A DNA stretch of 64,000 bases from the NCBI RefSeq assembly GCF_006345805.1, contig NC_043016.1, positions 11,904,001 through 11,968,000 of the forward strand, in the 5' to 3' direction. The translations under genes and the position numbers were made by a program. Positions 1 through 64,000 of this stretch are shown one piece after another; the stretch's first letter is position 1; each line of letters begins with the position of its first letter. The notes under the pieces were generated by a model. The model had not been told where the DNA came from. It saw only the letters and a program-made list of their open reading frames with translations, and made no database searches. The stretch comes from Octopus sinensis. Lineage: Eukaryota.

Positions 1-200
1 CAGTCAGGCAGTACTGGCAACGACCTCGCTCGAATCTTTTACACATGTCACCGGCACAGGTGCCAGTAAAGTGACACTGGTAACAATCACGCTCGAATGG
101 TGCACGGAAGCCGGTTAGCCACTCTGTCAATGATCACACTCGTATGGTGCTCTTTGCACCCCGCTAGCATGGACGCTAATCATCGACTTTGATTTTGATT
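1..200 (-). mobile_element. RTE LINE 3' UTR tandem-repeat fragment
   Basis: ctggcaacga..cgctcgaatggtgc units match the RTE 3' region at 11840-12410 and 32802-33590. Confidence 0.7.
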
Positions 201-510
201 AGGCAGTGAAGCAATGGGTTAGGTGGCCAAAAGTTCGAAGTCACCGACAACAACATTCTTGTATAAGAATTACAAATCTGTACTCTACATAAGTATAGAG
301 TGACCCGTCAGATTAATGTGAAATTGTTTTTATAATAGCAGAAATGGCTTAAAAAATTTTTTTGGGCTGCTATTTCTATTAAGTTCAGTATGTGGCAAAG
401 TAATTTATTTTACTAAGCCCTAATTATATAATGTAATATTTTGAATTCGCCTTAAATGGTCCTTTTACATACTGAACACTTGGTGAAATTGATTAATTAT
501 TTTACCCTCA

Positions 511-514
<4 letters not shown>

Positions 515-577
<63 letters not shown>

Positions 578-586
578 TATATATAT

Positions 587-620
<34 letters not shown>
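515..620. repeat. (TA)n microsatellite
   Basis: direct reading. Confidence 0.95.
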
Positions 621-624
<4 letters not shown>

Positions 625-1445
625 GTAATGCTTTGCTACTTCGTAATAATCTTTATTATTATTATTGATATATATCAAAAGGATTTGTTATATACTATTC
701 CACATATACAAAAACAACCATACCAACAATCCAACATACCACTATCATCAACTGCTCCACAGATATGATTATGATTTCGACATTTGGGCAGTACCATTCA
801 ATCAGGCAGCGTCAACAGCACTAAAATAAGTGTTGTTTGGGAACAAACATACCAAAGAAACCACAACTTTCAAACACATTTATCCTATGTACAACGGTAT
901 CGGTAAATAAATTAAATAAGTAAATCTATAACCAACTCCTAAATATGGAACTAAACAACGACCAAACCTTTAAGTCGTGCAAAAAATATTCCCTACAGTC
1001 TTCCATAGTATAATATAAAAGTGAAAGTTTAATAACCTCATTCATTCAATCTAAATATAGGCAGGATTAAACAGTAACTTTAAGATTAAACTACAACAAA
1101 GAAACACATAAATCTATGTACATCTGTTTTGGTATTAATAGTAAACCTACAATAACTAAATAGCAACCAATCTTTAAGTCCATACAAATAATAATCCCAA
1201 TAGTCTTCCATAGTTACTACTACAATATAAAAGTGAAAGCTTAATATTCAATTCTCTCCAAAGCAAAACACGATTGAATTTAATTAAACGAATAATATAA
1301 AATAATTAGGAGAGAAATACATTATTTCATAATTCAAAAGTTAATTATAAAAACACTACATACTCATTAATATGTATTACCCTTACAAGCTTTAATGTAA
1401 AATTACCAGTAAATAATAGAAAAATTAAATTTTATTATATAGGAA

Positions 1446-1840
1446 CTAGCAGTATCGCCCGGCGTTGCGCGGGTTTGTAAGGGAAATAACTATATAAGCA
1501 TTTTCAGAGATGTAAAGTATAATAGCCATCTCAATATGGCTAACCACAAAGGGGGTGGGGTGTTACTGTAGCTTTTTACGTCTGAGATTTAATAATAATT
1601 TTTAGAGAGTTACTTCCCTTATATATGCCAAAAATGCATTAAAATTGGGAAAATTGATGGTAATTTTTTTTTAAATCGTAGACTCATCGTAGACGCGCGC
1701 TAATACCCAGAAGGGCTCGATATGAATCACGACTATAAGATACCCGATTTTGGTTAAACTGCACCGCGAAATGTGGGAGTAGTTAGGAATCTAAATCGTA
1801 GGAGACAGACAGCACACAAACTCACTTTTATATATAAAGA
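1446..1840 (-). mobile_element. Non-autonomous Helitron
   Basis: minus strand begins TC and ends with hairpin CCCGCGCAACGCCGGG then CTAG, inserted at A|T without TSD; close copy at 27946-28314. Confidence 0.85.
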
Positions 1841-2091
1841 TTAATAAAAGTATACTTGTCTTCAGTCATTCTAAAACCTTGCTACGATCAAAGCTAAATC
1901 AAGACTGTTTAAAAAATAGTAAAATTACAAAGCATTAACACTTAAAATGTTTTATCAAACCACGTGGTTCCATCACCTCTAGAACTTAAAAGACTATCTT
2001 AACTATTGTGTAATTACTACTTCCTCAATTGACTTGAACAATATTGGTGATGTGGTAAGCAAATAACTTGAATCGTAAACATTCTAAATCT

Positions 2092-2270
2092 TTACAAATA
2101 TTTACTAAGTGGAAGACTAGATACTACCCCATATTTATTTAAAATTTCAAATCTCCCACCTAAACGACGATTAAAAGTTTTAACCAATTTACCATATCTG
2201 TACCCTTGTTTTAGTAAATGTCTTAACAATTTATTTATTCTATCCAAAAATTTATTAGCATTATCAATTA
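2092..2270 (-). mobile_element. Penelope-like element RT C-terminal (thumb) fragment, 5'-truncated
   Basis: KFLDRINKLLRHLLKQGYRYGKLVKTF..ILNKYG resembles the PLE thumb motif; a stop follows with no GIY-YIG. Confidence 0.6.
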
Positions 2271-2570
2271 ATGGCACGTAAAAAGCACCATCCGAATCGT
2301 GGCCGAAGCCAGTGCCGCCTCGACTGGCTTCCGTGCCGGTGGCACGTAAAATGCACCAATCCGACCGTGGCCGATGCCAGCCTCACCTGGCACCAGTGCA
2401 GGTGGCACGTAAAAAGCACCCACTACACTCACGGAGTGGTTGGCGTTAGGAAGGGCATCCAGCTGTAGAAACATTATCAGATAAGACCGGAGCCTGGTGC
2501 AGCCTTCTGGATTCCCAGATCCCCGGTCGAACCGTCCAACCCATGCTAGCATGGAGAATGGACGTTAAAC

Positions 2571-2605
<35 letters not shown>
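2271..2605 (+). mobile_element. RTE LINE 3' end with (GAT)n tail
   Basis: ggcgttaggaagggcatccagctgtagaa..ccatgctagcatgga..gacgttaaac(gat)n; the same tail follows RTE ORF2 elsewhere in the window. Confidence 0.85.
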
Positions 2606-2606
<1 letters not shown>

Positions 2607-2980
2607 CTGACAATTTGCCCTCCAAAAAAACCATAAGCTATAAAAGAAGGAATTCTACAACTCAACAATGGCACTGAAGCCACTTGGAAACCAAAATCTT
2701 CTGTTTTATTATAAATGCCAGTACATATTTCATTATTATCCTTAATTACTAAACTGACAACTAAATATATTCATATACACACACACATACAAACATACCT
2801 TTGTCTAAATAATTGTACATCCATTTTTCAGTTTCAATTTGTGGTTCTTGGTGTTTTTCATTTTGAAGGATATCATTCAATTCTTTTTCTGCCCTTTTGT
2901 GCAAATCATTTTCTTCTTTCTTGCTACTTTTCTTTTACATCCAAAGCCTTTCAACATTGTTCTCATTTCAATATCCAATA

Positions 2981-3815
2981 TCTTTTACTTGTTTCAGTCA
3001 TTATACTGTGGGGCACCACCTTGAAGGGTTTTAATTGAACAAATCAACCCCAGTATATCTTTTATCTTTTACTTGTTTCAGTCATTGGACTGTGGCCATG
3101 CTGGGGCACCACCTTGAAGGGTTTTAGTTGAACAAATCAATCCCAGTATATCTTTTATCTTTTACTTGTTTCAGTCATTGGACTGTGGCCATGCTGGGGC
3201 ACCACCTTGAAGGGTTTTAGTTGAACAAATCAATCCCAGTATATCTTTTATCTTTTACTTGTTTCAGTCATTGGACTGTGGCCATGCTGGGGCACCACCT
3301 TGAAGGGTTTTAGTTGAACAAATCAATCCCAGTATATCTATTATCTTTTACTTGTTTCAGTCATTGGACTGTGGCCATGCTGGGGCACCACCTTCAAGGG
3401 TTTTAGTTGAACAAATAAATCCCAGTATATCTTTTATCTTTTACTTGTTTCAGTCATTGGACTGTGGCCATGCTGGAGCACCATCTTCAAGGGTTTTAGT
3501 TGAGTTGAGTGAATTGATCCCAAGAATTTTCTTTTAAGCCTGGCACTTATTCTTTTGGTCTCTTTTGCCAAACCACTAAGTTATGGGGACATAAACATAC
3601 CAACACTGACTATCAAGCAGTGGTGGGGAACAGACAGACACACACACATATGTATACCACAGGTCTCTTTCAGTTTCCGTCTACCAAACCCATTCACAAG
3701 GCTTTGGTCAACCCAAGGCTATAGTAATAGAAGAAACTTACCCAAGGTGCCACACAGTAGGACTGAACCTGGAACCATGTGATTGGGAAGCAAGCTTCTT
3801 AACACACAGTCATGC
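2981..3815 (-). mobile_element. tRNA-derived CORE-like SINE (family A) with its 3' end amplified into about 6 tandem 93-bp units
   Basis: units start at 2981, 3065, 3158, 3251, 3344 and 3437; SINE body and head continue to about 3815. Confidence 0.85.
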
Positions 3816-4009
3816 ATTCATAATTTTCAACCTCTCTAACAATTGCAAGGCAATGTTTTAACAACTTCCCTCTTAGTTGCAGTCTCAAAACTTCAATTCC
3901 AGATCTCTTCTTCGCTCAGCAATGGTCTTCTTCAGATCACATCTTGATGATGATAATTATTACCAGTGGATGTAAATCCATCAATATCTATTTTTTACCT
4001 CTTGTCAGC

Positions 4010-4505
4010 CGTATGGTAGAAAGTTTGCTTTTCAACCAAATACTTCCAGGTTCAGTCCCACTGTGTGGTTGCTTGGGCAAATGTCTTCTATTGTAGCCCT
4101 GAGCCAACCAAAGCCTTGTATGTGGACTTGGTGAATGAAAACTGAAAGAAAACCATTGTGTCTATATATATATATATGTATGTATGTGTGTGTATGTCCT
4201 GCTCTGCCCCTCTGTCATACTCTAATCTCTCATAACCTGGCACAAAACTACTCCCCCACTCAACTCAGTTGAAGGTTCTTGCCTTGCGAGTTACCTGGTG
4301 ACCTCACTGATGCTGGTGCCATTTAAAAAGCAGCCAGTACAACCAGTAAAGTGGTAGGCATTAGAAAGTGCATCCAATTGTAGAAATCATGCCAAATTAG
4401 ACAGAAGAGCTTGGTGCTCTCTTTTGGCCTGTTCCTGTCAAACCATCCAACCCCATGCCAGCAGGGAAAATGGCCAAAAAGATGTTAAACAAAGATGATG
4501 ATAAT
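4010..4505 (+). mobile_element. Diverged family A SINE head followed by an RTE-type 3' tail
   Basis: ggttcagtcccactg..cttgggcaaatgtcttct head, then ggcattagaaagtgcatcc..ccatgccagc tail. Confidence 0.6.
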
Positions 4506-5184
4506 GTTAGAAAAAGCAAAATGAGAGAAAAGGAAAGAAGCAAATAAGGACAACAGAGGGCTGAGAACTTTTCATAGGTCACTACATAAGAAAAACACTA
4601 AGAAAACAATTGAAGCTTTCTTTCTAGTTTTTGTATAAGTATTGTAAATGAGGAAATATAGAAGTAAGGTGTGGACAAATGTCTCATTAAAGCAGCTGAC
4701 CTTCTGTGTGAAAATGAAAATAAACGATTATTGACAGAATAAGGAAATTATTGTTCAGGTGGATCGTTAACCAATGTATTTCCTTCGTTAAAATTCATTA
4801 TCTAGGATTCCTTCTTTTCCTTTAACACTATTTAACACTGTTGGACTATTGAACAGTGACTAATAACTGCCTCTGTCTTTGATATTTAATACCTGAATTT
4901 TGCTTGCCCTGTTGTGGACTTTATGTATGATATGAATATTATCATATTCCAAGTAAAATGGATGAAACAAGATTTCAGAATTTTGGACCTTGCTTCAAGA
5001 CCTCAACTCTTGGATCCATAAATCAGAGTTATGACATACAGTATGTCTCAGGCACCTCTTAGACTTGGGGAAACCCATCCTTGACCAGGTCTTACTTCTG
5101 GAGAGTGCCCAAGGTCCAACCACTCTTTTGTTCCAGAAAACGAGACACTGACAAAGAAAGAATGAGAACAACAGAAGAATGTAT

Positions 5185-5365
5185 ATCATCATCATCATCA
5201 TTTAACATCTGCCTTCCATGCTAGCATGGGTGTGATGGTACCTCAAGAGCTAGCCAGACCAAAGCCTACACCAGACTTGTGTGACTGTTTTGGCAGGATT
5301 TTTACAGCTGGACACCCTTCCTAACACCAACTGCTTTACAGAGTGCACTGGGTGCTTTTTTTAAG
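5185..5365 (-). mobile_element. RTE-type 3' tail
   Basis: (cat)n ttaacatctgccttccatgctagcatggg..cagctggacacccttcctaac. Confidence 0.7.
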
Positions 5366-5964
5366 GTACATGCAAGACAAAAACTTTTAAGATGGGAGGA
5401 AGCATTGCAGGAGGTAATTATGAAAAGGTTATAGTGAGGCTGATATAGGTGTCTTGCTGAAGATGAAGTACAAGGTTACCTGGCCGGAGAGAGAAAGATC
5501 AGGAATGAAGACAGAAACAGGTGTGCTACCGCAAAGAAAATACACGGTTACCCAACCTGAGGGAAGTGCAGGAGGAGAAAGAAAGAAAGTGGGAGACCGC
5601 AGGAAGGTGATGGTGGCAAAATGCTGGGCATGCTCATGAGGAATGGGGATCAGAGTATAAATGAGATGGTTGAGTGAAGGAAGAGAGAGATATAGATAGT
5701 GGCAAGTGCCAGGGCATACCCTTGAGGTGTAAATACCATAACAGACTAGCATCCCATCCAAAAAGATATGTTGTTGGTTATTTATATGCCATGGAAACTG
5801 GGCATCTAGCCTTAAGAGACCTTGGACCCTAGATAGTAATATCTAGAGGTTGATGATGATGATAAGGATAATGGAGGAGAAGAATTTACACTCTCCTTGC
5901 TCAAGGTACACAAACTTAATTTTATTTCCCACTCTTCACAGCAAATTATTAGCTTTATTAATAA

Positions 5965-6365
5965 CTAGCAGCATAGCCCGGCGTTGCCCCGGTATGTAAG
6001 AGCCCCTAGTAGGCAACGACTAATCCCAATCTAGTTCTTTCCCTCTAGGGAACGAAGGCGCATGTGTAGGTTGCAATGTCTTCTCTTCACTCGAATACTT
6101 CTATGTATACGATGTTCCTAGCTGTCTCCTGACAGAAAATGTGTTGCATATATAAAGCTTAGATTCTCAACCCCATGTCGAATTTATCGATTTTTTTTCA
6201 GAACTGGGGGAACCTTTCAAAATTTTCGCTGCGTTAGTTTTGAATTATGACATTGGGCTATGTGTGTGTCAAGTTTCATCAGAATCGGTTCAAAGCCGTG
6301 GTCAGGGTGAGGGTACAACCTGACAGCCACACAGACAGACAAACTGCCGTTTATATATATAGAGA
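5965..6365 (-). mobile_element. Non-autonomous Helitron (second family)
   Basis: TC..CTAG ends on minus strand, GC-rich 3' hairpin, A|T target. Confidence 0.8.
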
Positions 6366-6873
6366 TAATAATAATGAAATTATTGTATACAGTGCTCAGG
6401 TACACCACAACTTGTCAAAAGTGCGTATAAAGCATATGCAGTAATGTACAAATGTCTGGGAAGTGAATTTCTATCTGTTACATCATACCAAACTTTTGGT
6501 CTCTTCATGTAATGTGAAGACCCTAACATATCTGTTTCTGCCTTATTAGCCCAAATTTTATTAATATCATGAATCTCAGGTCTGTCATGAGTTACACATA
6601 CATTTAGACCAGAGTTTATTTCTGTTTCCATTGCATAGAAGCAACTGAAAATACAAATTCATTCACCCTTAAGCAGGATGCCAGACTGGACCTGCCACGT
6701 GGTTAAACCCCACACCACCACCATCACCAGCTGTTGCTGATACACATTTTCAAGTGAGTGGACTGAAGGAATGTGTTTTCCAGAAAACACAACATACTGC
6801 CGGGTTTTGGAATCAAAACGAGAACCTTGCAACCGTGAATCCAACATCTGATCCACTGGCCAATTAATATTTT

Positions 6874-7597
6874 TTAACCCTTTTGATACCAACCCACCCA
6901 AAACTGCCTCTGGCTCTGAATACAAATGTCTTGTTTTCATAAGTTTGAAATTCAAATCTTCCACCAAACCTTAGTCACAATTTATGTTCTTAACACTAGC
7001 TTAATGATAACTAAGTTATTTTACTAAATTCTTTGTTATATTTAAAATTAATTGAAAACAGCACAGGGCATCTCAACAGAAATAGGGTAACAAAAGGGTT
7101 AAAATATATAATAGAGAATGCTTAACCCTTTCGTTGCCAACCTTGCTGAAGCTACCTCTGGCTCTGAATACAAACGTCTTGTTTTCATAAGTTTTGAATT
7201 CAAATCTTCCACCAAACTTTAGTCACAATTTATGTTCCTAACACTAGCTTAATGATAATTAAGTTATTTTACTAAATTCTTTGTTATATTTAAAACAATT
7301 GAAAGAAACACAGAGCATCTCAACAGAAATATGGTATCAAAAGGGTTAAATTATATAATAGAGAAACAATTCTTAACCCTTTTGTTACCAACCTGGCTGA
7401 AACCACTTCTGGCTCTGTAGTACAAATGTCTTGTTTTCATAAGTATTGAATTAAAATCTTCCACCAAACTTTAGTCACAATTTATGTTCTTAACAGTAGC
7501 TTAATGATAATTAAGTTATTTTACTAAATTCTTTGTTATATTTAAAACAATTGAAACACAGAGCATATCAACAGAAATATGGCAACAAAAGGGTTAA
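6874..7597 (+). mobile_element. Three tandem copies of a ~220-bp TTAA-flanked piggyBac-type MITE
   Basis: TTAA-CCCTTT..AAAGGG-TTAA at 6874-7102, 7122-7349 and 7373-7597; reverse copy at about 36385-36603. Confidence 0.85.
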
Positions 7598-7769
7598 GCA
7601 AGATTTTTTTACTATAAATTCACATAAATTTGCATAAATTATATAAGTTCTATATGACAGCTATAAGTTGAAGCAAACTTAAGTTTGCTTCCCAACCACA
7701 TGGTCCAGGGTTCAATTTTATACAGCTTAGCTATTTTGAGTAGGATTATAACTTATTGTATTTTGTTTT

Positions 7770-8225
7770 GTCTTTTACTTTTACTGGTTTAGTCATTAAA
7801 ATGTGGCCATTGAAGAATAATTCTTGATGAAATTAATTAACCCCAGTACTTGCTTTTTGTTTTAAGCCTGATACCTATTCTATCAGCTTCTTTTGCTAAA
7901 TTGCTGGGTTACAGGGACATAAACACACCAACACCAGCTGACAAGTGGTGGGGAACAAACACACACACAACAAGCTTCTTTCAGTTTCTGTCAACCAAAT
8001 TCACTTACAAGGCTTTGGTTTGCCTGATGCTCTAGTAGCAGACACTTGCCCAAGGGGCCATATAGTGGGACTGAACCCTGAACCTGTGGTTGGGAAGCTT
8101 CTTTCAGTTTCTGTCTACCAAATCCTCTCACAAGGCTTTGGTCGGCCTGGGGCTATATTAGAAGAAACTTGCCCAAGGTACCATGCTGTGGGACTGAACC
8201 CGGAACCATATAGTTGGGAATAAGT
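7770..8225 (-). mobile_element. Family A SINE with duplicated head
   Basis: two cttctttcagtttctgtc..acttgcccaagg..gtgggactgaacc blocks. Confidence 0.75.
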
Positions 8226-8689
8226 TTGCTTCTACCTATAGTTGTCATAATAGTGTATATAGACATTGCACACACACACACACAAAGGACCAAAACAACT
8301 TGTGTCATTTATTCAATTTACGCCATTAATATTATTTAACATTTACAAGTTAAAACGATGTTAAGAGAGCAATGATATTGTAAACTAAAATGCCTTGGTC
8401 ACTTCCTTTGTAGCACAAGCATGTTCTTGGGTGGCTTATAACATAACTCTGTCCAGTTTTATTGTAGCGAGAAAAGACAATATTGTCTTTAAAGATTGGA
8501 AGCTATAGCATCGTTCAACATGCTGGTGACATTTCGTTTTACATAACCATACTTTGTTGCAATCTCATTGTCTGAAAATATCTTTGTCAGCAATTTTCAT
8601 AGAAATGCTAAGCTGAGCCATAAACATTGCATATTTGACCTCCATCTGAAAGAATTATAATCAGAACACTAATGTCAATTGAAGATTCC

Positions 8690-8893
8690 TTTAATGCTTC
8701 AACATTCTGATTATTCTGTCACATTGCTTTATTCACATTGTTTTGCATTAATCATACATTATTTTGTAGCTTTCTGATTTCAGTGATGTGATTGTTTTAT
8801 TTTTAGAATGACATTGTAAGGTAGATATGAGAAGCTGGATCTGACTTGTTTAAACATAAAACAGTTAGAATATTTACGCTGGATTGGAACAAT
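8690..8893 (+). mobile_element. Second TTAA MITE family (diverged copy)
   Basis: cattctgattattctgtca..aatgctagaggattaa; homologous to 20748-21183, 27248-27467 and 55708-55930. Confidence 0.7.
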
Positions 8894-10837
8894 TCAAATG
8901 CTAGAGGATTAAATGTTTCATACTCACAAACAGTGACATTTATTGTATTTTACCTTGGTCAAGTTATTATTGTGTCTAAATCAGACATAATCCTCCTCTA
9001 TGTTGCAGTAATTCTTTCGGTGCAACTTTGTGACATTATAGCAAATGATATCCTTCTGCCTTCATGCAAGAATATGAATGAAATTCTGTTCTACTGTCCT
9101 CTCTGAATTGAATTTCATACCTGCTTTTCTTGATGCAGGATTTGTGAAAGCCAGCTTCTGCTTCTTAGCTGCTAGGGATTTATTCATTGTTTGGTCACAT
9201 ATCATATGCCCACAAATATAATGTGTTTAGCTATATATTAACAACAGGCTGTGTTTAAAATTGCTAACAGCAAAACTTTTTTCTTGTGAATTTCTGAATG
9301 AGTCTAAAGATAGTCTAAATCAAAAACTGTGGCATGAAATTCTGCCTGTGATACTTTACAAAGAGAACTCTGATAAAATATTGTAAATTCTAAAATGTGG
9401 GTATTTTCAATGAAATGCGTGAAAAGAGAATGCTTTAAATTTCCACATTGTGAGGGAAGGTGGACAAGTCTGCCTTTGGGTTTCTGAACACCTAAGCATT
9501 TGAATGAGGTGAAATTAATCGTGAAACAGCATTTGAGTTCAAGTCTGTCAACACAATGCAAAACAGCTTCAAAAGAGAAAAGACTTTCTCTATATAACAA
9601 TATGATTATTTTTTTTTGGTTATTCATGTGTGTGTGTGTTTCTGTATGTATTTAAACTTAGAGACTACACAACACAGATTTCCCTATAATGACATGTTGT
9701 TGTTATTGTTGTTTTTGTTGAGAGAGAAATCCAGTGAGAGTGTATGTGTGAAAGATAGAATTAAAATTTGTTTCAAGAAAAAAACAGGTTGATGTTAAGA
9801 GAGAGAGAGATTGTGTGTGTGTGTGTGAGGGATAAATAGGTGTATAACAGTTTACTTTTAAAAGAAGGTATGTGAATGATTAACAAATATTTTTACTAGC
9901 AGTGTAGTGACAGGTAAAGATCAAGTCACTATAATAATTGTCAAATCTACCTGTCTGTAACATCATAACTTGTGCTTTGGTTTGTAACGAGATGTGTTAT
10001 AGGGTTGTTTGCCATTTGTAAGATAAAAGAAGTACAGTGATCAAAGATGATGTTGACTTCAAATTTATTTATTTACAGTTACTTAATATAATGCCATACC
10101 TCGATGGGCAGGTGTGATATAATTGAAAGAGCATGTGAGGTTAAGAAAGTTAATTTCGGCCTGTATGTGAGTACATATTCATATTGTAGTAGCAAACCAT
10201 AGATAGTGATAGAATGTTGTAAAAGAAAAGAAAGTGAGCTAGTGGAAGTTATGTTTCATAATTTGCTGATTGTAACCTTCTTATTTTCCCTCTTGCCATT
10301 TGTCTTTAGTGCCTGCCTGCCTGCTCATGGCCATATCTTTAGTTGGTCTCTGTTCACTATCTGATTTTGCCTTACCAAATTCTAGTATTTAAAATTATGC
10401 AAAACCAGCTAGAAGGATAGACATATTGGAGACAACAAAAGATTTTGTTGGGGGGTCTGTTATCTCTATTCTAGCTTTTGGTGAAGTAGAAGAGATTAGA
10501 AAGGTCAACTGGCAAAGACATTATTCTGCTTAGCAAAGGCATCTGGTAAATGTAACTGCTGTCACTCACAGGAAAGCTATTGCTTTATTGTGAGAAATGT
10601 ACTATTGAACTGTTAAGTGAAATTTGGCGATTGAAGACTGAATCTACGCCATGCCTGCATGAAGCCACTACAGGTTCATAATTTCCTCCACTTTCTCTTG
10701 TGCTCTCCTGCATATAAATATGTATGTCTGTCTGTATGTATGTATGTATGATTTTCTATCCTCTCCATACTGGAATGTTTACCAGCTGATGTCTGTGCAT
10801 TTTATATCCTCTGTTTTCTTATTTGCTGTATGTATAT

Positions 10838-11150
10838 AAACAATTGCAGCGTGGAAGGTGTTTGTAAGCCATTTAAGAAACACACAAAAGCCGTTCGATT
10901 CACTTCAACATTTAAGTTTAATTTGTCAAATATTTACATTGCTTTAAGACCGCGACCTGTTCACTGACAAAAATCCGTGCTGCATCTTAAAGCGACGAAA
11001 ATATTTTGACAAATTAAACTTAAATGTTGAAGTGAATCGAACGGCTTTTGTGTGTTTCTTAAATGGCTTATAAACACCTTCCACGCTGCAATTGTTTTCG
11101 TTCCAGCACACGATCTCAGATCAAATCACTTGCTATGCAAGTACATCTCT

Positions 11151-11153
<3 letters not shown>
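10838..11153. mobile_element. Head-to-head inverted short element (about 110-bp arms) carrying a hammerhead motif; probably PLE-derived
   Basis: arms 10838-10949 and 10985-11097 are reverse complements; another copy at about 57062-57188. Confidence 0.75.
10922..10972 (-). ncRNA. Type I minimal hammerhead-like motif with G3-C8 swapped core (this copy partly decayed)
   Basis: TTTGTCA GTGAACA G GTCGC-loop-GCAAT GTAA ATAT T TGACAAA; the duplicated arm at 10992-11013 preserves GCGAC GAAA ATAT TT TGACAAA. Confidence 0.55.
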
Positions 11154-11197
<44 letters not shown>

Positions 11198-11302
11198 TAT
11201 ACTAAATATATAAAAAACGAAGAACAAACACAAGAAAAAAATAATGTGATAACGTGGTACATGCAAAGTATTAGCAGATGCTCAATGAAGGAAAGAAAAG
11301 TA

Positions 11303-11338
11303 GCTTTACATTTCGAGCAAAGCTCTTCATCAGAAACA
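11303..11338 (-). ncRNA. Minimal type I hammerhead ribozyme motif in a short element (about 11210-11400)
   Basis: TTT CTGATGA A GAGC TTT GCTC GAAA TG TA AAG; homologous copy at 34788-34823. Confidence 0.65.
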
Positions 11339-11399
11339 GGAGACGGGGGGGGGGGGGGAAGTCCAAAAGGAAAGGAGGACAGAGGAAAAAAAATCACGA

Positions 11400-11538
11400 C
11401 TGGCTTCTTTCAGTTTCTGTCAACCAAATCCACTCACAAGGCTTAAGTTGGCCTGAAGACATTTGCCCAAGGTGCCATACACTGGGAATGAACCAGGAAC
11501 CATGTAACTGAGAAACAAACTTCTTACTACACAGCCAG
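11400..11538 (-). mobile_element. Family A SINE 5' fragment
   Basis: ggcttctttcagtttctgtc..tgcccaaggtgcc..ttactacacagcc. Confidence 0.7.
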
Positions 11539-11559
11539 CCTTTGTATGTGAAGAAATTG

Positions 11560-13482
11560 TTTTATTCAGTAACTTAAAACAATGGAACAAAATACATTAA
11601 GTCCTTTATAATTGTGACCTTTTTTTACTTGAACAAAATTTCTTCATAGTTTGTTCTTGTCTCTTTTAGAACTTGAATCTTTCTTTCAGATTTACATCTC
11701 AAATTAGATCATACATCCAGGTAGTCCTCACTATTAGCAGTGTGCTCATTTATTTAGCTGAAGGCATCAGTTTTATTATTGATTTTGTAAGAAGGGCCAA
11801 ATCACCTAAAAGTTTTTCTATTTTGTCAGAAATCTTATACATCATCATCATCGTCGTCGTTTAACATCCGCTTTCCATGCTGGCATGAGTTGGACGGTTT
11901 GACTGAGGACTGGCAAGCCAGAAGGCTGCACCTGGCTCCAATCTGATCTGGCAAAGTTTCTACAGCTGGATGCCCTTCCAAATGCCAACCAGTCCGAGAG
12001 TGTAGTGGGTGCTTTTACATGCCACCGGCACGATGATCAGTCAGGCAGTACTGGCAACGACCACATTCAAATGGTGTTTTTTTACGTGCCACCTGCAGAG
12101 GAGCCAGTCTGGCGGCACTGGCAACGACCACACTCAAATGTTTTTCACGTGCCAGTAAGGCAACGCTGGCAATGATAAAGCTCAAATTGTGTTTTTTATG
12201 TGTCACCAGCACGGGAGCCAGTCAGCGGCCCTGGCAACGATCACACTCAGATGGGGCTTTTAACGTTCCACTGGCACGGATGCCAGTAAGGCAACACTGG
12301 TAATGGCCATGCTCAAATGGTGTTTTTTATGTGTCACCAGCACGGGTGCCAGTCAGCGGCCCTGGTAACCATCATACTTTTAATGTTCCACTGGCACGGT
12401 TGCCAATCCTCTGTATAATTTCAGTAAGAAAAGAAATAAACTTTCTTTCTGTCTTTATACAGTCAACTAATATTTCTGAAGTATAACATTTTTCACTCAA
12501 TGTTGCTATGTCAGTGAGTTCTAAGCTTAATCCAGTGTGATATGATATGTCCAAATATCAAGCAGCTCAGCAACACCATACTTTCAGTGGAAAGCCATCT
12601 TGTTTGACGGTCTGATGGAATTGTCTGTGATTTTCCTTCATGTATAGCTTCATCTAAGATTTTTATGCTATTGATAAATAAATCACTTGCATGTTTCAGA
12701 GATAAGGAATACCAGATTTCAGATGGGGGGTAAATAGAATCAACTGGGGCATTACGATAAGTGATGGATTCTCTTTCTTGAATTTCTGATAAAAACCATT
12801 ATTTTATGCAAGCCATCAGACTTGTGCTGTCAGCGCCAACAGCCTTCAAGCTTAGTAACATCGGTTTTTTAAAATTCATTCTTTAACGCTTCAGTAATAT
12901 CCACTCGCATTACATACATCAAGCTCTACAATATCAAAAGTTGAAACTACTTTTTCCCTAATTATGATTGAAATAAATTACCAGCAAATATCAAGTATTT
13001 TATATATACAGATGTCATTTGACTTGTCTAAACGCAGGGGGTATTTACTATTACATATAACTATGAAATCATTTTCAAAATGAGGGATCAACTAAATATT
13101 TTTACTTGTAGGACTACATTTTCCATTTTGAAATAGTTTTACTATCTTTTGTATTCTTAAACATAACTGTTTCAGGGTAGAAAAAGCTTTTAACATTATA
13201 TTTCCTCTTCAAAATACGATAATGCAACGCATATTTGCTTAACAAACTTTATCAAGCAATAGTTGTCCCTGTAATTTTAATGTTTGTTTTTGTTTATTAT
13301 TATTTGTTTTTGTTTGTTATCATGATAAATTAAATCACTAAACTTAACATTTATCTTGCCCTTTCACGCCTAGCATTTCAGTTCCACTGAAACCATTATC
13401 TATTTCTTTTAACATGTCTTTAAACTCGGTTTTTAACTCATTGTCCTCTGAACTTTTGTTTATATTTCTTTACTTTCAGCAT
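11560..13482 (-). pseudogene. Decayed hAT-superfamily transposase (ZNF862-like), interrupted by an RTE tail
   Basis: hand translation across frameshifts gives, in the expected order: MLKVKKYKQKFR, C..(C)KGKINVKFSDLIYH, KYPLRLDKSNDI (cf. DESTD), VGADSTSLM..NGFYQKFKKENPSLI, QTRWLSTE, SEKCYTSEIL, KLLGDL. Confidence 0.75.
11840..12410 (-). mobile_element. RTE LINE 3' end with tandem UTR repeats
   Basis: (cat)n tail plus ctggcaacga..aaatggtg repeat units. Confidence 0.85.
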
Positions 13483-14693
13483 TAAGTGTTAGAAAATTTG
13501 TGAATTACACAACACAAGGCAAAGGGATGTCAGACGCTAATGAGTTGCAGTTAAATCGTACCAAACTCGTTAACTACATGTAACGAATCTATTACACGCT
13601 TGTAACGAAGTCTGTCCTGTAACTGTGTGCATTTACTACAGAAAAGGAAATGATACGTTTTGCTTTGTACCTCATGAAATTGATTCGCTTTTCGTCGGAC
13701 AAATTACAATTTCGCTCTTTTACATTTCTCATTCGTTTATTGCTTTTTACGTTTTTGCTTGACGTCTTCCTACTCTAATCACAGACACAGTAGCTCGAAC
13801 TGCTAGGAATAGTACCCAAATATCCCTCAACAGATAGTACAGATCTACTTTTAACACTTTTTTTTTGCAAACATTTACAAGAAAGATGTAATTTGCTTTC
13901 TTACTGAAATAAATTTTAACCAATAAGAAGGCTCCAAAGTTATAATATATCACTGAAATAATTCTAACGGAACTTGTTCCATTATTCGATATTGGTTCTT
14001 AAAAATGGTAAGGTGGAATCAATCGATCGGCCGTTTGTTATAAGTTACACTTCTCCGAATAAAAAGTAAAGTCGCTTATCAACCGCTTTTTTCTTCCCTT
14101 CAAACATCTATCTGAAAGGTTGAAACAAATATATTAGTGAAAATAATTGCGATCTTGAAGCATATTTCCTTTCAGTTTCGCAAATGTCAGTTGTAATAAT
14201 TCTCTGGGACAGAGTTTGGGAAACAATTGAAGGCAAAATTGCTATAACAATTTAAAGAATTGAAGAAAATAATGTTCATATAGCAAGGAGAATTTATGAT
14301 ATAAAAAAAGAGCGGAGTGGTTTGATCTAAGTTATTTAATGCTGATCTTTTTTAAAATCATTGAAAGTTACTTCAGTATTATTTTCCTTTCCATCTCTTT
14401 GTGAAATATAATGTTTTCTTTAAAAAAAGGAATTAGTTGACTGCATGTGTATCATTTCAGGCGGAAATTCGGATACAATGACCGACCACAAACAGGCTCT
14501 GCGCCTGTTGATTGTGGTTGACGAGTCGAATCGAAAGTATAAAAAGCGGATCTATTTTGGTGAAAAGCGAAACTAGGCCAAAGCAAAAATATTTCTTTGC
14601 ATTTTATTATATTTGCGTGCGCACGTATACACGCATGCACGCACACACACAACACATACTCTCTGTCTGTCTCTGTCTGTCTGTCTGTCTGTC

Positions 14694-14735
<42 letters not shown>

Positions 14736-14746
14736 CCTCCCTCCCT

Positions 14747-14833
14747 CTGTTGGTGCTGAAATTCCAATGAAGGTGCCTTGGATCTAGATTAGATCTATTG
14801 GCAAGAAATCTTGAAATAAAACTGAATAATGAC
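14747..14833 (+). repeat. Short microsatellite-flanked element, internally deleted copy of 34341-34453
   Basis: gaaattccaatgaagg..ggcaagaaatcttgaaataaaactgaataatgac shared with the reverse complement of 34341-34453. Confidence 0.65.
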
Positions 14834-14849
14834 ATACGCACACACACAG

Positions 14850-15192
14850 GTGTGGTAAGAAGCTTGCTTCCTAACCATGTGGTTCCAAGTTCAGTCCCAC
14901 TGTGTGGCACCTTGAGTGTGTTCTACTGTAGTTTTGAGCTGACCAAAGCCTTGGGAGTGGATTTGTTGGCCAGAAACTGAAAGAAGCCCATTGTGTGTGT
15001 GAGTGTCTGTGTTTGTCTCCCCCACCCATCACTGCTTGACAACCAATATTGGTGTGTTTTTGTCTCTGTAACTTAGCTGTTCGGCAAAAGAGACTGACAG
15101 AGTAAGTACTAGGCTTAAAAAAATAAGTGTTGGGATTGATTTTCAAGATGCTACTCCAGTCAACTAACTGAAACAAGTAGAAAAATAAAAGA
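14850..15192 (+). mobile_element. Family A SINE
   Basis: tgtggtaagaagcttgctt..gttcagtcccactg..actgaaacaagta. Confidence 0.8.
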
Positions 15193-15262
15193 ACACGCAA
15201 ACACATACATATAAACAAACAAAAGTAAGATTTAAAATCTCTTAGTATATCTGCAAAATAAA

Positions 15263-15647
15263 GCTGTGTGGTAAGTAGCTTGCTTACTAATGACATGGTT
15301 CCGGGTTCAGTCCCACAGCATGGCAACTTGGGCAAATGTCTTCTACTATAGCCTCAGGCTGACCAAAGCCTTATGAGTGGATTTGGTAGACGGACACTGA
15401 AAGAAGCCCATCGTATATATTTATATATGTGTGTGTGGGCATATGTTTGTGTGTCTGTGTTTGTACCACCACCCTTGCTTGACAACTGATCTTGGTGTGT
15501 TTACATTCCCATAACTTAGCAGTTCGGCAAAAGAGACCAATAGTATAAGTACTAGGTTTACAAAGAATAAATCCTGGGGTTGATTTGTTTGGCTAAAGGT
15601 GGTGCTCCAGCATGGCCGCAGTCAAATGACTGAAACAAATAAAAGAA
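15263..15647 (+). mobile_element. Family A SINE (near full length)
   Basis: tRNA-like A/B boxes, cttgggcaaatgtcttc CORE-like segment, tail aatgactgaaacaa. Confidence 0.85.
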
Positions 15648-15650
15648 ATG

Positions 15651-15687
<37 letters not shown>

Positions 15688-16119
15688 TTTAATATCCAGC
15701 TTCTATGCTTCTATGGATTGGAGGGTTTGACAGGATCCAATGAGCCAGGGGACTGCATTGAGCTCCAATGCCTGTTTTGGCTTGCTTCCAACGGCTGGAT
15801 GTTCTTCCTAAAGCCATCCACTTTACAGCATACAGGGCATTTTTTATGTGGTGCAGAGGTCTATGGTGAATAGGAGAGGACTAAGTTCTGGTGAACTCCT
15901 ACCAGTACACTACATTCATTACTATACTCTTCATTAACTCTCGCCTTACTGACAGTACCCTTGAATGTAGCTTGTATGGCTTTTATAAGTCATTCTTCTA
16001 CCCTTAGCATCTTCAAGGACAACCAATTGAATGAGTGACAGACCCTGTCGAAAGTTTTCTACAGGTTGACAAATAACTAGTATAGTAGTCTATTTTTAGC
16101 TAAATACTTCCGTAGTTAA

Positions 16120-16328
16120 TGGCTACTTTAATGTAGCTGTTCTGTAAGAGACAATGACACTGCCATTTAACCCCAGGAATACATCTCCAGCTGGTTCATA
16201 CTATGCACTTCTGGCACCTGATATTTATTGCAAGAAGCGCACTGAATAAACCTGCTGGAGGTCATGCCTTCTTAGGGTTAAATGGCAGTATCATTGCCTC
16301 TTAGAGGACAGCCACATTAAAGTGGCCA
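16120..16328. mobile_element. Foldback MITE, probably PIF/Harbinger (TAA TSD)
   Basis: taa|tggctactttaatg..cattaaagtggcca|taa with about 95-bp imperfect arms. Confidence 0.75.
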
Positions 16329-16624
16329 TAAGCAATACTTTTTGGTTCATATATTGCTTCTATCTCAAACAGAGATTTTCTAACAGACTTCTGTAGTTGT
16401 CTTACAAGAGGACATCAGAAGTACTTTTCCCTGGCACAAAATAAAACTGCATCAATGCTTTTTCCCTAATTAGTTGAGCTGTATCTCAGTAATACTTAGT
16501 TCAGTAGTCTGATACCTCTTTCATTGCTTCTAAGTCATCTCTTTTACTCTTGTAACAGTTAACTATATAATGCTGCAAACCAGTCGTTAGCAATAACACC
16601 TTTCTATACAAACTAATTAACTAT

Positions 16625-16950
16625 ACAGGTGACTACGCTCTATCCTCTTCTGCTAGATATTTTAAGTATCTCAGCAGTGATTCATAACAGACCAGGGACT
16701 TTTCCTGCCTTTATATTTTTTATTGCTTTATCTATCATAATGCTGTCAACTAAGATAACTGGTCTCTCTGTTCAGTCTACGATGAGAACATCTTTCTCCT
16801 TTAAATTCTCCACATTTAATAAACATTTCACAGAAACACTTCATTGCCTCTTTCTTTGCAGAATTACTAAATGCAGATACATCTTCCCACACTTCTCACC
16901 CACAACATCTCAATTCTCTCTGATAGAAGAGAGCAACATCAAGGATGTAT
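16625..16950 (-). mobile_element. Decayed RTE ORF2 fragment (pre-RT region)
   Basis: minus frame KNIKAGKVPGL..ITAEILK resembles KAPGPSGITAEMLK. Confidence 0.6.
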
Positions 16951-17209
16951 GAATCTTTCAACCCATCAATGCAAAAGGACTTTGTAAGCTGTTTCAAATT
17001 TTTTCTTTCTGGAAGAAAATGTCTTTTATTCCATTTTATTTTCACAAAAAAAATTAGCAGCAAGACTACTTTTTAGATTATCAAATATCCCTTGTTGAAT
17101 ATTTGTCCAACCAAATTCAACATTTTTCTTGTGCAAATTCAAAAATATTTTGATCTTTGAGAATAATTTGGTAAATATCAACCATAAAAATTTACCATTC
17201 CTGAAAACA

Positions 17210-17580
17210 ATCCTGTTTCTTTCTTAGATGTACAAAGTAGGACTGTCACTATTTCTTCTTCTGTTGCTACTGTGCCCAAATACATGACAAGCTTTGATAC
17301 GAGTGTGTCACAGATTTGTTACATGTAGATAATGAGCTTGGTGCTGTTTAACTGCAATTCATTAGCACGACATCCCTTGCCTTGTGTTGTGCAGTTCACA
17401 AATTTTCTAATACATAATACTGAAAGTAAAGAAATATAAACAAAAATTGAGAAAACAGTGGGTCAAAAATCAAGTTTAAAGGCAGGTTAAAAGAAGCAGA
17501 GAATGGTTTCAGTGAACCTCAATGCTGGGTGTGAAAGGGTAAGATAAATGTTAAAAGATTTGCAAACCAAACATTGAAGC
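17210..17580 (+). pseudogene. 5' part of a second copy of the same hAT transposase (UTR plus zinc finger)
   Basis: aligns to the reverse complement of about 13345-13690; LKVKKYKQKLRKQW..CWV*KGKINVK. Confidence 0.7.
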
Positions 17581-17632
17581 TTTTTTGTGAAATGAAGTAC
17601 CCAAAAATGATAACACTTCACTGTTAAGATAT

Positions 17633-19067
17633 CATCATCATTGTTGTCGTTGTCATCATCGTCATTATCATCATTTAACGTCCATTGTCCATGCTGGCAT
17701 GGGTTGGATGGTTTGACCAGGGCTGGCAAGCTGGAGAGCTGCACCAGACTCCAGTCTGCTGTGGCATGGTTTCTATGGCTGGATGCTCTTCATAACACCA
17801 ACCAATTTACAGAGTATACTGGGTGCTTTTATGTGGCACTGCACAGGTGCTTTTATGTGGCACTGCCATGAGTGCTTTTCACCACCAGAGGAACTGGTCT
17901 TAGCACTTTTGCTACAGAGTATTGGTCTTCTTGAGTACAGCAAGGTACCAGGCATCTTGGCCATTTGTCATCTCACCCGAGAGGTTCAAAGTCCTGAGGT
18001 CAATCTTCAGTACTTTGTTCCATATCTTCCTGGGTCTTCCACTTCCACCTGTTTTATTCCCTTTAAGAGATTGATACTTCTTTATGGAACTGTTGGCATC
18101 CATCTGCATTTTATGACCAAAACAGTGCTGTTGTCTCTCATGCACACAGCAACTAATTCCTCTTATGCCTAACTTCTCTCTCAAAACACTAATTCTCTGT
18201 CAAACATGTACACTTACATTACACATCCAGCAGAGCATACTAGCCTCATTCCTTTCTAACCTTCGCATGTCCTCTGTATTCAGGGCCCACGTCTCCCTAA
18301 CCATGTAGAATTGCTGTCTGTATACATGCATCATGCAACCTTCTTTTCACTCAGAGAGAGAAACCGTTCATTGCCAACAGAGGTAAAAGCTCTCTGAATT
18401 TCCTCCATCCTATTCTTATTCTAGCTATCACACTCTCCATGCAGAAGTTATCTGCTACCTCTAATGAGTCACCAGGACTTTTGAGAGAATCAATTTCTTG
18501 AGTCTCTAAAGTTTTTATGGATCCTCTGTATCTTCCACATACAAAAACTATCTTCTCTGATAACCTTCTTATTAATCCACTGCATCTCTTGTGTGTCCAT
18601 AGTTTACACTGGGTATACCATATGGAGTTCCTGCCTACACCATTCCTACAAATCGAATAGGGCCACCTGCCTGAAGCAAGTAAGGTCCTATCAGTTTTCT
18701 TGCTTTTTAGGATCTTAGTGTTTGCTAAGTTAACCTTAAGGCCCTTAGATTCCAGGTTCTGCTTCCACACTTGGAATTTCTCTTCTAACTCTGATATAGA
18801 ATCTACTATAAGGGCAAGATGATCAGCATGTAGTAGATCCCAGGGTCTGCCAGTCTTGAATTCCTTTGTTATGGCCCGAAGGACAATGATGAAAAGGAAG
18901 GGAATAAGGACCAAGCCTTGATGAACCGCTACCTGTACATCAAATTCTTTGCTGTGCTTGTGGTTTAGTCTCACCTTACTGACAGCATCTTTGTACATCT
19001 TTATGGCCTGTACAACTTTCACCAGCTGCTCATCTATCCCTAGCTTCCTCAGAGCCCACCATATCAC
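17633..19067 (-). mobile_element. 5'-truncated RTE LINE (RT, Cys-rich insert, thumb, 3' tail)
   Basis: ORF 18351-19067 VHQG..LFIIVL..LLHADHLALI; GRPRKIW at 17912-18184; (GAT)n tail. Confidence 0.9.
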
Positions 19068-19452
19068 ACAGCGAGGCAGCTGATAAGATATATTTCTTTG
19101 AATTAATAGTCATATCACTCAGTCGATTCAATAAATCTTCATTGTCAGGTTCAATTCCTCTTGATAGTTGTATCCAAACATATGTCTTCCTGAAAGAATA
19201 TTTGTCTTTCCTGTAGTATATTGAAAGATGGCATTTGCAGATTTTTATGCCAAAAATGTTTGTATTCATCTCAACAAACCAACCAAGGTGTTAACAACTA
19301 CTTGATTTTGGTGGAATGCAGCTCAAAGACTTAATTTTGCTGAGAAGAATTAAAGTTCAAGTTTGTGAGAGAAAGACAGGTTCAAAATTAGTGGTTTACT
19401 AAAAGTTCAACCAACTCTTGTAATTAATGCCTATCCAGTAGTCACCAGGTTT

Positions 19453-19544
19453 TACTACTACTACTACTACTACGACCTCCACCACCACTACTATGACGAT
19501 GACGACGACGACGACCACCACCACCACACTGATCTTAGCCACCT

Positions 19545-19622
<78 letters not shown>

Positions 19623-19700
19623 AAATATTGCTGCTGTTGCTGTTGCTGCTGCTGCTGCTGCAATCAACACTGCCACAACTACCACCACTATCACTGCTGC
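19453..19700. repeat. Compound trinucleotide repeat (CTA/GAC/CAC/CTG)
   Basis: direct reading. Confidence 0.9.
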
Positions 19701-20319
19701 TGTTGCCAGCTTGTACTATTTGGACATAATTGAATATTCTCTGTTAACATTTTAACATTTAAACCAGCCTTATCTGGCTCAAGTAGCTAGCCTACCTGTT
19801 TTATGTTACATGGAGTTTTAAATACAAATGAGGAGTAAATATGTAGTGAAGAAAAGAAAAAAAGAACATACAAACCAATAACTAATCTACTTTTTCTGAC
19901 ACGTACAAAAGACAACTTTGGTCATATTTCAGGCTTATTTTGACCTCATCAGCAAAAACATCAAGTTCACCATACTTGCTGAAATAGTGATGAAAGCATT
20001 AGTAAATATACAAAACTGTACAAAGGTGCTTTTATGAAGGTTGGCGGGTGGCTTACTAGAAACAACAGCCAAAGTCCTCTCAAACCACACCTTACCTTAG
20101 AAAAAACAAAAGGACATGTTAGGTATTGTTATCCTGCATACAATGTCTTAAATTAACCCATTAATGCATAATGTCTCCAAAATAGGACAGTCAGAAAATT
20201 GCACAATGCAATGAAATATTAATTTACATTTTAAATATTGTCCATATTGACTTTCCATGAACCCCCTCTGTTAGAATAAAGATCTTTTATAACTTTTTTT
20301 ACCCAGCATTATTTTTTAT

Positions 20320-20719
20320 CTTTTATCTTTTACCTTTAACTTGTTTGTCATTCAACTTTGCCCATGCTGTAGCATTCTCTGAAAAGGTTTAGTCAAACAA
20401 ATCGACCCCAGTACTTCTTTTCTTGAAGTCTGATCTTATTTTCTATTGATCTCTTTTGCTAAATTGATAAGTTATGGGGATGTAAACAAATCAACACTGG
20501 TTGTCAAGCAGTAATGGTGATGGTGTGACAAACACAACACAAAGACACACACACACATATGATGGGCTTCTTTCAGTTTCCGTCTACCAAATTCACTCAC
20601 GAGGCTTTGGTCGGCCCAAGGCTATAGTAGAAGACACTTGTCGAAGATGCCATGCAGTGGAACTGAACCTGGAACCATGTGGTTGGTAAGCAAGCTACTT
20701 ACCACACAGCCACTCCTGC
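20320..20719 (-). mobile_element. Family A SINE
   Basis: homologous to 21202-21604. Confidence 0.8.
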
Positions 20720-20747
20720 ATTTTATTTATAGTTAGTTTTATGAAGT

Positions 20748-21183
20748 TTTAGCATTCAGATTACTTTGTTAAATGCAATGCTTATTTACCCATATTGTTT
20801 TGAATTAATCATGAATAATTATCTCTTAGCTTTGAAATTCTGATGATGTGACTGTTTAGTTTTAGAAAGACATTGTAGGGAAAGTGTAAGATGCCAGATC
20901 TGGCCAGTTTGAGCATAAAACAGGTTGAATATTTGGGCTGGACATGACTGGATTAAATGTTAAAGGGTCAGCCCTTTAGTACTGAGATTACTCTGTCAAA
21001 TATAATGCTTATTTATTCTCATTATTTTGAATTAATCACGCAAAATCTCATAGCTTTAAGATTTTGATCATGTAATTGTTTAGTTTTAGAGTGATATTTT
21101 AGGGTAGGTGTCAGAAGTTGGATCTGGCACGTTCAGTATAAAATATTTGGGCTTGATATGGCTAGTTTAAATGCTAAAGGGTT
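20748..21183 (+). mobile_element. Two tandem copies of the second TTAA MITE family
   Basis: tttagcattcagattact..aatgttaaaggg followed by ccctttagtactgagattact..aatgctaaagggtta. Confidence 0.75.
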
Positions 21184-21201
21184 ATATATCTATTTTTACT
21201 A

Positions 21202-21604
21202 TTTTACTTGTTTCAGTCATTTGACTGTGGCCATGCTGGAGCACCATCTTTAGTCGAGCAAATTGACCCCAGGACTTACTCTTTGTAAGCCTAGTGCTTA
21301 TTCTATCGGTCTCCTTTTGCCGAACCGCTAAGTTACGAGGACGTATACACACCAGCATCGGTTGTCAAGCGATGTTGGGGGTACAAACACAGACACACAA
21401 CATATACACACACACATATATATATATAAATACATATATATGATGGGCTTCTTTCAGTTTCTATCTACCAAATCCACTCACAATGCTTTAGTCGGCCCGA
21501 GGCTATAGTAGAAGACACTTGCCCAAGGTGCCACGCAGTGGGACTGAACCCGCAACCATGTGGTTGGTAAGCAAGCTACTTACCACACAGCCACTCCTAC
21601 GCCT
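21202..21604 (-). mobile_element. Family A SINE (full length)
   Basis: head aggcgtaggagtggctgtgtggtaag..gggttcagtccc; internal (TA/TG)n; tail actgaaacaagtaaaa. Confidence 0.9.
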
Positions 21605-21959
21605 TTATATGTTAACACTAAAACTAAAGGTTACTTATTATTTTTCAGGTAAATGATATCTCTTGAATGACTTAATCAATCTTTAGATCTACTCACTTTG
21701 TGATGTTATGTGACATATTAGCACTATTTTGTTGTGGTGGCATATCACAGTCGTGCTACGCCCAAAACTCACACTTCACTGCTGGGTCACACGTATCCTT
21801 CAACAGCCGGCAGCAATTGGATGTTTTGGTTGTAGTACGACTTTGCCAAGCCACCACAACAAAATAGTGCATATACATGAAAAGGAAAGCAGTATAAATG
21901 CATTAAGCAGGAAAAAAATACAACATGGCAACAAGCCCAAAGGGCCAGTTCGTATATAA

Positions 21960-22585
21960 ACAGGCCAATAGACATGATGACCTCTGTGGGCTGTTGTGAT
22001 GTATGTTGTTGGGGGTGGGGAAGGTGTGTGTAGCTGAGCTTGTGGTGAGTGTGATGGTGCAATATTTGTTTCCTGTTGTATAATGTACAAGGGAGGGAGT
22101 ATAAGGCTCTGGTGTGAGAGGGTTTGTATAGGCCCGCTTAAGTCTATCAACCAAGACTGTTTTCTCAGGAACCATTCAAGCCTATGGTGAAATGTTTATC
22201 AGTGCATGCCAACATGCAATAAGGTCCTGAGTAAGGGGCGGAGAGTGAGAGGACTCCTCACTGCATCCTTATGTACAAAAATGTGAGTCCGTAAGGCAAT
22301 AATGCTTGGGAGTGATGATTTTACTGTTTGATATTGAGTGCTCATTGGTGTCAGTTCTTGAAAATATGCACACAGGTGGGTAACATAAAGTGCCAGATCT
22401 TGAGTAGTAAGATCAGCTGGAGCAAGCATCTATCCTGGCAAAGACAAGGGAGTGCCATAAAGCAGCTCAGATGGAGAGAAACCAAGGTCTTCCTTAACCG
22501 ATGTTCGAATACCGAGAACAATAGGAAGATACTCGGTCCAATGCAGAGTGTCAAGAGAGGCTCACAAAGCAGCTTTCAGTTTGCA
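21960..22585 (-). mobile_element. Gypsy/Ty3 integrase C-terminal remnant
   Basis: HWTEYLPIVLGIRTSVKEDLGFSPSELLYGTPLSLPG; THIFVHKDAVRSPL; TVLVDRLKRAY. Confidence 0.85.
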
Positions 22586-22691
22586 GGAGGGTATCTGCAG
22601 TGAGACGTGTTAGCACTATTTTGTTGCGGTGGCATTGCACAGTCGTGCTATGCCCAAAACATCCAATTGCTGCTGGCTGTTGAAGGATACA

Positions 22692-23138
22692 TGTGATCCA
22701 GCGGTGAAGTGCAAGTTTTGAGAGGCAATAATCCAAATGACAAAATGTTGCTGAATTAACACCAATCAGAAAACAGCATTCATACAACTGTGGGATTTCT
22801 ACCTCACCTCACAACCACTACAAAACTCATTGGATATTTTGGATTTGCAGTCAAGTACCGAATCTAACTACCTTGATGTTTATTAAGGAATTAACTCATG
22901 TCTCTCTACACCCTGTTGCCATGAGCACTTATTTCTGATGTGCTTACTACTTTATGTGCGATCAAGGAATAAATCATTATGTTTATTAACCAAAAAAAAC
23001 ATTGCCTTCTGATATTTATTGTTACCATCATGTATAACATACATTTATACATTTCAAACCTTCTTACATGCACACATCTAAATATACTTTTCTAAAGTGG
23101 TAATCCTAACTCTTAATTTTCCTCTTGTTACGGTGACA
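22692..23138 (+). mobile_element. Putative Gypsy LTR
   Basis: TGTGA..GGTGACA ends, preceded by purine-rich gaaggata, internal AATAAA at about 22968; its start is also present inverted next to the integrase end. Confidence 0.5.
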
Positions 23139-23872
23139 ATATACACACAGGAAGGCTGTTTCAAAACATTACGCAATGTTCTGCTGTGGAAGTGAGTTTG
23201 AGAACAAAGAGAATAAAAAGAAAATGCAGAAAGTAGGCAGACATCCTAAAAGTGAAAAATTATTCCTTATAAGAGAAGTTATGGCTGTTTTTGCCTGGTG
23301 GTGACAGGAAACTCTCCTCTATCTTTTATTCAATTGCTGAGCAAGATCTCACTTCTAAAGGGCTTCCATTTTAAAACAGGTAAAACAGGTATTAGTGTCA
23401 AGGGCTATCTTGTAAAATTTGAAATGTTTGTTTGGTAAGTAGTAGATATTTAACAATCCAAATCTAGACATGAAGCATTAGAAAGCTAATTATAAATAGA
23501 TAAGTGTGGTGTGTGAAAAAAGGTACAACAGATGTGATATCAGCTTATCCACCTTTTAAATGCAAGGAAGATGGTAAAGATGATATTAAAAAAAGTTGTT
23601 TAGCGAGGAAAACAGTGCATGTGACCCACAGTACTATTCCAAATATGTGGTCAACAATTGCCTCTTTAGAGACCTGTAACCAATTGTAGTATGAAATAAA
23701 TGGAAGCCCGTGGGAGCAAAAAGAGCTATGTGGTTTTGATGTTTTCTTTCCACTTGTGGTTCCTGTTTAAATCTCAGTGCACAGCCCTTTGGGAAAATGT
23801 ATTCTACCAAAGCCTCAGATTAACAAATGCTTTATGAGAGGAATTAGGTTGATTGAAACTGTGGAAGATTGT

Positions 23873-24012
23873 CATACATGCATACATACATACATACATA
23901 CATATACACATGCATACATACATGCATACATACACATACATACATACATACATACATACATACATACATACATACATTCATACATACATACATACATACA
24001 TACATACGTACA

Positions 24013-24044
<32 letters not shown>

Positions 24045-24932
24045 CACATGCATACATACATGCATACATACATACATACATACATACATGCATACATACA
24101 TACATACATGCATACATACATACACATACATGCATGCATACATACATGCATGCATACATGCATACATACATGCATACATACATACATGCATGCATGCATA
24201 CATACATGCATGCATACATACATGCATACATACATACATGCATGCATACATACATGCATACATACATGCATACATACATACATATACATGCATGCATACA
24301 TGCATGCATGCATGCATACATACATACATACATACATGCATGCATACATACATGCATACATACATGCATGCATGCATACATACATACATGCATGCATACA
24401 TACATACATACATACATGCATACATGCATACATACAATCATGCATACATACATACATGCATACATACATACATACATGCATACATGCATACATACATACA
24501 TGCATACATACATACATGCATGCATACATACATACATACATACATGCATACATGCATACATACAATCATGCATACATACATACATGCATACATACATACA
24601 TACATGCATACATGCATACATACATACATGCATACATACATACATGCATGCATACATACATACATACATACATGCATACATGCATACATACATACATATA
24701 CATGCATGCATACATGCATGCATGCATGCATACATACATACATACATACATACATGCATACATACATACATACAATCATGCATACATACATACATGCATA
24801 CATACATACATACATGCATACATACATGCAGGCATACATGCATGTATGTATGTATGTATGTATGCATGTATGTATGTATATGTATGCATGTATGTATGTA
24901 TGCATGTATGTATATGTATGCATGTATGTATG
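23873..24932. repeat. (CATA/CATG)n tetranucleotide array, switching to (TATG)n near 24835
   Basis: direct reading. Confidence 0.95.
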
Positions 24933-24957
24933 CAGTCAGAGAGACAGACAGACAGAC

Positions 24958-25268
24958 ACGCATCTTCATCCATTCTCGCCACATGACCATACCAGCGCAG
25001 TCGTCTCTCTTGCACACCACAACTGATGCTTCTTAGGTCCAGCTTTTCTCTCAAGGTACTTACACTCTGTCGAGTATGAACACTGACATTACACATCCAT
25101 CGGAGCATACTGGCTTCATTTCTTGCGAGCTTACGCATATCCTCAGCAGTTACAGCCCATGTTTCACTACCATGTAGCATGGCTGTTCGTACACATGCGT
25201 CATACAGTCTGCCTTTTACTCTGAGCGAGAGGCCTTTTGTCCCTAGCAGAGGTAAGAGCTCTCTGAAC
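24958..25268 (-). mobile_element. RTE ORF2 thumb fragment
   Basis: MLHGSETW..MLRWMC..RRLRWYGHVARM. Confidence 0.9.
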
Positions 25269-25519
25269 TTTGCCCAGGCTGTTCTTACTGACAGTAAGAA
25301 CAGTATCGCCTTACTATCACATGTGGTGGTGGTATGTGAAAAACAACATTCGAGTGTGGTTGTTGCCCGTGCCGCTAGACTGACTCCTGTGAGGGTGCAT
25401 CATCATCATCGTTTAACGTCCGTTCTCCATGCATGTAAAAAAAAACTCTTGAGCGAAGTCATTGCCAGTACCGCATGACTGGCCCTCATGCCGGTTGGAT
25501 ATAAAAGCACCCACTACAC

Positions 25520-25523
25520 TATA

Positions 25524-25559
<36 letters not shown>

Positions 25560-25882
25560 TGTGTGTGTGTGTATATATGCATGTATGTATTTATGTATGT
25601 GTGTATGTATGCATGTATGTATGTATGTGTGTATGTATGTGTGTATGTATGTATGTATGTATGTGTGTATGTATGTATGTATGTATGTATGTATGTATGT
25701 ATGTATGTGTGTATTTATGTATGTATGTATGTATGTATGTATGTATGTATGTGTGTATGTATGTATGTGTGTATGTATGTATGTATGTATGTATGTATGT
25801 ATGTATGTATGTATGCATGTATGTATGTATGTATGTGTGTATGTATGTATGTATGTATGTATGTATGCATGCATGCACACAC
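25520..25882. repeat. (TATG)n microsatellite
   Basis: direct reading. Confidence 0.95.
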
Positions 25883-26441
25883 ATAATGTAGCTCCAATTT
25901 TCTGAAGTTACTGTATATGTTGTGGAGAAAAACAGCTGGGCTACATATTTCTCTGGGATTGGTCAAGTGATGTAGACACTTCCGATGAGAACCCAGTGCC
26001 CAGTGAAGTTTCAAAATTGGTTAAGGCTGTTTGCCATTCTTTCAATTTACAGAGAAATAATTAGATTTGGCCTGTTTGTATATATATACTATATAGGTTT
26101 ACATGTGTGTGTCTGTGTGTGTGTGTGTATGTGGCTGCTAAAATATTACTAAGAAATTACAGTTGTTGATACCATCAAATATGTTCCAAAATAAATATGT
26201 TCCTCTGAGGCTATGATAGAAATATTCAGTATTTAAGGAAGCATTAAGTAATATGGATTCAGTTACAAAGTCAGAATCGGTTTTTTTGTTTGTTTGTTTC
26301 ATTTTATAATTCAGTCTACTTTGTATATTGGTGTCTAGATGAAATTAGTGAAATAGTTATTTCTTATTCTCATTTACAATGGCCAAAATAAATATGTATT
26401 TTCAAAAAATTTGTTACATGCGATAGAAGCAGTATTACATT

Positions 26442-27073
26442 AGTGGTGAGCTGGCAGAAACGTTAGAACACCGGGCGAAATGCATAGCGGTATTTTGTCT
26501 GCCACTACGTTCTGAGTTCAAATTCCACCGAGGTCGACTTTGCCTTTCATCCTTTCGGGGTTGATTAAATAAGTACCAGTTATGCACTGGGGTCGGTATA
26601 ATCGACTTAATCCGTTTGTCCATCCTTGTTTATCCCCTCTGTGTGTAGCCCCTTGTGGGCAGTAAAGAAATAAGAAACGTTAGCATGCCAGGCAAAATGC
26701 TTAGCGGTATTTCATCTGCAGCTACGTTCTGAGTTCACATTCCGCCGAGGTCGACTTTGTCTTTCATCCTTTCAGGGTTGATTAAATAAGTACCAGTTAT
26801 GCACTGGGGTCGATATAATTGACTTAAGCCATTTGTCTGTTCTTGTTTGTCCTCTCTGTGTTTAGCCCCTTGTGGGTAGTAAAGAAATAGGTATTTCGTC
26901 TGCCGCTATGTTCTGAGTTCAAATTCCACCGAGGTCGACTTTGCCTTTCATCCTTTCGGGGTTGATTAAATAAGTACCAGTTATGCACTGGGGTATATAT
27001 AATCGACTGAATCCGTTTGTCTGTCCTTGTTTATCCCCTCTGTGTGTAGCCCCTTGTGGGCAGTAAAGAAATA
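26442..27073 (+). mobile_element. Trimeric tRNA-derived Meta-domain SINE (family B) with 17-bp TSD
   Basis: three gtcgactttg(c/t)ctttcatcctttc..aagtaccag blocks; TSD agaagca(g/a)tattacatt at 26425-26441 and 27074-27090. Confidence 0.85.
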
Positions 27074-27247
27074 AGAAGCAATATTACATTGAAATAGATT
27101 TCTGATGGATCGTATTTAAATATATATCACTCTATTGACCAGACTATTGGTTGTTGTTATATTAAACATCACTGATCACAATGTGCTTCCCCACTTTGTG
27201 AATGGTGCTGCCCCATTGGCTAAGTAAGCAGGCAGGCCAGTGGTACC

Positions 27248-27467
27248 TTAACCCTTTCAAACCAGCCATATCTGGCCAAAATATTTAACGTTTTGTGATG
27301 AAACTGGCCAGATCCAGCTTCTCACATCAATCCTACAATGTCATTCGAAAATTAAACAATCACATCATTGAAATCTCAAAGCTATGAGAAAATGCAGGAT
27401 CAATTCAAAACAACATAAATAAACAAACATTATATTCGACAGAGTAATATGAACACTAAAGGGTTAA
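27248..27467 (-). mobile_element. TTAA MITE (second family)
   Basis: ttaacccttt..aaagggttaa. Confidence 0.8.
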
Positions 27468-27815
27468 GCAAGTGTCTTCTACTGTGTCTTTGGGCTGATC
27501 AAAAAAGCCTTGTGAGTGAATTTGGTAGATAAAAATTGAAAGAAGCCCATCACACACACACACACACACTTACGTGTGTGTGTATGTTTGTGTTTGTGTT
27601 TATTCCCCACCACCACTTGACAACCGGTGTTGGTGTGTTTACATCCCTGTAACTTAACAGTTCGGCAAAAGAGAACAATAGATTAAGTACCAGACTCTGA
27701 ATATATTAAGCACTGGGGTTGCTGTGTTTGACTAAAATTCTTCACGACAGTGCTCCAGCATGACCGCAGTTTAATGACTGAAACAAGTAAAAGTATAAAA
27801 GTATAAAAGATAAAG
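27468..27815 (+). mobile_element. Family A SINE, 5' part missing
   Basis: gcaagtgtcttctact..actgaaacaagtaaaag. Confidence 0.8.
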
Positions 27816-27945
27816 GATAAAAAAAAAAAGCTAAATCAACTTCAGTGTTTATCCTGGAATAATATCACTTATGGAGTTTTATTCAACTGGCTGACTAATT
27901 GCAACATCAGTGGTGTTTCAAAACGTTACATTCCTTTATTAGTGA

Positions 27946-28314
27946 CTAGCAGTATCGCCCGGCGTTGCTCGGGTTTGTAAGGGAAATAACTATATAAGCA
28001 TTTTTGGAGATGTAAAGTATAATAGCCATCTCAATATGGCTAACCACAAAGGGGGGGGTGTTGTTACTGTAGCTTTTTATGTTCTGAGATTTAATAATAA
28101 ATTTGTAGAGAGTTACTTCCCTTATATATGCCAAAAATGCCTTAAAAATGGGAAAAATTTATTGTAAATTTTTTTTAAAATCGTAGACTCATCGTAGACG
28201 CGCACTAATACCCAGAAGGGCTCGATATGAATTACGACTATAAAATGTGGGAGTAGTTAGGAATCTAAATCGTAGGAGACAGACAGCACACAACCTCTAT
28301 TTTATGTATAAAGA
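27946..28314 (-). mobile_element. Non-autonomous Helitron (same family as 1446-1840, about 30-bp internal deletion)
   Basis: CTAG/hairpin and TC ends; close sequence match. Confidence 0.85.
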
Positions 28315-28480
28315 TGACAGATCTTGTCAAAGCATGTGGTTGCTTGTGAGTACATTGTCAAAAGAAGTGTTTTGGGGACGGGCGAGGGTGGGGGAGGTTG
28401 CCATGTTGCTGTTGTTGTTGTTGTTGTTGGCTGGTCTGAGGTGATAACTTGTTGAGTTTCTCAATATAAACATATTTCTA

Positions 28481-28693
28481 AGGCAGTGAACTGGCAGAAA
28501 CGTTAGCACGCCAGGCAAAATGCTTAGCGGTATTTTGTCTGTCTTTACGTTCTGAGTTCAAACTCTGCCAAGGTGAACTTTGCCTCTCATCCTTTCAGGG
28601 TCAATAAATAAAGTACCAGTTGTGTACTGGGGTCAATCTAATCGACTGGCCCCCTCCCCCAAAATTTTGGGCCTTGTGCCTAGAGTAGAAAAG
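28481..28693 (+). mobile_element. Family B SINE (alternative tail)
   Basis: ggcagtgaactggcagaaacgttagc head; TSD aatataaa(ca/tg)tatttct. Confidence 0.8.
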
Positions 28694-29168
28694 AATATAA
28701 ATGTATTTCTGAGTGTGTGTTAGGAAATAACTGACCACACCTGAAAGCAATTAACAGAACATGCCCAGACAAACTCCAGCGAGGCAGAAATGTTCATCCC
28801 ACATTCTCACTACAGTTGTTGGATAATTTTCCTCTGCTAATTTATGTTTATGTTTCCATCATTAAACACAGCACATCAATAAGAGATTCTATCTCCAGAT
28901 AAACACTGCTGTTAATCTGATATTATCCTTTATCTTTTACTTGCTTCGGTCATTAGATTGCAGCCATTGTAGGGAACAACCTTGAAGAATCTTTCATTAA
29001 ATGAATCAACACCAGTATTTATTCTTATTTTTGTAATCCTGGTACTTACTCTATCGGCCTCTTTTGCTGAACTGCTAAGTTATGGAAATGTAAGTTTAAT
29101 AATAACACCTGTTGTAAAGCCGTGGTGGGAGACAATCATATACAAGAACACACACAAACACATGTCTC

Positions 29169-29243
<75 letters not shown>

Positions 29244-29307
29244 TATATATATATACATACATATACATATATATACATATATATGTACATATATATATAT
29301 ATATATA

Positions 29308-29700
29308 TCATCATCATCATCATCATCATCGTTTAGCGTCCGTTTTCCATGCTCGTATGGGTTGGACGGTTTTACTGGAGTCTGTGAAGCCAGAAGGCTT
29401 CATCAGGCCCAGTCAAATCTGGCAGTGTTTCTACGGCTGGATGCCCTTCCTAACGCCAACCACTCCGAGAGTGTAGTGGGTGCTTTTTACGTGCCACCTG
29501 TACAGGTGCCAGACAGAGCTGGCAAACGGCCACGAACGGATGGTGCTTTTTATGTGCCACCGGCACGAGGGCCAGGCGAGGCTGGCAACGGACACGAAAC
29601 GGGGCGGTGCTGGCAACGGTCGCGAAACGGAAGGTTCTCTTACATGCCACCGGCACTGGTAACACATCTGCAATTTCCATTGATCGATTTCAATTCTGAT
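29308..29700 (-). mobile_element. RTE 3' end within (TA)n
   Basis: (cat)n gtttagcgtccgttttccatgc..ggatgcccttcctaacgcc. Confidence 0.85.
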
Positions 29701-29715
29701 CCTCTGATATATATA

Positions 29716-29754
<39 letters not shown>

Positions 29755-29785
29755 CATATACATATATATACATATATATATGTAC

Positions 29786-29818
<33 letters not shown>

Positions 29819-29934
29819 GTTTGTACTGTCGTTACCGTCTTGCTTTTTTTACCCCTCTGCGAAAAGATCTCAGAATTTTAATTGATTTGCTTTTCGCAGG
29901 AAGGACTTTTCTTCGAAGTATACATCTCGCTTTT

Positions 29935-29984
29935 ATCCTTCGAAACGTTTAGTAGATGAAACCTTAGCGACTGAAGAAGGGGAT
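29935..29984 (+). ncRNA. Type II (open stem II) minimal hammerhead-like motif in a (TA)n-embedded element (about 29820-30175)
   Basis: ATCCTTC GAAA CG TT TAGTAG-loop-TTAGCGA CTGAAGA A GGGGAT. Confidence 0.45.
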
Positions 29985-30174
29985 TTTTCGTTGTGCTTAT
30001 TGTCCTGTATCTCTTTTTTTGCTTGTCTTGTTCCTTGGTTTGTGTCTATGTTTTTCGTCTCTCTATGTGTTCGACGTCTTTTTGGTGTCCTGTACACATA
30101 TATGCGTGTATATGTACATGTAGAGGTAGGTACGTACATATATGTTTATATATATGCATATGTTCTATTTTATT

Positions 30175-30218
<44 letters not shown>

Positions 30219-30347
30219 GAAATGAGGTAATCAGAAGATCGGATGGTTTATATTTACAGATATTTATTTATATATTACATTTTTTACATATATATCATAT
30301 CACTTAGATCATTACCGCTTTCTCCCATTCTAGTGGGGTTTTATATA

Positions 30348-31085
30348 TGCCAGTGGGTGTAACCAGCCCATTTATGAATACCCCTCATTCATTGAACAAT
30401 AAACCTTGCTTGTGAAGACCTATTGAGGCATGTGAAATCAAAATCAAAATTGCTGACGTAGCCGATGACAGTACCGCCTGATTGGCACTCGTGCCAGTGG
30501 AATGTTAAAAGTACATCTGAACGTGGGGTGTAGCCGGCCCACTTAGGAGTACCCCTCATTCATCGGACAATGAACTTTGCTTGCGAAGACCTATTGAAGC
30601 AAGTGTAAACAAACCAAAATCGCTGATGCGACCGATGACAGTACCGCCTAATAATTGGCACTCATGCCAGTGGAATGTTAAAAGCACATCTGAGCATGAT
30701 TGTTGCCAGGGGCCTCAGATTGGTTCCTGTGCCGGTGACACATGAAAAGCACCATTCAAACATGATCATTGCCAACGTCGCCTTACTAGCACATGTGCTT
30801 GTGGCACATGAAAAACAACATTTGAGGGGGGTCATTACCTGTACCACTGGACTGGCTCCCTTGCATGTAGCACATAAAAACACCTTTTGAGCATGAGCAT
30901 GGTCATTGCCAGAACCGCCTGACTGGCCCTTGTGCCAGCGACATGTAAAAAGCACCCACTACACTCTTGGAGTGGTTGCTGTTACCAGACCAGATTGGAG
31001 CCTGGTGCAGTCTCTGGTTCACCAGTCCTCAGTCAAACTGTCCAACCCATGCCAGCATGGAAAGCAGTCATAAATGATGATGATG
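30348..31085 (+). mobile_element. RTE 3' UTR with tandem repeats and tail
   Basis: repeated ggcac..aaaagcacc units ending ccatgccagcatggaaa..(gat)n. Confidence 0.8.
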
Positions 31086-31104
31086 ATATATATATATATA
31101 TATA

Positions 31105-31158
<54 letters not shown>

Positions 31159-31206
31159 TGATAGATAGATAGATAAATAGATAGATAGATAGATTGATAG
31201 ATAGAT

Positions 31207-31548
31207 ATAAATAATAATGAGAATAGAGATTTATATATCCAGTTTCATTCTGCAGCCAATCACATCTTTCCATTCCTGAACCGACATATGTTTCTGCTGC
31301 CACTTAGTGCACACTGCACAATTTTCCATCTTGCTGTGCAGTCTGGTGTTAACTGCTGATTCTTCAAGGTGCTATTAACTGCATTTCAAATCCCATCTGA
31401 ACTAAATGCAATTAACACCAAGATGCATAATTCTGCAGTGTGCACAAAATCGCAGCAGAAATATATGTAGGTGCAGAATTGGAAAGACATGATTGAATGT
31501 CGAATTAAAATGGATATACAAATCTCTGTTCTCCTTAATTATTAATTT
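31207..31548. mobile_element. Foldback MITE with about 130-bp imperfect inverted arms
   Basis: gagaatagagatttatatatcc..gtgcacactgca versus tgcagtgtgcac..ggatatacaaatctctgttctc. Confidence 0.7.
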
Positions 31549-31755
31549 ATCATTTCTTCTCTGCCAACAGCATGCAGTCACTGTAGAGACATATGGATTT
31601 ACTGATGTGAAGATTTACTGAGGATAGTAAAACAACCTAACTGGAGATTTTCTACACTCACACAGTGGCATTATTAACCAGTAAAAGTGAATATGGCACC
31701 CATTTGGATTCTACCAACCTAATTTGGAAATTTACTTTCTCCATTTTCTTTCTTT

Positions 31756-31787
<32 letters not shown>

Positions 31788-31789
<2 letters not shown>

Positions 31790-32615
31790 TCATCATCATC
31801 ATCATCGTTTAACATCCGTTTTCCGCGCTAGCATGGGTTAGACGGTTCGACCGGGGTCTGGGAAGCCAGGGGCTGCTCCAGGCTCCAGTCTGATCTGGCA
31901 GAGTTTCTACGGCTGGATGCCCTTCCTAACGCCAACCACTCCGCGAGTGGAGTGGGTGCTTTTTACGTGCCACCTGCACAGGGGCCGGGGGGTCCGGCAT
32001 CGGTCACGATCGATTCGAGCTTTTAACGTGCCAGCGGCACGGGAGCCAGCCAAGGCGGCACTGGCAACGTTCGGATGGTCTTACCGGCACAGAGGCCAGT
32101 CGGGGCAGCGCTGGCATCGGCCACGTTCGGATAGTACTTTTTATGTGCCACCGGCACAGGCATCATAACTCCTATTTCCATTGATATTTATTTCGACGTT
32201 CATGTACTTGACTCAACAGGTCTCCTCAGGCACAGCAGGACGATCTGGGATCCGGGGTACTTTGAATGGGCAGGGGCTAAGTGGAACTGATGCAGGAAGC
32301 AGCCCGGGTCTTTGCAGTCACAGCATATCTCCAGAGATCTCGGTCCTTCGCCATTGCCTCGGTGAGGCCCAACGCTCTGAGGTCATGCTTGACTACCTCA
32401 TCCCATGTCTTCCTGGGTCTACCTCTCCCCCTGATACCTTCAACTGTTTGGGAGTGGCACTTCTTCACACATCTCTCTTCATCCATCCGCAGCACATGAC
32501 CATACCATCGCAAATGTCACTCTTGCACACCACATCTGATGCTTCTTATATCCAGCATTTCTCTCAGGATGCTTACACTCTGTCGTGCGTGCACACTGAC
32601 ACTACACATCCAGCA
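31788..32615 (-). mobile_element. RTE LINE 3' end (ORF2 C-terminus plus tail)
   Basis: MRWYGHVLRMDEERCVK..GRGRPRKTW..DRDLWR. Confidence 0.9.
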
Positions 32616-32635
32616 TTGTTATTTCTGTTCTATTT

Positions 32636-32690
32636 TAACAAAACTGTCTGACGAACGGGAACGTGAAACTCTGAGTAACAGCTTTTGTTA
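32636..32690 (+). ncRNA. Canonical type I hammerhead ribozyme
   Basis: stem I taacaaaa-ctgt/acag-c-ttttgtta; core CTGACGA; stem II ACG-GGAA-CGT; GAAA; stem III ACT-CTG-AGT; predicted GUA cleavage after 32677. Confidence 0.8.
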
Positions 32691-32801
32691 TATTTCTGCT
32701 GCTTTTAAATAAAGCATATTACTCTACCACTGGTATTTGAATACTCTTTTTTCCACCTTGTTTCACATTTATGTGCTTACTCCGGTATATATATATATAT
32801 A

Positions 32802-33590
32802 TCATTATTGTTGTTTAACGTCCACTTTCCATGCTGGCATGGGTTGGACAGTTTGACTGAGGCCTGGTGAGCCAAAAGGCTGCACCAGGCTCTAATCTAA
32901 GCTGGCAAAGTTTCTGCAACTGGATGCTCTTCCTAATGCCAACCTCTCTGAGAGCACAGTGGGTGCTTTAATGTGCCATTGGCATGAGGGCCAGTCAGGC
33001 AGTACTGGCAGCGACCATGCTCAAATGGTACTTTTTACATGCCACCTGCGCAGAAGCCAGTCAGGCGACACTGGCAATGATCACACTGAAATGGTGCTTT
33101 TAACGTTCCACTGGCATGGGTGCAAGTCAGGTGGTACTGTCCTTGGCCACGACAAAGGTTTCACTTGCCTTAACAGGTTTTCACAAGCAGAGACTATTGC
33201 CCAATGATTGAAGGGTACGCTTAAATGGGCTGCTTATGCAACACTGGCATATGCCATGGTTATAGTCTCACTTGGCTTTCCGGGTCTTCTCAAGTGCAGC
33301 ATATCTCCAAAGGTCTCAGTCACTTGTCATTACCTCAGAGAGGTCCAATGTTCAATGGTCATGCTTCACCACCTTGTCCCAGGTCTTCCTGGGTCTACCT
33401 CTTCCACAGGTTCCCTCAACTGCTAGGGTGTGACACTTTTTCACACAGCTGTCCTCATCCATTTGCAACACATTACCATACTAGTGCAGTCGTCTCTCTT
33501 GCACACCACATCTGATGCTTCTTATGTCCAACTTTTCTCTCAGGGCACTTACACTCTATTGTGTATGCACACGGACATTACACATCTAGC
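32802..33590 (-). mobile_element. RTE LINE 3' end (diverged)
   Basis: ccaggtcttcctgggtctacctcttcc (GRGRPRKTW antisense) plus 3' repeats and tail. Confidence 0.85.
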
Positions 33591-34340
33591 ATATATATAT
33601 ATAGAGAGAGATATATACACACACAAACACACACACACATGATGGATTTCTATCAGTTTTCTTCGACCAAATCCACTCATAAAAGCTTTGGTTGGCCCAA
33701 GGTGCCACACAGTAGGATTGAACCTGGAACTATGTGGGTTGGAAGTAAACTTCTTACCACACAGCCATGCCTCCCTTACATGAAATATTTACACGAACTA
33801 TGATATACAGATGGCTATGTATTTTTACAGAGAAATCTAATATGCAAGCTGTTTTATACAGGACTACTTGAACAGAGCTGACCTGGAGATATACTACAAC
33901 GACAATTATTGCAACAATGACAGTAATAAAAACCTCCATTCACCTGTTGTTTCAACAGAACATACAATGCCTCAGTTATTCAAATTTTAGTGCTCAATGT
34001 TTTTGTCCTATTGTCATTTATACAAAGATTTGCAATCTAAAACTATAATGACTTCATTGTTTTTCTGTTACCTTTGCTAAATCTTACACTTTATTCTTCG
34101 TTCTATTTCTGTTCATTGCTTACAAAACCCATGTCTGTGTGCGTGTGTATGTGTGTGTCTTATATATTATGTATGATATAAAAACACGTGCGCATATACA
34201 TTATATATACGTGTTCGTGTGTGTGTGTGTGTATGTATATATGCATGTGCGTATATGTATGTATATATGCATGCATATGTGTGTGTGTGTATGCGTATAT
34301 GTGAGTGTCTATGTATGTATGTATGTATGTATGTATGTAT

Positions 34341-34453
34341 GTCATTGTTCAGTTTTTATTTCAAGATATCTTGCCAGTAGAGAAAGAGCCGGTTTCTAAC
34401 CTAGATACAAGGCTTCTTCATTGGAATTTCAACATCAACAACAGGGTATTTTT
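34341..34453 (-). repeat. Short (TATG)n-embedded element with a degenerate hammerhead-like layout
   Basis: GAAATT CCAATGA AGA AGCCT-loop-AGGTT A GAAA CCGG CTC TTTC; second copy at 14747-14833. Confidence 0.5.
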
Positions 34454-34526
34454 GTTTGTATATGTATGTAAGTATGTATGTACGTATGTATGTATGTATG
34501 TATGTATGTATGTATGTATGTGTCTC

Positions 34527-34557
<31 letters not shown>

Positions 34558-34787
34558 ATGTATGCATGCATGCATATATGCATGCATGCATGTATGTATG
34601 TATGTATGTATGTATGTATGTATGTATGTATGTATGTATGTATGTATGTGTGTATGTATGTATGTATGAAATGTATGTATGTATGTATAGTTAATCCAAA
34701 CATGAACAATGAGAAAACACAACAACATGAGGATGTGGAACAAGTATAGTGTTGTTGGACGCTCAGGAAAGGAAAGAAAGAAGGAGG

Positions 34788-34823
34788 ATTTAATGTTTCG
34801 AGCAGAGCTCTTCGTCAGAAACA
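34788..34823 (-). ncRNA. Minimal type I hammerhead motif in a short element (about 34690-34905)
   Basis: TTT CTGACGA A GAGC TCT GCTC GAAA CA TT AAA. Confidence 0.65.
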
Positions 34824-35081
34824 TAGAAAAAGGAAAGATCCAAGGAAGGGAAGACAGAGGAAGAAAATCACCAACGATACACACGCAGTCACATATTGAA
34901 AATGATGTATGCATGCATGTATGTATGTATATGTACAGATTTGTATGTTTTGTTTTATGTATGTATTCTCATGCATACAGTTGCATATCTAGACATGCTT
35001 ATATGTATGTATATATTGTCTTTTCCTCAGGTTAAGCTTTTCAACTGTCCTGTGAATTCTCTTTGAAGAAACTTTTAGTGA

Positions 35082-35510
35082 GATGCAACGTTTTATGAAG
35101 TGAAGTCATTGAATAGCTATCTTCTTCTTCACACGATGCCTAACAGTATTCCATGAGATTCCAGTAGCTGCAGCTCTTGGAATTTCAGAATTGCACTTCT
35201 TTGACAAGTGTTTAAAATTTGAAACCATGCACTGAAACCAAATCAATTATAGCATGGAAGACTTATAGACTTATTTCAGCTTTTCGAAAACAGACAGGAG
35301 CTAAATAAGAAATGACTAAGTGAAGTAATAACAGTTTCTGTGTTTTTGAATGGCCAAAATAAGTCCTTCATGATGTAATTCCTCAGCTTCAACAAACTGT
35401 CTCAGATAAAATCACTCTCTTGGAAAATTCAAAATCCTGAGAAAGACTGTTGAATGTTACCTAAAGAAGACAGCAATTGTCAATAACTTCACTTCGTAAA
35501 ACTCTGCATC
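35082..35510. mobile_element. Non-autonomous DNA transposon with about 45-bp TIRs
   Basis: gatgcaacgttttatgaagtgaagtcattga versus tcaataacttcacttcgtaaaactctgcatc. Confidence 0.6.
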
Positions 35511-36150
35511 ATTATCATCATCATCATTGTTTAATGTCCATTTTCCATGCTGGCATGGGTTGGACGGTTTGACTGAGGTCTAGAGAGCCAGCAGCTGTAC
35601 CAGGCTCCAATCTGATCTGGCAATGTTTCTTATTTCTTTATTGCCCACAAGGGGCTAAACACAGAGGGGGCAAACAAGACAGACAAAGTGATTAAGTCGA
35701 TTACATCAACCCCAGTGCATAACTGATACTTAATTTATCGACTCCGAAAGGATAGAAGGCAAAGTTGACCTTGGCGGAATTTGAACTCAGAACATAGTGA
35801 CAGACAAAATACTGCTAAGCACTTCACCTAGCGTGCTAACGTTTCTGCCAGCTTGCCACCTTGTGTTTCTACAGTTGGATGCCCTTCCTAATGCCAACAA
35901 CTCCAAGAGAGTAGTGGGTGCTTTTTACATGCCACCAGCACAGGAGCCAGTCAGGCAGGCCTGGAATCGATCCCATTTGGATGGTACTTTTACATGTCAC
36001 TGGCACAAGAGTCCGTCAGGGGGTACTGACACTGGCCATGATCAGTTGGTGCTTTTTATGTGCCACCAGCATGGGAGCCAGTCAGGTGGGCCTGGCATTG
36101 ACCATGTTTGGATGGTGCTTTTTATGTGCCGCCAGCACTTGCCCCAGCTG
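35511..36150 (-). mobile_element. RTE 3' end with nested family B SINE (about 35630-35858)
   Basis: RTE tail split at tgtttct, which is repeated on both sides of the SINE. Confidence 0.8.
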
Positions 36151-37679
36151 AAAATTTCAAACATGCATGTATGTATATATGTATACGCAAGTGAAAAGAA
36201 AAAAAAAACAGGAACAAAAGAAAATAATACTCAAAAAATTTGGTTGCAGTTACATTTATTTAATAGCAATTTGACTCAGTTCCACATTACTCAAAGTTTC
36301 ACAGGTGTAGGATATGTCCACCTTATCAGATACTTGGCAGGAGTGTGAAGAGAATTTAAAAGAAATTTTAAATGGTTGCTAGATTTTTAGCCCTTTTGTT
36401 GCCATATTTCTTTTGAGATGCTCTGTGTTTCTTTCAATTAATTTTAAATATAATAAAGAATTTAGTAAAATAACTTAGTTATCATTAAGCTAGTGTTAGG
36501 AACATAAATTATGACTAAGATTTGATGGAAGATTTTAATTCAAAACTTTTGAAAGCAAAGAGCCAGAGGTGGTTTCAGGCAGGTTGGTTTCATAAGGATT
36601 AAGGTTCTAATGCCATACAGAAACACACTGGCTGGTTAAAGAATGTTGAGGTAACAGTTATTTCCACACATCCAAAAAAAAAAAAAATCCAAGTTCCTGG
36701 GGCTATACAAATGTTGATTCTGCCCTTTCCCATATACTGTTGAAATAATTTATGAATGGTGCAGCAATTCCTGCTTAACATCAACCAATCACCACACTAA
36801 TATAAAATAGGGTCACTATAAGATTAAAACCACTTGAAGTCACTCGCCCCACATACACATTTTTTTATATCTCTTTTTGGTAGCAACAACAAAGGAAGTA
36901 AAATGAATAAAAACTAAGTCGTGACACATCACTGCACATACTTGCCATAGAGGTGCCACCCACATACTTGCCATACTCACAGCCACCCACATGCTTGAAC
37001 ATGAATTCATCAATTGTATATGCTGGATGTTTATTGAATTGGGAAGTTATTTACATCAGCTGTTGTCCTGTTTATGCTTTCCTATATGACAAATGACGAA
37101 TTCTCCTTTGATCATGTGACTGGCTGCAAGCACATGTCATTGAAAAGGTCCAAAAAGGTCTCAAACTGCATCTGGCCACTGCTCAGATAAAATTTTTATC
37201 TCCCTCTGACATTTAATGTGTTTTTAACACCTGAAATCCATAAGACATTCTCCAGAGTAAATTCTGCAGTCACTGGTTTATCAACAATGTATATACAATT
37301 AGTATGACACAAAGATGGCTCTGTGTGTTGTGTGTGTGTGTGTGTGTGTGTGCACGCACGCACGTGCATGTGTGTGCATGGTGTGGTGTGTGTGTGTGTG
37401 TGCGTGTATGTCTTTTACCTCCTTCTTGTTTCACTCATTAGACTGTGGCCATGCTGGTGCACCACCTTGAAGGGTTTAATTCTTTTTAAGTCAATCTTTT
37501 ACTTACTTTTAAGTCAATCACTTTTGCCAAACTGCTAGGTCACATGAACATAAACATAAACACCACTGGTTCTCAAGAGAGGTAGGGACAAACACGAATA
37601 TGCACATATCCCTCCTTAAACACACACACACATACACAATGTAGTTTTACATACTTTCTTATTTCTTTATTTCCCACAA

Positions 37680-37822
37680 GTGTTTATTGTCTCTGAGCAT
37701 CTGCCACATACAAAAACTATCTTTCCAGTTAGTCTTCCTTTGTTATTGCTGCACCTCTTATGTGTCCATAGCTTACACTGGGTACATCTTATAGAGTTTC
37801 TACCTACGTCTTTTCTACAGAT
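37680..37822 (-). mobile_element. RTE ORF2 Cys-rich insert fragment
   Basis: gcacctcttatgtgtccatagcttacactgggtaca = CTQCKLWTHKRC antisense. Confidence 0.8.
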
Positions 37823-39398
37823 ATAAAAGATATACAGGGATTGATTTGTTCAACTAAAACCCTTCAAGGTGGTGCCCCAGCATGGCCATAGTCCAATGAC
37901 TGAAACAAGTAAAAGATAAAAGATATACAGGGATTGATTTGTTCAACTAAAACCCTTCAAGATGGTGCTCCATCCAGCATGGCCACAGTCCAATGACTGA
38001 AACAATAAAGATAAAAGATATACAGGGATTGATTTGTTCAAGTAAAACCCTTCAAGTGGTGCCCCAGCATGGCCACAGTCCAATGACTGAAACAAGTAAA
38101 AGATAAAAGATATACAGGGATTGATTTGTTCAATTAAAACCCTTCAAGGTGGTGCCCCAGCATGGCCACAGTCCAATGACTGAAACAAGTAAAAGATAAA
38201 AGATATACAGGGATGATTTGTTCAAGTAAACCCCTCAGATGGTGGTCCCAGCATGGCCACTCCAATGACTGAAACAAGTAAAAGATAAAAGATATACAGG
38301 ATTGATTTGTTCAACTAAAACCCTTCAAGGTGGTGCTCCCATGGCCACAGTCCAATGACTGAAACAGTAAAAGATAAAAGATATACAGGGATTGATTTGT
38401 TCAAGTAACCCTTCAAGATGGTGCTCCAGCATGGCCACAGTCCAATGACTGAAACAAGTAAAAGATAAGTGATATACTGTGATTGATTTGTTCAACTAAA
38501 ACCCTTCAAGTGGTGCCCCGCAGCATGGCCACAGTCCAATGACTGAAACAAGTAAAGATAAAAATATACTGGATTGATTTGTTCAACTAAAACCCTTCAA
38601 GGTGCTGCCCCAGCATGGCCACAGTCCAATGACTGAAACAAGAAAAAGATAAAAGATATACTGGGATTGATTTGTTCATCTAAGAACCTTCAAGGTGTTG
38701 CTCCAGCATGGCCACAGTCCAATGACTGAAACAAGTAAACGATAAAAGATATACTGGAATTGATTTGTTCAACTAAAACCCTTCAAGGTGGTGCCCCAGC
38801 ATGGCCACATTCCAATGACGAAAACAAGAAAAAGATAAAAGATATACTGGGATTGATTTGTTCATCTAAGAACCTTCAAGTGTTGCTCCAGCATGGCCAC
38901 ATCCCAATGACTGAAACAAGTAAAAGATAAAAGATATACTGGAATTGATTTGTTCATCTAAGAACCTCAAGGTGTTGCTCCAGCATGGCCACAGTCAATG
39001 ACTGAAACAAGTAAAAGATAAAAGATATACTGGAATTGATTTGTTCATCTAAGAACCTTCAAGGTGGTGCCCCAGCATGGCCACATTCCAATGACTGAAA
39101 CAAGTAAAAGATAAAAGATATACTGGGATTGATTTGTTCATCTAAGAACCTTCAAGGTGTTGCTCCAGCATGGCCACAGTCCAATGACTGAAACAAGTAA
39201 AAGATAAAAGATATACTGGGATTGATTTGTTCATCTAAGAACCTTCAAGGTGTTGCTCCAGCATGGCCACAGTCCAATGACTGAAACAAGTAAAATAAAG
39301 AAGATACTTGGAATTGATTTGTTCATCTAAAACCCTTCAAGGTGGTGCCCCAGCATGGCCACATTCCAATGACTGAAACAAGTAAAAGATAAAAGATA
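37822..39398 (+). repeat. Tandem array of 17 units of about 93 bp derived from the family A SINE 3' end
   Basis: unit gggattgatttgttcaactaaaacccttcaaggtggtgccccagcatggccacagtccaatgactgaaacaagtaaaagataaaagatatac(a/t); 17 aatgac markers counted. Confidence 0.95.
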
Positions 39399-39440
39399 TT
39401 AACATTGGGCGATATTCTTGAGAGTATTTGGAATCTTACC

Positions 39441-39538
39441 ACCTCTGCAGTTCATGTCTCACTTCTGCAGTTCATGTGTCACCTCCACACTTCATGTGTC
39501 ACCTCTGCAGTTCCTGTCTCACCTCTGCAGTTCATGAC
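39441..39538. repeat. 20-bp minisatellite, 5 copies
   Basis: acctctgcagttcatgt(c/g)tc. Confidence 0.85.
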
Positions 39539-40065
39539 CTACTTAAGTATTTTAACTTATTTTCCATTTAATCATAAAAGTTGTCTTTGTAACTCTTTCT
39601 AAACCATTTGCTTCCTGAATAGTGCATCTGTTTTACAGGTTACTAAGTTTGATATGATTTTGAAATGAAAATACTTCATTTTTTCTTAACTGATGTCATT
39701 TGGGACGTGAATACTTAATCATAATGCCAACCAACAACGTGTTGATAAATACATAATTCAATAAAGAATCTTAAACATTTCAAGACTGATATGCTTGACT
39801 TTGTAAGTTAGTTTTTAACTTGTCTTCAAAACTAATTTTGGAGTAGTTTGTTTCTTCTTTTACACAGAGCATGCTTATCAAACATCCAATTTTTGGCAAC
39901 TTTGATTTAGTTGGGTGCTTGGTTGTAGAGATACAGAGCTTACTTTGAAACTGTTTACTTTGAATTGTATTTCATTGGAAGCACCTTTTGGCAAAAGCCT
40001 TCTATTATAGTTCTAGGTTGACCAATGACACATGAGTGAAAATCATAGACAGAAATTATATGATT

Positions 40066-40483
40066 AAAGGTGGAGAGCTGGCAGAAATGTTAGCATGCTG
40101 GGTGAAATGCTTAGCGGTATTTTGTCTGCTGTTACTTTCTGAGTTCAAATTTCGCTGAGGTCGACTTTGCCTTTCATCCTTTCAGGGTCGATATATTATG
40201 TACCAGTTACGCACTGGGGTCGATGTAATCGACTTAATACCTATGTCTGTCCTTGTTTGTCCCCTCTGTGTTTAGCCCCTTATGGGTAGTAAAGAAATAG
40301 GTATTTCGTGTGTCTTTACGTTCTGAGTTCAAATTCTGCCAAGGTCGACTTTGCCTTTCATCCTTTTGGGGTCGATAAATTAAGTACCAGTTACGCACTG
40401 GGGTCGATGTAATTGACTTAATTCCTTTGTCTGTCATTGTTTGTGCCCTCTATGTTTAGCCCCTAGTGGGCAATAAAGAAATA
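40066..40483 (+). mobile_element. Dimeric family B SINE with 15-bp TSD
   Basis: TSD agaaatt(a/g)tatgatt at 40051-40065 and 40484-40498. Confidence 0.85.
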
Positions 40484-41562
40484 AGAAATTGTATGATTGT
40501 CTTTTTCACACGCATGCACACACACTCACTACATATGTGTGTATGTGAAATTGGTCAATTGTCTATAAGTCAGAAAAAAGTCATATTCTAAAAGAAATTT
40601 TGAGCAGTTATATTCTATGTAATTGTGTAGTATATCTTTGGTTATGGTAGGTCAGAAAGTTACCATTAGTTTCACAGCTACTATTGTGGTCACACAAGAT
40701 GATTTTCAGGATATTTCTAAAACACTAGCAATGGACTATAAATTCATCATATTTCAAATCTTATTCATTTGCTTCCATGTTTCACTTGGTCACACCACTC
40801 AATTATAAAACAGAAAAAAAGAAAAAAAAAAAAAGAAAAAAAAATCAAGGCTTGCAAATGTCAAGATTATTCTCTCAGGTCAATGGAGAGAAACTTGTTT
40901 GTGTTTTTGTTTTAGCTCACTGTACCATTTTACATGGGAATACAGGAATGCTAAGAACTTGTTTCAGAACATTTCTTACACAAAGGAATAGTTATTCCTC
41001 TTGACATTTTAATTACTTGCAGCTTGAAAACCATAAATTGACGTGGAAACACCAATTTATGATGCAAATATTTATTGTAAGTATAAAAGTATGATAGCTG
41101 GATGGTTTTTCTTTGTCATGCTTATCATTAAAATGTAAGCAATGAATGATAGAAATGATATAGCAATGAATTAAAAGGTTTGTGGTATTTAGTAATGTCG
41201 CTCTCTTATGTTCACATCCTGTCTAGGTCACACTTACACATTTCATCATTGTGTAGTTAATAAATAATTCACTGTTGCCTGCTACTCCAAAATGTGTGAC
41301 CTTGTGTCTATTTTTAGAAATTCTTGTTATAGTTGTTGTTGTTCTTGTCGTCATCATTGTTGTTGTTGTTATGCTGAAGTCAACTTTGCCATTCATCATT
41401 TTGGTGTCAATAAAATAACAGTCAAGCACTAGGGTCAATCTAGTCAACTATTGCCCCCACCCTGCAAAATTTCAGGCCTTAGCCTATAGTAGAAAGAATT
41501 ATTATTATTATTATTATTATTATATTATTATTATTATTATTATTTTATTATTATTATTATTG

Positions 41563-42160
41563 TAATTACTATTTTGTCTAATATGAAAGACTCTTGGATA
41601 GTTCTTAATTTCTGGTTGTTCTTTACTTGAAAGCAGGCAATAACAAATCACCAAAGGTTTCGAGTAGTGCCTTCTCCTCTGACTCAAAGAGACAATACTC
41701 TCCTTAGAATGCAAGCTGTACCCAAGAATACCATCTTCTGGATCACCTTGAGCCTGACAGCAGCTCCAATATTCTTAATATGTTTTTCAAAGCCCTTGGA
41801 AACTACTTCTAATGCTCCAATTACTTTGGGTATCACCATAACCTTCATATCTCATCCTGCAGTAGCTGGTATTTCACAATCTTTTCTGTTTCCTTACATT
41901 TCACCCTCAAATCACCTGGTATTGCAACATCTATTATCTTTGCTTCTTTTTCATCTTTATGGATGAGCATGATATCTGGTCGTCTCACCTCTATGACTTG
42001 GTCGCACTGCATGTTAAAATCCCAGAGTATTCTGTAATGTTCGTTTTCCATTATTCCCTCTGGCTTGTATTCATACCATTGTTCGGCTTTCTTGTTTGCT
42101 TTATTACACAACAGTCTCTGGACATATCTGGCCATATTGTCATGTCTCCTTTTGTATTTG
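41563..42160 (-). mobile_element. R4/Dong-type RLE retrotransposon 3' fragment between (TAA)n tracts
   Basis: ILWDFNMQCDQVIEVRRPDIMLI..IIDVAIPGD..KETEKIVKYQ (restriction-like endonuclease motif). Confidence 0.85.
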
Positions 42161-42218
<58 letters not shown>

Positions 42219-43058
42219 CTCTTCTTTCAATTTTGTTTTCATTTCTTGCCAAGTGTCTTCCCAACAGCTAGGGCAAAGAAACTTACTTTATACATTAGTA
42301 GGCCATTAAAATAAACACACCAGATTGTTCATTTATGAAGTCATGTGGTAGAAAAAAAATTTTAAAAACAAGAAAAAATGAAAAAAGAAGAAAACAAAGA
42401 AAATAAAGGGGATAAAAGGAAAGAAAATTCTTAGTGACAATGATCTTCTCGATATGTTTGATGTACCAGTTAAATAATCTTGTGCATTTCTTGCATGGAT
42501 GGTAAGTCAGGGATCATTCTCAAATAATTTTCAGTTCCTTTTTCTGATCATTCCAACTGTTCCTACAATCACTGCAATTGTAACTGTCTTGAGATGCCAC
42601 ATTTTTTTTCAATTTCAATCAGCAAATCTTTATATTTTCTGAACTTATCAAATTCTTTTATTGAGATACTAGCAGTATCGCCTGGCGTTGCTCGGGTTTG
42701 TTTTGGCCCTTTAGAATTGGAATTTTTGAAAATTAAAAATTATGCATTGTAAATTTGAATGAAATTGGTTGTGTAGTTCTCAAGTTTTAGGGATTCACAC
42801 AGACAGACAGACAGACAGATATGGCAGAAAACACATGCTGAGTTACCACACAGTGGGACTGAACTCAGGACCATGTGTTTTGGAACCGAGTTTGTTACCA
42901 CACAGCCACACCTGCACTATGTATGTGTGTGTGTGTGTGTGTGTATGGGTGTATATATTTATGCATGTATATATGAGTATATATATGTGTACATATTACA
43001 TGTACATCTATATATATACATCTACACATACATGTATACATATACATCTATATCTATA

Positions 43059-43289
43059 GGCGGCGAGCTGGCAGAAACGTTAGCACGCCGGGTGAAATAT
43101 GTAGCCGTATTTCATCTGTCGTTACGTTCCGAGTTCAAATTCCGCCGAGGTTGACTTTGCCTTTCATCCTTTCGGGGTCGATAAATTAAGTACCAGTTAA
43201 GCACTGGGGTCGATGTAATCGACTTAATCCCTTTGTCTGTCCTTGTTTGTCCCCTCTATGTTTAGCCCCTTGTGGGTAGTAAAGAAATA
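43059..43289 (+). mobile_element. Family B SINE monomer
   Basis: ggcggcgagctggcagaaacgttagc..gagttcaaattcc..Meta-like domain. Confidence 0.9.
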
Positions 43290-43388
43290 TATATCTATAG
43301 AAATACATCTATACATATAGAGCTATACATATACATTTATAGATATACATGCATATATCTCATCATATATATATATACATCCACATAT

Positions 43389-43441
<53 letters not shown>

Positions 43442-43518
43442 ATATATTATATGTATATATACATCCTATATATACATGTATATCTATCTATCTATCTCTC
43501 TATATATATATATACATC

Positions 43519-43560
<42 letters not shown>

Positions 43561-43571
43561 TATATTATATA

Positions 43572-43735
43572 ACTACAAAATTAGAAAATGGAGAAACATA
43601 CTTAAATCAATAAAACATCAACTATCAGATGATACCCAATCAATACTTTGGTGTAATAAAGTATTGATTGGGTATCATCTGATAGTTGATTTTTTATTGA
43701 TTTAAGTATGTTTCTCCATTTTCTAATTTTGTAGT
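43572..43735. repeat. Near-perfect palindrome: 78-bp arms, 8-nt loop
   Basis: 43572-43649 versus 43658-43735, one mismatch. Confidence 0.95.
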
Positions 43736-43929
43736 ATTATTTACGGTAATATTATTACCTTTGCCCATATATACAATAGATGAACTAATTGCTTGGCAAT
43801 TTTTAACATCTATGTATTAGTCTTGTTGGGTACCTATCTAGCAGTATATTGGATATATGTTATCCCATGTGGGTTGAATTTTTCAACCCCTATCTCATTT
43901 ATAAACCTATATATATATATATATATATT

Positions 43930-43986
<57 letters not shown>

Positions 43987-44000
43987 TATATATTATATAT

Positions 44001-44060
<60 letters not shown>

Positions 44061-44740
44061 ATGTATATATACATGTAAATTGAAATTTAAAATAATATGG
44101 GTGAAAAATTGAATATTAATTTGATTAATATGAATTTAAAACCAGTGGTGTGGAGAAGATATGATATTGCTGTGGGCTCGCTCTAGGCAAAAAGTTAAAT
44201 GGACCCTAAGGAAGGCATGTGTAAAATTTGAATGAAATTGGTTGTGTAGTTCTCAAGTTTTAGGGATTCACACAGACAGACAGACAGATATTCTCAGTTT
44301 TATATATATAGATAAGCTCGGTTTCACCCGGTCTGTTTGAATGATGTGACTGTGATCGTTTTCAGTTAGGCATAATCTACAACAGCATTTCTCAATCATA
44401 TCATTTCGGGTCCCCTGTTTTGATTGGAGTCTCCAGCTGTATGAACATTTCCTGACCCCACCCCCGTCAAAAAACAGCTTCAGGTGTTGTGAAGAAAGAA
44501 TTTGTACATAGTCTGTTTCTGAGAGCTATTGTATTGGACCTCTGTCTAATCATTAAAACATTTATTTAATTATGAACATAGAAAGAAATTATACATTAAT
44601 CCCTATTTTTTGTAAGCAGTTGTATCCATAAAAGTTTTATTTGCAGATGGCAGAAAGTGAAAGAAGATATGTGAAATGGACGTGTGTGTGTTGTGGTTGT
44701 TTGTGGTGTGTGTGTGTGGTGTGTGGTGTGTGTGTGTGTG

Positions 44741-44779
<39 letters not shown>

Positions 44780-47700
44780 TGTGTGGCGTGCGTGCTTGCG
44801 CGTGTGTATGTGAGAGAGAAAGAGGGTGAGAAAGAGGGATAGAGTGAGTGAAGTGAAAATATCTTCGCAGAAAACAGCTTCAGGAGTTGTGAAGAAAGAA
44901 TTTGTACGTAGTCTATTTCTGAGAACTATTCTATTGGACCTCTGTCTAATCACGTCTTTTAAGGTATACACACATACATAGAGAATGTGAGGTCATAGTA
45001 GAAAATTTTTACGATAGTTGATTTATGGAAAAGATTATGTGAAATCTGTGAATGAAAATGAAGTTCAGATGTCTACATGGTAGGTAGACGTGGTAGAAAT
45101 AGCAGCCAAAGGTAAAGTGGAGAAGTATGGGAGAAGTCATTGTTATACGCTTATAGAAAAAAATAGACACGTACTTTTTTAGAGAAGAAAATATAGGTGA
45201 GAGCTATTGTATTGTACATTTGAGTAATGAGAGAGCAGAAATTGAAAGAAGATATATGAAACGGACGTGCGTGTTTGTGTGTGTGTGTTTCTGGCTAATT
45301 TGGCAGGATTTTTGCAGTCAGCACGAGGTGATTTGTATTTATATCTCTGGAGGGGTGGGAAAGCGGATCTTTTGAAGTCATGAAGTGATTGATCTCCCCC
45401 GTCCTTGTCAAGCTATGTGAGTGTGAGGGAGGAAGAGAGAGAGAGAGAGAGAGAGAGCGTGTGTGTGTGTGTGTATGTGTGTGTGTGTGTATGTGTGTGT
45501 GTGTGTGTTTGATGGGGTGTGCAATATGGGCGAGAGAGTTAACTAAAATTTTGTTATTCACTTGTTACAGTGAGAGAAAATGTGAGTGAGTAACAGAGAA
45601 AAGGAGAGGGGTTATGTATGTTGGCGGGGGGATTCCATAAGAAAAGTTTGCCAGAGAGAGAGAGGGGACTGGGATAGAAAGAGCGACAGAGAGACAGCGA
45701 ATACGGAGAGGGAAAGGGAGTGAGTAGAAACTGTGAAAAGCCGTTATAGATATAAAGGGGAGGGAAGGGGGGAAAGAGAGAGATGGAAGAAGAAAGGGTT
45801 ATAACCATTAGAGAGGAACAACAAACACTTGTCCATTTTCACTCTCTTTGCCATAGCAACCACATCTTTATAGCTTGCAAATTTTAACCATCGCAGGTCA
45901 AACACGCATTTAGTATCCCTGCCAATTTTCAGCTCGATCCTAGCACGTCTAGTGCCATTGAACCCTTACCAAAGCCAAAGTGTCAAGTTTTTTTCCTCTT
46001 TTATATAAGTAGATTATGATTGCAAGGAATGCTCATGTCAATCAATAAACAGATTTGATTGTTTTGGTTTTTCACAACAATATCTGGTTTATTAGCTTTG
46101 ACGGTCTGCTCTGTATGTACTGCAAAGTCCCAAAGAATCAATGCATTTTCTCCCTCAGTTGCAGCCTCAGGGTGGTTATTGTACTATTTGTCAGCAGTTT
46201 TGATTTTATAATGTGGACATATTAACCAGTGTAGATATTGGCCAACTCTATAGGTGCTAAAGTTCTACACCCAGAGATAAGGTGATCCACTGTTTCAATC
46301 TCAATGTTGCAGTATCAGCACTTTGGGTATACTCCATTTTTCATCAAATTGGTTTGGTAGTTATGGATCAATAAGCTCTGATCTTGAGCAGTTAAGATAA
46401 AGCCTTCACTCTCTGCCTTTAACCATGAGCTTTGTAGCAACTGATGGGTGTGCTTCTGGTCTGCATCAACTTGTTTGCTACAGGACACATAGCAGAGGTT
46501 TTTATTCCCACCTATCAGCCAATTGTTCAAATGCTTTTTCCTTTGTCATTAATTTTACTTTCTTTGCAACAACAGTTGCTGCACTTCCATCATTCTGTTC
46601 AACTTGGATAATTTGCATGAACTCACCAGTAAATTTTTTGCTCTCCTTCTAGACAGAATGAAGCTTCTTACATATCTCATGGTTTTTGATGAATTTTAGC
46701 ATCCAGTCATTAGATGTTTCAAGACATTTGTCCAGCCCAATTGTTGTGGTTTTGTGAGAGATTTCAAATTGGACCAAACCTCGACCTCCATGGGCTCTGG
46801 GAAGATAAAGACAATCTTTGTCTGCTTTTGGGAAGTGTAAGTCAACAACTGACAAATTTTCCTGTCAATTTTCTTTGTTTTGTTGATATTCCAGTTCAAC
46901 ACATTAGAACTATAAGTAACAACTGGAACTGCCAGGGAATTTATGGCTAGCACCTTGTTACGTGCATTTAGTTCAGATTTCAGGGCTGCTTGAACTCTCC
47001 TGTAACATTCCTTCCTGATCTTCTCTTTCATGCTTGCATGCTAAATGCCAGAACCTTCATTTATTCCTAGGTATTTGTAGGTTTGTTCCTGCTCAAGTTC
47101 TCTTATAACTGTATCAATATCTAACACCACTGAATGTCAGGTCTTCAATTTCCTTTTCTGGAAAGTGGCCTTGGCACATTTATCAAGACTAAACTTCAAC
47201 CCGATGTCATTACTGAATGCTTTCACAGTAAGTAATAGGCCTTCAAGCTCATTATCGTCTTTGCCATAGATTTTTCAGTTATCCATATGAAATTTTCTTG
47301 TCAATTTTATACCCATACCCTGTTCTTTTAAATGCATTCTAATGAGTATTAGGGCTATGCAAAAGCTTAGATGTGAAAGTGTGTCACCCTGGCAAAGGTT
47401 TCTGTTGATATTGATATTATTTTAAGTTAGTACTCCATTACATTTGAATAAATGGAGATTTGTATTCCACACTGACATGTTGTGCTTCAGGAAGTTTGAA
47501 ATTACAGGAGAAATTTTGAAGATATCCAGCAATTCTAAGGTCCATGAATATGGTATGCCGTCAAAGATTTTTTTATAATCAATCCATGTGGTATTGACAT
47601 CTCTGAATTTGTTAAGACAGTTCTCAAGGATCATGTGATTGATATTAGGAGTTGATCTTTGCATCCATATGAGTCACATTGGCACATTTTTTGTTCAGTG

Positions 47701-48419
47701 AGGAAAATATTGTTCTGTTCTCCACAAGGATGGACATTAAAATCTTATGTGATAGTTAGTTTTGGGGAAATTTAGTTTCATTATTCTTTGGAAGTAGGTA
47801 AGTAATACCACTTACTAACCAATCAAGTGTTTTCTTCTTCTCCTTCTCCTTCTCCTTCTCCTCCTCCCCCTCCTCCTCTTCTTCTTCTCCTTCATCATCA
47901 TCATCATCATCAAGTGATAGAGCACTGCATGCCGTCAAAATGACACCGGGGTAAAATATACAAAGCCCAGGTGATCTCATATGAAGATAAACAGCACATG
48001 ACCTTGTAGGGGCTCAGTTAGAATTTTCTTCAGGTTAAGTAGCCCATCCTGCTCAATAAGGATGTTTAAGGTTCCTGAATAAGGATTGTTTAAGGATGTT
48101 GAATGAAACACCCATGTTTCTAGAGGTGAATTATTCAAACCCCAAAGAATTCCTCTCAACACATGGCTGTTATGCTCCCCCACTACTTCTGCTTGTGATC
48201 AGAGATCCACATAATGCCAGCCACTAAGGGACACGCTCAACTGGTTAAGGTGAAACAACTGACTAGCAAATCTGTGGTATTGAGCAGATTATTTGCTGTA
48301 GCCCATCTTTTATACCAAGACAAAACAATGTACATGATAACACTCCCAATCAGTTAAGATCAAAACCTATGAGTGCCACTGCCTGGTATTATTATTTTTA
48401 ATTCCATTACTATATACAT

Positions 48420-49330
48420 GTCAACAGCTCTTCATAGTTGGGGTGGTACATGCTGCAATACTAAACTTCATTCCAATGTCTTTAGAGCACCAGTGAACAG
48501 TTCTGACCAGTGAATCACCTTGTGGTTCATTCTTGTCAAAGAGTTTCAACTCATCCATAAAATGTAGATGGTTGATCTTAGGTCCTCTGTTTTCAATCTG
48601 TTACCAGCAAAGTCATCACTAATGGAACCATGGCAATCATAAAAGATGCAACGGTGAGAATGAATTTCCTTGGAACATTCCTCTTTTAATCTCAACCACA
48701 CCTAGCAGTTTATTTCCTACATACAGATTTGTTTTCTACAAAGGCATGCTAGATTCCATTACTTTAACAACACAACCTGCTATTCCAAACATTCTCAAAC
48801 ATTTCAGTACCCATTAATATGGGAGCATGTCAAAGGATTCCTGCGCAAGCCATACATAAATTTAGATGACTTTGGCAATCTTTTATGATTATCTTGTCAG
48901 TAGAAAGATGTAGCCCTTATTTTTCTACATCTCTTCTGCTCAAATATTAGCATCTCATTCTGAAGCAAGTGAACTTTTGCAGCAAAAGTACCCATCAACA
49001 GCCTACAAAGTAAATACAAGCACACATCTATCTTCTGTAATTTTCAACTAATGGACCCTTCATTTTATTCTTCAATATCAAATTTGTCTTCCCTTCAACC
49101 ATCCAGCTTAGAACTTCTCCTTGTACTACACAATCGTTTAGGTGCTTCCTTAGTCTTGAATGAACACTTTTAAATCTTTTCAGCAAGAATCTTTGAATCC
49201 CATCTGGTCCAAGAAATTTCCAGTTTGGTATTTTCCTTACTCTTGAAGGCCTTTCTTATCTCTGTTTTTGTACATTAGATAACTTATATTTAACTTCATC
49301 TTTTCTATTTTGCACCATTGTTATGCTCTT
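48420..49330 (-). mobile_element. Older R4/Dong-like RT fragment
   Basis: antisense NWKFLGPDGIQ and INHLHFMDELKLF motifs. Confidence 0.6.
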
Positions 49331-49774
49331 TTGTAACCCCACCATCATAAATTTGACTCAGTACCTTTTGTTCTCTCTAAACACTAAAGAAGCTCACCTA
49401 GGACAAGTGAAACAGCTTGTGAAGGTGAATGGTTGGGAAAGCACAAGTTGCCATCCCAGCTAAGGCTTTGACAGCAACTACTTGAAAGGCAGTAATGTAT
49501 CATTGTGTGTTGGCTAAAACCCAATGTCTAGAAGCATTGATACATATCTAGGACTTATGGGCAGACATAGAACATGTCCCATATGCAACAGAAAGTTCAT
49601 CACGTACCCAACTTATTCAGAGAGAAGGACCTATTGCATCAAGATAGAGGGAGTTCCACCTGGACTGGACATCTGGTGATTGTTAGCCTGTGTTACTTTG
49701 GAAGGAAGATATTATTTGAAGAGAAACGAACAGAGAGGGAGTTTTGGTCTGAGACCACTGAAGAGATCCTGTAG

Positions 49775-51310
49775 GAAGGTAGACAAATCATAAATCCCTT
49801 CAGGTAGAAGGCCCTACTTGATCTGTAGAAAAAGTGTCAGTAAAAACTCCATATGATGTACTTGGTGTAAGCTATGGACACATAAGAGGTGCAGCAATAT
49901 CAGAGAAAGGTCAACAGGGATTATAGTTTTTGTGTGTGGCAGATGCACAGATACAATAAACACCAAAAATGTACAGAAAATAGATTCCATCACCTGTCAG
50001 AGGGAAAAACTAGAAGTAGTCAACAGCTTCTATTATCTAGGTGACCAAGTCAGTAGTCAGGTGGATGCTCTGAGAGCATAGCTGCTAGAAAAATAGGCTG
50101 GGCAAAGTTCAAAGAGCTCCCACCTCTGCTGGCAACAAAGGGCCTCTCACTCAGAGTAAAAGGCAAACTGTATGATGCCTTTGTACAAACAGCCATGCTA
50201 CACAGCAGTTTAACATGGGCTGTGACTGCTGAGGACATGTGTAGGCTTGAAAAAAATGAAGCTAGTATGATCCTCTGGATGTGTAATGTCAGTATGCATA
50301 CATGACAGAGTGTAAGTGCTCTAAGAGAAAAGTTGGACATAAGAAGCATCAGTTGTGGTGCACAAGAGAGGTAACTGTGCTAGTATGGTCACGTGATACT
50401 TATGGATGAGGACAGCTGTGTGAAAAAGTGTCACACTCTAACATGGAGGGAACCTGTGGAAGAGGTAGACCCAGGAAGAAATGGGATGAGGTGGTGAAGC
50501 ACGATCTTCAAATGTTGGGCCTCACAGAGGCAATAACAAGTGACAGAGACCTTTGGAGATATGCTGGGCTTGAGAAGATCTGTCAAACCAAGAGAGATCA
50601 CAGTTGTGGCCTATGCCATGGTCACATGACTGGCCCATTAAAAGCACCCTTCAATCATTGGGCAATATCCTGTGCTTGTGAAGATCTGTTGAACTGAGTG
50701 AAGATGTGGTTGTAGCTGATGCCAGTGTTGTCTGACTGGCACCCATACTGGTGGCACATAAAAAGCATCATTTGAGCATTGAGCCTCATGGAAGCAGTGA
50801 TGTCAAGCGAAGTGAGATCATAGTTGTAACCGATGCCAATGTTGCATAACTGTTCTGTTGAAAGCACCCTTCAGCCGTTGGGCAATATGCCATGCTTGTG
50901 AAGCCCTGTTGAAATTGCAGTCATGCCTGATGCCAGTGCTATCTGACTGGTGACACGTAAAAAGCACCGTTTGAGCAGTAGGTGTCATGGAAGTAGTGAC
51001 AGGTAACTAAGACCTTTGGCAATATACCATGCTTGTGTACACCTGTCAAGCCAAGTGAAACCATGATCATGACCAATGCCAGTGTCAGGTCATTGGCACC
51101 AGTGCTAGTAGCACATAAAAAACACCCACTACACTCTGAAAGTAGTTGGCATTAGGAAGGGCATCTAGCCGTAGAAACCTTGCCAAATTCAGATTGGAAC
51201 CTGGCACAGTCCTCTGGCTCACCAGTTTTCTGTCAAACTGTCCAACTCCTGCAAGGATGGAAAGCAGACGTTAAATAATGATGATGACGACGATGACGAT
51301 GATGATGATA
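49775..51310 (+). mobile_element. 5'-truncated RTE LINE with 3' repeats and tail
   Basis: Cys-rich insert, F.YLGD, GRGRPRKKW..DRDLWR, (GAT)n tail. Confidence 0.9.
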
Positions 51311-51799
51311 TATGGATAATTTGGCTGCTATTTCTAACATGTTGAATGACCATTTAGTGGCTGCTTCATCAGCTTCTCTGCTAATCATGTATCTTTATTT
51401 AGTAACTTTCTTGTCCAACTCCTGCTGGCATGGAAGAAAACAGACATAAAAATTATGATGGTAGTGGTGTATACGGTGCTCATGGTGTCCGTGGTACTGG
51501 TGGCAGTATCATGGCAGTGATTATGGTGGTGGTGGTGGCCATAGTAATGGTTTATACAATTAAATCCATATCATGGTTTTACCTGTTAATCTGAGTGGAT
51601 CCTGTGGATTGCCAAATCCTCTCGGAATAATATGGGTATGAATCCCAGCATGGAATGGCATAGCATTATGGATTTAATGATATAGTTAGTAAATAGAAAC
51701 ATACTTTCATACATACACCTCCATACACATACATATCCTTCTCTTTCTATTTTTGTTGTGTACACTTGTGTGTGTCTCTTTATTATATGTGTTTGCATG

Positions 51800-51800
51800 C

Positions 51801-51833
<33 letters not shown>

Positions 51834-52478
51834 GAGGAAAGAGAGGAGAGGGGAGAGAGAGAAAAAAGAGAGGAGTGGGTGAGGAGTAGAAGAGTGTGAG
51901 TGGAGAGAGAAAGAGAGAGACATTGAGAGAGCGAAGAGAGAGATAGAGAGAAAGAGAAAGAAGAGAGAGAGAGAAAGAAAGAAGAGAGAAGTGTGTGAGA
52001 GAGAGAGAGTGTGAGAGAGAGAGAGTGAGAGAGCGAAGAGAAAGGAGTAGATTCGAAAGAGAGAGAGAAGAGAGAAAGAAAGAAAGAGAGAGAGTGTGTG
52101 AGAGAGAGAATGAGAGAGAGAGAGGGAGAGAGAGAGAGAAAGAGAGAGAGAGTGAGTGAGTGAGAGAGAGTGTGAGAGAGAGAGAAAGAGAGAGACAGTG
52201 AGAGAGCGAAAGAGAGAGATAGAGAGAAAGAGAAAGAAAGAGAGAGAGAAAGAAAGAGAGAGAGTGTGTGAGAGAGAGAGTGTGAGAGAGAGAGTGTGAG
52301 AAAGAGAGAAAGAGAGAGAGAGTGTGAGAGAGAGAGAAAGAGAGAGACAGTGAGAGACCGAAAGAGAGAGATAGAGAGAAAGAGAGAGAAAGAAAGAAAG
52401 AGAGAGAGTGTGAGAGAGAGAGAGAGAGAGTGTGAGAGAGAGAATGAGAGAGAGAGAGAGAGAAAGAGAGAGAAAAGC
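51800..52478. repeat. Complex (AG)n polypurine tract
   Basis: direct reading. Confidence 0.95.
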
Positions 52479-52984
52479 AGACAGAACAATATGGACAAAT
52501 GCTACCACTGACGTGCCTCTGCACCCTTTCCTCTTCATAACTTTTCTACTGTGATCTGGTAGTCTTGGAGGTGGCCATGGCAGTTGTCCCCAGCTAGCAA
52601 TGTAAGCAAGAATGCTTATATGCACCAAAAGCTGTATGAGAGGTTCATTCATGGTAACCATTGCTTGCATTCCATATTGCAACACAATATCCACTTTTAA
52701 GTGGTGATAAATATTATCTTTTGATATTATAACTGCTTCTGTTGTTAATAATTATTTTTTGATAAGCCTACTAGCTATTTGTGACACCGGTACCTGAGAT
52801 TCTATATATAGATACTGAAATTCTATATATGTCATTTCTGGACATATCATTGTTGTTTCCAGCGGTCAAGCACCTACCACTGACAAAGCCAAGGAAGACC
52901 TAAATCACATGATCTGGTAGTCTTGGTGGTGGCAGTGGCAGTTGAGGTGTCTTTCTGCTAGCGATGTAAACAAGAGTGCTTATA

Positions 52985-53201
52985 AAGGGAAAGTTTACGA
53001 AAATAAACAAAAGACGAAGGCAGGTGGAGTACAAACAAACAAATGTATTAGTATAGCACTCAGGATAGAAAAAGTTTTTACGTTTCGAGCCTACGCCTTC
53101 GACAGAAAGATACACAGAAAAAAACAAGGGAGAAAAAAAAAGGAGAGAAAAATGCATGTAGGAGCTAACGATCTATCATGGCGTCCTGACTTCAGACAGA
53201 C
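52985..53201 (-). mobile_element. 217-bp hammerhead-bearing element with 10-bp TSD
   Basis: TSD agtgcttata at 52975-52984 and 53202-53211; motif TTT CTGTCGA AGGC GTAG GCTC GAAA CG TA AAA at about 53076-53108. Confidence 0.75.
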
Positions 53202-53867
53202 AGTGCTTATATACACTGAAAGCCAATACAAGAGGTTCTCTCATGGCAACTATCACAGTATCCTATGTTCTAACACAACATCCACCTTTTAATGGTATTA
53301 ATACTGATTCTGTCACTATGAATTAATTTTTACTATTCCGTCTTTTAACCTGTGTATTATACACATGTACTATGCCTTTGTCATTGTTGTCTTCTTTTAT
53401 TCGACTTGTGGCTGCTTTCTTCCTTCCCTCTTTCACCATTTTCCAAAGTGTTGTAGTGCATCTGAGCACTGTATATAAAGAAAGCTTGTTATTAAGTGAC
53501 GAGCTGGCAGAACCATTAGCATATATTGAGTGACATGCTTAGCAGCATTATTTCTTTTGGCTCTTTATTTTCTAAGTTCAAATGCTGCTGAGGTCAACTT
53601 TGTGTTTTTATCCTTATGGGGTCGATAACATAAAATGCCAGTCAAATATTGCCAGTGGGGAGGAGGGGTGTCAATGTAATCGACTTCCCTTCTCCCTCAA
53701 AATATTGCTGACCTTATGCCAAAATTAGAAAAAAATTATCATCATTATCATCATGACTAGTTAGATAAATAGATAGATATGCAATAATATTATTTCATTT
53801 CTGCCCACCACACATCCACTCACCAGGCTTTGGTTAGCTCTGGGCTATATATATAATATTATATTAT

Positions 53868-53910
<43 letters not shown>

Positions 53911-54049
53911 ATTCAGTTAGAGATTATGTTAGCCTCATGAAGGGATGGTGTCATCCCAGGAAATACTGGTTCAATACCAAATATTTTGGAGGCAATAGAT
54001 TTCCTTAAAATAATAGGCTTGCATATAATCCGTAGTTTATATTCATGCA

Positions 54050-54585
54050 AAGGAAAAAAAAAAAAAGAGAAGAAAACGGAAATGTTGAAGTTAATAAGAG
54101 TTTATTATCAGCAACAAAGTGATCATTATCCCTTACATCTCTTTCAATTATACTCAGTGAAATTAATTAAATATTAAATTCATATTTCTGAGCATAATCA
54201 CTTTAGACGGAAAAAATATATATCCTTAGATGTTATGTATGTTTGTTACTAGATTCATTGTAGCAGACTGAATGATACTGTTCATGGTTTGTATTTATAT
54301 GTTTTTTGGGTGAGGGGTTTGCAGGTTGGTTGGAGGGAAGATAGAATAGGTAAATAGAGTAATAAATTAGAGTAATAAAAGAATGAATAAATAGAGATTA
54401 TAGAGTAAATTATAATATAAATAAAGTACAATATAATCTCTGAAGAGATTATGATCAGAAATATGAATTTAATATTCATTAAACTTCACTAAGCTTAATT
54501 GAAACAGCTGTAAGGGATAATGATCGATTTGTTGCTGATAATAAACTCTTATTAACTTCAAAATCTCGATTTTCTTCTTTTTCCT
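54050..54585. mobile_element. Head-to-head inverted element (about 150-bp arms) with hammerhead motif
   Basis: about 54050-54207 is the reverse complement of about 54438-54585. Confidence 0.75.
54437..54516 (+). ncRNA. Type I hammerhead-like motif with extended stem II
   Basis: TCT CTGAAGA GATT-(46 nt)-AATT GAAA CAGCTG TA AGG. Confidence 0.55.
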
Positions 54586-54618
54586 ATGTATGTATGTATG
54601 TATGTGTGTGTGTGTGTG

Positions 54619-54658
<40 letters not shown>

Positions 54659-54984
54659 TGCGTGCATGCGTGAGTGCATGCATGAACGGATGGATATTGT
54701 TCCATGATGATAAGATCAACAAAAAAAAGTACTCCATCTGGTGAGAGATGAATACAATGTTTTTATGGGCTACTATTAGTTTCATGTGATGAGAGCATCA
54801 AAGTACCTGAAGATTGAACTGAGATACCAGATGTGTTAAAAAATACTGTCTGGTATGCTCTCATCGAATGAAACAAAAAATAGCACATAAAAACATGTAT
54901 TGAGTTTATTAAATTATATATATATAATGATAGATCGTTAGCCACTACACACATTCTTTTTCTCTCCTTGTTTTTTCTGTGTCC

Positions 54985-55020
54985 CTTTCTGTAGAAGAGC
55001 GTAGGCTCGAAACGTAAAAG
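54985..55020 (+). ncRNA. Minimal type I hammerhead-like motif, A6U core, in element about 54927-55111
   Basis: CTTT CTGTAGA A GAGC GTAG GCTC GAAA CG TA AAAG. Confidence 0.65.
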
Positions 55021-55302
55021 ACTTTTTCTATTCCTGAGCGTTATACTAATACATCTGTTTGTTTTGTACACCAACTGTCTTCGTCTTTTGTTTATTTTCG
55101 TAAACTTTCCCTATATATATATATATATATAGTAGGAGACATTTTCCCAAGGTTCCGCAAAATGGGACTGAACACAAGGCCACATGCTTGAGAAGCAAGC
55201 TGTTTAACCCCACAGCTATGTCTATGGTGAAATAGGGAGAATTATGCCCGCTTTGATCAGTTCTATATAGAAGAAAATCACAATTCATAATGAACTACAT
55301 TT

Positions 55303-55697
55303 TCTTTACTTGTTTCAGTCATTTGACGGCGGTCATGCTGGAGCACCGCCTTTAGTCGAGCAAATCGACCCCGGGACTTATTCTTTGTAAGCCCAGTACT
55401 TATTCTATCGGTCTCTTTTTGCCGAACCGCTAAGTGACGGGGACGTAAACACACCAGCATCGGTTGTCAAGCAATGCTAGGGGGACAAACACAGACACAC
55501 AAATACACACTCGTACATACATATATATATACATATATACGACAGGCTTCTTTCAGTTTCCGTCTACCAAATCCACTCACAAGGCTTTGGCTGGCCCGGG
55601 GCTATAGCAGAAGACACTTGCCCAAGATGCCACGCAGTGGGACTGAACCCGGAACCATGTGGTTGGTTAGCAAGCTACTTACCACACAGCCACTCCT
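55303..55697 (-). mobile_element. Family A SINE (full length, young)
   Basis: close match to 21202-21604 and 60002-60393. Confidence 0.9.
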
Positions 55698-55707
55698 AAA
55701 CATTAAG

Positions 55708-55930
55708 TTTAACCCTTTAGTGTTTAAACCGGCCATATCTGGCCAGAATATTATTCTTGTTTTATGTTCAAGCTTGTGACATTCAGCCTCTCACACCTAC
55801 CCTACAATGCCATTCTAAAGATAAATAATCACATCATCAAAATCTTGAAGCTATGAGACAAGGCACAATTAATTCCAAAACAATGTGAATAAATATTACA
55901 TTTGACAGAGTAATCTAAACTCTAAAGAGT
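55708..55930 (-). mobile_element. TTAA MITE (second family)
   Basis: ttaaccctttagtgtttaaaccggccatatctggcc.. Confidence 0.75.
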
Positions 55931-57061
55931 GAAAATGAAAAACCCTGACCAACAGACTCCAACAAATGATAATAAAACAAACAACAATAACCTTTCGTTT
56001 AATGAATTTGTTTTTTCTAAACGCTCATATGCTTTTTGTCATTAATCATACATAAATCCAGTAAGTAGAATGCTTGGGCTATAAAACAGCAGATTTAGTG
56101 CCATTGATAAAAGAAAAGAAAAGAAATCAACTTTGTGTATGATTGGAGATCTGGGATGGGATGAGAGAGAGAGGATGTAATCGTAAGTGACTTTTATAAG
56201 AAGTTTTAGTGAAGACTTACAATGTGAATGACTTGAATTGCTAACAGCTTTAAGAGGCCACCTTTCAACCAGCAAAAACTCTTATCTTTGCCACTTTAGA
56301 TTTATAGATTAATATATAAATATAGTGGATGTCAGCACAGACTTAATAGGCTTAAAATTATTCAACAATAACAACAACAAAAAAGTAAAAAAAACAAATA
56401 AACTATAACTATTGGGAGTTATACTTTGATATACCATGTAACTGTTTTGGTTTAGGAAGAGCTGTGTGCCATTGATTGGTCTAATATTTCTCATAATGAG
56501 AGGTGAGGAGGACCGAGGTGTTCTGTGAATTGCCATGTGCAATTTTTTTTATTTGTTTTAGTCAAAAGACCGCAGCTGTTCTGGAGAGATGTACTGCCTT
56601 GAGTGATGTTTTAGTCAAAGAGATCAACTCCAGGGCTAATTATCTGGACAAGTAGGGTATCTATTCTATCAGCCTCTTTAGCTAAAACCACCAGGTTTCG
56701 TTAATGTTAAACAAACCAACATCATTTGTCAAGTAGTGGCGGTGGGCAAACACAGATACAAAGAGACATACGCGCGCGAACACGCACACACACACGCACA
56801 CACACACACACACACATGTAACAGAACAACACACACAACATAGGTGTGTGCGTCTCTCTCTCTCTCTCTCTCTCACTCACTATGCACGCCAACAAACAAA
56901 CAAAAAGAACGCAGCTCTGATAACTGACAGAGTCAACGATTTTTGAAAAGGTTGCAAGACGCAACGAAAATTTTTACAAAAAATTAGTAGAAATCGGTGA
57001 GTGTGTAGTTTATAAGACACTAAAAGAGAATGACTCTCCTCCCCACGCACACATATATATA

Positions 57062-57188
57062 TTACGGAGATGTACTTGCATAGCAAGTGACCTGATCTGA
57101 GATCGTGTGCTGCGTGGAAGGTGTTTATAAGCCATTTAAGAAACACACAAAAACAGTTAGATTCATTTCAACATTTAAATTTAATTTG
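57062..57188 (-). mobile_element. Truncated copy of the 10838-11153 element
   Basis: gagatgtacttgcatagcaagtga..gccatttaagaaacacac..ttaatttg. Confidence 0.8.
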
Positions 57189-57349
57189 CGAAGAAAAAAG
57201 ATACCCTTCCCCCACCCCTAACCCTAACTCTAACTAACCCTAAACCTAAAACAGATTGAAATGCAATAGATCGATACTAGGGTTATAATTATGGGTGACA
57301 TTTTCATTTGACATTGCTAGAAAAAAATCCCATTTTCCGTAGCGGTGTC

Positions 57350-58140
57350 AAAGATCATGCTTCACCACCTCATTCTATGTCTTCCTGGATCTGCCTCTAC
57401 CACGGGTTCCCTCCACGGTTAGAGATTGGCACTTCTTTACAAAACTGTCCTCATCCATACACATCACATGACCATACCAGCAGTCGTCTCTCTTGCACAC
57501 CACATCTCATGCCTCTTATGTCCAACTTTTCACTCAAGATGCTTACCCTCTGTTGAACATGCACACTGATATTGCACATCCAGCAAAGTATAATGTATTC
57601 ATTTTTTTAAAGCTTACACATGTCCTCAGCTGTCACAGCCCATGTTTTACTGTCATGCAGCATAGCTGTTCACACACAGGCATCAAACAATCTGCCTTTC
57701 ACTCTGAGAGAGAGGCCCTTTGTTGCCAGCAGGGGTAGAAACTCTCTGAATTTTGCACAGCCTAATCTTATTCTCACAACTATGGTCTCAGAGCATCCAC
57801 CTCCACTACTAACTTCGTCACCTAGATATCGGAAGCTACCTGCTACCTCTAGCTTGCACTCCCTGGTAGTTGATGGAGTCTATTTTCAGCATTTATTGTA
57901 CCTGTGCATCTTACAAAAGCTATTTTCCCTGTTAGCCTTCCTCTGATATTGCTGCACCTTTAATGTGTCCAAAGCTTACACTGGGTGCATCTTGTGGAGT
58001 TACTACCTACACTTTTTTTGCATATCCAGCAGGGCCATCTACCTGAAGGGATTTGTGATTTGTCTTTCTTCCTACTTAATAAGACATTGGTTTTTGCTAG
58101 GTTAATTCTAAAGCCTTTTGATTCTAGACCTTGCTTCCAT
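57350..58140 (-). mobile_element. RTE ORF2 fragment
   Basis: WKQGLESKGFRINLAKT..SGRWPCWICKKSVGSNSTRCTQCKLWTH. Confidence 0.9.
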
Positions 58141-58160
58141 ATGTGTATATTTATATATAT

Positions 58161-58195
<35 letters not shown>

Positions 58196-59159
58196 TTATC
58201 ATCATCCTTTATCATCCACATTCCATGCTGGCATGAGTTGGAGAGTTTGACAGGAGCCAGCCAGAAAGAAGCCTGCACCAGACTTCTGTGACTGTTTTGG
58301 CAGGATTTTTACAGCTGGATGCCCTTCCTAACACCAACCACTCAGTAGAGTGAACTTAGTGCTTTTTACATGGTACAAGCACAGGTGAGGTCAGTTTTGG
58401 CATAGTTTTTACAGCTGGATGCCTTTCCAGATGCCAACCACTTTACAGTGTGGACTACATGCTTTTAAGTGGCACCCGCACTGACAGGGTCACCCAGTAA
58501 CCGAGGCTTTTAGCAATATGCCATACTTGAGAAGACTCATCAAGCCAAGTAAAATCATAGTTGTGACTGATGCCAGTGTCATGTAACTGGTACCTGTGCT
58601 GGTGGCACATAAAAAGCCCCCATTACACTGAATCTGATCCAGAAGCCATGTAGTTGCGTAGCAAACTTCTAAACCACCCAACTATACCTTTGCTTATGGC
58701 AATATAATTTTTTAAAAAATTACTCAGATGAATACTCGGGGATGCTTTTTGCAAGTAAACTTAATTGTAAAATGGTTGCTAGCATACACAAGTAAATCAA
58801 AATCAAATTGAAATTGAAATTGTAATTCTGGCTGATGCCAATGCTGATGCCAATGAAATTTCATTTGGTTGAAATCAAATATAGAATGCAATGGAGAGTG
58901 AGTCTGACTTTTAGCAGGTATGGAAGACAACTTTAATCATATTTCATTTAAATAGATCTCTTCAAAAAAGGAAAAAACTATGCCTGCAAGATATATCCTA
59001 AAATGTCTGTAGAAATATATAGTTTTTTTGTTGTTTTGTGATTAGCCCAGTGTAGTGTTATAATATAACAAAAATGACTGGAAAGAATAACTGATTATTT
59101 GAGAACAATTTCAGCCAAATAAGCAATGCTTCTATAATTCACTCATTGATGAGTTAATT

Positions 59160-59755
59160 TGCATATTCAATAGGTTTCCTCAGGTGACATAACATGCTTG
59201 AGGAAACCTATTGAGTCAAATAAATCAAAATCAAATTGAAATTGAAATTGTAATTCTGGCTGATGCAAATGCCACCTGACTGGCTCCCATGCTGGTGGCA
59301 CGCAATAAGCACCATTCATGTGTCGGTCATTGCCAATGTCGCCTGACTGGCTCCCCGTGCTGGTGGCACATAAAAAAGGACCACCCTAACGTGTTCAATG
59401 CCAGCCCCCTAACCCTGACTGGCTCCTGTGCTGGTGGCACGTAAAAGCACCATCCAAACATGATCAATGTCAGCCTCCTCACCCCAACTGGCTCCTGTGC
59501 CGGTGGCATGTAAAAAGCATCATCAGAAGCGGCTGATGCCAGTGCCACCTGACTGGCTCCTGTGCCAGTGGAACATAAAAAGCACCCACTACACTCTCAG
59601 AGTGGTTGGCATTAGGAAGGGCATCCAGCTGTAGAAATATTGCCAGATCAAATTAGATCCTGGTGCAGCCTACTAGCTTGCCAGTCCCCAGTCAAACCGT
59701 CCAACCCATGCCAGCATGGAAAGACAAAAGGTTAAACGATGATGATGATGATGAT
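59160..59755 (+). mobile_element. RTE 3' UTR repeats and (GAT)n tail
   Basis: ctggctcc..gtggcac..aaaagcacc units; ggcattaggaagggcatccagctgtaga. Confidence 0.85.
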
Positions 59756-60001
59756 TCACGGTAATTTATAACCGTTCACAAATTACTAATAGTCTGAAGA
59801 TCAGAATAATATTGAAGTGTTTGATAATGATTGTTATTGTTGTATAGCCAAAGGTGTGCACTGATTGAGAATACCTTTAAACTATAGGACTCATGGCTTT
59901 GATTATAAACAAGGGGGTTCCAGCTGTGAGTCCTCTCTCTTTCTAAGAGGTTTCAGGAATTTCTTCATCTGAGTCCTTCTCTACTTTTTATATTTATTCA
60001 T

Positions 60002-60393
60002 TCTTTTATTCTTTTACTTGTTTCAGGCATTTGACTGTGGCCATGCTGGAGCACCGCCTTTAGTCGAGCAACTAGACCCCAGGACTTATTCTTTGTAAGC
60101 CCAGTACTTATTCTATCGGTCTCTTTTGCCGAACCGCTAAGTGACGGGGACATAAACACGCCAGCATCGGTTGTCAAGCAATGCTAGGGGGACAAACACA
60201 CACACACTCATATATATATATACATATATACGACGGGCTTCTTTCAGTTTCCGTCTACCAAATCCACTCACAAGGCATTGGTCGGCCCGGGGCTATAGTA
60301 GAAGACACTTGCCCAAGGTGCCACGCAGTGGGACTGAACCCTGAACCATGTGGTTGGTTAGTAAGCTACTTACCACACAGCCACTCCTGCACC
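60002..60393 (-). mobile_element. Family A SINE (full length)
   Basis: same structure as 21202-21604. Confidence 0.9.
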
Positions 60394-60419
60394 CCAGTAT
60401 TTCTTTTACTTTTACAATA

Positions 60420-62900
60420 CTCAGTTATAAACCTGCTGATTTAGCCTTCACACCTGTTAGTACCTCTTATTTCTTTTTACAGTCTTTTGTCCTATCATCC
60501 GCCCACAATTCCAGTAAACGTCTAAGATGTCATCATTCTAGTCTTCTTCTGTAAGTTAAAAGCAAGATGTTTCCAAGAATGCTTTTACACACCTGAAGAA
60601 ATTTAGCCATCCTGTAGCAATCAAAAGCATGGAGAGCTTCTTGTTTGAAGGAATTGCTTTTACTATGGTTCACATCTAACACCAGTATTTTACTGTCTGA
60701 TTTTGTGAAGATTATACATACAGCAAGATTCAATCTGCTTCTAAACAATCCTGCCACCATGTTGATTGACTCAGGCCAATAAGCTACATATACCACCACT
60801 TAGTTGTCAAAGATGGTCATAAATATGTCTGTTCTGAAACTCCAGGTTTCCTCAATAGCAACTACATTTATTGTCTAAGTGGCCTAAGGTCACTGACCAA
60901 GTGAACTTGCTTCTAAGCTGACTTGAAATCTCATATTTTTATACATCCTACTCCAAGTATGGCTACATTGATTGGCAAAAAGGAGGTCACTTGCTTTGTT
61001 CTTGAGGAAGCTTTGCTATGCTTTCTCCTTTTATCCATATTTTTCCTATGCAAGTTGTTCAATGTATTCCATCAACTCTCTCATGTATCTGCTTACAACA
61101 GTTAACTTAAGGGATGATGTTTCTTGTAAATCAGATTGTTGTTGTTGGTGTGTTTACAGTTTGGGCTGTTATTGTTGTGGTGGTGGTGGTGATGATGTGG
61201 ATGTTTGGCTAATTAATGGCCCCTCTGTCCTTTGTAGTTTGGCCTCTATTGTTTCTTTTCACTACAACAAAGACAGACTTGTGAACAACTTTTGCTTTGA
61301 CCTCATCATGATGAGGTTTCAAAATTTAGAGATCTGAAGTGTGTGAGATGATTGTAGTAGCGGGGATGGAGAGTTAAGTTTTCACATCTATACATGTACA
61401 TTTGTATTTTGCTGGGGAGAGAAGAACACTGTTGGGAAGAGATATTGTTATTGAGGTAGGTTCAGTCATTGTTGTTTTGGAAGTTCCTGCTTTATTGTTG
61501 CATTAGCACTAGGAAGGTTTTTTTTATCTCCCTTTGATATAGATAAAACCTTCCTAGCAGTCTCTCCTAAGGGCAGATTCTCTGCTGTTTGGTACTACCA
61601 CAGCACCTGGGTCTCCTGCTTGCTACATCTTTTATCTGATGTCCATTCATCAGATGAATGTGACTATGAACTGTTACAAACCCTACAGAAGTGAGTGTCA
61701 TTTTCAGCTCTAACCAGACCTTCAATTGGTTTTGAAGAACAGTTTGTGACCTTGATGATCTTTTCACTGGGTGATTGTATGGGTGTGGTCACATGTAGGA
61801 TGACAGCAAGGATGCATCTCTTAAAGGTGCATACTATCGTTGATAGTTTGCACCTTTATACCTCTTTCTCATTAATGCACATCGCAAGAACTGTCATAAA
61901 TAGCTGGTATTGGGTTATCTATATGCTTATTTTTATGATTAACATATACGGGATATGAAGAACATCTGTTTTGCTCCACATCATCTAATATCAGTGCCAG
62001 TAACTCAAATGTGATAATGCATGCATTTTATCTTCATCAGAATGGTTTGTTTCCATACCTGTGTGTGATCCAGCATGGTGACCTTTCTTAATGGTTAGAT
62101 CAGTGCTTTTCAACCTTTTTGCTGGAGCGGAACCCCAAGGAAACATTCCACTGGCTCGAGGAACCCCTGTGCAATAATTTAATAGTCTTATGCACACATA
62201 TCTGCACAGGAGAATTAAAAATTACTGCCAATTTTAGCAGTTTTGTAACTTCTTGCGGAACCCCTGGACTGTACTGGCGGAACCCTGGTTGAAAACCACT
62301 GGGTTAGATTTAAAAAAAAAAAACATTATTGTTTACCTATGCATTGGCAAGACTGCTGCTGAAGGTAGTAGCTATAGTGCTGTTAGTGGTGGATGTGCTA
62401 CTAAATCTGTCATTCTCCCCTTTTCCCTACTGAATTATTGTTGCTTTTACTTTAACCTCTGTATCGTTGTTAAAATTTCTTCACCTGCAGTATTATTACT
62501 GTTTGGTAGTTTCTAAGCTATTAAAATTCCTTTTCTCCTCTTGAGAGTTCTTGATGATGTTAGTGTTACTGCTGGTTGTATTGCTACTCATGTGAGACGC
62601 AAAGTCTTTGTTGGTGAAAACATCAACAACCATTTCATTTTGGCAAGCATATGTTTCAAGACAGATGATAACTTTACACAACTGTCATGGCTGCTTCCAA
62701 CCAACCCTTCTTTTTCAAACATCAAACAGGCAACTTCAAACAAAAATATTTGTCTACTGGCTGCACAGGACAAAGAAAACAACTGTGCTTCCCTTATAAA
62801 GGGAAGGTAGAGGGTCTTTTTCCAGAGATTGTCATAAACAGTTATAATCCAACTTTTGTCGAAGTTGGGTAAATTCTCAAAGTATCAATGTTTATAATTG
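60420..62900 (-). mobile_element. Decayed L1/Tx1-type LINE: ORF1 remnants and start of ORF2 APE endonuclease
   Basis: 60420-60960 reads VGCIK..KQVHLVSDLR..NVVAIEET..VAGLFR..ILVLDV; upstream degenerate Cys/His knuckle-like motifs (weaker). Confidence 0.55.
62101..62301. mobile_element. hAT (Charlie-type) MITE with 8-bp TSD
   Basis: TIR cagtgcttttcaacc / ggttgaaaaccactg; TSD ggttagat on both sides. Confidence 0.9.
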
Positions 62901-62919
62901 GAGCACTTATGATATCTTT

Positions 62920-63915
62920 TAACTTTTACTTGTTTCAGTCATTAGATTGTGGTGTGCTGGGGTATGACCTTGGGGGTTTTAAGTCAAATTAATCAACCCT
63001 CGTACTTTATTCTCTTTTAAGTTGGCTACTTATGCTATTGGTCTCTTTTACCAAACTGCTAAGTTACAGGGAGATAAACACATCCACAAACATATAAGTA
63101 CAATGGCTTCTTTCAGCTTCTGACTACCAAATCCACGCACAATGTTTCGATAGGAGTGAGGCTATAGTAGAAGAGACTTGCCCAAAGTGCCACACAGTGG
63201 GATCAAACGTGGAACCATGTGGTTGGGAAGCAAGCCTCTTACCGCACCTGCACTTATATGATGATGATAATAAGGCGGCGAGCTGGCAGAAACGTTAGCA
63301 TGCTGGGCAAAATGCTTAGTGGTATTTTGTGTGCTGCTACGTTCTGAGTTCAAATTTCACCGAGGTCGACTTTGCCTTTCATCCTTTCGGGGTCGATAAA
63401 TTAAGTACCAGTTACATACTAGGGTCGATGTAATTGACTTAATCCCTTTGTTTGTCCCCTCTATGCTTAGCCCCTTGTGGGCAATAAAAAAACAACTTTC
63501 TACTATAGGCATATGGCCTGAAATTTTGGGGGAGGGTTTAAATATATAAACACGACTGGCTTTCAGCTTCTGTCTACCAAATCCACTCACAAAGCTTTGG
63601 TCAACCTGAGGTTATAGTAGAAGACACTTGCCCAAGGTGCCACATAGTAGGACTGAACCTGGAACCATGTGGTTGAAAAACAAGCTTCTTATCACCTGCA
63701 CTTATATGATGATGGTGATAGTTCTTTCTACTGTGGGCATAAGGCCTGAAATTTTTGGGGCAAGGGGTTAGTCGATTATACTGACAATTCACTGGCACTT
63801 ATCTTGCCGACATTGAAAGAACAAAAGACAAGGTTGACCTAGGCAGCATTTAAACTCCGAGCAGAAAGAGCTAGAAGAAAGGCCACTAAGCATTTTGCTG
63901 GATATATTAACAGTT
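62920..63915. mobile_element. Cluster of family A (minus) and family B (63273-63535 plus; about 63725-63915 minus) SINE pieces
   Basis: motifs as in the other copies; local duplication of cacctgcacttatatgatgat. Confidence 0.75.
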
Positions 63916-64000
63916 CTACCAGCTCACTACTGGCATAATAATAATAATACTGTCTGTCTGAGGTCCTTGTTGTGACTTGAAAAACAGTACAAACCCCTGG

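What the first reader, a model, noticed from the sequence alone, without database searches (positions are those of the whole stretch)
10838..11153. Hammerhead with a G3-C8 swapped core, reconstructable from the two arms of an inverted repeat
Seen: the minus arm has stem I TTTGTCA/TGACAAA around GTGAACA (versus canonical CTGANGA) and stem II GTCGC, but its 3' half is mutated. The plus arm retains the intact 3' half GCGAC GAAA ATAT TT TGACAAA. The merged motif has a 7-bp stem I, a 5-bp stem II and a palindromic stem III (AATATT). Both core changes fall on the C3-G8 tertiary pair. Inference: a natural compensatory swap.
Basis: partly seen in the sequence, partly recalled or inferred. Interest (0 to 1): 0.8.

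Follow-up and report, generated by a model that had tools for sequence, protein, structure and literature searches.

The report
Octopus retrotransposon hammerhead with flipped core
Thousands of copies of a Penelope-like jumping gene in this genome (likely an octopus) carry a hammerhead-ribozyme motif whose normally fixed C3-G8 core pair is flipped to G3-C8 while sister families keep C3-G8, a paired change that likely leaves the RNA able to cut itself slowly; the copy in this window is a broken, inverted remnant.

Summary
The inverted repeat is a 5'-truncated, inverted insertion of a Penelope-like retrotransposon (RT + CX3CxxC linker + C-terminal GIY-YIG; Neptune/Nematis type). No reconstruction is needed, because intact single-arm motifs occur in the genome. 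With positions 3 and 8 left free, 5,921 of 6,563 matches are G3+C8 and no family copy is C3+G8. Two sister families in this genome and five related elements from metagenomes carry the motif downstream of their ORF with C3-G8 (six lineages) or U3-A8 (one), and stems I-III co-vary. So the swap is a natural compensatory change in a minimal type I PLE hammerhead. This window copy cannot form the ribozyme on either strand. Cleavage is untested. G3-C8 is known to rescue activity in vitro; I found no report of it in nature, but could not read four key papers. Against strict selection for catalysis: 225 copies have an unpaired G3.G8, and one sister family has C at position 9. Verdict: new variant of a known kind.

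The parts
10838..11153 (.). 5'-truncated Penelope-like element insertion: sense pLTR fragment with tail, preceded by an inverted tail-less copy
   Evidence: same architecture in 28 insertions scored among L001-L060
10838..10987 (-). inverted (short) arm; ends at the tail-less 3' end point of the family
10965..10971 (-). hammerhead stem I, 5' strand
   Evidence: pairs co-vary across families
10958..10964 (-). catalytic-core strand G3 U4 G5 A6 A7 C8 A9 (swapped 3-8 pair)
   Evidence: 5,921 of 6,563 genome matches
10957..10957 (-). extra G between A9 and G10.1 (nucleotide typical of PLE minimal hammerheads)
   Evidence: Cervera 2014 text
10952..10956 (-). stem II, 5' strand
10922..10942 (-). decayed 3' half of the motif in the inverted arm (3 substitutions, among them C11.1 and A13, and 1 deletion)
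10985..10987 (.). 3-nt microhomology at the inversion junction
   Evidence: read (both arms include these bases)
10985..11097 (+). sense arm, 5'-truncated inside loop II; lacks the core
10992..11013 (+). intact 3' half: stem II 3' strand, G12 A13 A14, palindromic stem III (11000-11005), U17 (11006; predicted cut 3' of it), stem I 3' strand
   Evidence: cut site inferred from hammerhead numbering
11098..11153 (+). about 55-nt PLE 'tail', present on one arm only; in full-length copies it runs on into the ORF 5' region
11158..11182 (.). (TA)n target microsatellite
   Evidence: 19 of 28 scored insertions lie at (TA)n

Best explanation
This is a dead, inverted fragment of the pseudo-LTR of a Neptune/Nematis-type Penelope-like retrotransposon whose minimal type I hammerhead motif has its core C3-G8 pair replaced by G3-C8 in about 90% of copies, and intact copies of the motif likely still self-cleave slowly, predicted to cut after U17 when paired as a dimer or helped by the element's protein. 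Shown: family membership; the pLTR-ORF-pLTR layout; G3-C8 as the family state; covariation against sister families; that this copy cannot fold a complete motif on either strand. Inferred: (a) G3-C8 is derived from C3-G8, because related families and the published consensus have C3-G8; (b) the swapped pair keeps nucleotide 8 positioned, as in engineered C3G/G8C double mutants; (c) the 6-nt palindrome forms helix III between the two motifs of a pLTR-ORF-pLTR transcript; (d) the window copy arose by target-primed reverse transcription from two start sites (tail versus no tail) with a microhomology inversion.
For: Counts. A 1,042-codon open frame and a 793-aa RT-linker-GIY-YIG frame lie on the motif's strand. 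In 23 of 30 top endonuclease loci the G3-C8 motif follows 0.87-1.14 kb downstream; the other 7 gave no motif. L223 has the motif about 270 nt upstream of the ORF region, with the tail running into it. Family B (54% aa) has the motif in 28 of 30 loci, 0.46-0.58 kb downstream, with 97 of 100 listed C3 and 100 of 100 G8, of 2,969 matches. Family C is C3+G8 in 90 of 100 listed, of 693. On 19 chosen copies of the three families, 7 of 15 pairs change on both sides, the 3-8 pair among them; slid controls give 0-3. Of 7 metagenome loci, 5 show the motif 90-170 nt after the ORF match: C3-G8 in four, U3-A8 in one. Subfamily-diagnostic changes fall in 4 of 8 loop II columns but 1 of 44 core or stem columns, and that one keeps the pair (P = 0.001). 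Literature passages: C3G/G8C partly rescues a PLE hammerhead (PMC11167929); the G:C swap was the only rescue in the CUGA turn in a pairwise scan (PMC9901934).
Against: No cleavage data: the sequencing runs are contigs and show no molecule ends. 225 matches have unpaired G3.G8 against 55 with G3.A8; in 3 of 10 two-armed loci both arms carry G8, so some unpaired templates may have been copied. Sister family B has C at position 9 in 96 of 100 listed, a change I would expect to harm the core (own knowledge), and it is a successful family. Core and stems are not significantly more conserved than the rest of the unit (1 of 44 versus 10 of 137, P = 0.30). In a young copy (L150) stem I has pair probabilities of only 0.27-0.38 because of a competing hairpin, against 0.68-0.97 in L031; two-strand folding did not return the dimeric hammerhead for family A, nor for canonical family C. 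In vitro, cleavage was not needed for PLE insertion. The covariation rests on three families plus five single copies, not on many independent events.
Confidence: 0.68

Rival explanations
1. Same ancestry and same fold, but catalytically vestigial: the motif is kept as a structure that the element's protein binds near the reverse-transcription start, and the 3-8 pair is kept for shape, not for cutting.
For: C9 in family B and in L316; U15.1-A16.1 read in L317; the excess of G3.G8 copies; low or protein-dependent activity of PLE hammerheads and dispensable cleavage in vitro; a 10-nt palindrome around stem III could pair over A13, A14 and U17 in a dimer (read from the sequence).
Against: U4, G5, A6, G12, A13, A14, A15.1, U16.1 and G10.1-C11.1 are invariant across families A, B and C. 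At family level the 3-8 positions are always Watson-Crick, in three different pair types; this tertiary pair belongs to the active conformation (own knowledge).
Confidence: 0.26
2. The two changes are independent neutral substitutions in a dead motif that happen to be complementary.
For: Position 8 changes C to G more often than C to A among copies, so one of the two changes may be mutationally easy.
Against: Against family C's commonest core only positions 3 and 8 differ. Rough odds that two changes among 11 core positions hit this pair and restore pairing are (1/55) x (3/9), about 0.6% (my estimate). Stems co-vary too, and G3-C8 is kept from the deepest sampled family A branch to the youngest.
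Confidence: 0.04
3. The inverted repeat is a MITE-like DNA element or a miRNA-like hairpin, and the hammerhead likeness is chance.
For: Long near-perfect inverted repeat; Rfam gives only sub-threshold miRNA-hairpin hits and no hammerhead hit.
Against: Arms are asymmetric (tail on one) and junctions differ between copies; long copies continue into an RT-GIY-YIG frame; Rfam also misses the canonical family C motif.
Confidence: 0.02

Closest known systems
Minimal type I hammerheads in PLE pseudo-LTRs (Cervera and de la Pena 2014, PMC4209133)
   Same: Place in the pLTR; minimal palindromic helix III; extra nucleotide between 9 and 10.1; G10.1-C11.1; U17, which is common in their Fig. S3; mostly dispersed truncated copies, some in opposite orientation.
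   Different: Core begins with G3 and has C8. All 56 rows of their Fig. S3 begin with C or U, though their descriptors fixed the core. The extra nucleotide is G, where their consensus gives H.
Natural U3-A8 hammerhead variants (Perreault 2011, PMC3088659; S. mansoni Cercyon PLE family, PMC4209133)
   Same: Natural covariation of the 3-8 Watson-Crick pair.
   Different: U3-A8 needs two transitions and can pass through a U.G wobble. G3-C8 needs two transversions through G.G or C.C (inference).
Engineered C3G/G8C double mutants (Anolis Poseidon PLE hammerhead, PMC11167929; pairwise scan, PMC9901934)
   Same: Identical swap; singles inactive, double partly active.
   Different: Those are laboratory mutants; here it is the natural state of a family with thousands of copies.
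Neptune / Nematis clades of Penelope-like elements (as described in Craig 2021, PMC8557442)
   Same: RT, CX2-5CxxC linker, C-terminal GIY-YIG-type domain with CCHH-like residues, DKG-like motif, 5' truncation with inverted copy, one-sided tail, microsatellite targets.
   Different: Clade not resolved against reference sequences; tail about 55 nt (30-40 typical); about 1 kb microsatellite-rich 3' region.
Non-LTR retrozymes (PMC7229834; bioRxiv 10.64898/2026.07.22.740005)
   Same: Short, about 200-nt hammerhead-bearing copies related to PLE pLTRs.
   Different: Copies here are dispersed, variably truncated and inverted pieces of an ORF-bearing element, not tandem monomer arrays in the loci examined.

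Membership tests
Hammerhead ribozyme, minimal type I (PLE type) | Core strand C3 U4 G5 A6 N7 G8 A9 as in the consensus | tested here: not met
   G3 and C8 in 5,921 of 6,563; hence a variant, not the canonical core
Hammerhead ribozyme, minimal type I (PLE type) | Watson-Crick pair between positions 3 and 8 | tested here: met
   G-C in family A, C-G in B and C and four outgroup copies, U-A in one
Hammerhead ribozyme, minimal type I (PLE type) | U4, G5, A6, G12, A13, A14, A15.1-U16.1, H17, G10.1-C11.1 | tested here: met
   invariant or majority columns; N17 = U in 151 of 151 arms
Hammerhead ribozyme, minimal type I (PLE type) | Helices I and II supported by covariation; palindromic minimal helix III | tested here: met
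   (three families only; rows chosen by me from pattern matches)
Hammerhead ribozyme, minimal type I (PLE type) | Match to an Rfam hammerhead model | tested here: inconclusive
   no hit, but the canonical control family C has none either
Hammerhead ribozyme, minimal type I (PLE type) | Site-specific self-cleavage | not testable with these tools
   needs an assay; contig data show no RNA ends
Penelope-like element, EN+ | Single ORF with RT and C-terminal GIY-YIG endonuclease | tested here: met
   motifs read (motif names recalled or, 67 passages); Pfam and PDB sequence searches gave nothing
Penelope-like element, EN+ | pLTR-ORF-pLTR partial tandem, inverted 5' copies, one-sided tail | tested here: met
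Neptune/Nematis clades | CX2-5CxxC linker between RT and endonuclease | tested here: met
   CX3CxxC in P0001; criterion
Neptune/Nematis clades | Placement in an RT tree with named reference elements | not tested
   no named references at hand; the tree holds unnamed homologs only
Non-LTR retrozyme | Tandem arrays of 170-400-nt hammerhead monomers without an ORF | tested here: not met
   copies extend into the PLE 3' region and ORF; the tail continues into the ORF, not into a monomer start

The most novel reading that the evidence does not exclude
First natural hammerhead family built on G3-C8, within a PLE clade whose ribozyme core is unusually free (3-8 pair seen as C-G, U-A and G-C; position 9 as A or C; 15.1-16.1 flipped in one copy) because the element's own protein chaperones the fold. 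Transposition-competent unpaired G3.G8 templates show how a double-transversion valley can be crossed, and CUGANGA-based searches have missed whole PLE ribozyme families.
Probability: 0.25. Interest if true: 0.72.

Novelty: new variant of a known kind. Interest (0 to 1): 0.5.

Why it matters
The C3-G8 pair was proved by an engineered swap; this is that swap made by evolution and carried in thousands of genomic copies. It is also evidence that the PLE hammerhead, whose role is unsettled (low activity, cleavage dispensable in vitro), is held in a fold that needs the 3-8 pair. Families A (G3-C8), B (C3-G8 with C9) and C (canonical) form a ready natural series in one genome for testing whether that fold is kept for cutting. 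Search descriptors that fix C3 and G8 would miss such families, so reports that an element 'lacks a hammerhead' may need rechecking.

Tried and rejected
Rfam: no hammerhead hit among the 150 of 178 rows shown for the window, the 17 rows for the locus or an intact copy; uninformative, as the canonical control also fails. Folding of single window arms is no better than shuffles (z 0.08-0.60); only the two-arm hairpin is (z about -8). Retrozyme idea (tail joined to the monomer start, hinted by L013): rejected. A canonical C3-G8 subfamily inside family A: none. U17 as an adaptation to G3 (to avoid G3-C17 mispairing, suggested by PMC3884650): not supported, since C3-G8 family B also has U17 and U17 is common in PLE hammerheads. 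G3.G8 as a preserved ancestral intermediate: not supported. Such copies are spread over all loop II subfamilies, do not group on the endonuclease DNA tree, and the longest-branch sampled copy with a motif is G3-C8 (tree poorly resolved). An apparent enrichment in one loop subfamily (4 ORF-linked copies) did not hold genome-wide: 4 of 100 listed, of 251, against 1 of 100 listed, of 1,667, in the youngest subfamily. Pfam and PDB found nothing for the protein; viral contigs hold no relative. A genome search with P0003 returned, among the places I could match to earlier lists, families A and B again; no loci were taken. Earlier scan findings: none. A genome-wide count of fully intact motifs was not obtained.

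Full report
Observation. The minus arm holds stem I 5', the core GTGAACA (10964-10958), an extra G (10957) and stem II 5'. Against an intact genomic copy its 3' half has three substitutions and one deletion, while the plus arm begins at 10985, inside loop II, and has an intact 3' half. Neither strand can therefore fold a whole hammerhead here, and a read-through transcript would form a long hairpin (z about -8).

The family. The window lies in a 2.72-Gb genome. A protein named by its source as Octopus vulgaris (P0008) matches this genome at 98%, so the host is likely an octopus. The 5'-half pattern with positions 3, 7 and 8 free has 6,563 matches, control 0. G3+C8 accounts for 5,921. Both positions differ in 19; 17 of these are decayed family copies without a C3+G8 combination and 2 are unrelated chance matches. 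These exact-match counts are lower bounds and count both arms of an insertion. Contigs of four public runs, three from coded organisms A, B and C and one marine metatranscriptome with a single contig, list no variant of 3% or more at positions 3 or 8 (40 of 41 rows shown).

What carries it. Longer copies extend 5' through a microsatellite-rich region into a frame of 793 aa, or 1,042 codons in L149, on the same strand. [quoted passage not shown] That is the layout Craig 2021 gives for the Neptune and Nematis PLE clades (passages); Pfam did not recognise it. The motif follows the endonuclease at 0.87-1.14 kb in 23 of 30 top loci, always with G3-C8; 7 gave no motif. Among 12 loci holding the ORF's 5' region, L223 shows the upstream motif and the tail running into the ORF, which gives pLTR-ORF-pLTR. 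Of 28 inverted, tail-bearing insertions scored in L001-L060 (some not independent), 19 lie at (TA)n, and 6 of the other 9 have 8-13-nt flanking duplications. The two arm end points, about 55 nt apart, fit the two reverse-transcription start sites reported for an Anolis PLE (PMC11167929, passages and half of the main section).

Comparative test. Family B (54% aa) has the motif in 28 of 30 loci; of 2,969 matches, the first 100 listed are 97 C3, 100 G8 and 96 C9. Family C, found through L046, has 693 matches; 90 of the first 100 are C3+G8 and none G3+C8. Its commonest core differs from family A's only at 3 and 8. The tails of A, B and C are visibly related. A quick protein tree puts A as sister to B+C (support 94 and 100; the careful search did not finish). 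On 19 copies that I chose from the three families, 7 of 15 pairs change on both sides, including the 3-8 pair and pairs in all three helices; 10 of 500 shuffles reach that, and slid controls give 0-3. Family C has a one-base bulge in stem I that lowers pairing there. Of 7 metagenome relatives (42-49% aa), five show the motif shortly after the ORF: L319 and L321 canonical, L316 U3-A8 with C9, and, read by eye, L317 C3-G8 with U15.1-A16.1 and L320 C3-G8 with a change at U4. L318 and L322 showed none. At lineage level the 3-8 positions thus always pair, in three ways.

Within family A. In 151 arms (not a random sample; it includes loci picked for changed cores) the subfamily-diagnostic columns fall in 4 of 8 loop II positions and 1 of 44 core or stem positions, that one a U-A to U.G change (P = 0.001). 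Against the rest of the unit the difference is not significant (P = 0.30). Unpaired G3.G8 is in 225 matches against 55 for G3.A8. Such copies occur in all subfamilies; 7 two-armed loci are discordant and 3 concordant. Of 61 ORF-linked loci examined, 29 below 94% endonuclease identity gave a motif: 20 G3-C8, 4 G3.G8, 2 other singles, and 3 family C rows. Two of three independent insertions with an upstream motif have G8. I cannot explain the excess; it reads as a recurrent change, sometimes copied, not as a basal intermediate.

Mechanism. Most likely the motif works as other PLE minimal hammerheads are thought to: slow cleavage after U17, with helix III formed between two motifs through the palindrome or with help from the element's protein. 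Cervera 2014 (parts 1-2 of 4 and supplement file 2 parts 1-2 of 3 read; file 1 not searchable) lists the extra nucleotide after A9, G10.1-C11.1 and the palindrome as traits that emerged unselected, and found low dimer activity. All three traits are present here. The swap is compatible with catalysis: single C3G or G8C kills and the double partly restores a PLE hammerhead, it was the only rescue in the CUGA turn in a pairwise scan (PMC9901934, passages), and a review says the same (PMC8495972, one passage). Folding is equivocal: stem II is stable (0.99-1.0), stem I is 0.68-0.97 in one copy and 0.27-0.38 in another, and no dimeric hammerhead was returned. Activity is inferred, not shown. The main rival is a fold kept for protein binding.

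Novelty. Natural covariation to U3-A8 is in print (PMC3088659, passages and part 3 of 8; PMC4209133). Ten library searches found G3-C8 or C3G/G8C only as engineered mutants (PMC3884650, passages), and none of the 56 motifs in Cervera's Fig. S3 has G3. Passages of PMC6765202, PMC7229834 and PMC10085705 and parts 1-2 of 5 of bioRxiv 10.64898/2026.07.22.740005 added nothing on this. I could not read Lunse 2017 (about 150,000 PLE-linked variants, figure recalled), Hammann 2012, Przybilski and Hammann 2007 or Arkhipova 2017, nor figures or most supplementary alignments, so a prior report is possible; I put the chance that natural G3-C8 is unreported at about 55%.

Verdict. Real, well supported by comparison, a new variant of a known kind; interest 0.5.

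Noticed in passing
G000 family B, e.g. L165:2198-2243, L219:4371: Sister PLE family with 2,969 pattern matches whose hammerhead core has C at position 9 (96 of 100 listed); C9 recurs with U3-A8 in metagenome locus L316. Both have G next, which might replace A9.
   Followed up: partly
window about 11300-11342, minus strand (L001 minus 1934), and window 34818, minus strand: Two canonical-core minimal hammerheads with an extra A after A9, of a different repeat family; the first lies about 150 nt from the finding.
   Followed up: no
L079 minus 208; L159 plus 234; L012 minus 1171: Hammerhead-like motifs with U3-A8 (first two) or U3 with G8 and longer palindromic helix III in the same genome.
   Followed up: no
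L317, about 90-130 nt after the ORF match ending at 4883: Related metagenome PLE whose motif appears to have the 15.1-16.1 pair flipped to U-A (read by eye).
   Followed up: no
L150:4975-5203 laid with runs X11, X18, X5: A-to-G differences at 15 and 3 places in the two runs guessed to be RNA against 1 in X5 (at 5112 about 24% and 7% versus 0.05% of depth), as A-to-I editing of inverted-arm hairpins would give; runs are of different organisms and RNA status is a guess.
   Followed up: no
genome-wide, e.g. L228, L230, L247-L275: Fourfold excess of C8-to-G over C8-to-A changes (225 versus 55), unexplained.
   Followed up: partly
window 57053-57188, minus strand: Second, older family A fragment (79% identity) truncated downstream of the hammerhead.
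   Followed up: partly
L149:5577-2452 (G000:C16), L219:710-3841, L220:5123-1764: Long open frames (1,042, 1,044 and 1,120 codons stop to stop) of families A and B, pointing to recent activity.
   Followed up: partly
L010/L020 around 1430-1780: Insertion with tails on both arms and flanks that are inverted copies of each other; rearrangement or assembly artefact.
   Followed up: no
window 37823-39399 and 3009-3503; 12006-12405: 93-bp tandem arrays (17 and 5 copies) and degenerate 65-67-bp repeats.
   Followed up: no

Follow-up and report, generated by a model that had tools for sequence, protein, structure and literature searches.

Hammerhead motifs of Penelope-like elements in an Octopus sinensis locus, and a multi-copy family with a predicted type-SGC block order

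We analysed a stretch of 64,000 nucleotides from Octopus sinensis (NC_043016.1, positions 11,904,001 to 11,968,000; hereafter the window), in which a first-pass annotation had placed hammerhead motifs at 11 coordinates (10922, 11303, 19916, 29935, 32636, 34788, 36285, 53076, 54437, 54985 and 56933). Pieces of a hammerhead core are present at all 11, and the sites represent nine multi-copy families (A, B, C, D, E, E2, F, G and H). In eight of the nine, the motif is a minimal type I hammerhead close to the 3' end of Penelope-like elements (PLEs) that target (TA)n. The ninth, family D at 29935, had also been entered as type I, which it is not, since GAAA precedes CUGAAGA there; it is the only site of another, less common kind. 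The features of the window are as follows.

10838-11150, no single strand: family A, 5'-truncated plus-strand copy (GAAA half and tail) joined to an inverted minus-strand copy; from the family consensus and a self-match (10838-11097, 88%)
10922-10972, minus: family A minimal type I hammerhead with G3-C8 core (GUGAACA) and a stem I of 7 bp; stem II and A13 decayed here
11303-11337, minus: family B minimal type I hammerhead, C3-G8, complete
19916-19958, minus: family C type I hammerhead, C3-G8, old and decayed
29769-30178, plus: family D element lying between (TA)n runs, a copy of an 856-bp non-coding unit truncated at its 5' end; 94.7% identity to unit positions 448-860 of tandem locus L131
29919-29995, plus: family D predicted type-SGC (non-circularly permuted) hammerhead motif; S block 29922-29931, G block 29935-29948, C block 29966-29984
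32644-32681, plus: complete family E type I hammerhead with C3-G8; stem III of 4 bp closed by a 1-nt loop
34788-34822, minus: family B second copy, C3-G8, one stem III mismatch
36284-36333, minus: family E2 type I hammerhead, C3-A8 here, consensus C3-G8
52975-53211, minus: family F copy, the 3' end of a coding PLE, flanked by 10-bp direct repeats (52975-52984; 53202-53211)
53075-53109, minus: motif of the first family F copy, core CUGUCGA (A6U), stem II shortened
54064-54207, minus: family G inverted partner copy, core decayed
54437-54517, plus: family G type I hammerhead with C3-G8, a long loop II and a palindromic stem III
54927-55117, plus: family F second copy; motif 54985-55020, core CUGUAGA (A6U), complete stems
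56940-56977, plus: family H type I hammerhead with U3-A8 core (UUGAAAA); stem II of 5 bp, stem I decayed here
57053-57188, minus: family A short 5'-truncated copy without core

Much of the earlier description of these sites stands. The three two-copy families it named (11303/34788, 53076/54985 and 10838/57108) are all present, and so is a 10-bp direct repeat flanking the 53076 copy, where one copy had been said to have a target site duplication. Positions N3 and N8 are C-G at 11303, 19916, 29935, 32636, 34788, 53076, 54437 and 54985, G-C at 10922 and U-A at 56933; the exception, C-A at 36285, lies in a decayed copy, as the annotation had said of its one exception, and the family consensus there is C-G. 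Other statements need amending. The CUGANGA core describes most sites, but 53076 and 54985 read CUGUNGA (A6U), and several elements are longer in other copies than the 150-350 bp given. Four to six copies are decayed beyond the one named: A13 is changed and stem II broken at 10922, U16.1 and C11.1 are changed at 19916, the copy at 36285 is decayed, stem I is damaged at 56933, and the copies at 34788 and 53076 have lesser defects. The 57108-57188 copy of family A has no core.

The strictest type I descriptor finds five matches in the window, where 40 local dinucleotide shuffles average 1.12 and reach at most 3. Of the 11 sites, only 5 pass type I descriptors at any setting. This single-copy signal is modest, so the case rests on the families. 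So small an excess would suit chance motifs in AT-rich repeats that were multiplied by transposition, as would the high copy counts, which amplification alone can yield. Against this stand the compensatory changes between families, at the 3-8 pair and in stems I and III of the SGC motif, and the free N7 of family F next to its fixed U6 and G8. We find such an origin by chance barely credible, and the cross-family permutation tests given below largely refute it.

With N3 and N8 left free in the search, positions 3 and 8 form a Watson-Crick pair (C-G, U-A, G-C or A-U) in 26 of the 27 motif clusters, which bears out the covariation between families that the annotation had noted. The consensuses of A, B, E, E2, F, G and H each combine a Watson-Crick 3-8 pair with stems I and II and a palindromic 15.x-16.x segment; U4C occurs in part of family E, and the family C consensus fits a minimal PLE hammerhead once CpG decay is allowed. 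The expectation that strict models would miss the variants also held: Rfam gives no match at gathering score in the window, there is no hammerhead among the 150 weak matches listed of 245, and none was found by Rfam in five SGC loci. The 3/8 covariation and the PLE setting are already published and are not new. The U3-A8 variant is reported from Schistosoma PLEs (PMC4209133), and the activity of an Anolis PLE hammerhead is partly rescued by a C3G/G8C double mutant (PMC11167929).

Family F is the truncated tail of an element encoding a reverse transcriptase (RT) and a GIY-YIG domain, and not a retrozyme. An RT + GIY-YIG frame precedes its motif in 25 of 30 loci. Its core, with fixed A6U and N7 free to vary, has about 15,000 pattern matches in the genome; U6 is found in 99 of 100 among the matches listed, whereas the other families keep A6. 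We found two abundant coding families in which RT, a CxxC linker and GIY-YIG are followed by a hammerhead motif and (TA)n at the end, and F is the tail of one of them. Both resemble Neptune-type C-terminal EN+ PLEs, which share the RT, Cx2C linker and GIY-YIG order and the (TA)n bias (PMC8557442), an assignment that rests on motifs rather than a tree. The annotation had proposed a PLE-dependent, retrozyme-like radiation; the hammerheads are of PLE type, but ‘retrozyme-like’ misfits some elements, among them family F.

At 29935, the blocks are read in the order cleavage site (S), GAAA (G) and CUGANGA (C), which would make the motif type SGC, a non-circular permutation of the hammerhead. The predicted cut follows C29926, G12 is 29942 and the core occupies 29971-29977; this copy has A at 16.2 (29924) against the family's G, giving one stem III mismatch. 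As a type II motif with a hairpin stem I the site fails, as no such stem forms, and it is the upstream S block that supplies stem I. The family has thousands of copies with the three ribozyme parts in this scrambled, knotted order. The SGC-order pattern has 1,462 matches against none in the control; a looser two-block pattern has 6,353 matches in the genome against 127 in the control. In the SGC instances, the blocks run S, G, C within about 80 nt. Among other block orders, 919 kb of locus and window sequence contain CSG once, GCS six times, GSC once and SCG four times, all loose, AT-rich matches with no recurrent family.

Across all 45 clusters, the motifs form 201 Watson-Crick pairs with their own S blocks, against 141.9 +/- 7.3 with permuted ones (0 of 20,000 permutations). 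In 12 clusters, stem III anchored on stem I gives 34 pairs against 19.2 (0 of 20,000), and stem I anchored on stem III gives 43 against 28.1 (6 of 20,000). Among 26 chosen, anchored sequences, stem I is 98.4% and stem III 92.3% paired, slid controls reaching 34-52%, and the same chosen sequences hold 86 double changes against 29.7 when shuffled. An S score of 7-8 out of 8 is reached by 64 of 104 unselected instances, by 0 of 104 elsewhere around those instances and by 0 of 117 viral pattern matches. The core letters (CUGAnGA, GAAA, U16.1 and H17) are invariant in the alignment, where CUGAnGA and GAAAC were required by the search patterns and H17 by the S score; U16.1 is in register with the covarying stems. 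A first MAFFT alignment, in which subfamilies with other spacings were shifted out of register, was excluded from the counts.

Stem II is a different matter. C11.1 (127 of 130) and G10.1 (126 of 130) are kept, both being partly fixed by the search patterns, but the pairs beyond them are mostly G-U or bulged. Permutations give 3,237 of 20,000, 8,200 of 20,000 by duplex energy and 785 of 20,000 in a bulged register; beyond G10.1-C11.1, stem II is weak and without firm covariation. A fourth helix, which would link stems I and II at their other sides, is only suggestive (80 of 20,000 on 14 representatives; 1,906 of 20,000 on 12 consensuses).

The local order might be incidental if a conventional topology formed between tandem units or molecules, with C, G and S drawn from three units. 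Many copies are tandem, and some subfamilies keep a palindromic ACGU at 15.1-15.4, like dimer-type motifs. Stem III is non-palindromic in most subfamilies, however, and the distance from N17 to G12 is tight, at 13-16 nt in 64 of 64 intact copies, near the roughly 3-nt linker geometry of validated type-SGC ribozymes. We therefore consider an assembly between units very unlikely.

The SGC carriers are non-coding, partial-tandem units of 834-914 bp, mostly one to three units long, with partial tandems in 12 of 23 family D loci; among the families, such non-coding tandem units are shown only for D and its relatives. The elements have a fixed 3' end at (TA)n, ragged 5' truncations, partial tandems and inverted 5' copies, as seen in the window at 10838-11150 and 54064/54437. 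Of 90 SGC 5' ends, ten lie 1-15 nt before G12, a stretch directly 3' of the predicted cut, where 1.5-1.7 are expected (scan P = 0.0026, the peak having first been noticed in a sample overlapping the counted one). This pile-up points, indirectly, to cleavage in vivo. The truncations centre 6-8 nt before G12 and not exactly at the cut.

No coding element is joined to the SGC motif among 249 instances with at least 1 kb upstream (redundant loci included). Upstream PLE fragments at L128, at L298/L299/L389/L557/L653 (one place) and at L357/L390 were rejected as partners, as microsatellite runs intervene; L376 has no microsatellite between PLE and motif but is a chimera that breaks off mid-ORF. Contigs of four runs, which we guess to be RNA although none is on record as such, cover most of the D unit; being assembled, they do not bear on RNA ends or expression. 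A loose contig end at the D unit matched a single place, a host coding stretch of low complexity that is rich in Ser/Thr, and was set aside.

The best explanation, to which we give about three chances in four, is that the sites are 3' ends of several hammerhead-bearing PLE families and that the one at 29935 is part of a group of several families of non-coding tandem units, in which the SGC motif is likely self-cleaving as a monomer. A fuller version, which we favour less firmly, would make the motif an active pseudoknotted SGC hammerhead, the first in the genome of a known organism, used by a non-autonomous, PLE-dependent radiation. It would have evolved out of PLE type I hammerheads, separately from the examples in environmental RNA, would cut as a monomer in vivo and would have left its cut site in about a tenth of insertions, alongside a coding PLE of some 15,000 copies with a functional A6U core.

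Tandem or read-through transcripts would be cut at the hammerhead, and a PLE RT-endonuclease supplied in trans would prime on nicked (TA)n DNA and start copying at a fixed point some 250 nt beyond the motif. On a cut RNA template, the copy would stop at the cut; on an uncut multimeric or circular one, copying would run on and produce partial tandems. Type I motifs with a palindromic stem III would work as dimers, while the intramolecular 4-5-bp stem III of the SGC motif would need no partner. Its weak stem II may mean slow or protein-assisted cleavage.

That same stem II suits a different account, in which the motif is a hammerhead-derived fold that no longer cuts, its stems I and III serve PLE-protein recognition or pausing and the 5' ends reflect RT stalling. 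The truncations lying 6-8 nt short of the cut agree with it, and in Anolis the PLE hammerhead is dispensable for insertion in vitro, with no RNA ends seen at its cut (PMC11167929). An inactive GAAGG/CCUUC register, in which G8 and A9 would be trapped, has only Watson-Crick pairs in the largest subfamilies, and predicted folds show local hairpins after the core; neither is a conserved alternative by covariation, at 1,727 of 20,000 for the register and 7,884 of 20,000 for the hairpin. Moreover, the core letters, U16.1 and A15.1 are all conserved where N7 and N17 are variable, and natural hammerheads with a 1-2-bp stem II are active (PMC3088659). At the 5'-end peak, RT would already have copied the stem I and III partners, leaving little structure to stall on. 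We judge loss of cleavage unlikely, though less so than assembly between units, and retain self-cleavage as the preferred reading.

Non-circular permutation of a natural RNA was first reported in 2023, in environmental RNA without a known host (PMC10085705). In the part of that source available to us (Eckert et al., 2023), type-SGC hammerheads (HRIMA-1 and variants) come from metatranscriptomes only; its supplements could list further hosts. Family D shares with them the S-G-C order, the full canonical core, covarying stems I and III, a 5-6-bp stem I, a short linker to the 3' strand of stem II and a candidate helix linking stems I and II at their other sides. It differs in its thousands of copies inside PLE-type retroelements of an animal genome, in a weaker stem II and an extra nucleotide between A9 and G10.1, and its cleavage is predicted. 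Animal non-LTR retrozymes, for which derivation from and dependence on PLEs have been proposed, are likewise non-coding, hammerhead-bearing head-to-tail units, but with ~300-bp monomers, canonical type I motifs and demonstrated circRNAs (PMC7229834; bioRxiv 10.64898/2026.07.22.740005), whereas the longer D units carry an SGC motif and are known from the genome; neither D-type units nor F are ~300-bp tandem monomers with a canonical type I hammerhead.

With thousands of copies in at least a dozen covarying subfamilies, the SGC permutation would gain a host and a genetic context, and the copies would amount to a natural mutational scan; its presence in animal PLE-type elements would suggest that an origin from PLE hammerheads is possible. 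The clustering of insertion ends by the predicted cut is also relevant to whether the transposition template is cut by PLE hammerheads in vivo. Since type I descriptors and Rfam miss a large retroelement-ribozyme class, PLEs regarded as hammerhead-less merit a search in all six block orders.

Minimal hammerheads of metazoan PLEs have reportedly been described by Lunse et al. in 2017 as well. Our type I families, with their C-G, U-A and G-C cores, form a good natural series, yet of a known kind. They match the PLE pseudo-LTR hammerheads of Cervera and de la Pena (2014; PMC4209133), as far as the available part of that paper goes, in type I order (from which family D departs), the additional nucleotide separating 9 from 10.1, G10.1-C11.1, a palindromic stem III, the many variable families within one genome, pairs on opposite strands and U3-A8. 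Found here but absent from that part are a natural G3-C8 family of multiple copies and a very large A6U family in which N7 is free. The remaining type I families (A, B, C, E, E2, G and H) could each be the truncated tail of either a coding or a non-coding element. In the copies examined of the eight families other than F, no RT + GIY-YIG ORF was found joined to the motif, and a PLE beside family A (L007) was rejected as its parent because it ends in its own U3-A8 motif. In family E, 0 of 30 5' ends lie within 25 nt after the cut, and 8 of 30 cluster 37-40 nt before it, which may reflect a reference from another subfamily.

The main interest of the window sites lies in the group with block order S (cut site), G (GAAA), C (CUGANGA), hereafter SGC, and not in the type I families. 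Core pieces are present at all 11 coordinates where the first-pass annotation had placed hammerhead sites. In a type I descriptor scan of the window, with N3, N6 and N8 left free, the strictest of three settings gave 5 matches, where 40 local shuffles averaged 1.12; counting all three settings, just 5 of the 11 annotated sites were recovered. Since this single-copy result was modest, the genome (a 2.72 Gb, repeat-rich animal assembly) was searched with each element. Candidates, counted as lower bounds, numbered at least 346 for family A, 992 for H, 3,555 for B, 24 for C, 1,406 for D, 1,403 for E, 85 for E2, 478 for F and 779 for G; 40 were scored per family except C, and consensuses were built from 24-30 copies each.

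The annotation had read all sites as type I motifs of retrozyme-like elements dependent on Penelope-like elements (PLEs), which proved partly right. The genome-wide search and consensus check it proposed regained a complete minimal type I motif, of PLE type, for A, H, B, E, E2, F and G; the site at 29935 (family D), with its order S, G, C, is not type I. The family C consensus fits type I only once CpG decay is allowed. The consensus 3-8 pair is G3-C8 in A, U3-A8 in H and C3-G8 in B, E, E2, F and G, and most consensuses have a palindromic stem III and an extra nucleotide separating A9 from stem II. In all families the 3' end lies at a TA-rich microsatellite 100-250 nt past the motif and the 5' ends are ragged. 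Inverted partner copies are frequent across families, with window cases at 10838-11150 and 54064/54437. These type I families add members to a kind already known, with two unusual cores (G3-C8 and A6U).

In family D the GAAA block lies 5' of CUGAAGA. Stem III takes its 3' strand, with the predicted cut site, from a segment 15 nt upstream of GAAA; the same segment supplies the stem I strand paired to the bases that precede CUGAAGA. By its sequence, this is the type-SGC non-circular permutation described by Eckert et al. (PMC10085705). A type II hammerhead was ruled out for this family, as the type II stem I does not form. The three-block SGC pattern has 1,462 genome matches versus 0 in the control, the two-block pattern GAAAC...CUGAWGAAG has 6,353 versus 127, and patterns leaving out the D consensus uncovered additional SGC subfamilies. 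Next to stem III, on the 5' side of the S block, most subfamilies also have a conserved GAAG and a hairpin; these may stack on the stem, or they may be what is left of a GAAA block. A search of mostly open literature, including work on octopus hammerhead ribozymes, found no animal genome reported to carry this permutation; the available part of a 2026 Octopus vulgaris repeat annotation (PMC13282606) does not mention ribozymes. The SGC group is a permuted hammerhead in a new setting, with predicted cleavage.

The S block covaries with its partner strands in stems I and III. From 132 distinct instances, 15 with a microsatellite upstream part were removed and the remaining 117, chance matches included, formed 45 clusters, in which S blocks formed 201 Watson-Crick pairs within their own motif versus 141.9 +/- 7.3 with permuted partners (0/20,000). 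When one stem fixed the register and the other was tested in 12 multi-copy clusters, stem III gave 34 versus 19.2 (0/20,000) and stem I 43 versus 28.1 (6/20,000). In 26 sequences picked because their S block could be read, and cut down to that block, a selection that inflates the percentages, stem I paired at 98.4% and stem III at 92.3% (slid controls 34-52%), with 86 two-sided changes versus 29.7 in shuffles. An unselected set of 104 instances was drawn from contig C1, in 100 stretches of which 96 were places of the two-block pattern and 4 came from another listing: 64 had an S score of 7-8 of 8, 4 were unrelated chance matches, and the remainder were mostly truncated inside the motif. A score of 7 was reached by no site in these 104 instances, either downstream (12-100 nt) or upstream (25-110 nt), and likewise by none in 117 viral sequences matching the same pattern.

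Stem II is weak. C11.1 is present in 127/130 and G10.1 in 126/130, partly since most loci were fetched by patterns requiring both; past this pair the stem is G-U paired or bulged, and three permutation tests gave 3,237, 8,200 and 785 of 20,000. A fourth helix, long in several subfamilies, gave 80 and 1,906 of 20,000 in two tests, and two rival helices (a local hairpin past the core and a register trapping G8 and A9) had no significant covariation. Hammerheads with a one- or two-pair stem II can be active, according to Perreault et al. (PMC3088659).

The units of family D are non-coding, with lengths of 834-914 bp across the 15 tandem units measured. The 23 distinct loci of its subfamily D1 comprise 12 partial tandems, 1 inverted and 10 single copies, and, apart from the inverted locus, all stop at a common 3' end with a TA-rich run after it. 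Arrays of three D units exist, and some copies extend ~50-70 bp into the following unit, as the PLE tail does. No coding region joined to the motif was found in any SGC locus examined. At one locus (L376, G000:C1:134241400-134245600) a PLE reverse transcriptase (RT) fragment abuts an SGC-type element with no microsatellite between, which may reflect a switch from one RNA template to the other. Elsewhere, L416 (G000:C1:42385162-42388183) holds an exon-like host coding stretch, Ser/Thr-rich and mucin-like.

To keep the motif itself out of copy selection, 5' ends were sampled in 90 copies picked by a 3' anchor ~170-240 nt downstream (the first 30 places for each of three patterns). Ten of the 90, a sample overlapping the 104-instance set where the peak was first noticed, begin 6-15 nt upstream of G12 in the GAAA block, that is, between GAAA and the predicted SGC cut 14-16 nt upstream of G12. 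Per nt and per 100 copies at risk, this gives a rate of 1.08, compared with 0.11-0.23 for each of seven further bins (Poisson P ~1e-5; scan-statistic P 0.0026). This peak is a probable footprint of cleavage; RT stalling or end-joining effects could also lie behind it, as most of its ends stop 6-8 nt short of the predicted cut. In type I family E, 0/30 5' ends fall within 25 nt after the predicted cut. Eight of these 30 copies (L757-L786) start 37-40 nt before it, at the stem I 5' edge and often with an inverted junction, a cluster that may be an alignment artefact. The Anolis PLE hammerhead is protein-assisted and not needed for insertion in vitro, and RNA ends at its cut site were not found (Frangieh et al., PMC11167929).

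The anatomy, the covariation, the truncation excess and the coding parent of family F are the established parts of the model we propose. Read-through transcripts of tandem copies would be cut at the motif, and a PLE protein acting in trans would prime on nicked (TA)n DNA and begin near the fixed 3' end. A cut template would yield a copy stopping just past the cut nucleotide N17, and an uncut multimer or circle a partial tandem. With the SGC cut placed at the motif's 5' edge, the core would be kept on the template, with the 5' piece retained by stem III alone; the weak stem II may slow cutting enough for read-through copies. We speculate that the SGC order derived from tandem type I motifs through loss of intervening blocks, of which the upstream hairpin and GAAG may be a relic.

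No PLE coding sequence was found in the window by tblastn with two PLE proteins. In the genome, a first coding PLE (at least 18,471 candidates) has an 804-aa frame with RT at the Pfam cut-off and a weak GIY-YIG domain, and terminates in its own U3-A8 motif; at L265:4560-4620 and L235-L264 this motif has a 7-bp stem I and merely a 2-bp stem II. A second (at least 13,222 candidates; RT and weak GIY-YIG; frames up to 975 aa) has a CT-rich 3' region of 550-1,200 nt with the family F motif at its end in 25/30 loci, and both window F copies match it at 78-80%. The sites at 53076 and 54985, which had been called retrozyme-like, are therefore truncated tails of a coding PLE. Both carry U6 in place of A6, a form supported by a genome-wide pattern count:

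Family F A6U motifs in the window
53075-53109, family F motif with U6
54985-55020, family F motif with U6

With positions 6-8 free, the F pattern has 14,990 genome matches versus 0 in the control. Among 100 matches listed, U6 occurs in 99 and G8 in 98, and N7 is U in 49, A in 22, C in 17 and G in 12 (hand count). That N7 varies between two fixed positions, U6 and G8, suggests selection on the A6U core. Among the papers listed by a literature search, none reports A6U in a hammerhead; A6C occurs naturally as a weak variant (PMC3088659 and PMC7151607).

A scan with N3 and N8 free took in 1.41 Mb of loci fetched with the annotated families, a non-random sample, and gave 100 distinct matches in 27 clusters. 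The seven with at least two members are C-G (5), G-C (1) and U-A (1); the 20 singletons, incidental to locus choice, are C-G (13), U-A (4), G-C (1), A-U (1) and A-G (1). The annotated Watson-Crick covariation of the 3-8 pair thus holds between families, A-G being the one exception, as expected where master elements are under selection; six single copies within clusters have the pair broken. This covariation is of an already known kind: the work of Cervera and de la Pena (PMC4209133) describes the same minimal motifs, the 9/10.1 insertion and opposite-strand pairs in PLEs, with ~1,300 U3-A8 matches in Schistosoma.

Hammerhead families are far more numerous in the genome than in the window. Singleton matches in the flanks (L011, L127, L232, L322, L388 and L408) represent more type I families, with a long loop II and a palindromic stem III of 6-9 nt. 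The SINE-like repeats of the window presumably resemble those of Octopus; a 93-bp SINE-derived unit forms tandem arrays in opposite orientations at 3009-3503 (5 copies) and 37823-39399 (17 copies). A 248-bp tandem unit lies at 6874-7597 (~3 copies), and its dispersed partial copy at 36385-36548 adjoins the E2 motif.

Follow-up and report, generated by a model that had tools for sequence, protein, structure and literature searches.

Our sequence analysis implies that a short mobile element in octopus DNA carries a hammerhead motif with U instead of A at core position 6, and that this U6 very likely goes back to a shared source and did not arise as two private mutations. The element is a 217-bp insert and likely represents the end of a Penelope-like retrotransposon (PLE) that was truncated on its 5' side, a solo pLTR. 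It was compared with a sister copy and with two more distant relatives in the window, by which we mean the whole 64-kb stretch of Octopus sinensis DNA that was analysed (Table 1). The reading that explains the data best, and which we hold with somewhat more belief than doubt, is that an impaired ribozyme is carried by a Penelope-like lineage that is still mobile. Hammerhead positions are numbered by the standard scheme as in the cited literature.

Table 1. Coordinates of the element copies, their hammerhead motifs, the insertion site and the relatives with A6; positions are those of the window.
Feature	Position	Strand	Remarks
Insert, 217 bp, likely solo pLTR or 3' fragment of a Penelope-like element	52985..53201	-	missing in the paralogue; bounded by 10-bp repeats
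Sister copy, 185 bp, within (TA)n	54927..55111	+	without the 22-nt 5' segment of the insert
22-nt 5' segment, insert only	53180..53201	-	further element sequence or filler
Motif of the insert	53076..53108	-	C3 53105, U6 53102, H17 53079; stem I 3 bp
Motif of the sister	54985..55020	+	C3 54989, U6 54992, H17 55016; stem I 4 bp
Left copy of target site duplication (TSD)	52975..52984	+	joins the 3' end of the element; ends in TATA
Right copy of TSD	53202..53211	+	meets the element at its 5' end
Empty target site	52611..52620	+	9 of 10 bases as in the TSD; present once in copy A
Host duplication, copy A, element-free	52502..52713	+	
Host duplication, copy B, split by the element	52874..53303	+	
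Distant relative, canonical A6	11215..11360	-	C3 11333; boundaries approximate
Distant relative, canonical A6	34690..34916	-	C3 34818; boundaries approximate

The insertion itself is well delimited. Exactly the same 10-bp sequence stands on both sides of the element and encloses the 217 bp, and this 10-mer has no further occurrence in the 64-kb window; when two window positions were drawn at random, they had a 10-mer in common in 126 of 2,000,000 draws. The preliminary description of this DNA had claimed an insert with flanking repeats that is found in the second of two duplicates only, and an empty site in the first; both claims were confirmed. The 3' junction lies at TATA in both the insert and the sister, and a TSD can be defined in one of these two copies, the sister being bordered by (TA)n on both sides. 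Taken together, this is a short TSD at a target which is AT-rich or consists of (TA)n. By themselves, the insertion with its TSD and the empty site are nothing new: they represent an ordinary kind of insertion, of which this is a clean example.

The duplicated host DNA gives a relative age for the element. The duplication had been described as ~230 bp long; it is real, and its reliable part amounts to about 160-170 bp (52552-52713 against 52910-53303, the insert not counted) and an island of 11 bp (52502-52512 / 52874-52884), with a poor alignment between the island and the main block. The left host flanks align with 60 matches and 9 mismatches (local score 75, the maximum of 1000 shuffles being 26) and the right host flanks with 77 matches and 23 mismatches (local score 61, maximum of 1000 shuffles 32). 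A search for a third copy of the duplicate in the 64-kb window found none, and the frames of the duplication that were tested gave no Pfam match. Upstream of the duplication lies a 670-bp (AG)n array (51801-52473). Between the host copies 32 of 169 aligned positions are different (~19%), and between the insert and its sister 14 of 181 (7.7%), so that the element most likely entered copy B after the duplication. It could be argued that the element is the older of the two and that recombination of the 10-bp repeats with each other removed it from copy A, as a precise loss from TSD to TSD would leave an identical empty site. However, the element copies are so much closer to each other than the host copies, and the two TSD copies are identical, that we regard such a loss as extremely improbable. 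Insertion after the duplication is most likely and fits the sequences better than a deletion from copy A. Thus, of the retro-mobility proposed in the preliminary description, the movement stands, being indicated by the TSD, the empty paralogous site, the younger age of the element and the 3' ends at TATA. No reverse transcriptase (RT) gene was found beside either copy, and the part of the proposal that concerns the RNA route is of another kind: we infer it from the Penelope-type anatomy of the element.

In the alignment of the two element copies 167 positions match and 14 do not, and there are 16 gap columns. Their 3' ends agree within 2 nt, both running into TATA, and their 5' ends differ by 22 nt. 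The two are in head-to-head orientation on opposite strands, with ~1.7 kb between them; this is the orientation reported as the commonest for inverted pLTRs, and the U6 copies seem to have been inserted separately. Neither position shows a tandem array, both copies being single dispersed units, and the missing tandem or partial-tandem arrangement, which is usual for active copies, is what would be expected of inactive truncated ones. Neither BLASTN nor an nhmmer profile built from the four hammerhead elements (the U6 pair and the two A6 relatives) found a fifth member in the window. The 22-nt segment at the 5' end of the insert may be the very end of the source open reading frame (ORF). No convincing second copy of this segment was found in the window, and a match to 17 nt of the 5' junction, located at 63949-63965, was rejected, as it showed no extension. 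In a slightly longer stretch of the insert's 5' part (53174-53201, minus strand) one frame meets two tandem stop codons where the sister begins. Exact-pattern scans of a prokaryotic genome collection gave 0 matches to the element, and word-based searches gave no match to proteins translating the repeat. Two phmmer matches of the translated repeat were both to unrelated repetitive proteins and were taken as chance. A bacterial promoter scan of the region, a type of scan that is not applicable to animal DNA, gave no match.

The core of the motif reads C3 U4 G5 U6 N7 G8 A9 in both copies and is followed by an extra A and then by stem II. The extra base between positions 9 and 10.1, the G10.1-C11.1 pair closing stem II, the GAAA, the palindromic ACGU (the centre of helix III, which allows a dimer) and an A as H17 are found in 2/2 copies. 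Stem II is intact in the sister (4 bp, -4.7 kcal/mol), and a 1-nt deletion has left 3 bp and -1.9 kcal/mol in the insert. The preliminary description had put T at core position 6 of both copies, with stem II, GAAA and ACGT retained; the T was found in both, and so were the GAAA and the ACGU, while an intact stem II belongs only to the sister. The core of the minimal hammerhead ribozyme (min-HHR), CUGANGA, has A at position 6, and both copies have U. A6 could not be recovered by reading the core in another register, because the insert lacks an A at the place required and the register is set by the A6 relatives. Since this defining A6 is replaced, the motif is classed by its sequence as min-HHR-derived and not as a working hammerhead.

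General searches and folding calculations gave the following picture. Rfam gave no hammerhead, with 0 gathering-score matches in the window, and none of the 7 weak matches listed for 52400-55300 is a hammerhead; with Rfam silent on these motifs, the hammerhead reading is drawn from their layout and from the A6 relatives. The folding energy of the U6 copies was no better than that of shuffles, with z = -0.22 and 0.08 for the motifs and z = -1.87 and 1.40 for the whole elements. On co-folding, the lowest-energy form was a hammerhead dimer in 0/4 motifs, the A6 ones included.

The A6 relatives were identified by a descriptor scan of the window with position 6 left free, which returned 6 candidates. 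Stem II and the layout are common to three of them: the sister and the elements with C3 at 11333 and 34818. The other three look like chance matches and were set aside, and the insert was missed by the scan due to its stem II deletion. The same layout in two canonical A6 relatives makes the numbering of U6 secure. With each of these relatives the sister shares 20 of 23 hammerhead positions and a lower proportion of the downstream ones, 61/90 and 57/89 (p = 0.054 and 0.027), which suggests that the motif was conserved while the lineages diverged; the downstream likeness is marginal (25 and 52 of 1000 shuffles). The identity of the A6 elements to the U6 pair is 47-60%, and judged by their sequences they are other families. 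Both U6 copies still have the CpG in the palindrome of helix III, which both A6 relatives have lost.

Several further observations concern these elements. Both A6 elements end at a TATA-rich microsatellite. A 15-nt direct repeat (34675-34689 / 34917-34931) flanks the element with C3 at 34818; it is a candidate TSD, but it lies inside a (TACA)n array. All four hammerhead elements have a TGAG-containing block ~12-25 nt downstream of H17 (e.g. 55032-55040), and in 3/4 copies this block repeats the 5' strand of stem II. It could compete for the 3' strand of stem II, or it could be a protein-binding site.

The next point to be considered is where U6 came from. Two independent A-to-T changes at position 6 have a chance of only ~5e-5 to 2e-4, and therefore U6 should come from a shared source or from local copying. 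The preliminary description spoke of a family with a fixed non-canonical core; on the sequences at hand this fixation is a statement about n=2 copies that lie 1.7 kb apart, with A6 in two more distant relatives. The chance of such a close spacing is ~0.06, which means that the copies may not be independent and that a local origin is possible. U6 would then be one local mutation, passed on by copying or conversion of a neighbour or by one rare source, while most of the family has A6. Such an origin would agree with the presence of only two copies in 64 kb, inverted and close together, and with the A6 of 2/4 hammerhead elements in the window. It would also agree with reports that PLEs insert in or beside existing copies (PMC6765202) and that opposite-strand min-HHR pairs in proximity are known. 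However, the flanks of the two copies are unrelated, each copy ends exactly at the 3' boundary of the element, and a TSD of its own borders the insert within uninterrupted host DNA; for these reasons two insertions are favoured. The differences between insert and sister are spread along their length, and the A6 elements are other families. We thus consider a purely local mutation distinctly unlikely. The same TSD within continuous host DNA led us to reject a one-event origin in which the 1.7 kb between the inverted copies would have been captured. The preferred reading, a U6 inherited from a source shared by two separate insertions, is the one that we follow below.

With U6 in its core, the hammerhead is predicted to cleave little or not at all. 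In a natural A6C variant from phage Bcep176, kobs was below 0.1 per min, with activity still detectable (PMC3088659). One type III hammerhead was scanned completely for double mutants, and single and double mutants of its CUGA region were of low activity except for the C3/G8 swap (PMC9901934). These mutagenesis data come from other hammerhead types, and the portions of text on which we draw give the A6U value in no separate form; a functional U6 variant is nevertheless disfavoured by them. Against an impairment one can put that the other core positions, the stem II of the sister and the palindrome are intact. Within the core, insert and sister differ by a single substitution, which falls on the free position N7, as selection would give, although this is weak evidence (P = 0.35 and 0.077), and an untouched core is expected 35% of the time at 7.7% divergence. 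Canonical min-HHRs, too, are reported to cleave poorly in vitro and may need protein help (PMC4209133, PMC11167929).

It could therefore be that U6 is a selected, working variant of the core that is present in the whole family, the dimer cleaving itself slowly or with the aid of the element's protein. The intact rest of the core in both copies, with the one difference at N7, and the CpG of helix III that only the U6 copies have kept would speak for it. So would the natural core variants with residual activity (PMC3088659) and the anole PLE hammerhead, which is reported to cleave only with protein (PMC11167929). However, the CUGA-region mutants were of low activity and second-site rescue was absent in the one complete scan (PMC9901934), an intact core would be seen in about a third of such cases anyway, and the kept CpG may only mean a younger age. 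Moreover, the published representative min-HHRs all have A6 (56/56), even if they were largely found via a canonical-core descriptor. We find a working U6 core unlikely. Slightly less doubtful, but still a tentative proposal, is the idea that an octopus PLE family kept U6 through several source lineages together with all other core bases, helix II and the palindrome. If such a family-wide U6 were true, it would mean either a working U6 hammerhead, probably rescued by protein, or a fold kept for a non-catalytic job.

The assignment of the element to PLEs follows from its anatomy, as a PLE ORF was not found. The size of ~200 bp and the hammerhead motif fit a pLTR; a pLTR is defined by its place beside an ORF, and no ORF is seen here. 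The layout agrees with the consensus of metazoan PLE min-HHRs in its U-rich leader, the extra base after A9, G10.1-C11.1, GAAA and the palindromic helix III. A GIY-YIG domain was found in 0/9 scanned ORFs (out of 59 long ORFs in the window), and fragments of 200 bp are not expected to hold one. The lone RT match among the scanned ORFs is 34 kb distant from the U6 copies. PLEs of Adineta are described with pLTRs of ~200 bp, TSDs of 8-10 bp, solo pLTRs and an empty site (PMC3846280), and the PLE endonuclease is reported to favour AT-rich DNA (PMC11167929). In Octopus vulgaris PLEs are reported to make up 6.83% of the genome, with 190 families (PMC13282606).

The window contains other repeats as well. 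LINE-like ORF remnants, all on the minus strand, lie at 18351-19109, 24776-25399, 41845-42162 and 46696-47040. The first of them has a weak RVT_1 match (E = 3e-06), a LINE-like RT fragment in the second (25040-25399) gave 10 matches, among them two from Octopus bimaculoides at 74% and 87% identity, and no Pfam match was found in the last two. Arrays of a 93-bp unit occur in opposite orientations at 37823-39399 (17.1 copies) and 3009-3503 (5.3 copies), and elsewhere in the window there are many arrays of 63-69-bp units and tandem pairs of 184-248 bp.

A mechanism which accounts for these copies can be proposed on the model of PLEs. The first step would be the transcription of a full-length source element that lies elsewhere in the genome and has U6 already. 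Its RT-endonuclease would nick TA-rich DNA at a TATA site, where target-primed reverse transcription would begin, the copying starting ~92-95 nt downstream of the hammerhead cleavage position (H17) and halting after ~200 nt, which would result in 5' truncation. A staggered second nick 10 bp away would produce the TSD. The insertion events would be separate for the insert and the sister, and each copy would decay after insertion, as the stem II deletion in the insert may exemplify. The source would keep spreading, since hammerhead cleavage is likely not needed for insertion; catalytic mutants of the hammerhead in the anole PLE Poseidon are reported to have left insertion in vitro unaffected (PMC11167929), and the Poseidon hammerhead is the one that cleaves only with protein. 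That the fold persists would be due either to a recent acquisition of U6 by the source lineage or to some non-catalytic function of the structure.

Instead of a PLE fragment, the element might be a short non-autonomous element, a retrozyme monomer or a SINE-like unit, that is moved in trans. An ORF is attached to 0/4 hammerhead elements as far as they were scanned, the unit is ~200 bp long, and retrozyme monomers are described as dispersed and argued to be pLTR-derived (bioRxiv 10.64898/2026.07.22.740005), all of which such an element would share. However, neither position has a tandem array, the motif is of the minimal PLE type and not the canonical type I of retrozymes, and the 3' ends agree while the 5' ends differ, as they do in truncated copies. 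A non-autonomous unit is thus very unlikely, and we keep to the truncated PLE.

To our knowledge hammerheads are nearly universal in canonical PLEs, yet their role is unsettled. A family amplified with U6 would be either a natural knock-out or a new working core and would bear on this role directly: if U6 cripples cleavage, the element would have spread without a working ribozyme. Such a family would also show that descriptor searches which require CUGA miss whole families. Our literature search turned up no description of min-HHRs in octopus or of a hammerhead with U6, and for an A6U hammerhead only a paper on the twister ribozyme surfaced; the largest PLE hammerhead survey and the O. vulgaris repeat library lay outside this search, so absence from print is not established by it.

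The known systems are compared here as far as the cited parts of their descriptions go. The metazoan PLE min-HHRs (PMC4209133) are the closest: like the octopus motifs, they have a U-rich leader, a short helix I, the extra base between 9 and 10.1, G10.1-C11.1, GAAA and a loopless palindromic helix III, and they occur as dispersed single copies from truncated elements. The core variant described among them is U3-A8 (Cervera and De la Pena 2014, PMC4209133). A6 is present in all 56 representatives listed there, which does not show that U6 is rare in genomes, as these were largely found via a descriptor based on the canonical core; the octopus copies differ in their U6 and in having no ORF link. 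Natural variants of the hammerhead core have been collected (A6C, U3-A8, U15.1-A16.1 and insertions; Perreault 2011, PMC3088659), and a change at position 6 with the core otherwise intact is found among them as it is here. The A6C of Bcep176 was assayed and had low but detectable activity (PMC3088659); the octopus variant has U instead of C, sits in an animal repeat and is shared by two insertions.

The solo pLTRs of endonuclease-containing (EN+) PLEs from Adineta vaga (PMC3846280) and of anole Poseidon (PMC11167929) resemble the insert in the ~200-bp unit, the 10-bp TSD, the empty site, the AT-rich target and the fixed 3' end downstream of the hammerhead. In contrast to them, the empty site in octopus is a paralogous duplicate and not an allele, and the insert is accompanied by no pLTR in tandem or in adjacent inverted position. 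The Naiad PLEs (Craig 2021, PMC8557442) share with our element the (TA)n targets, the occurrence in Octopus and mobility without a canonical hammerhead. They have an N-terminal GIY-YIG domain and a CxC linker, whereas here a near-complete min-HHR fold has been kept. An exact search of the Naiad, Chlamys and Hydra consensus files gave no match to the short motifs of the element; the one exception is an 11-mer, which lies inside an unrelated coding stretch. Non-LTR retrozymes (PMC7229834; bioRxiv 10.64898/2026.07.22.740005) are likewise short non-coding units with a type I hammerhead. Contrastingly, they are tandem repeats with complete type I hammerheads, and the octopus element has no array, a minimal motif and a variable 5' end.
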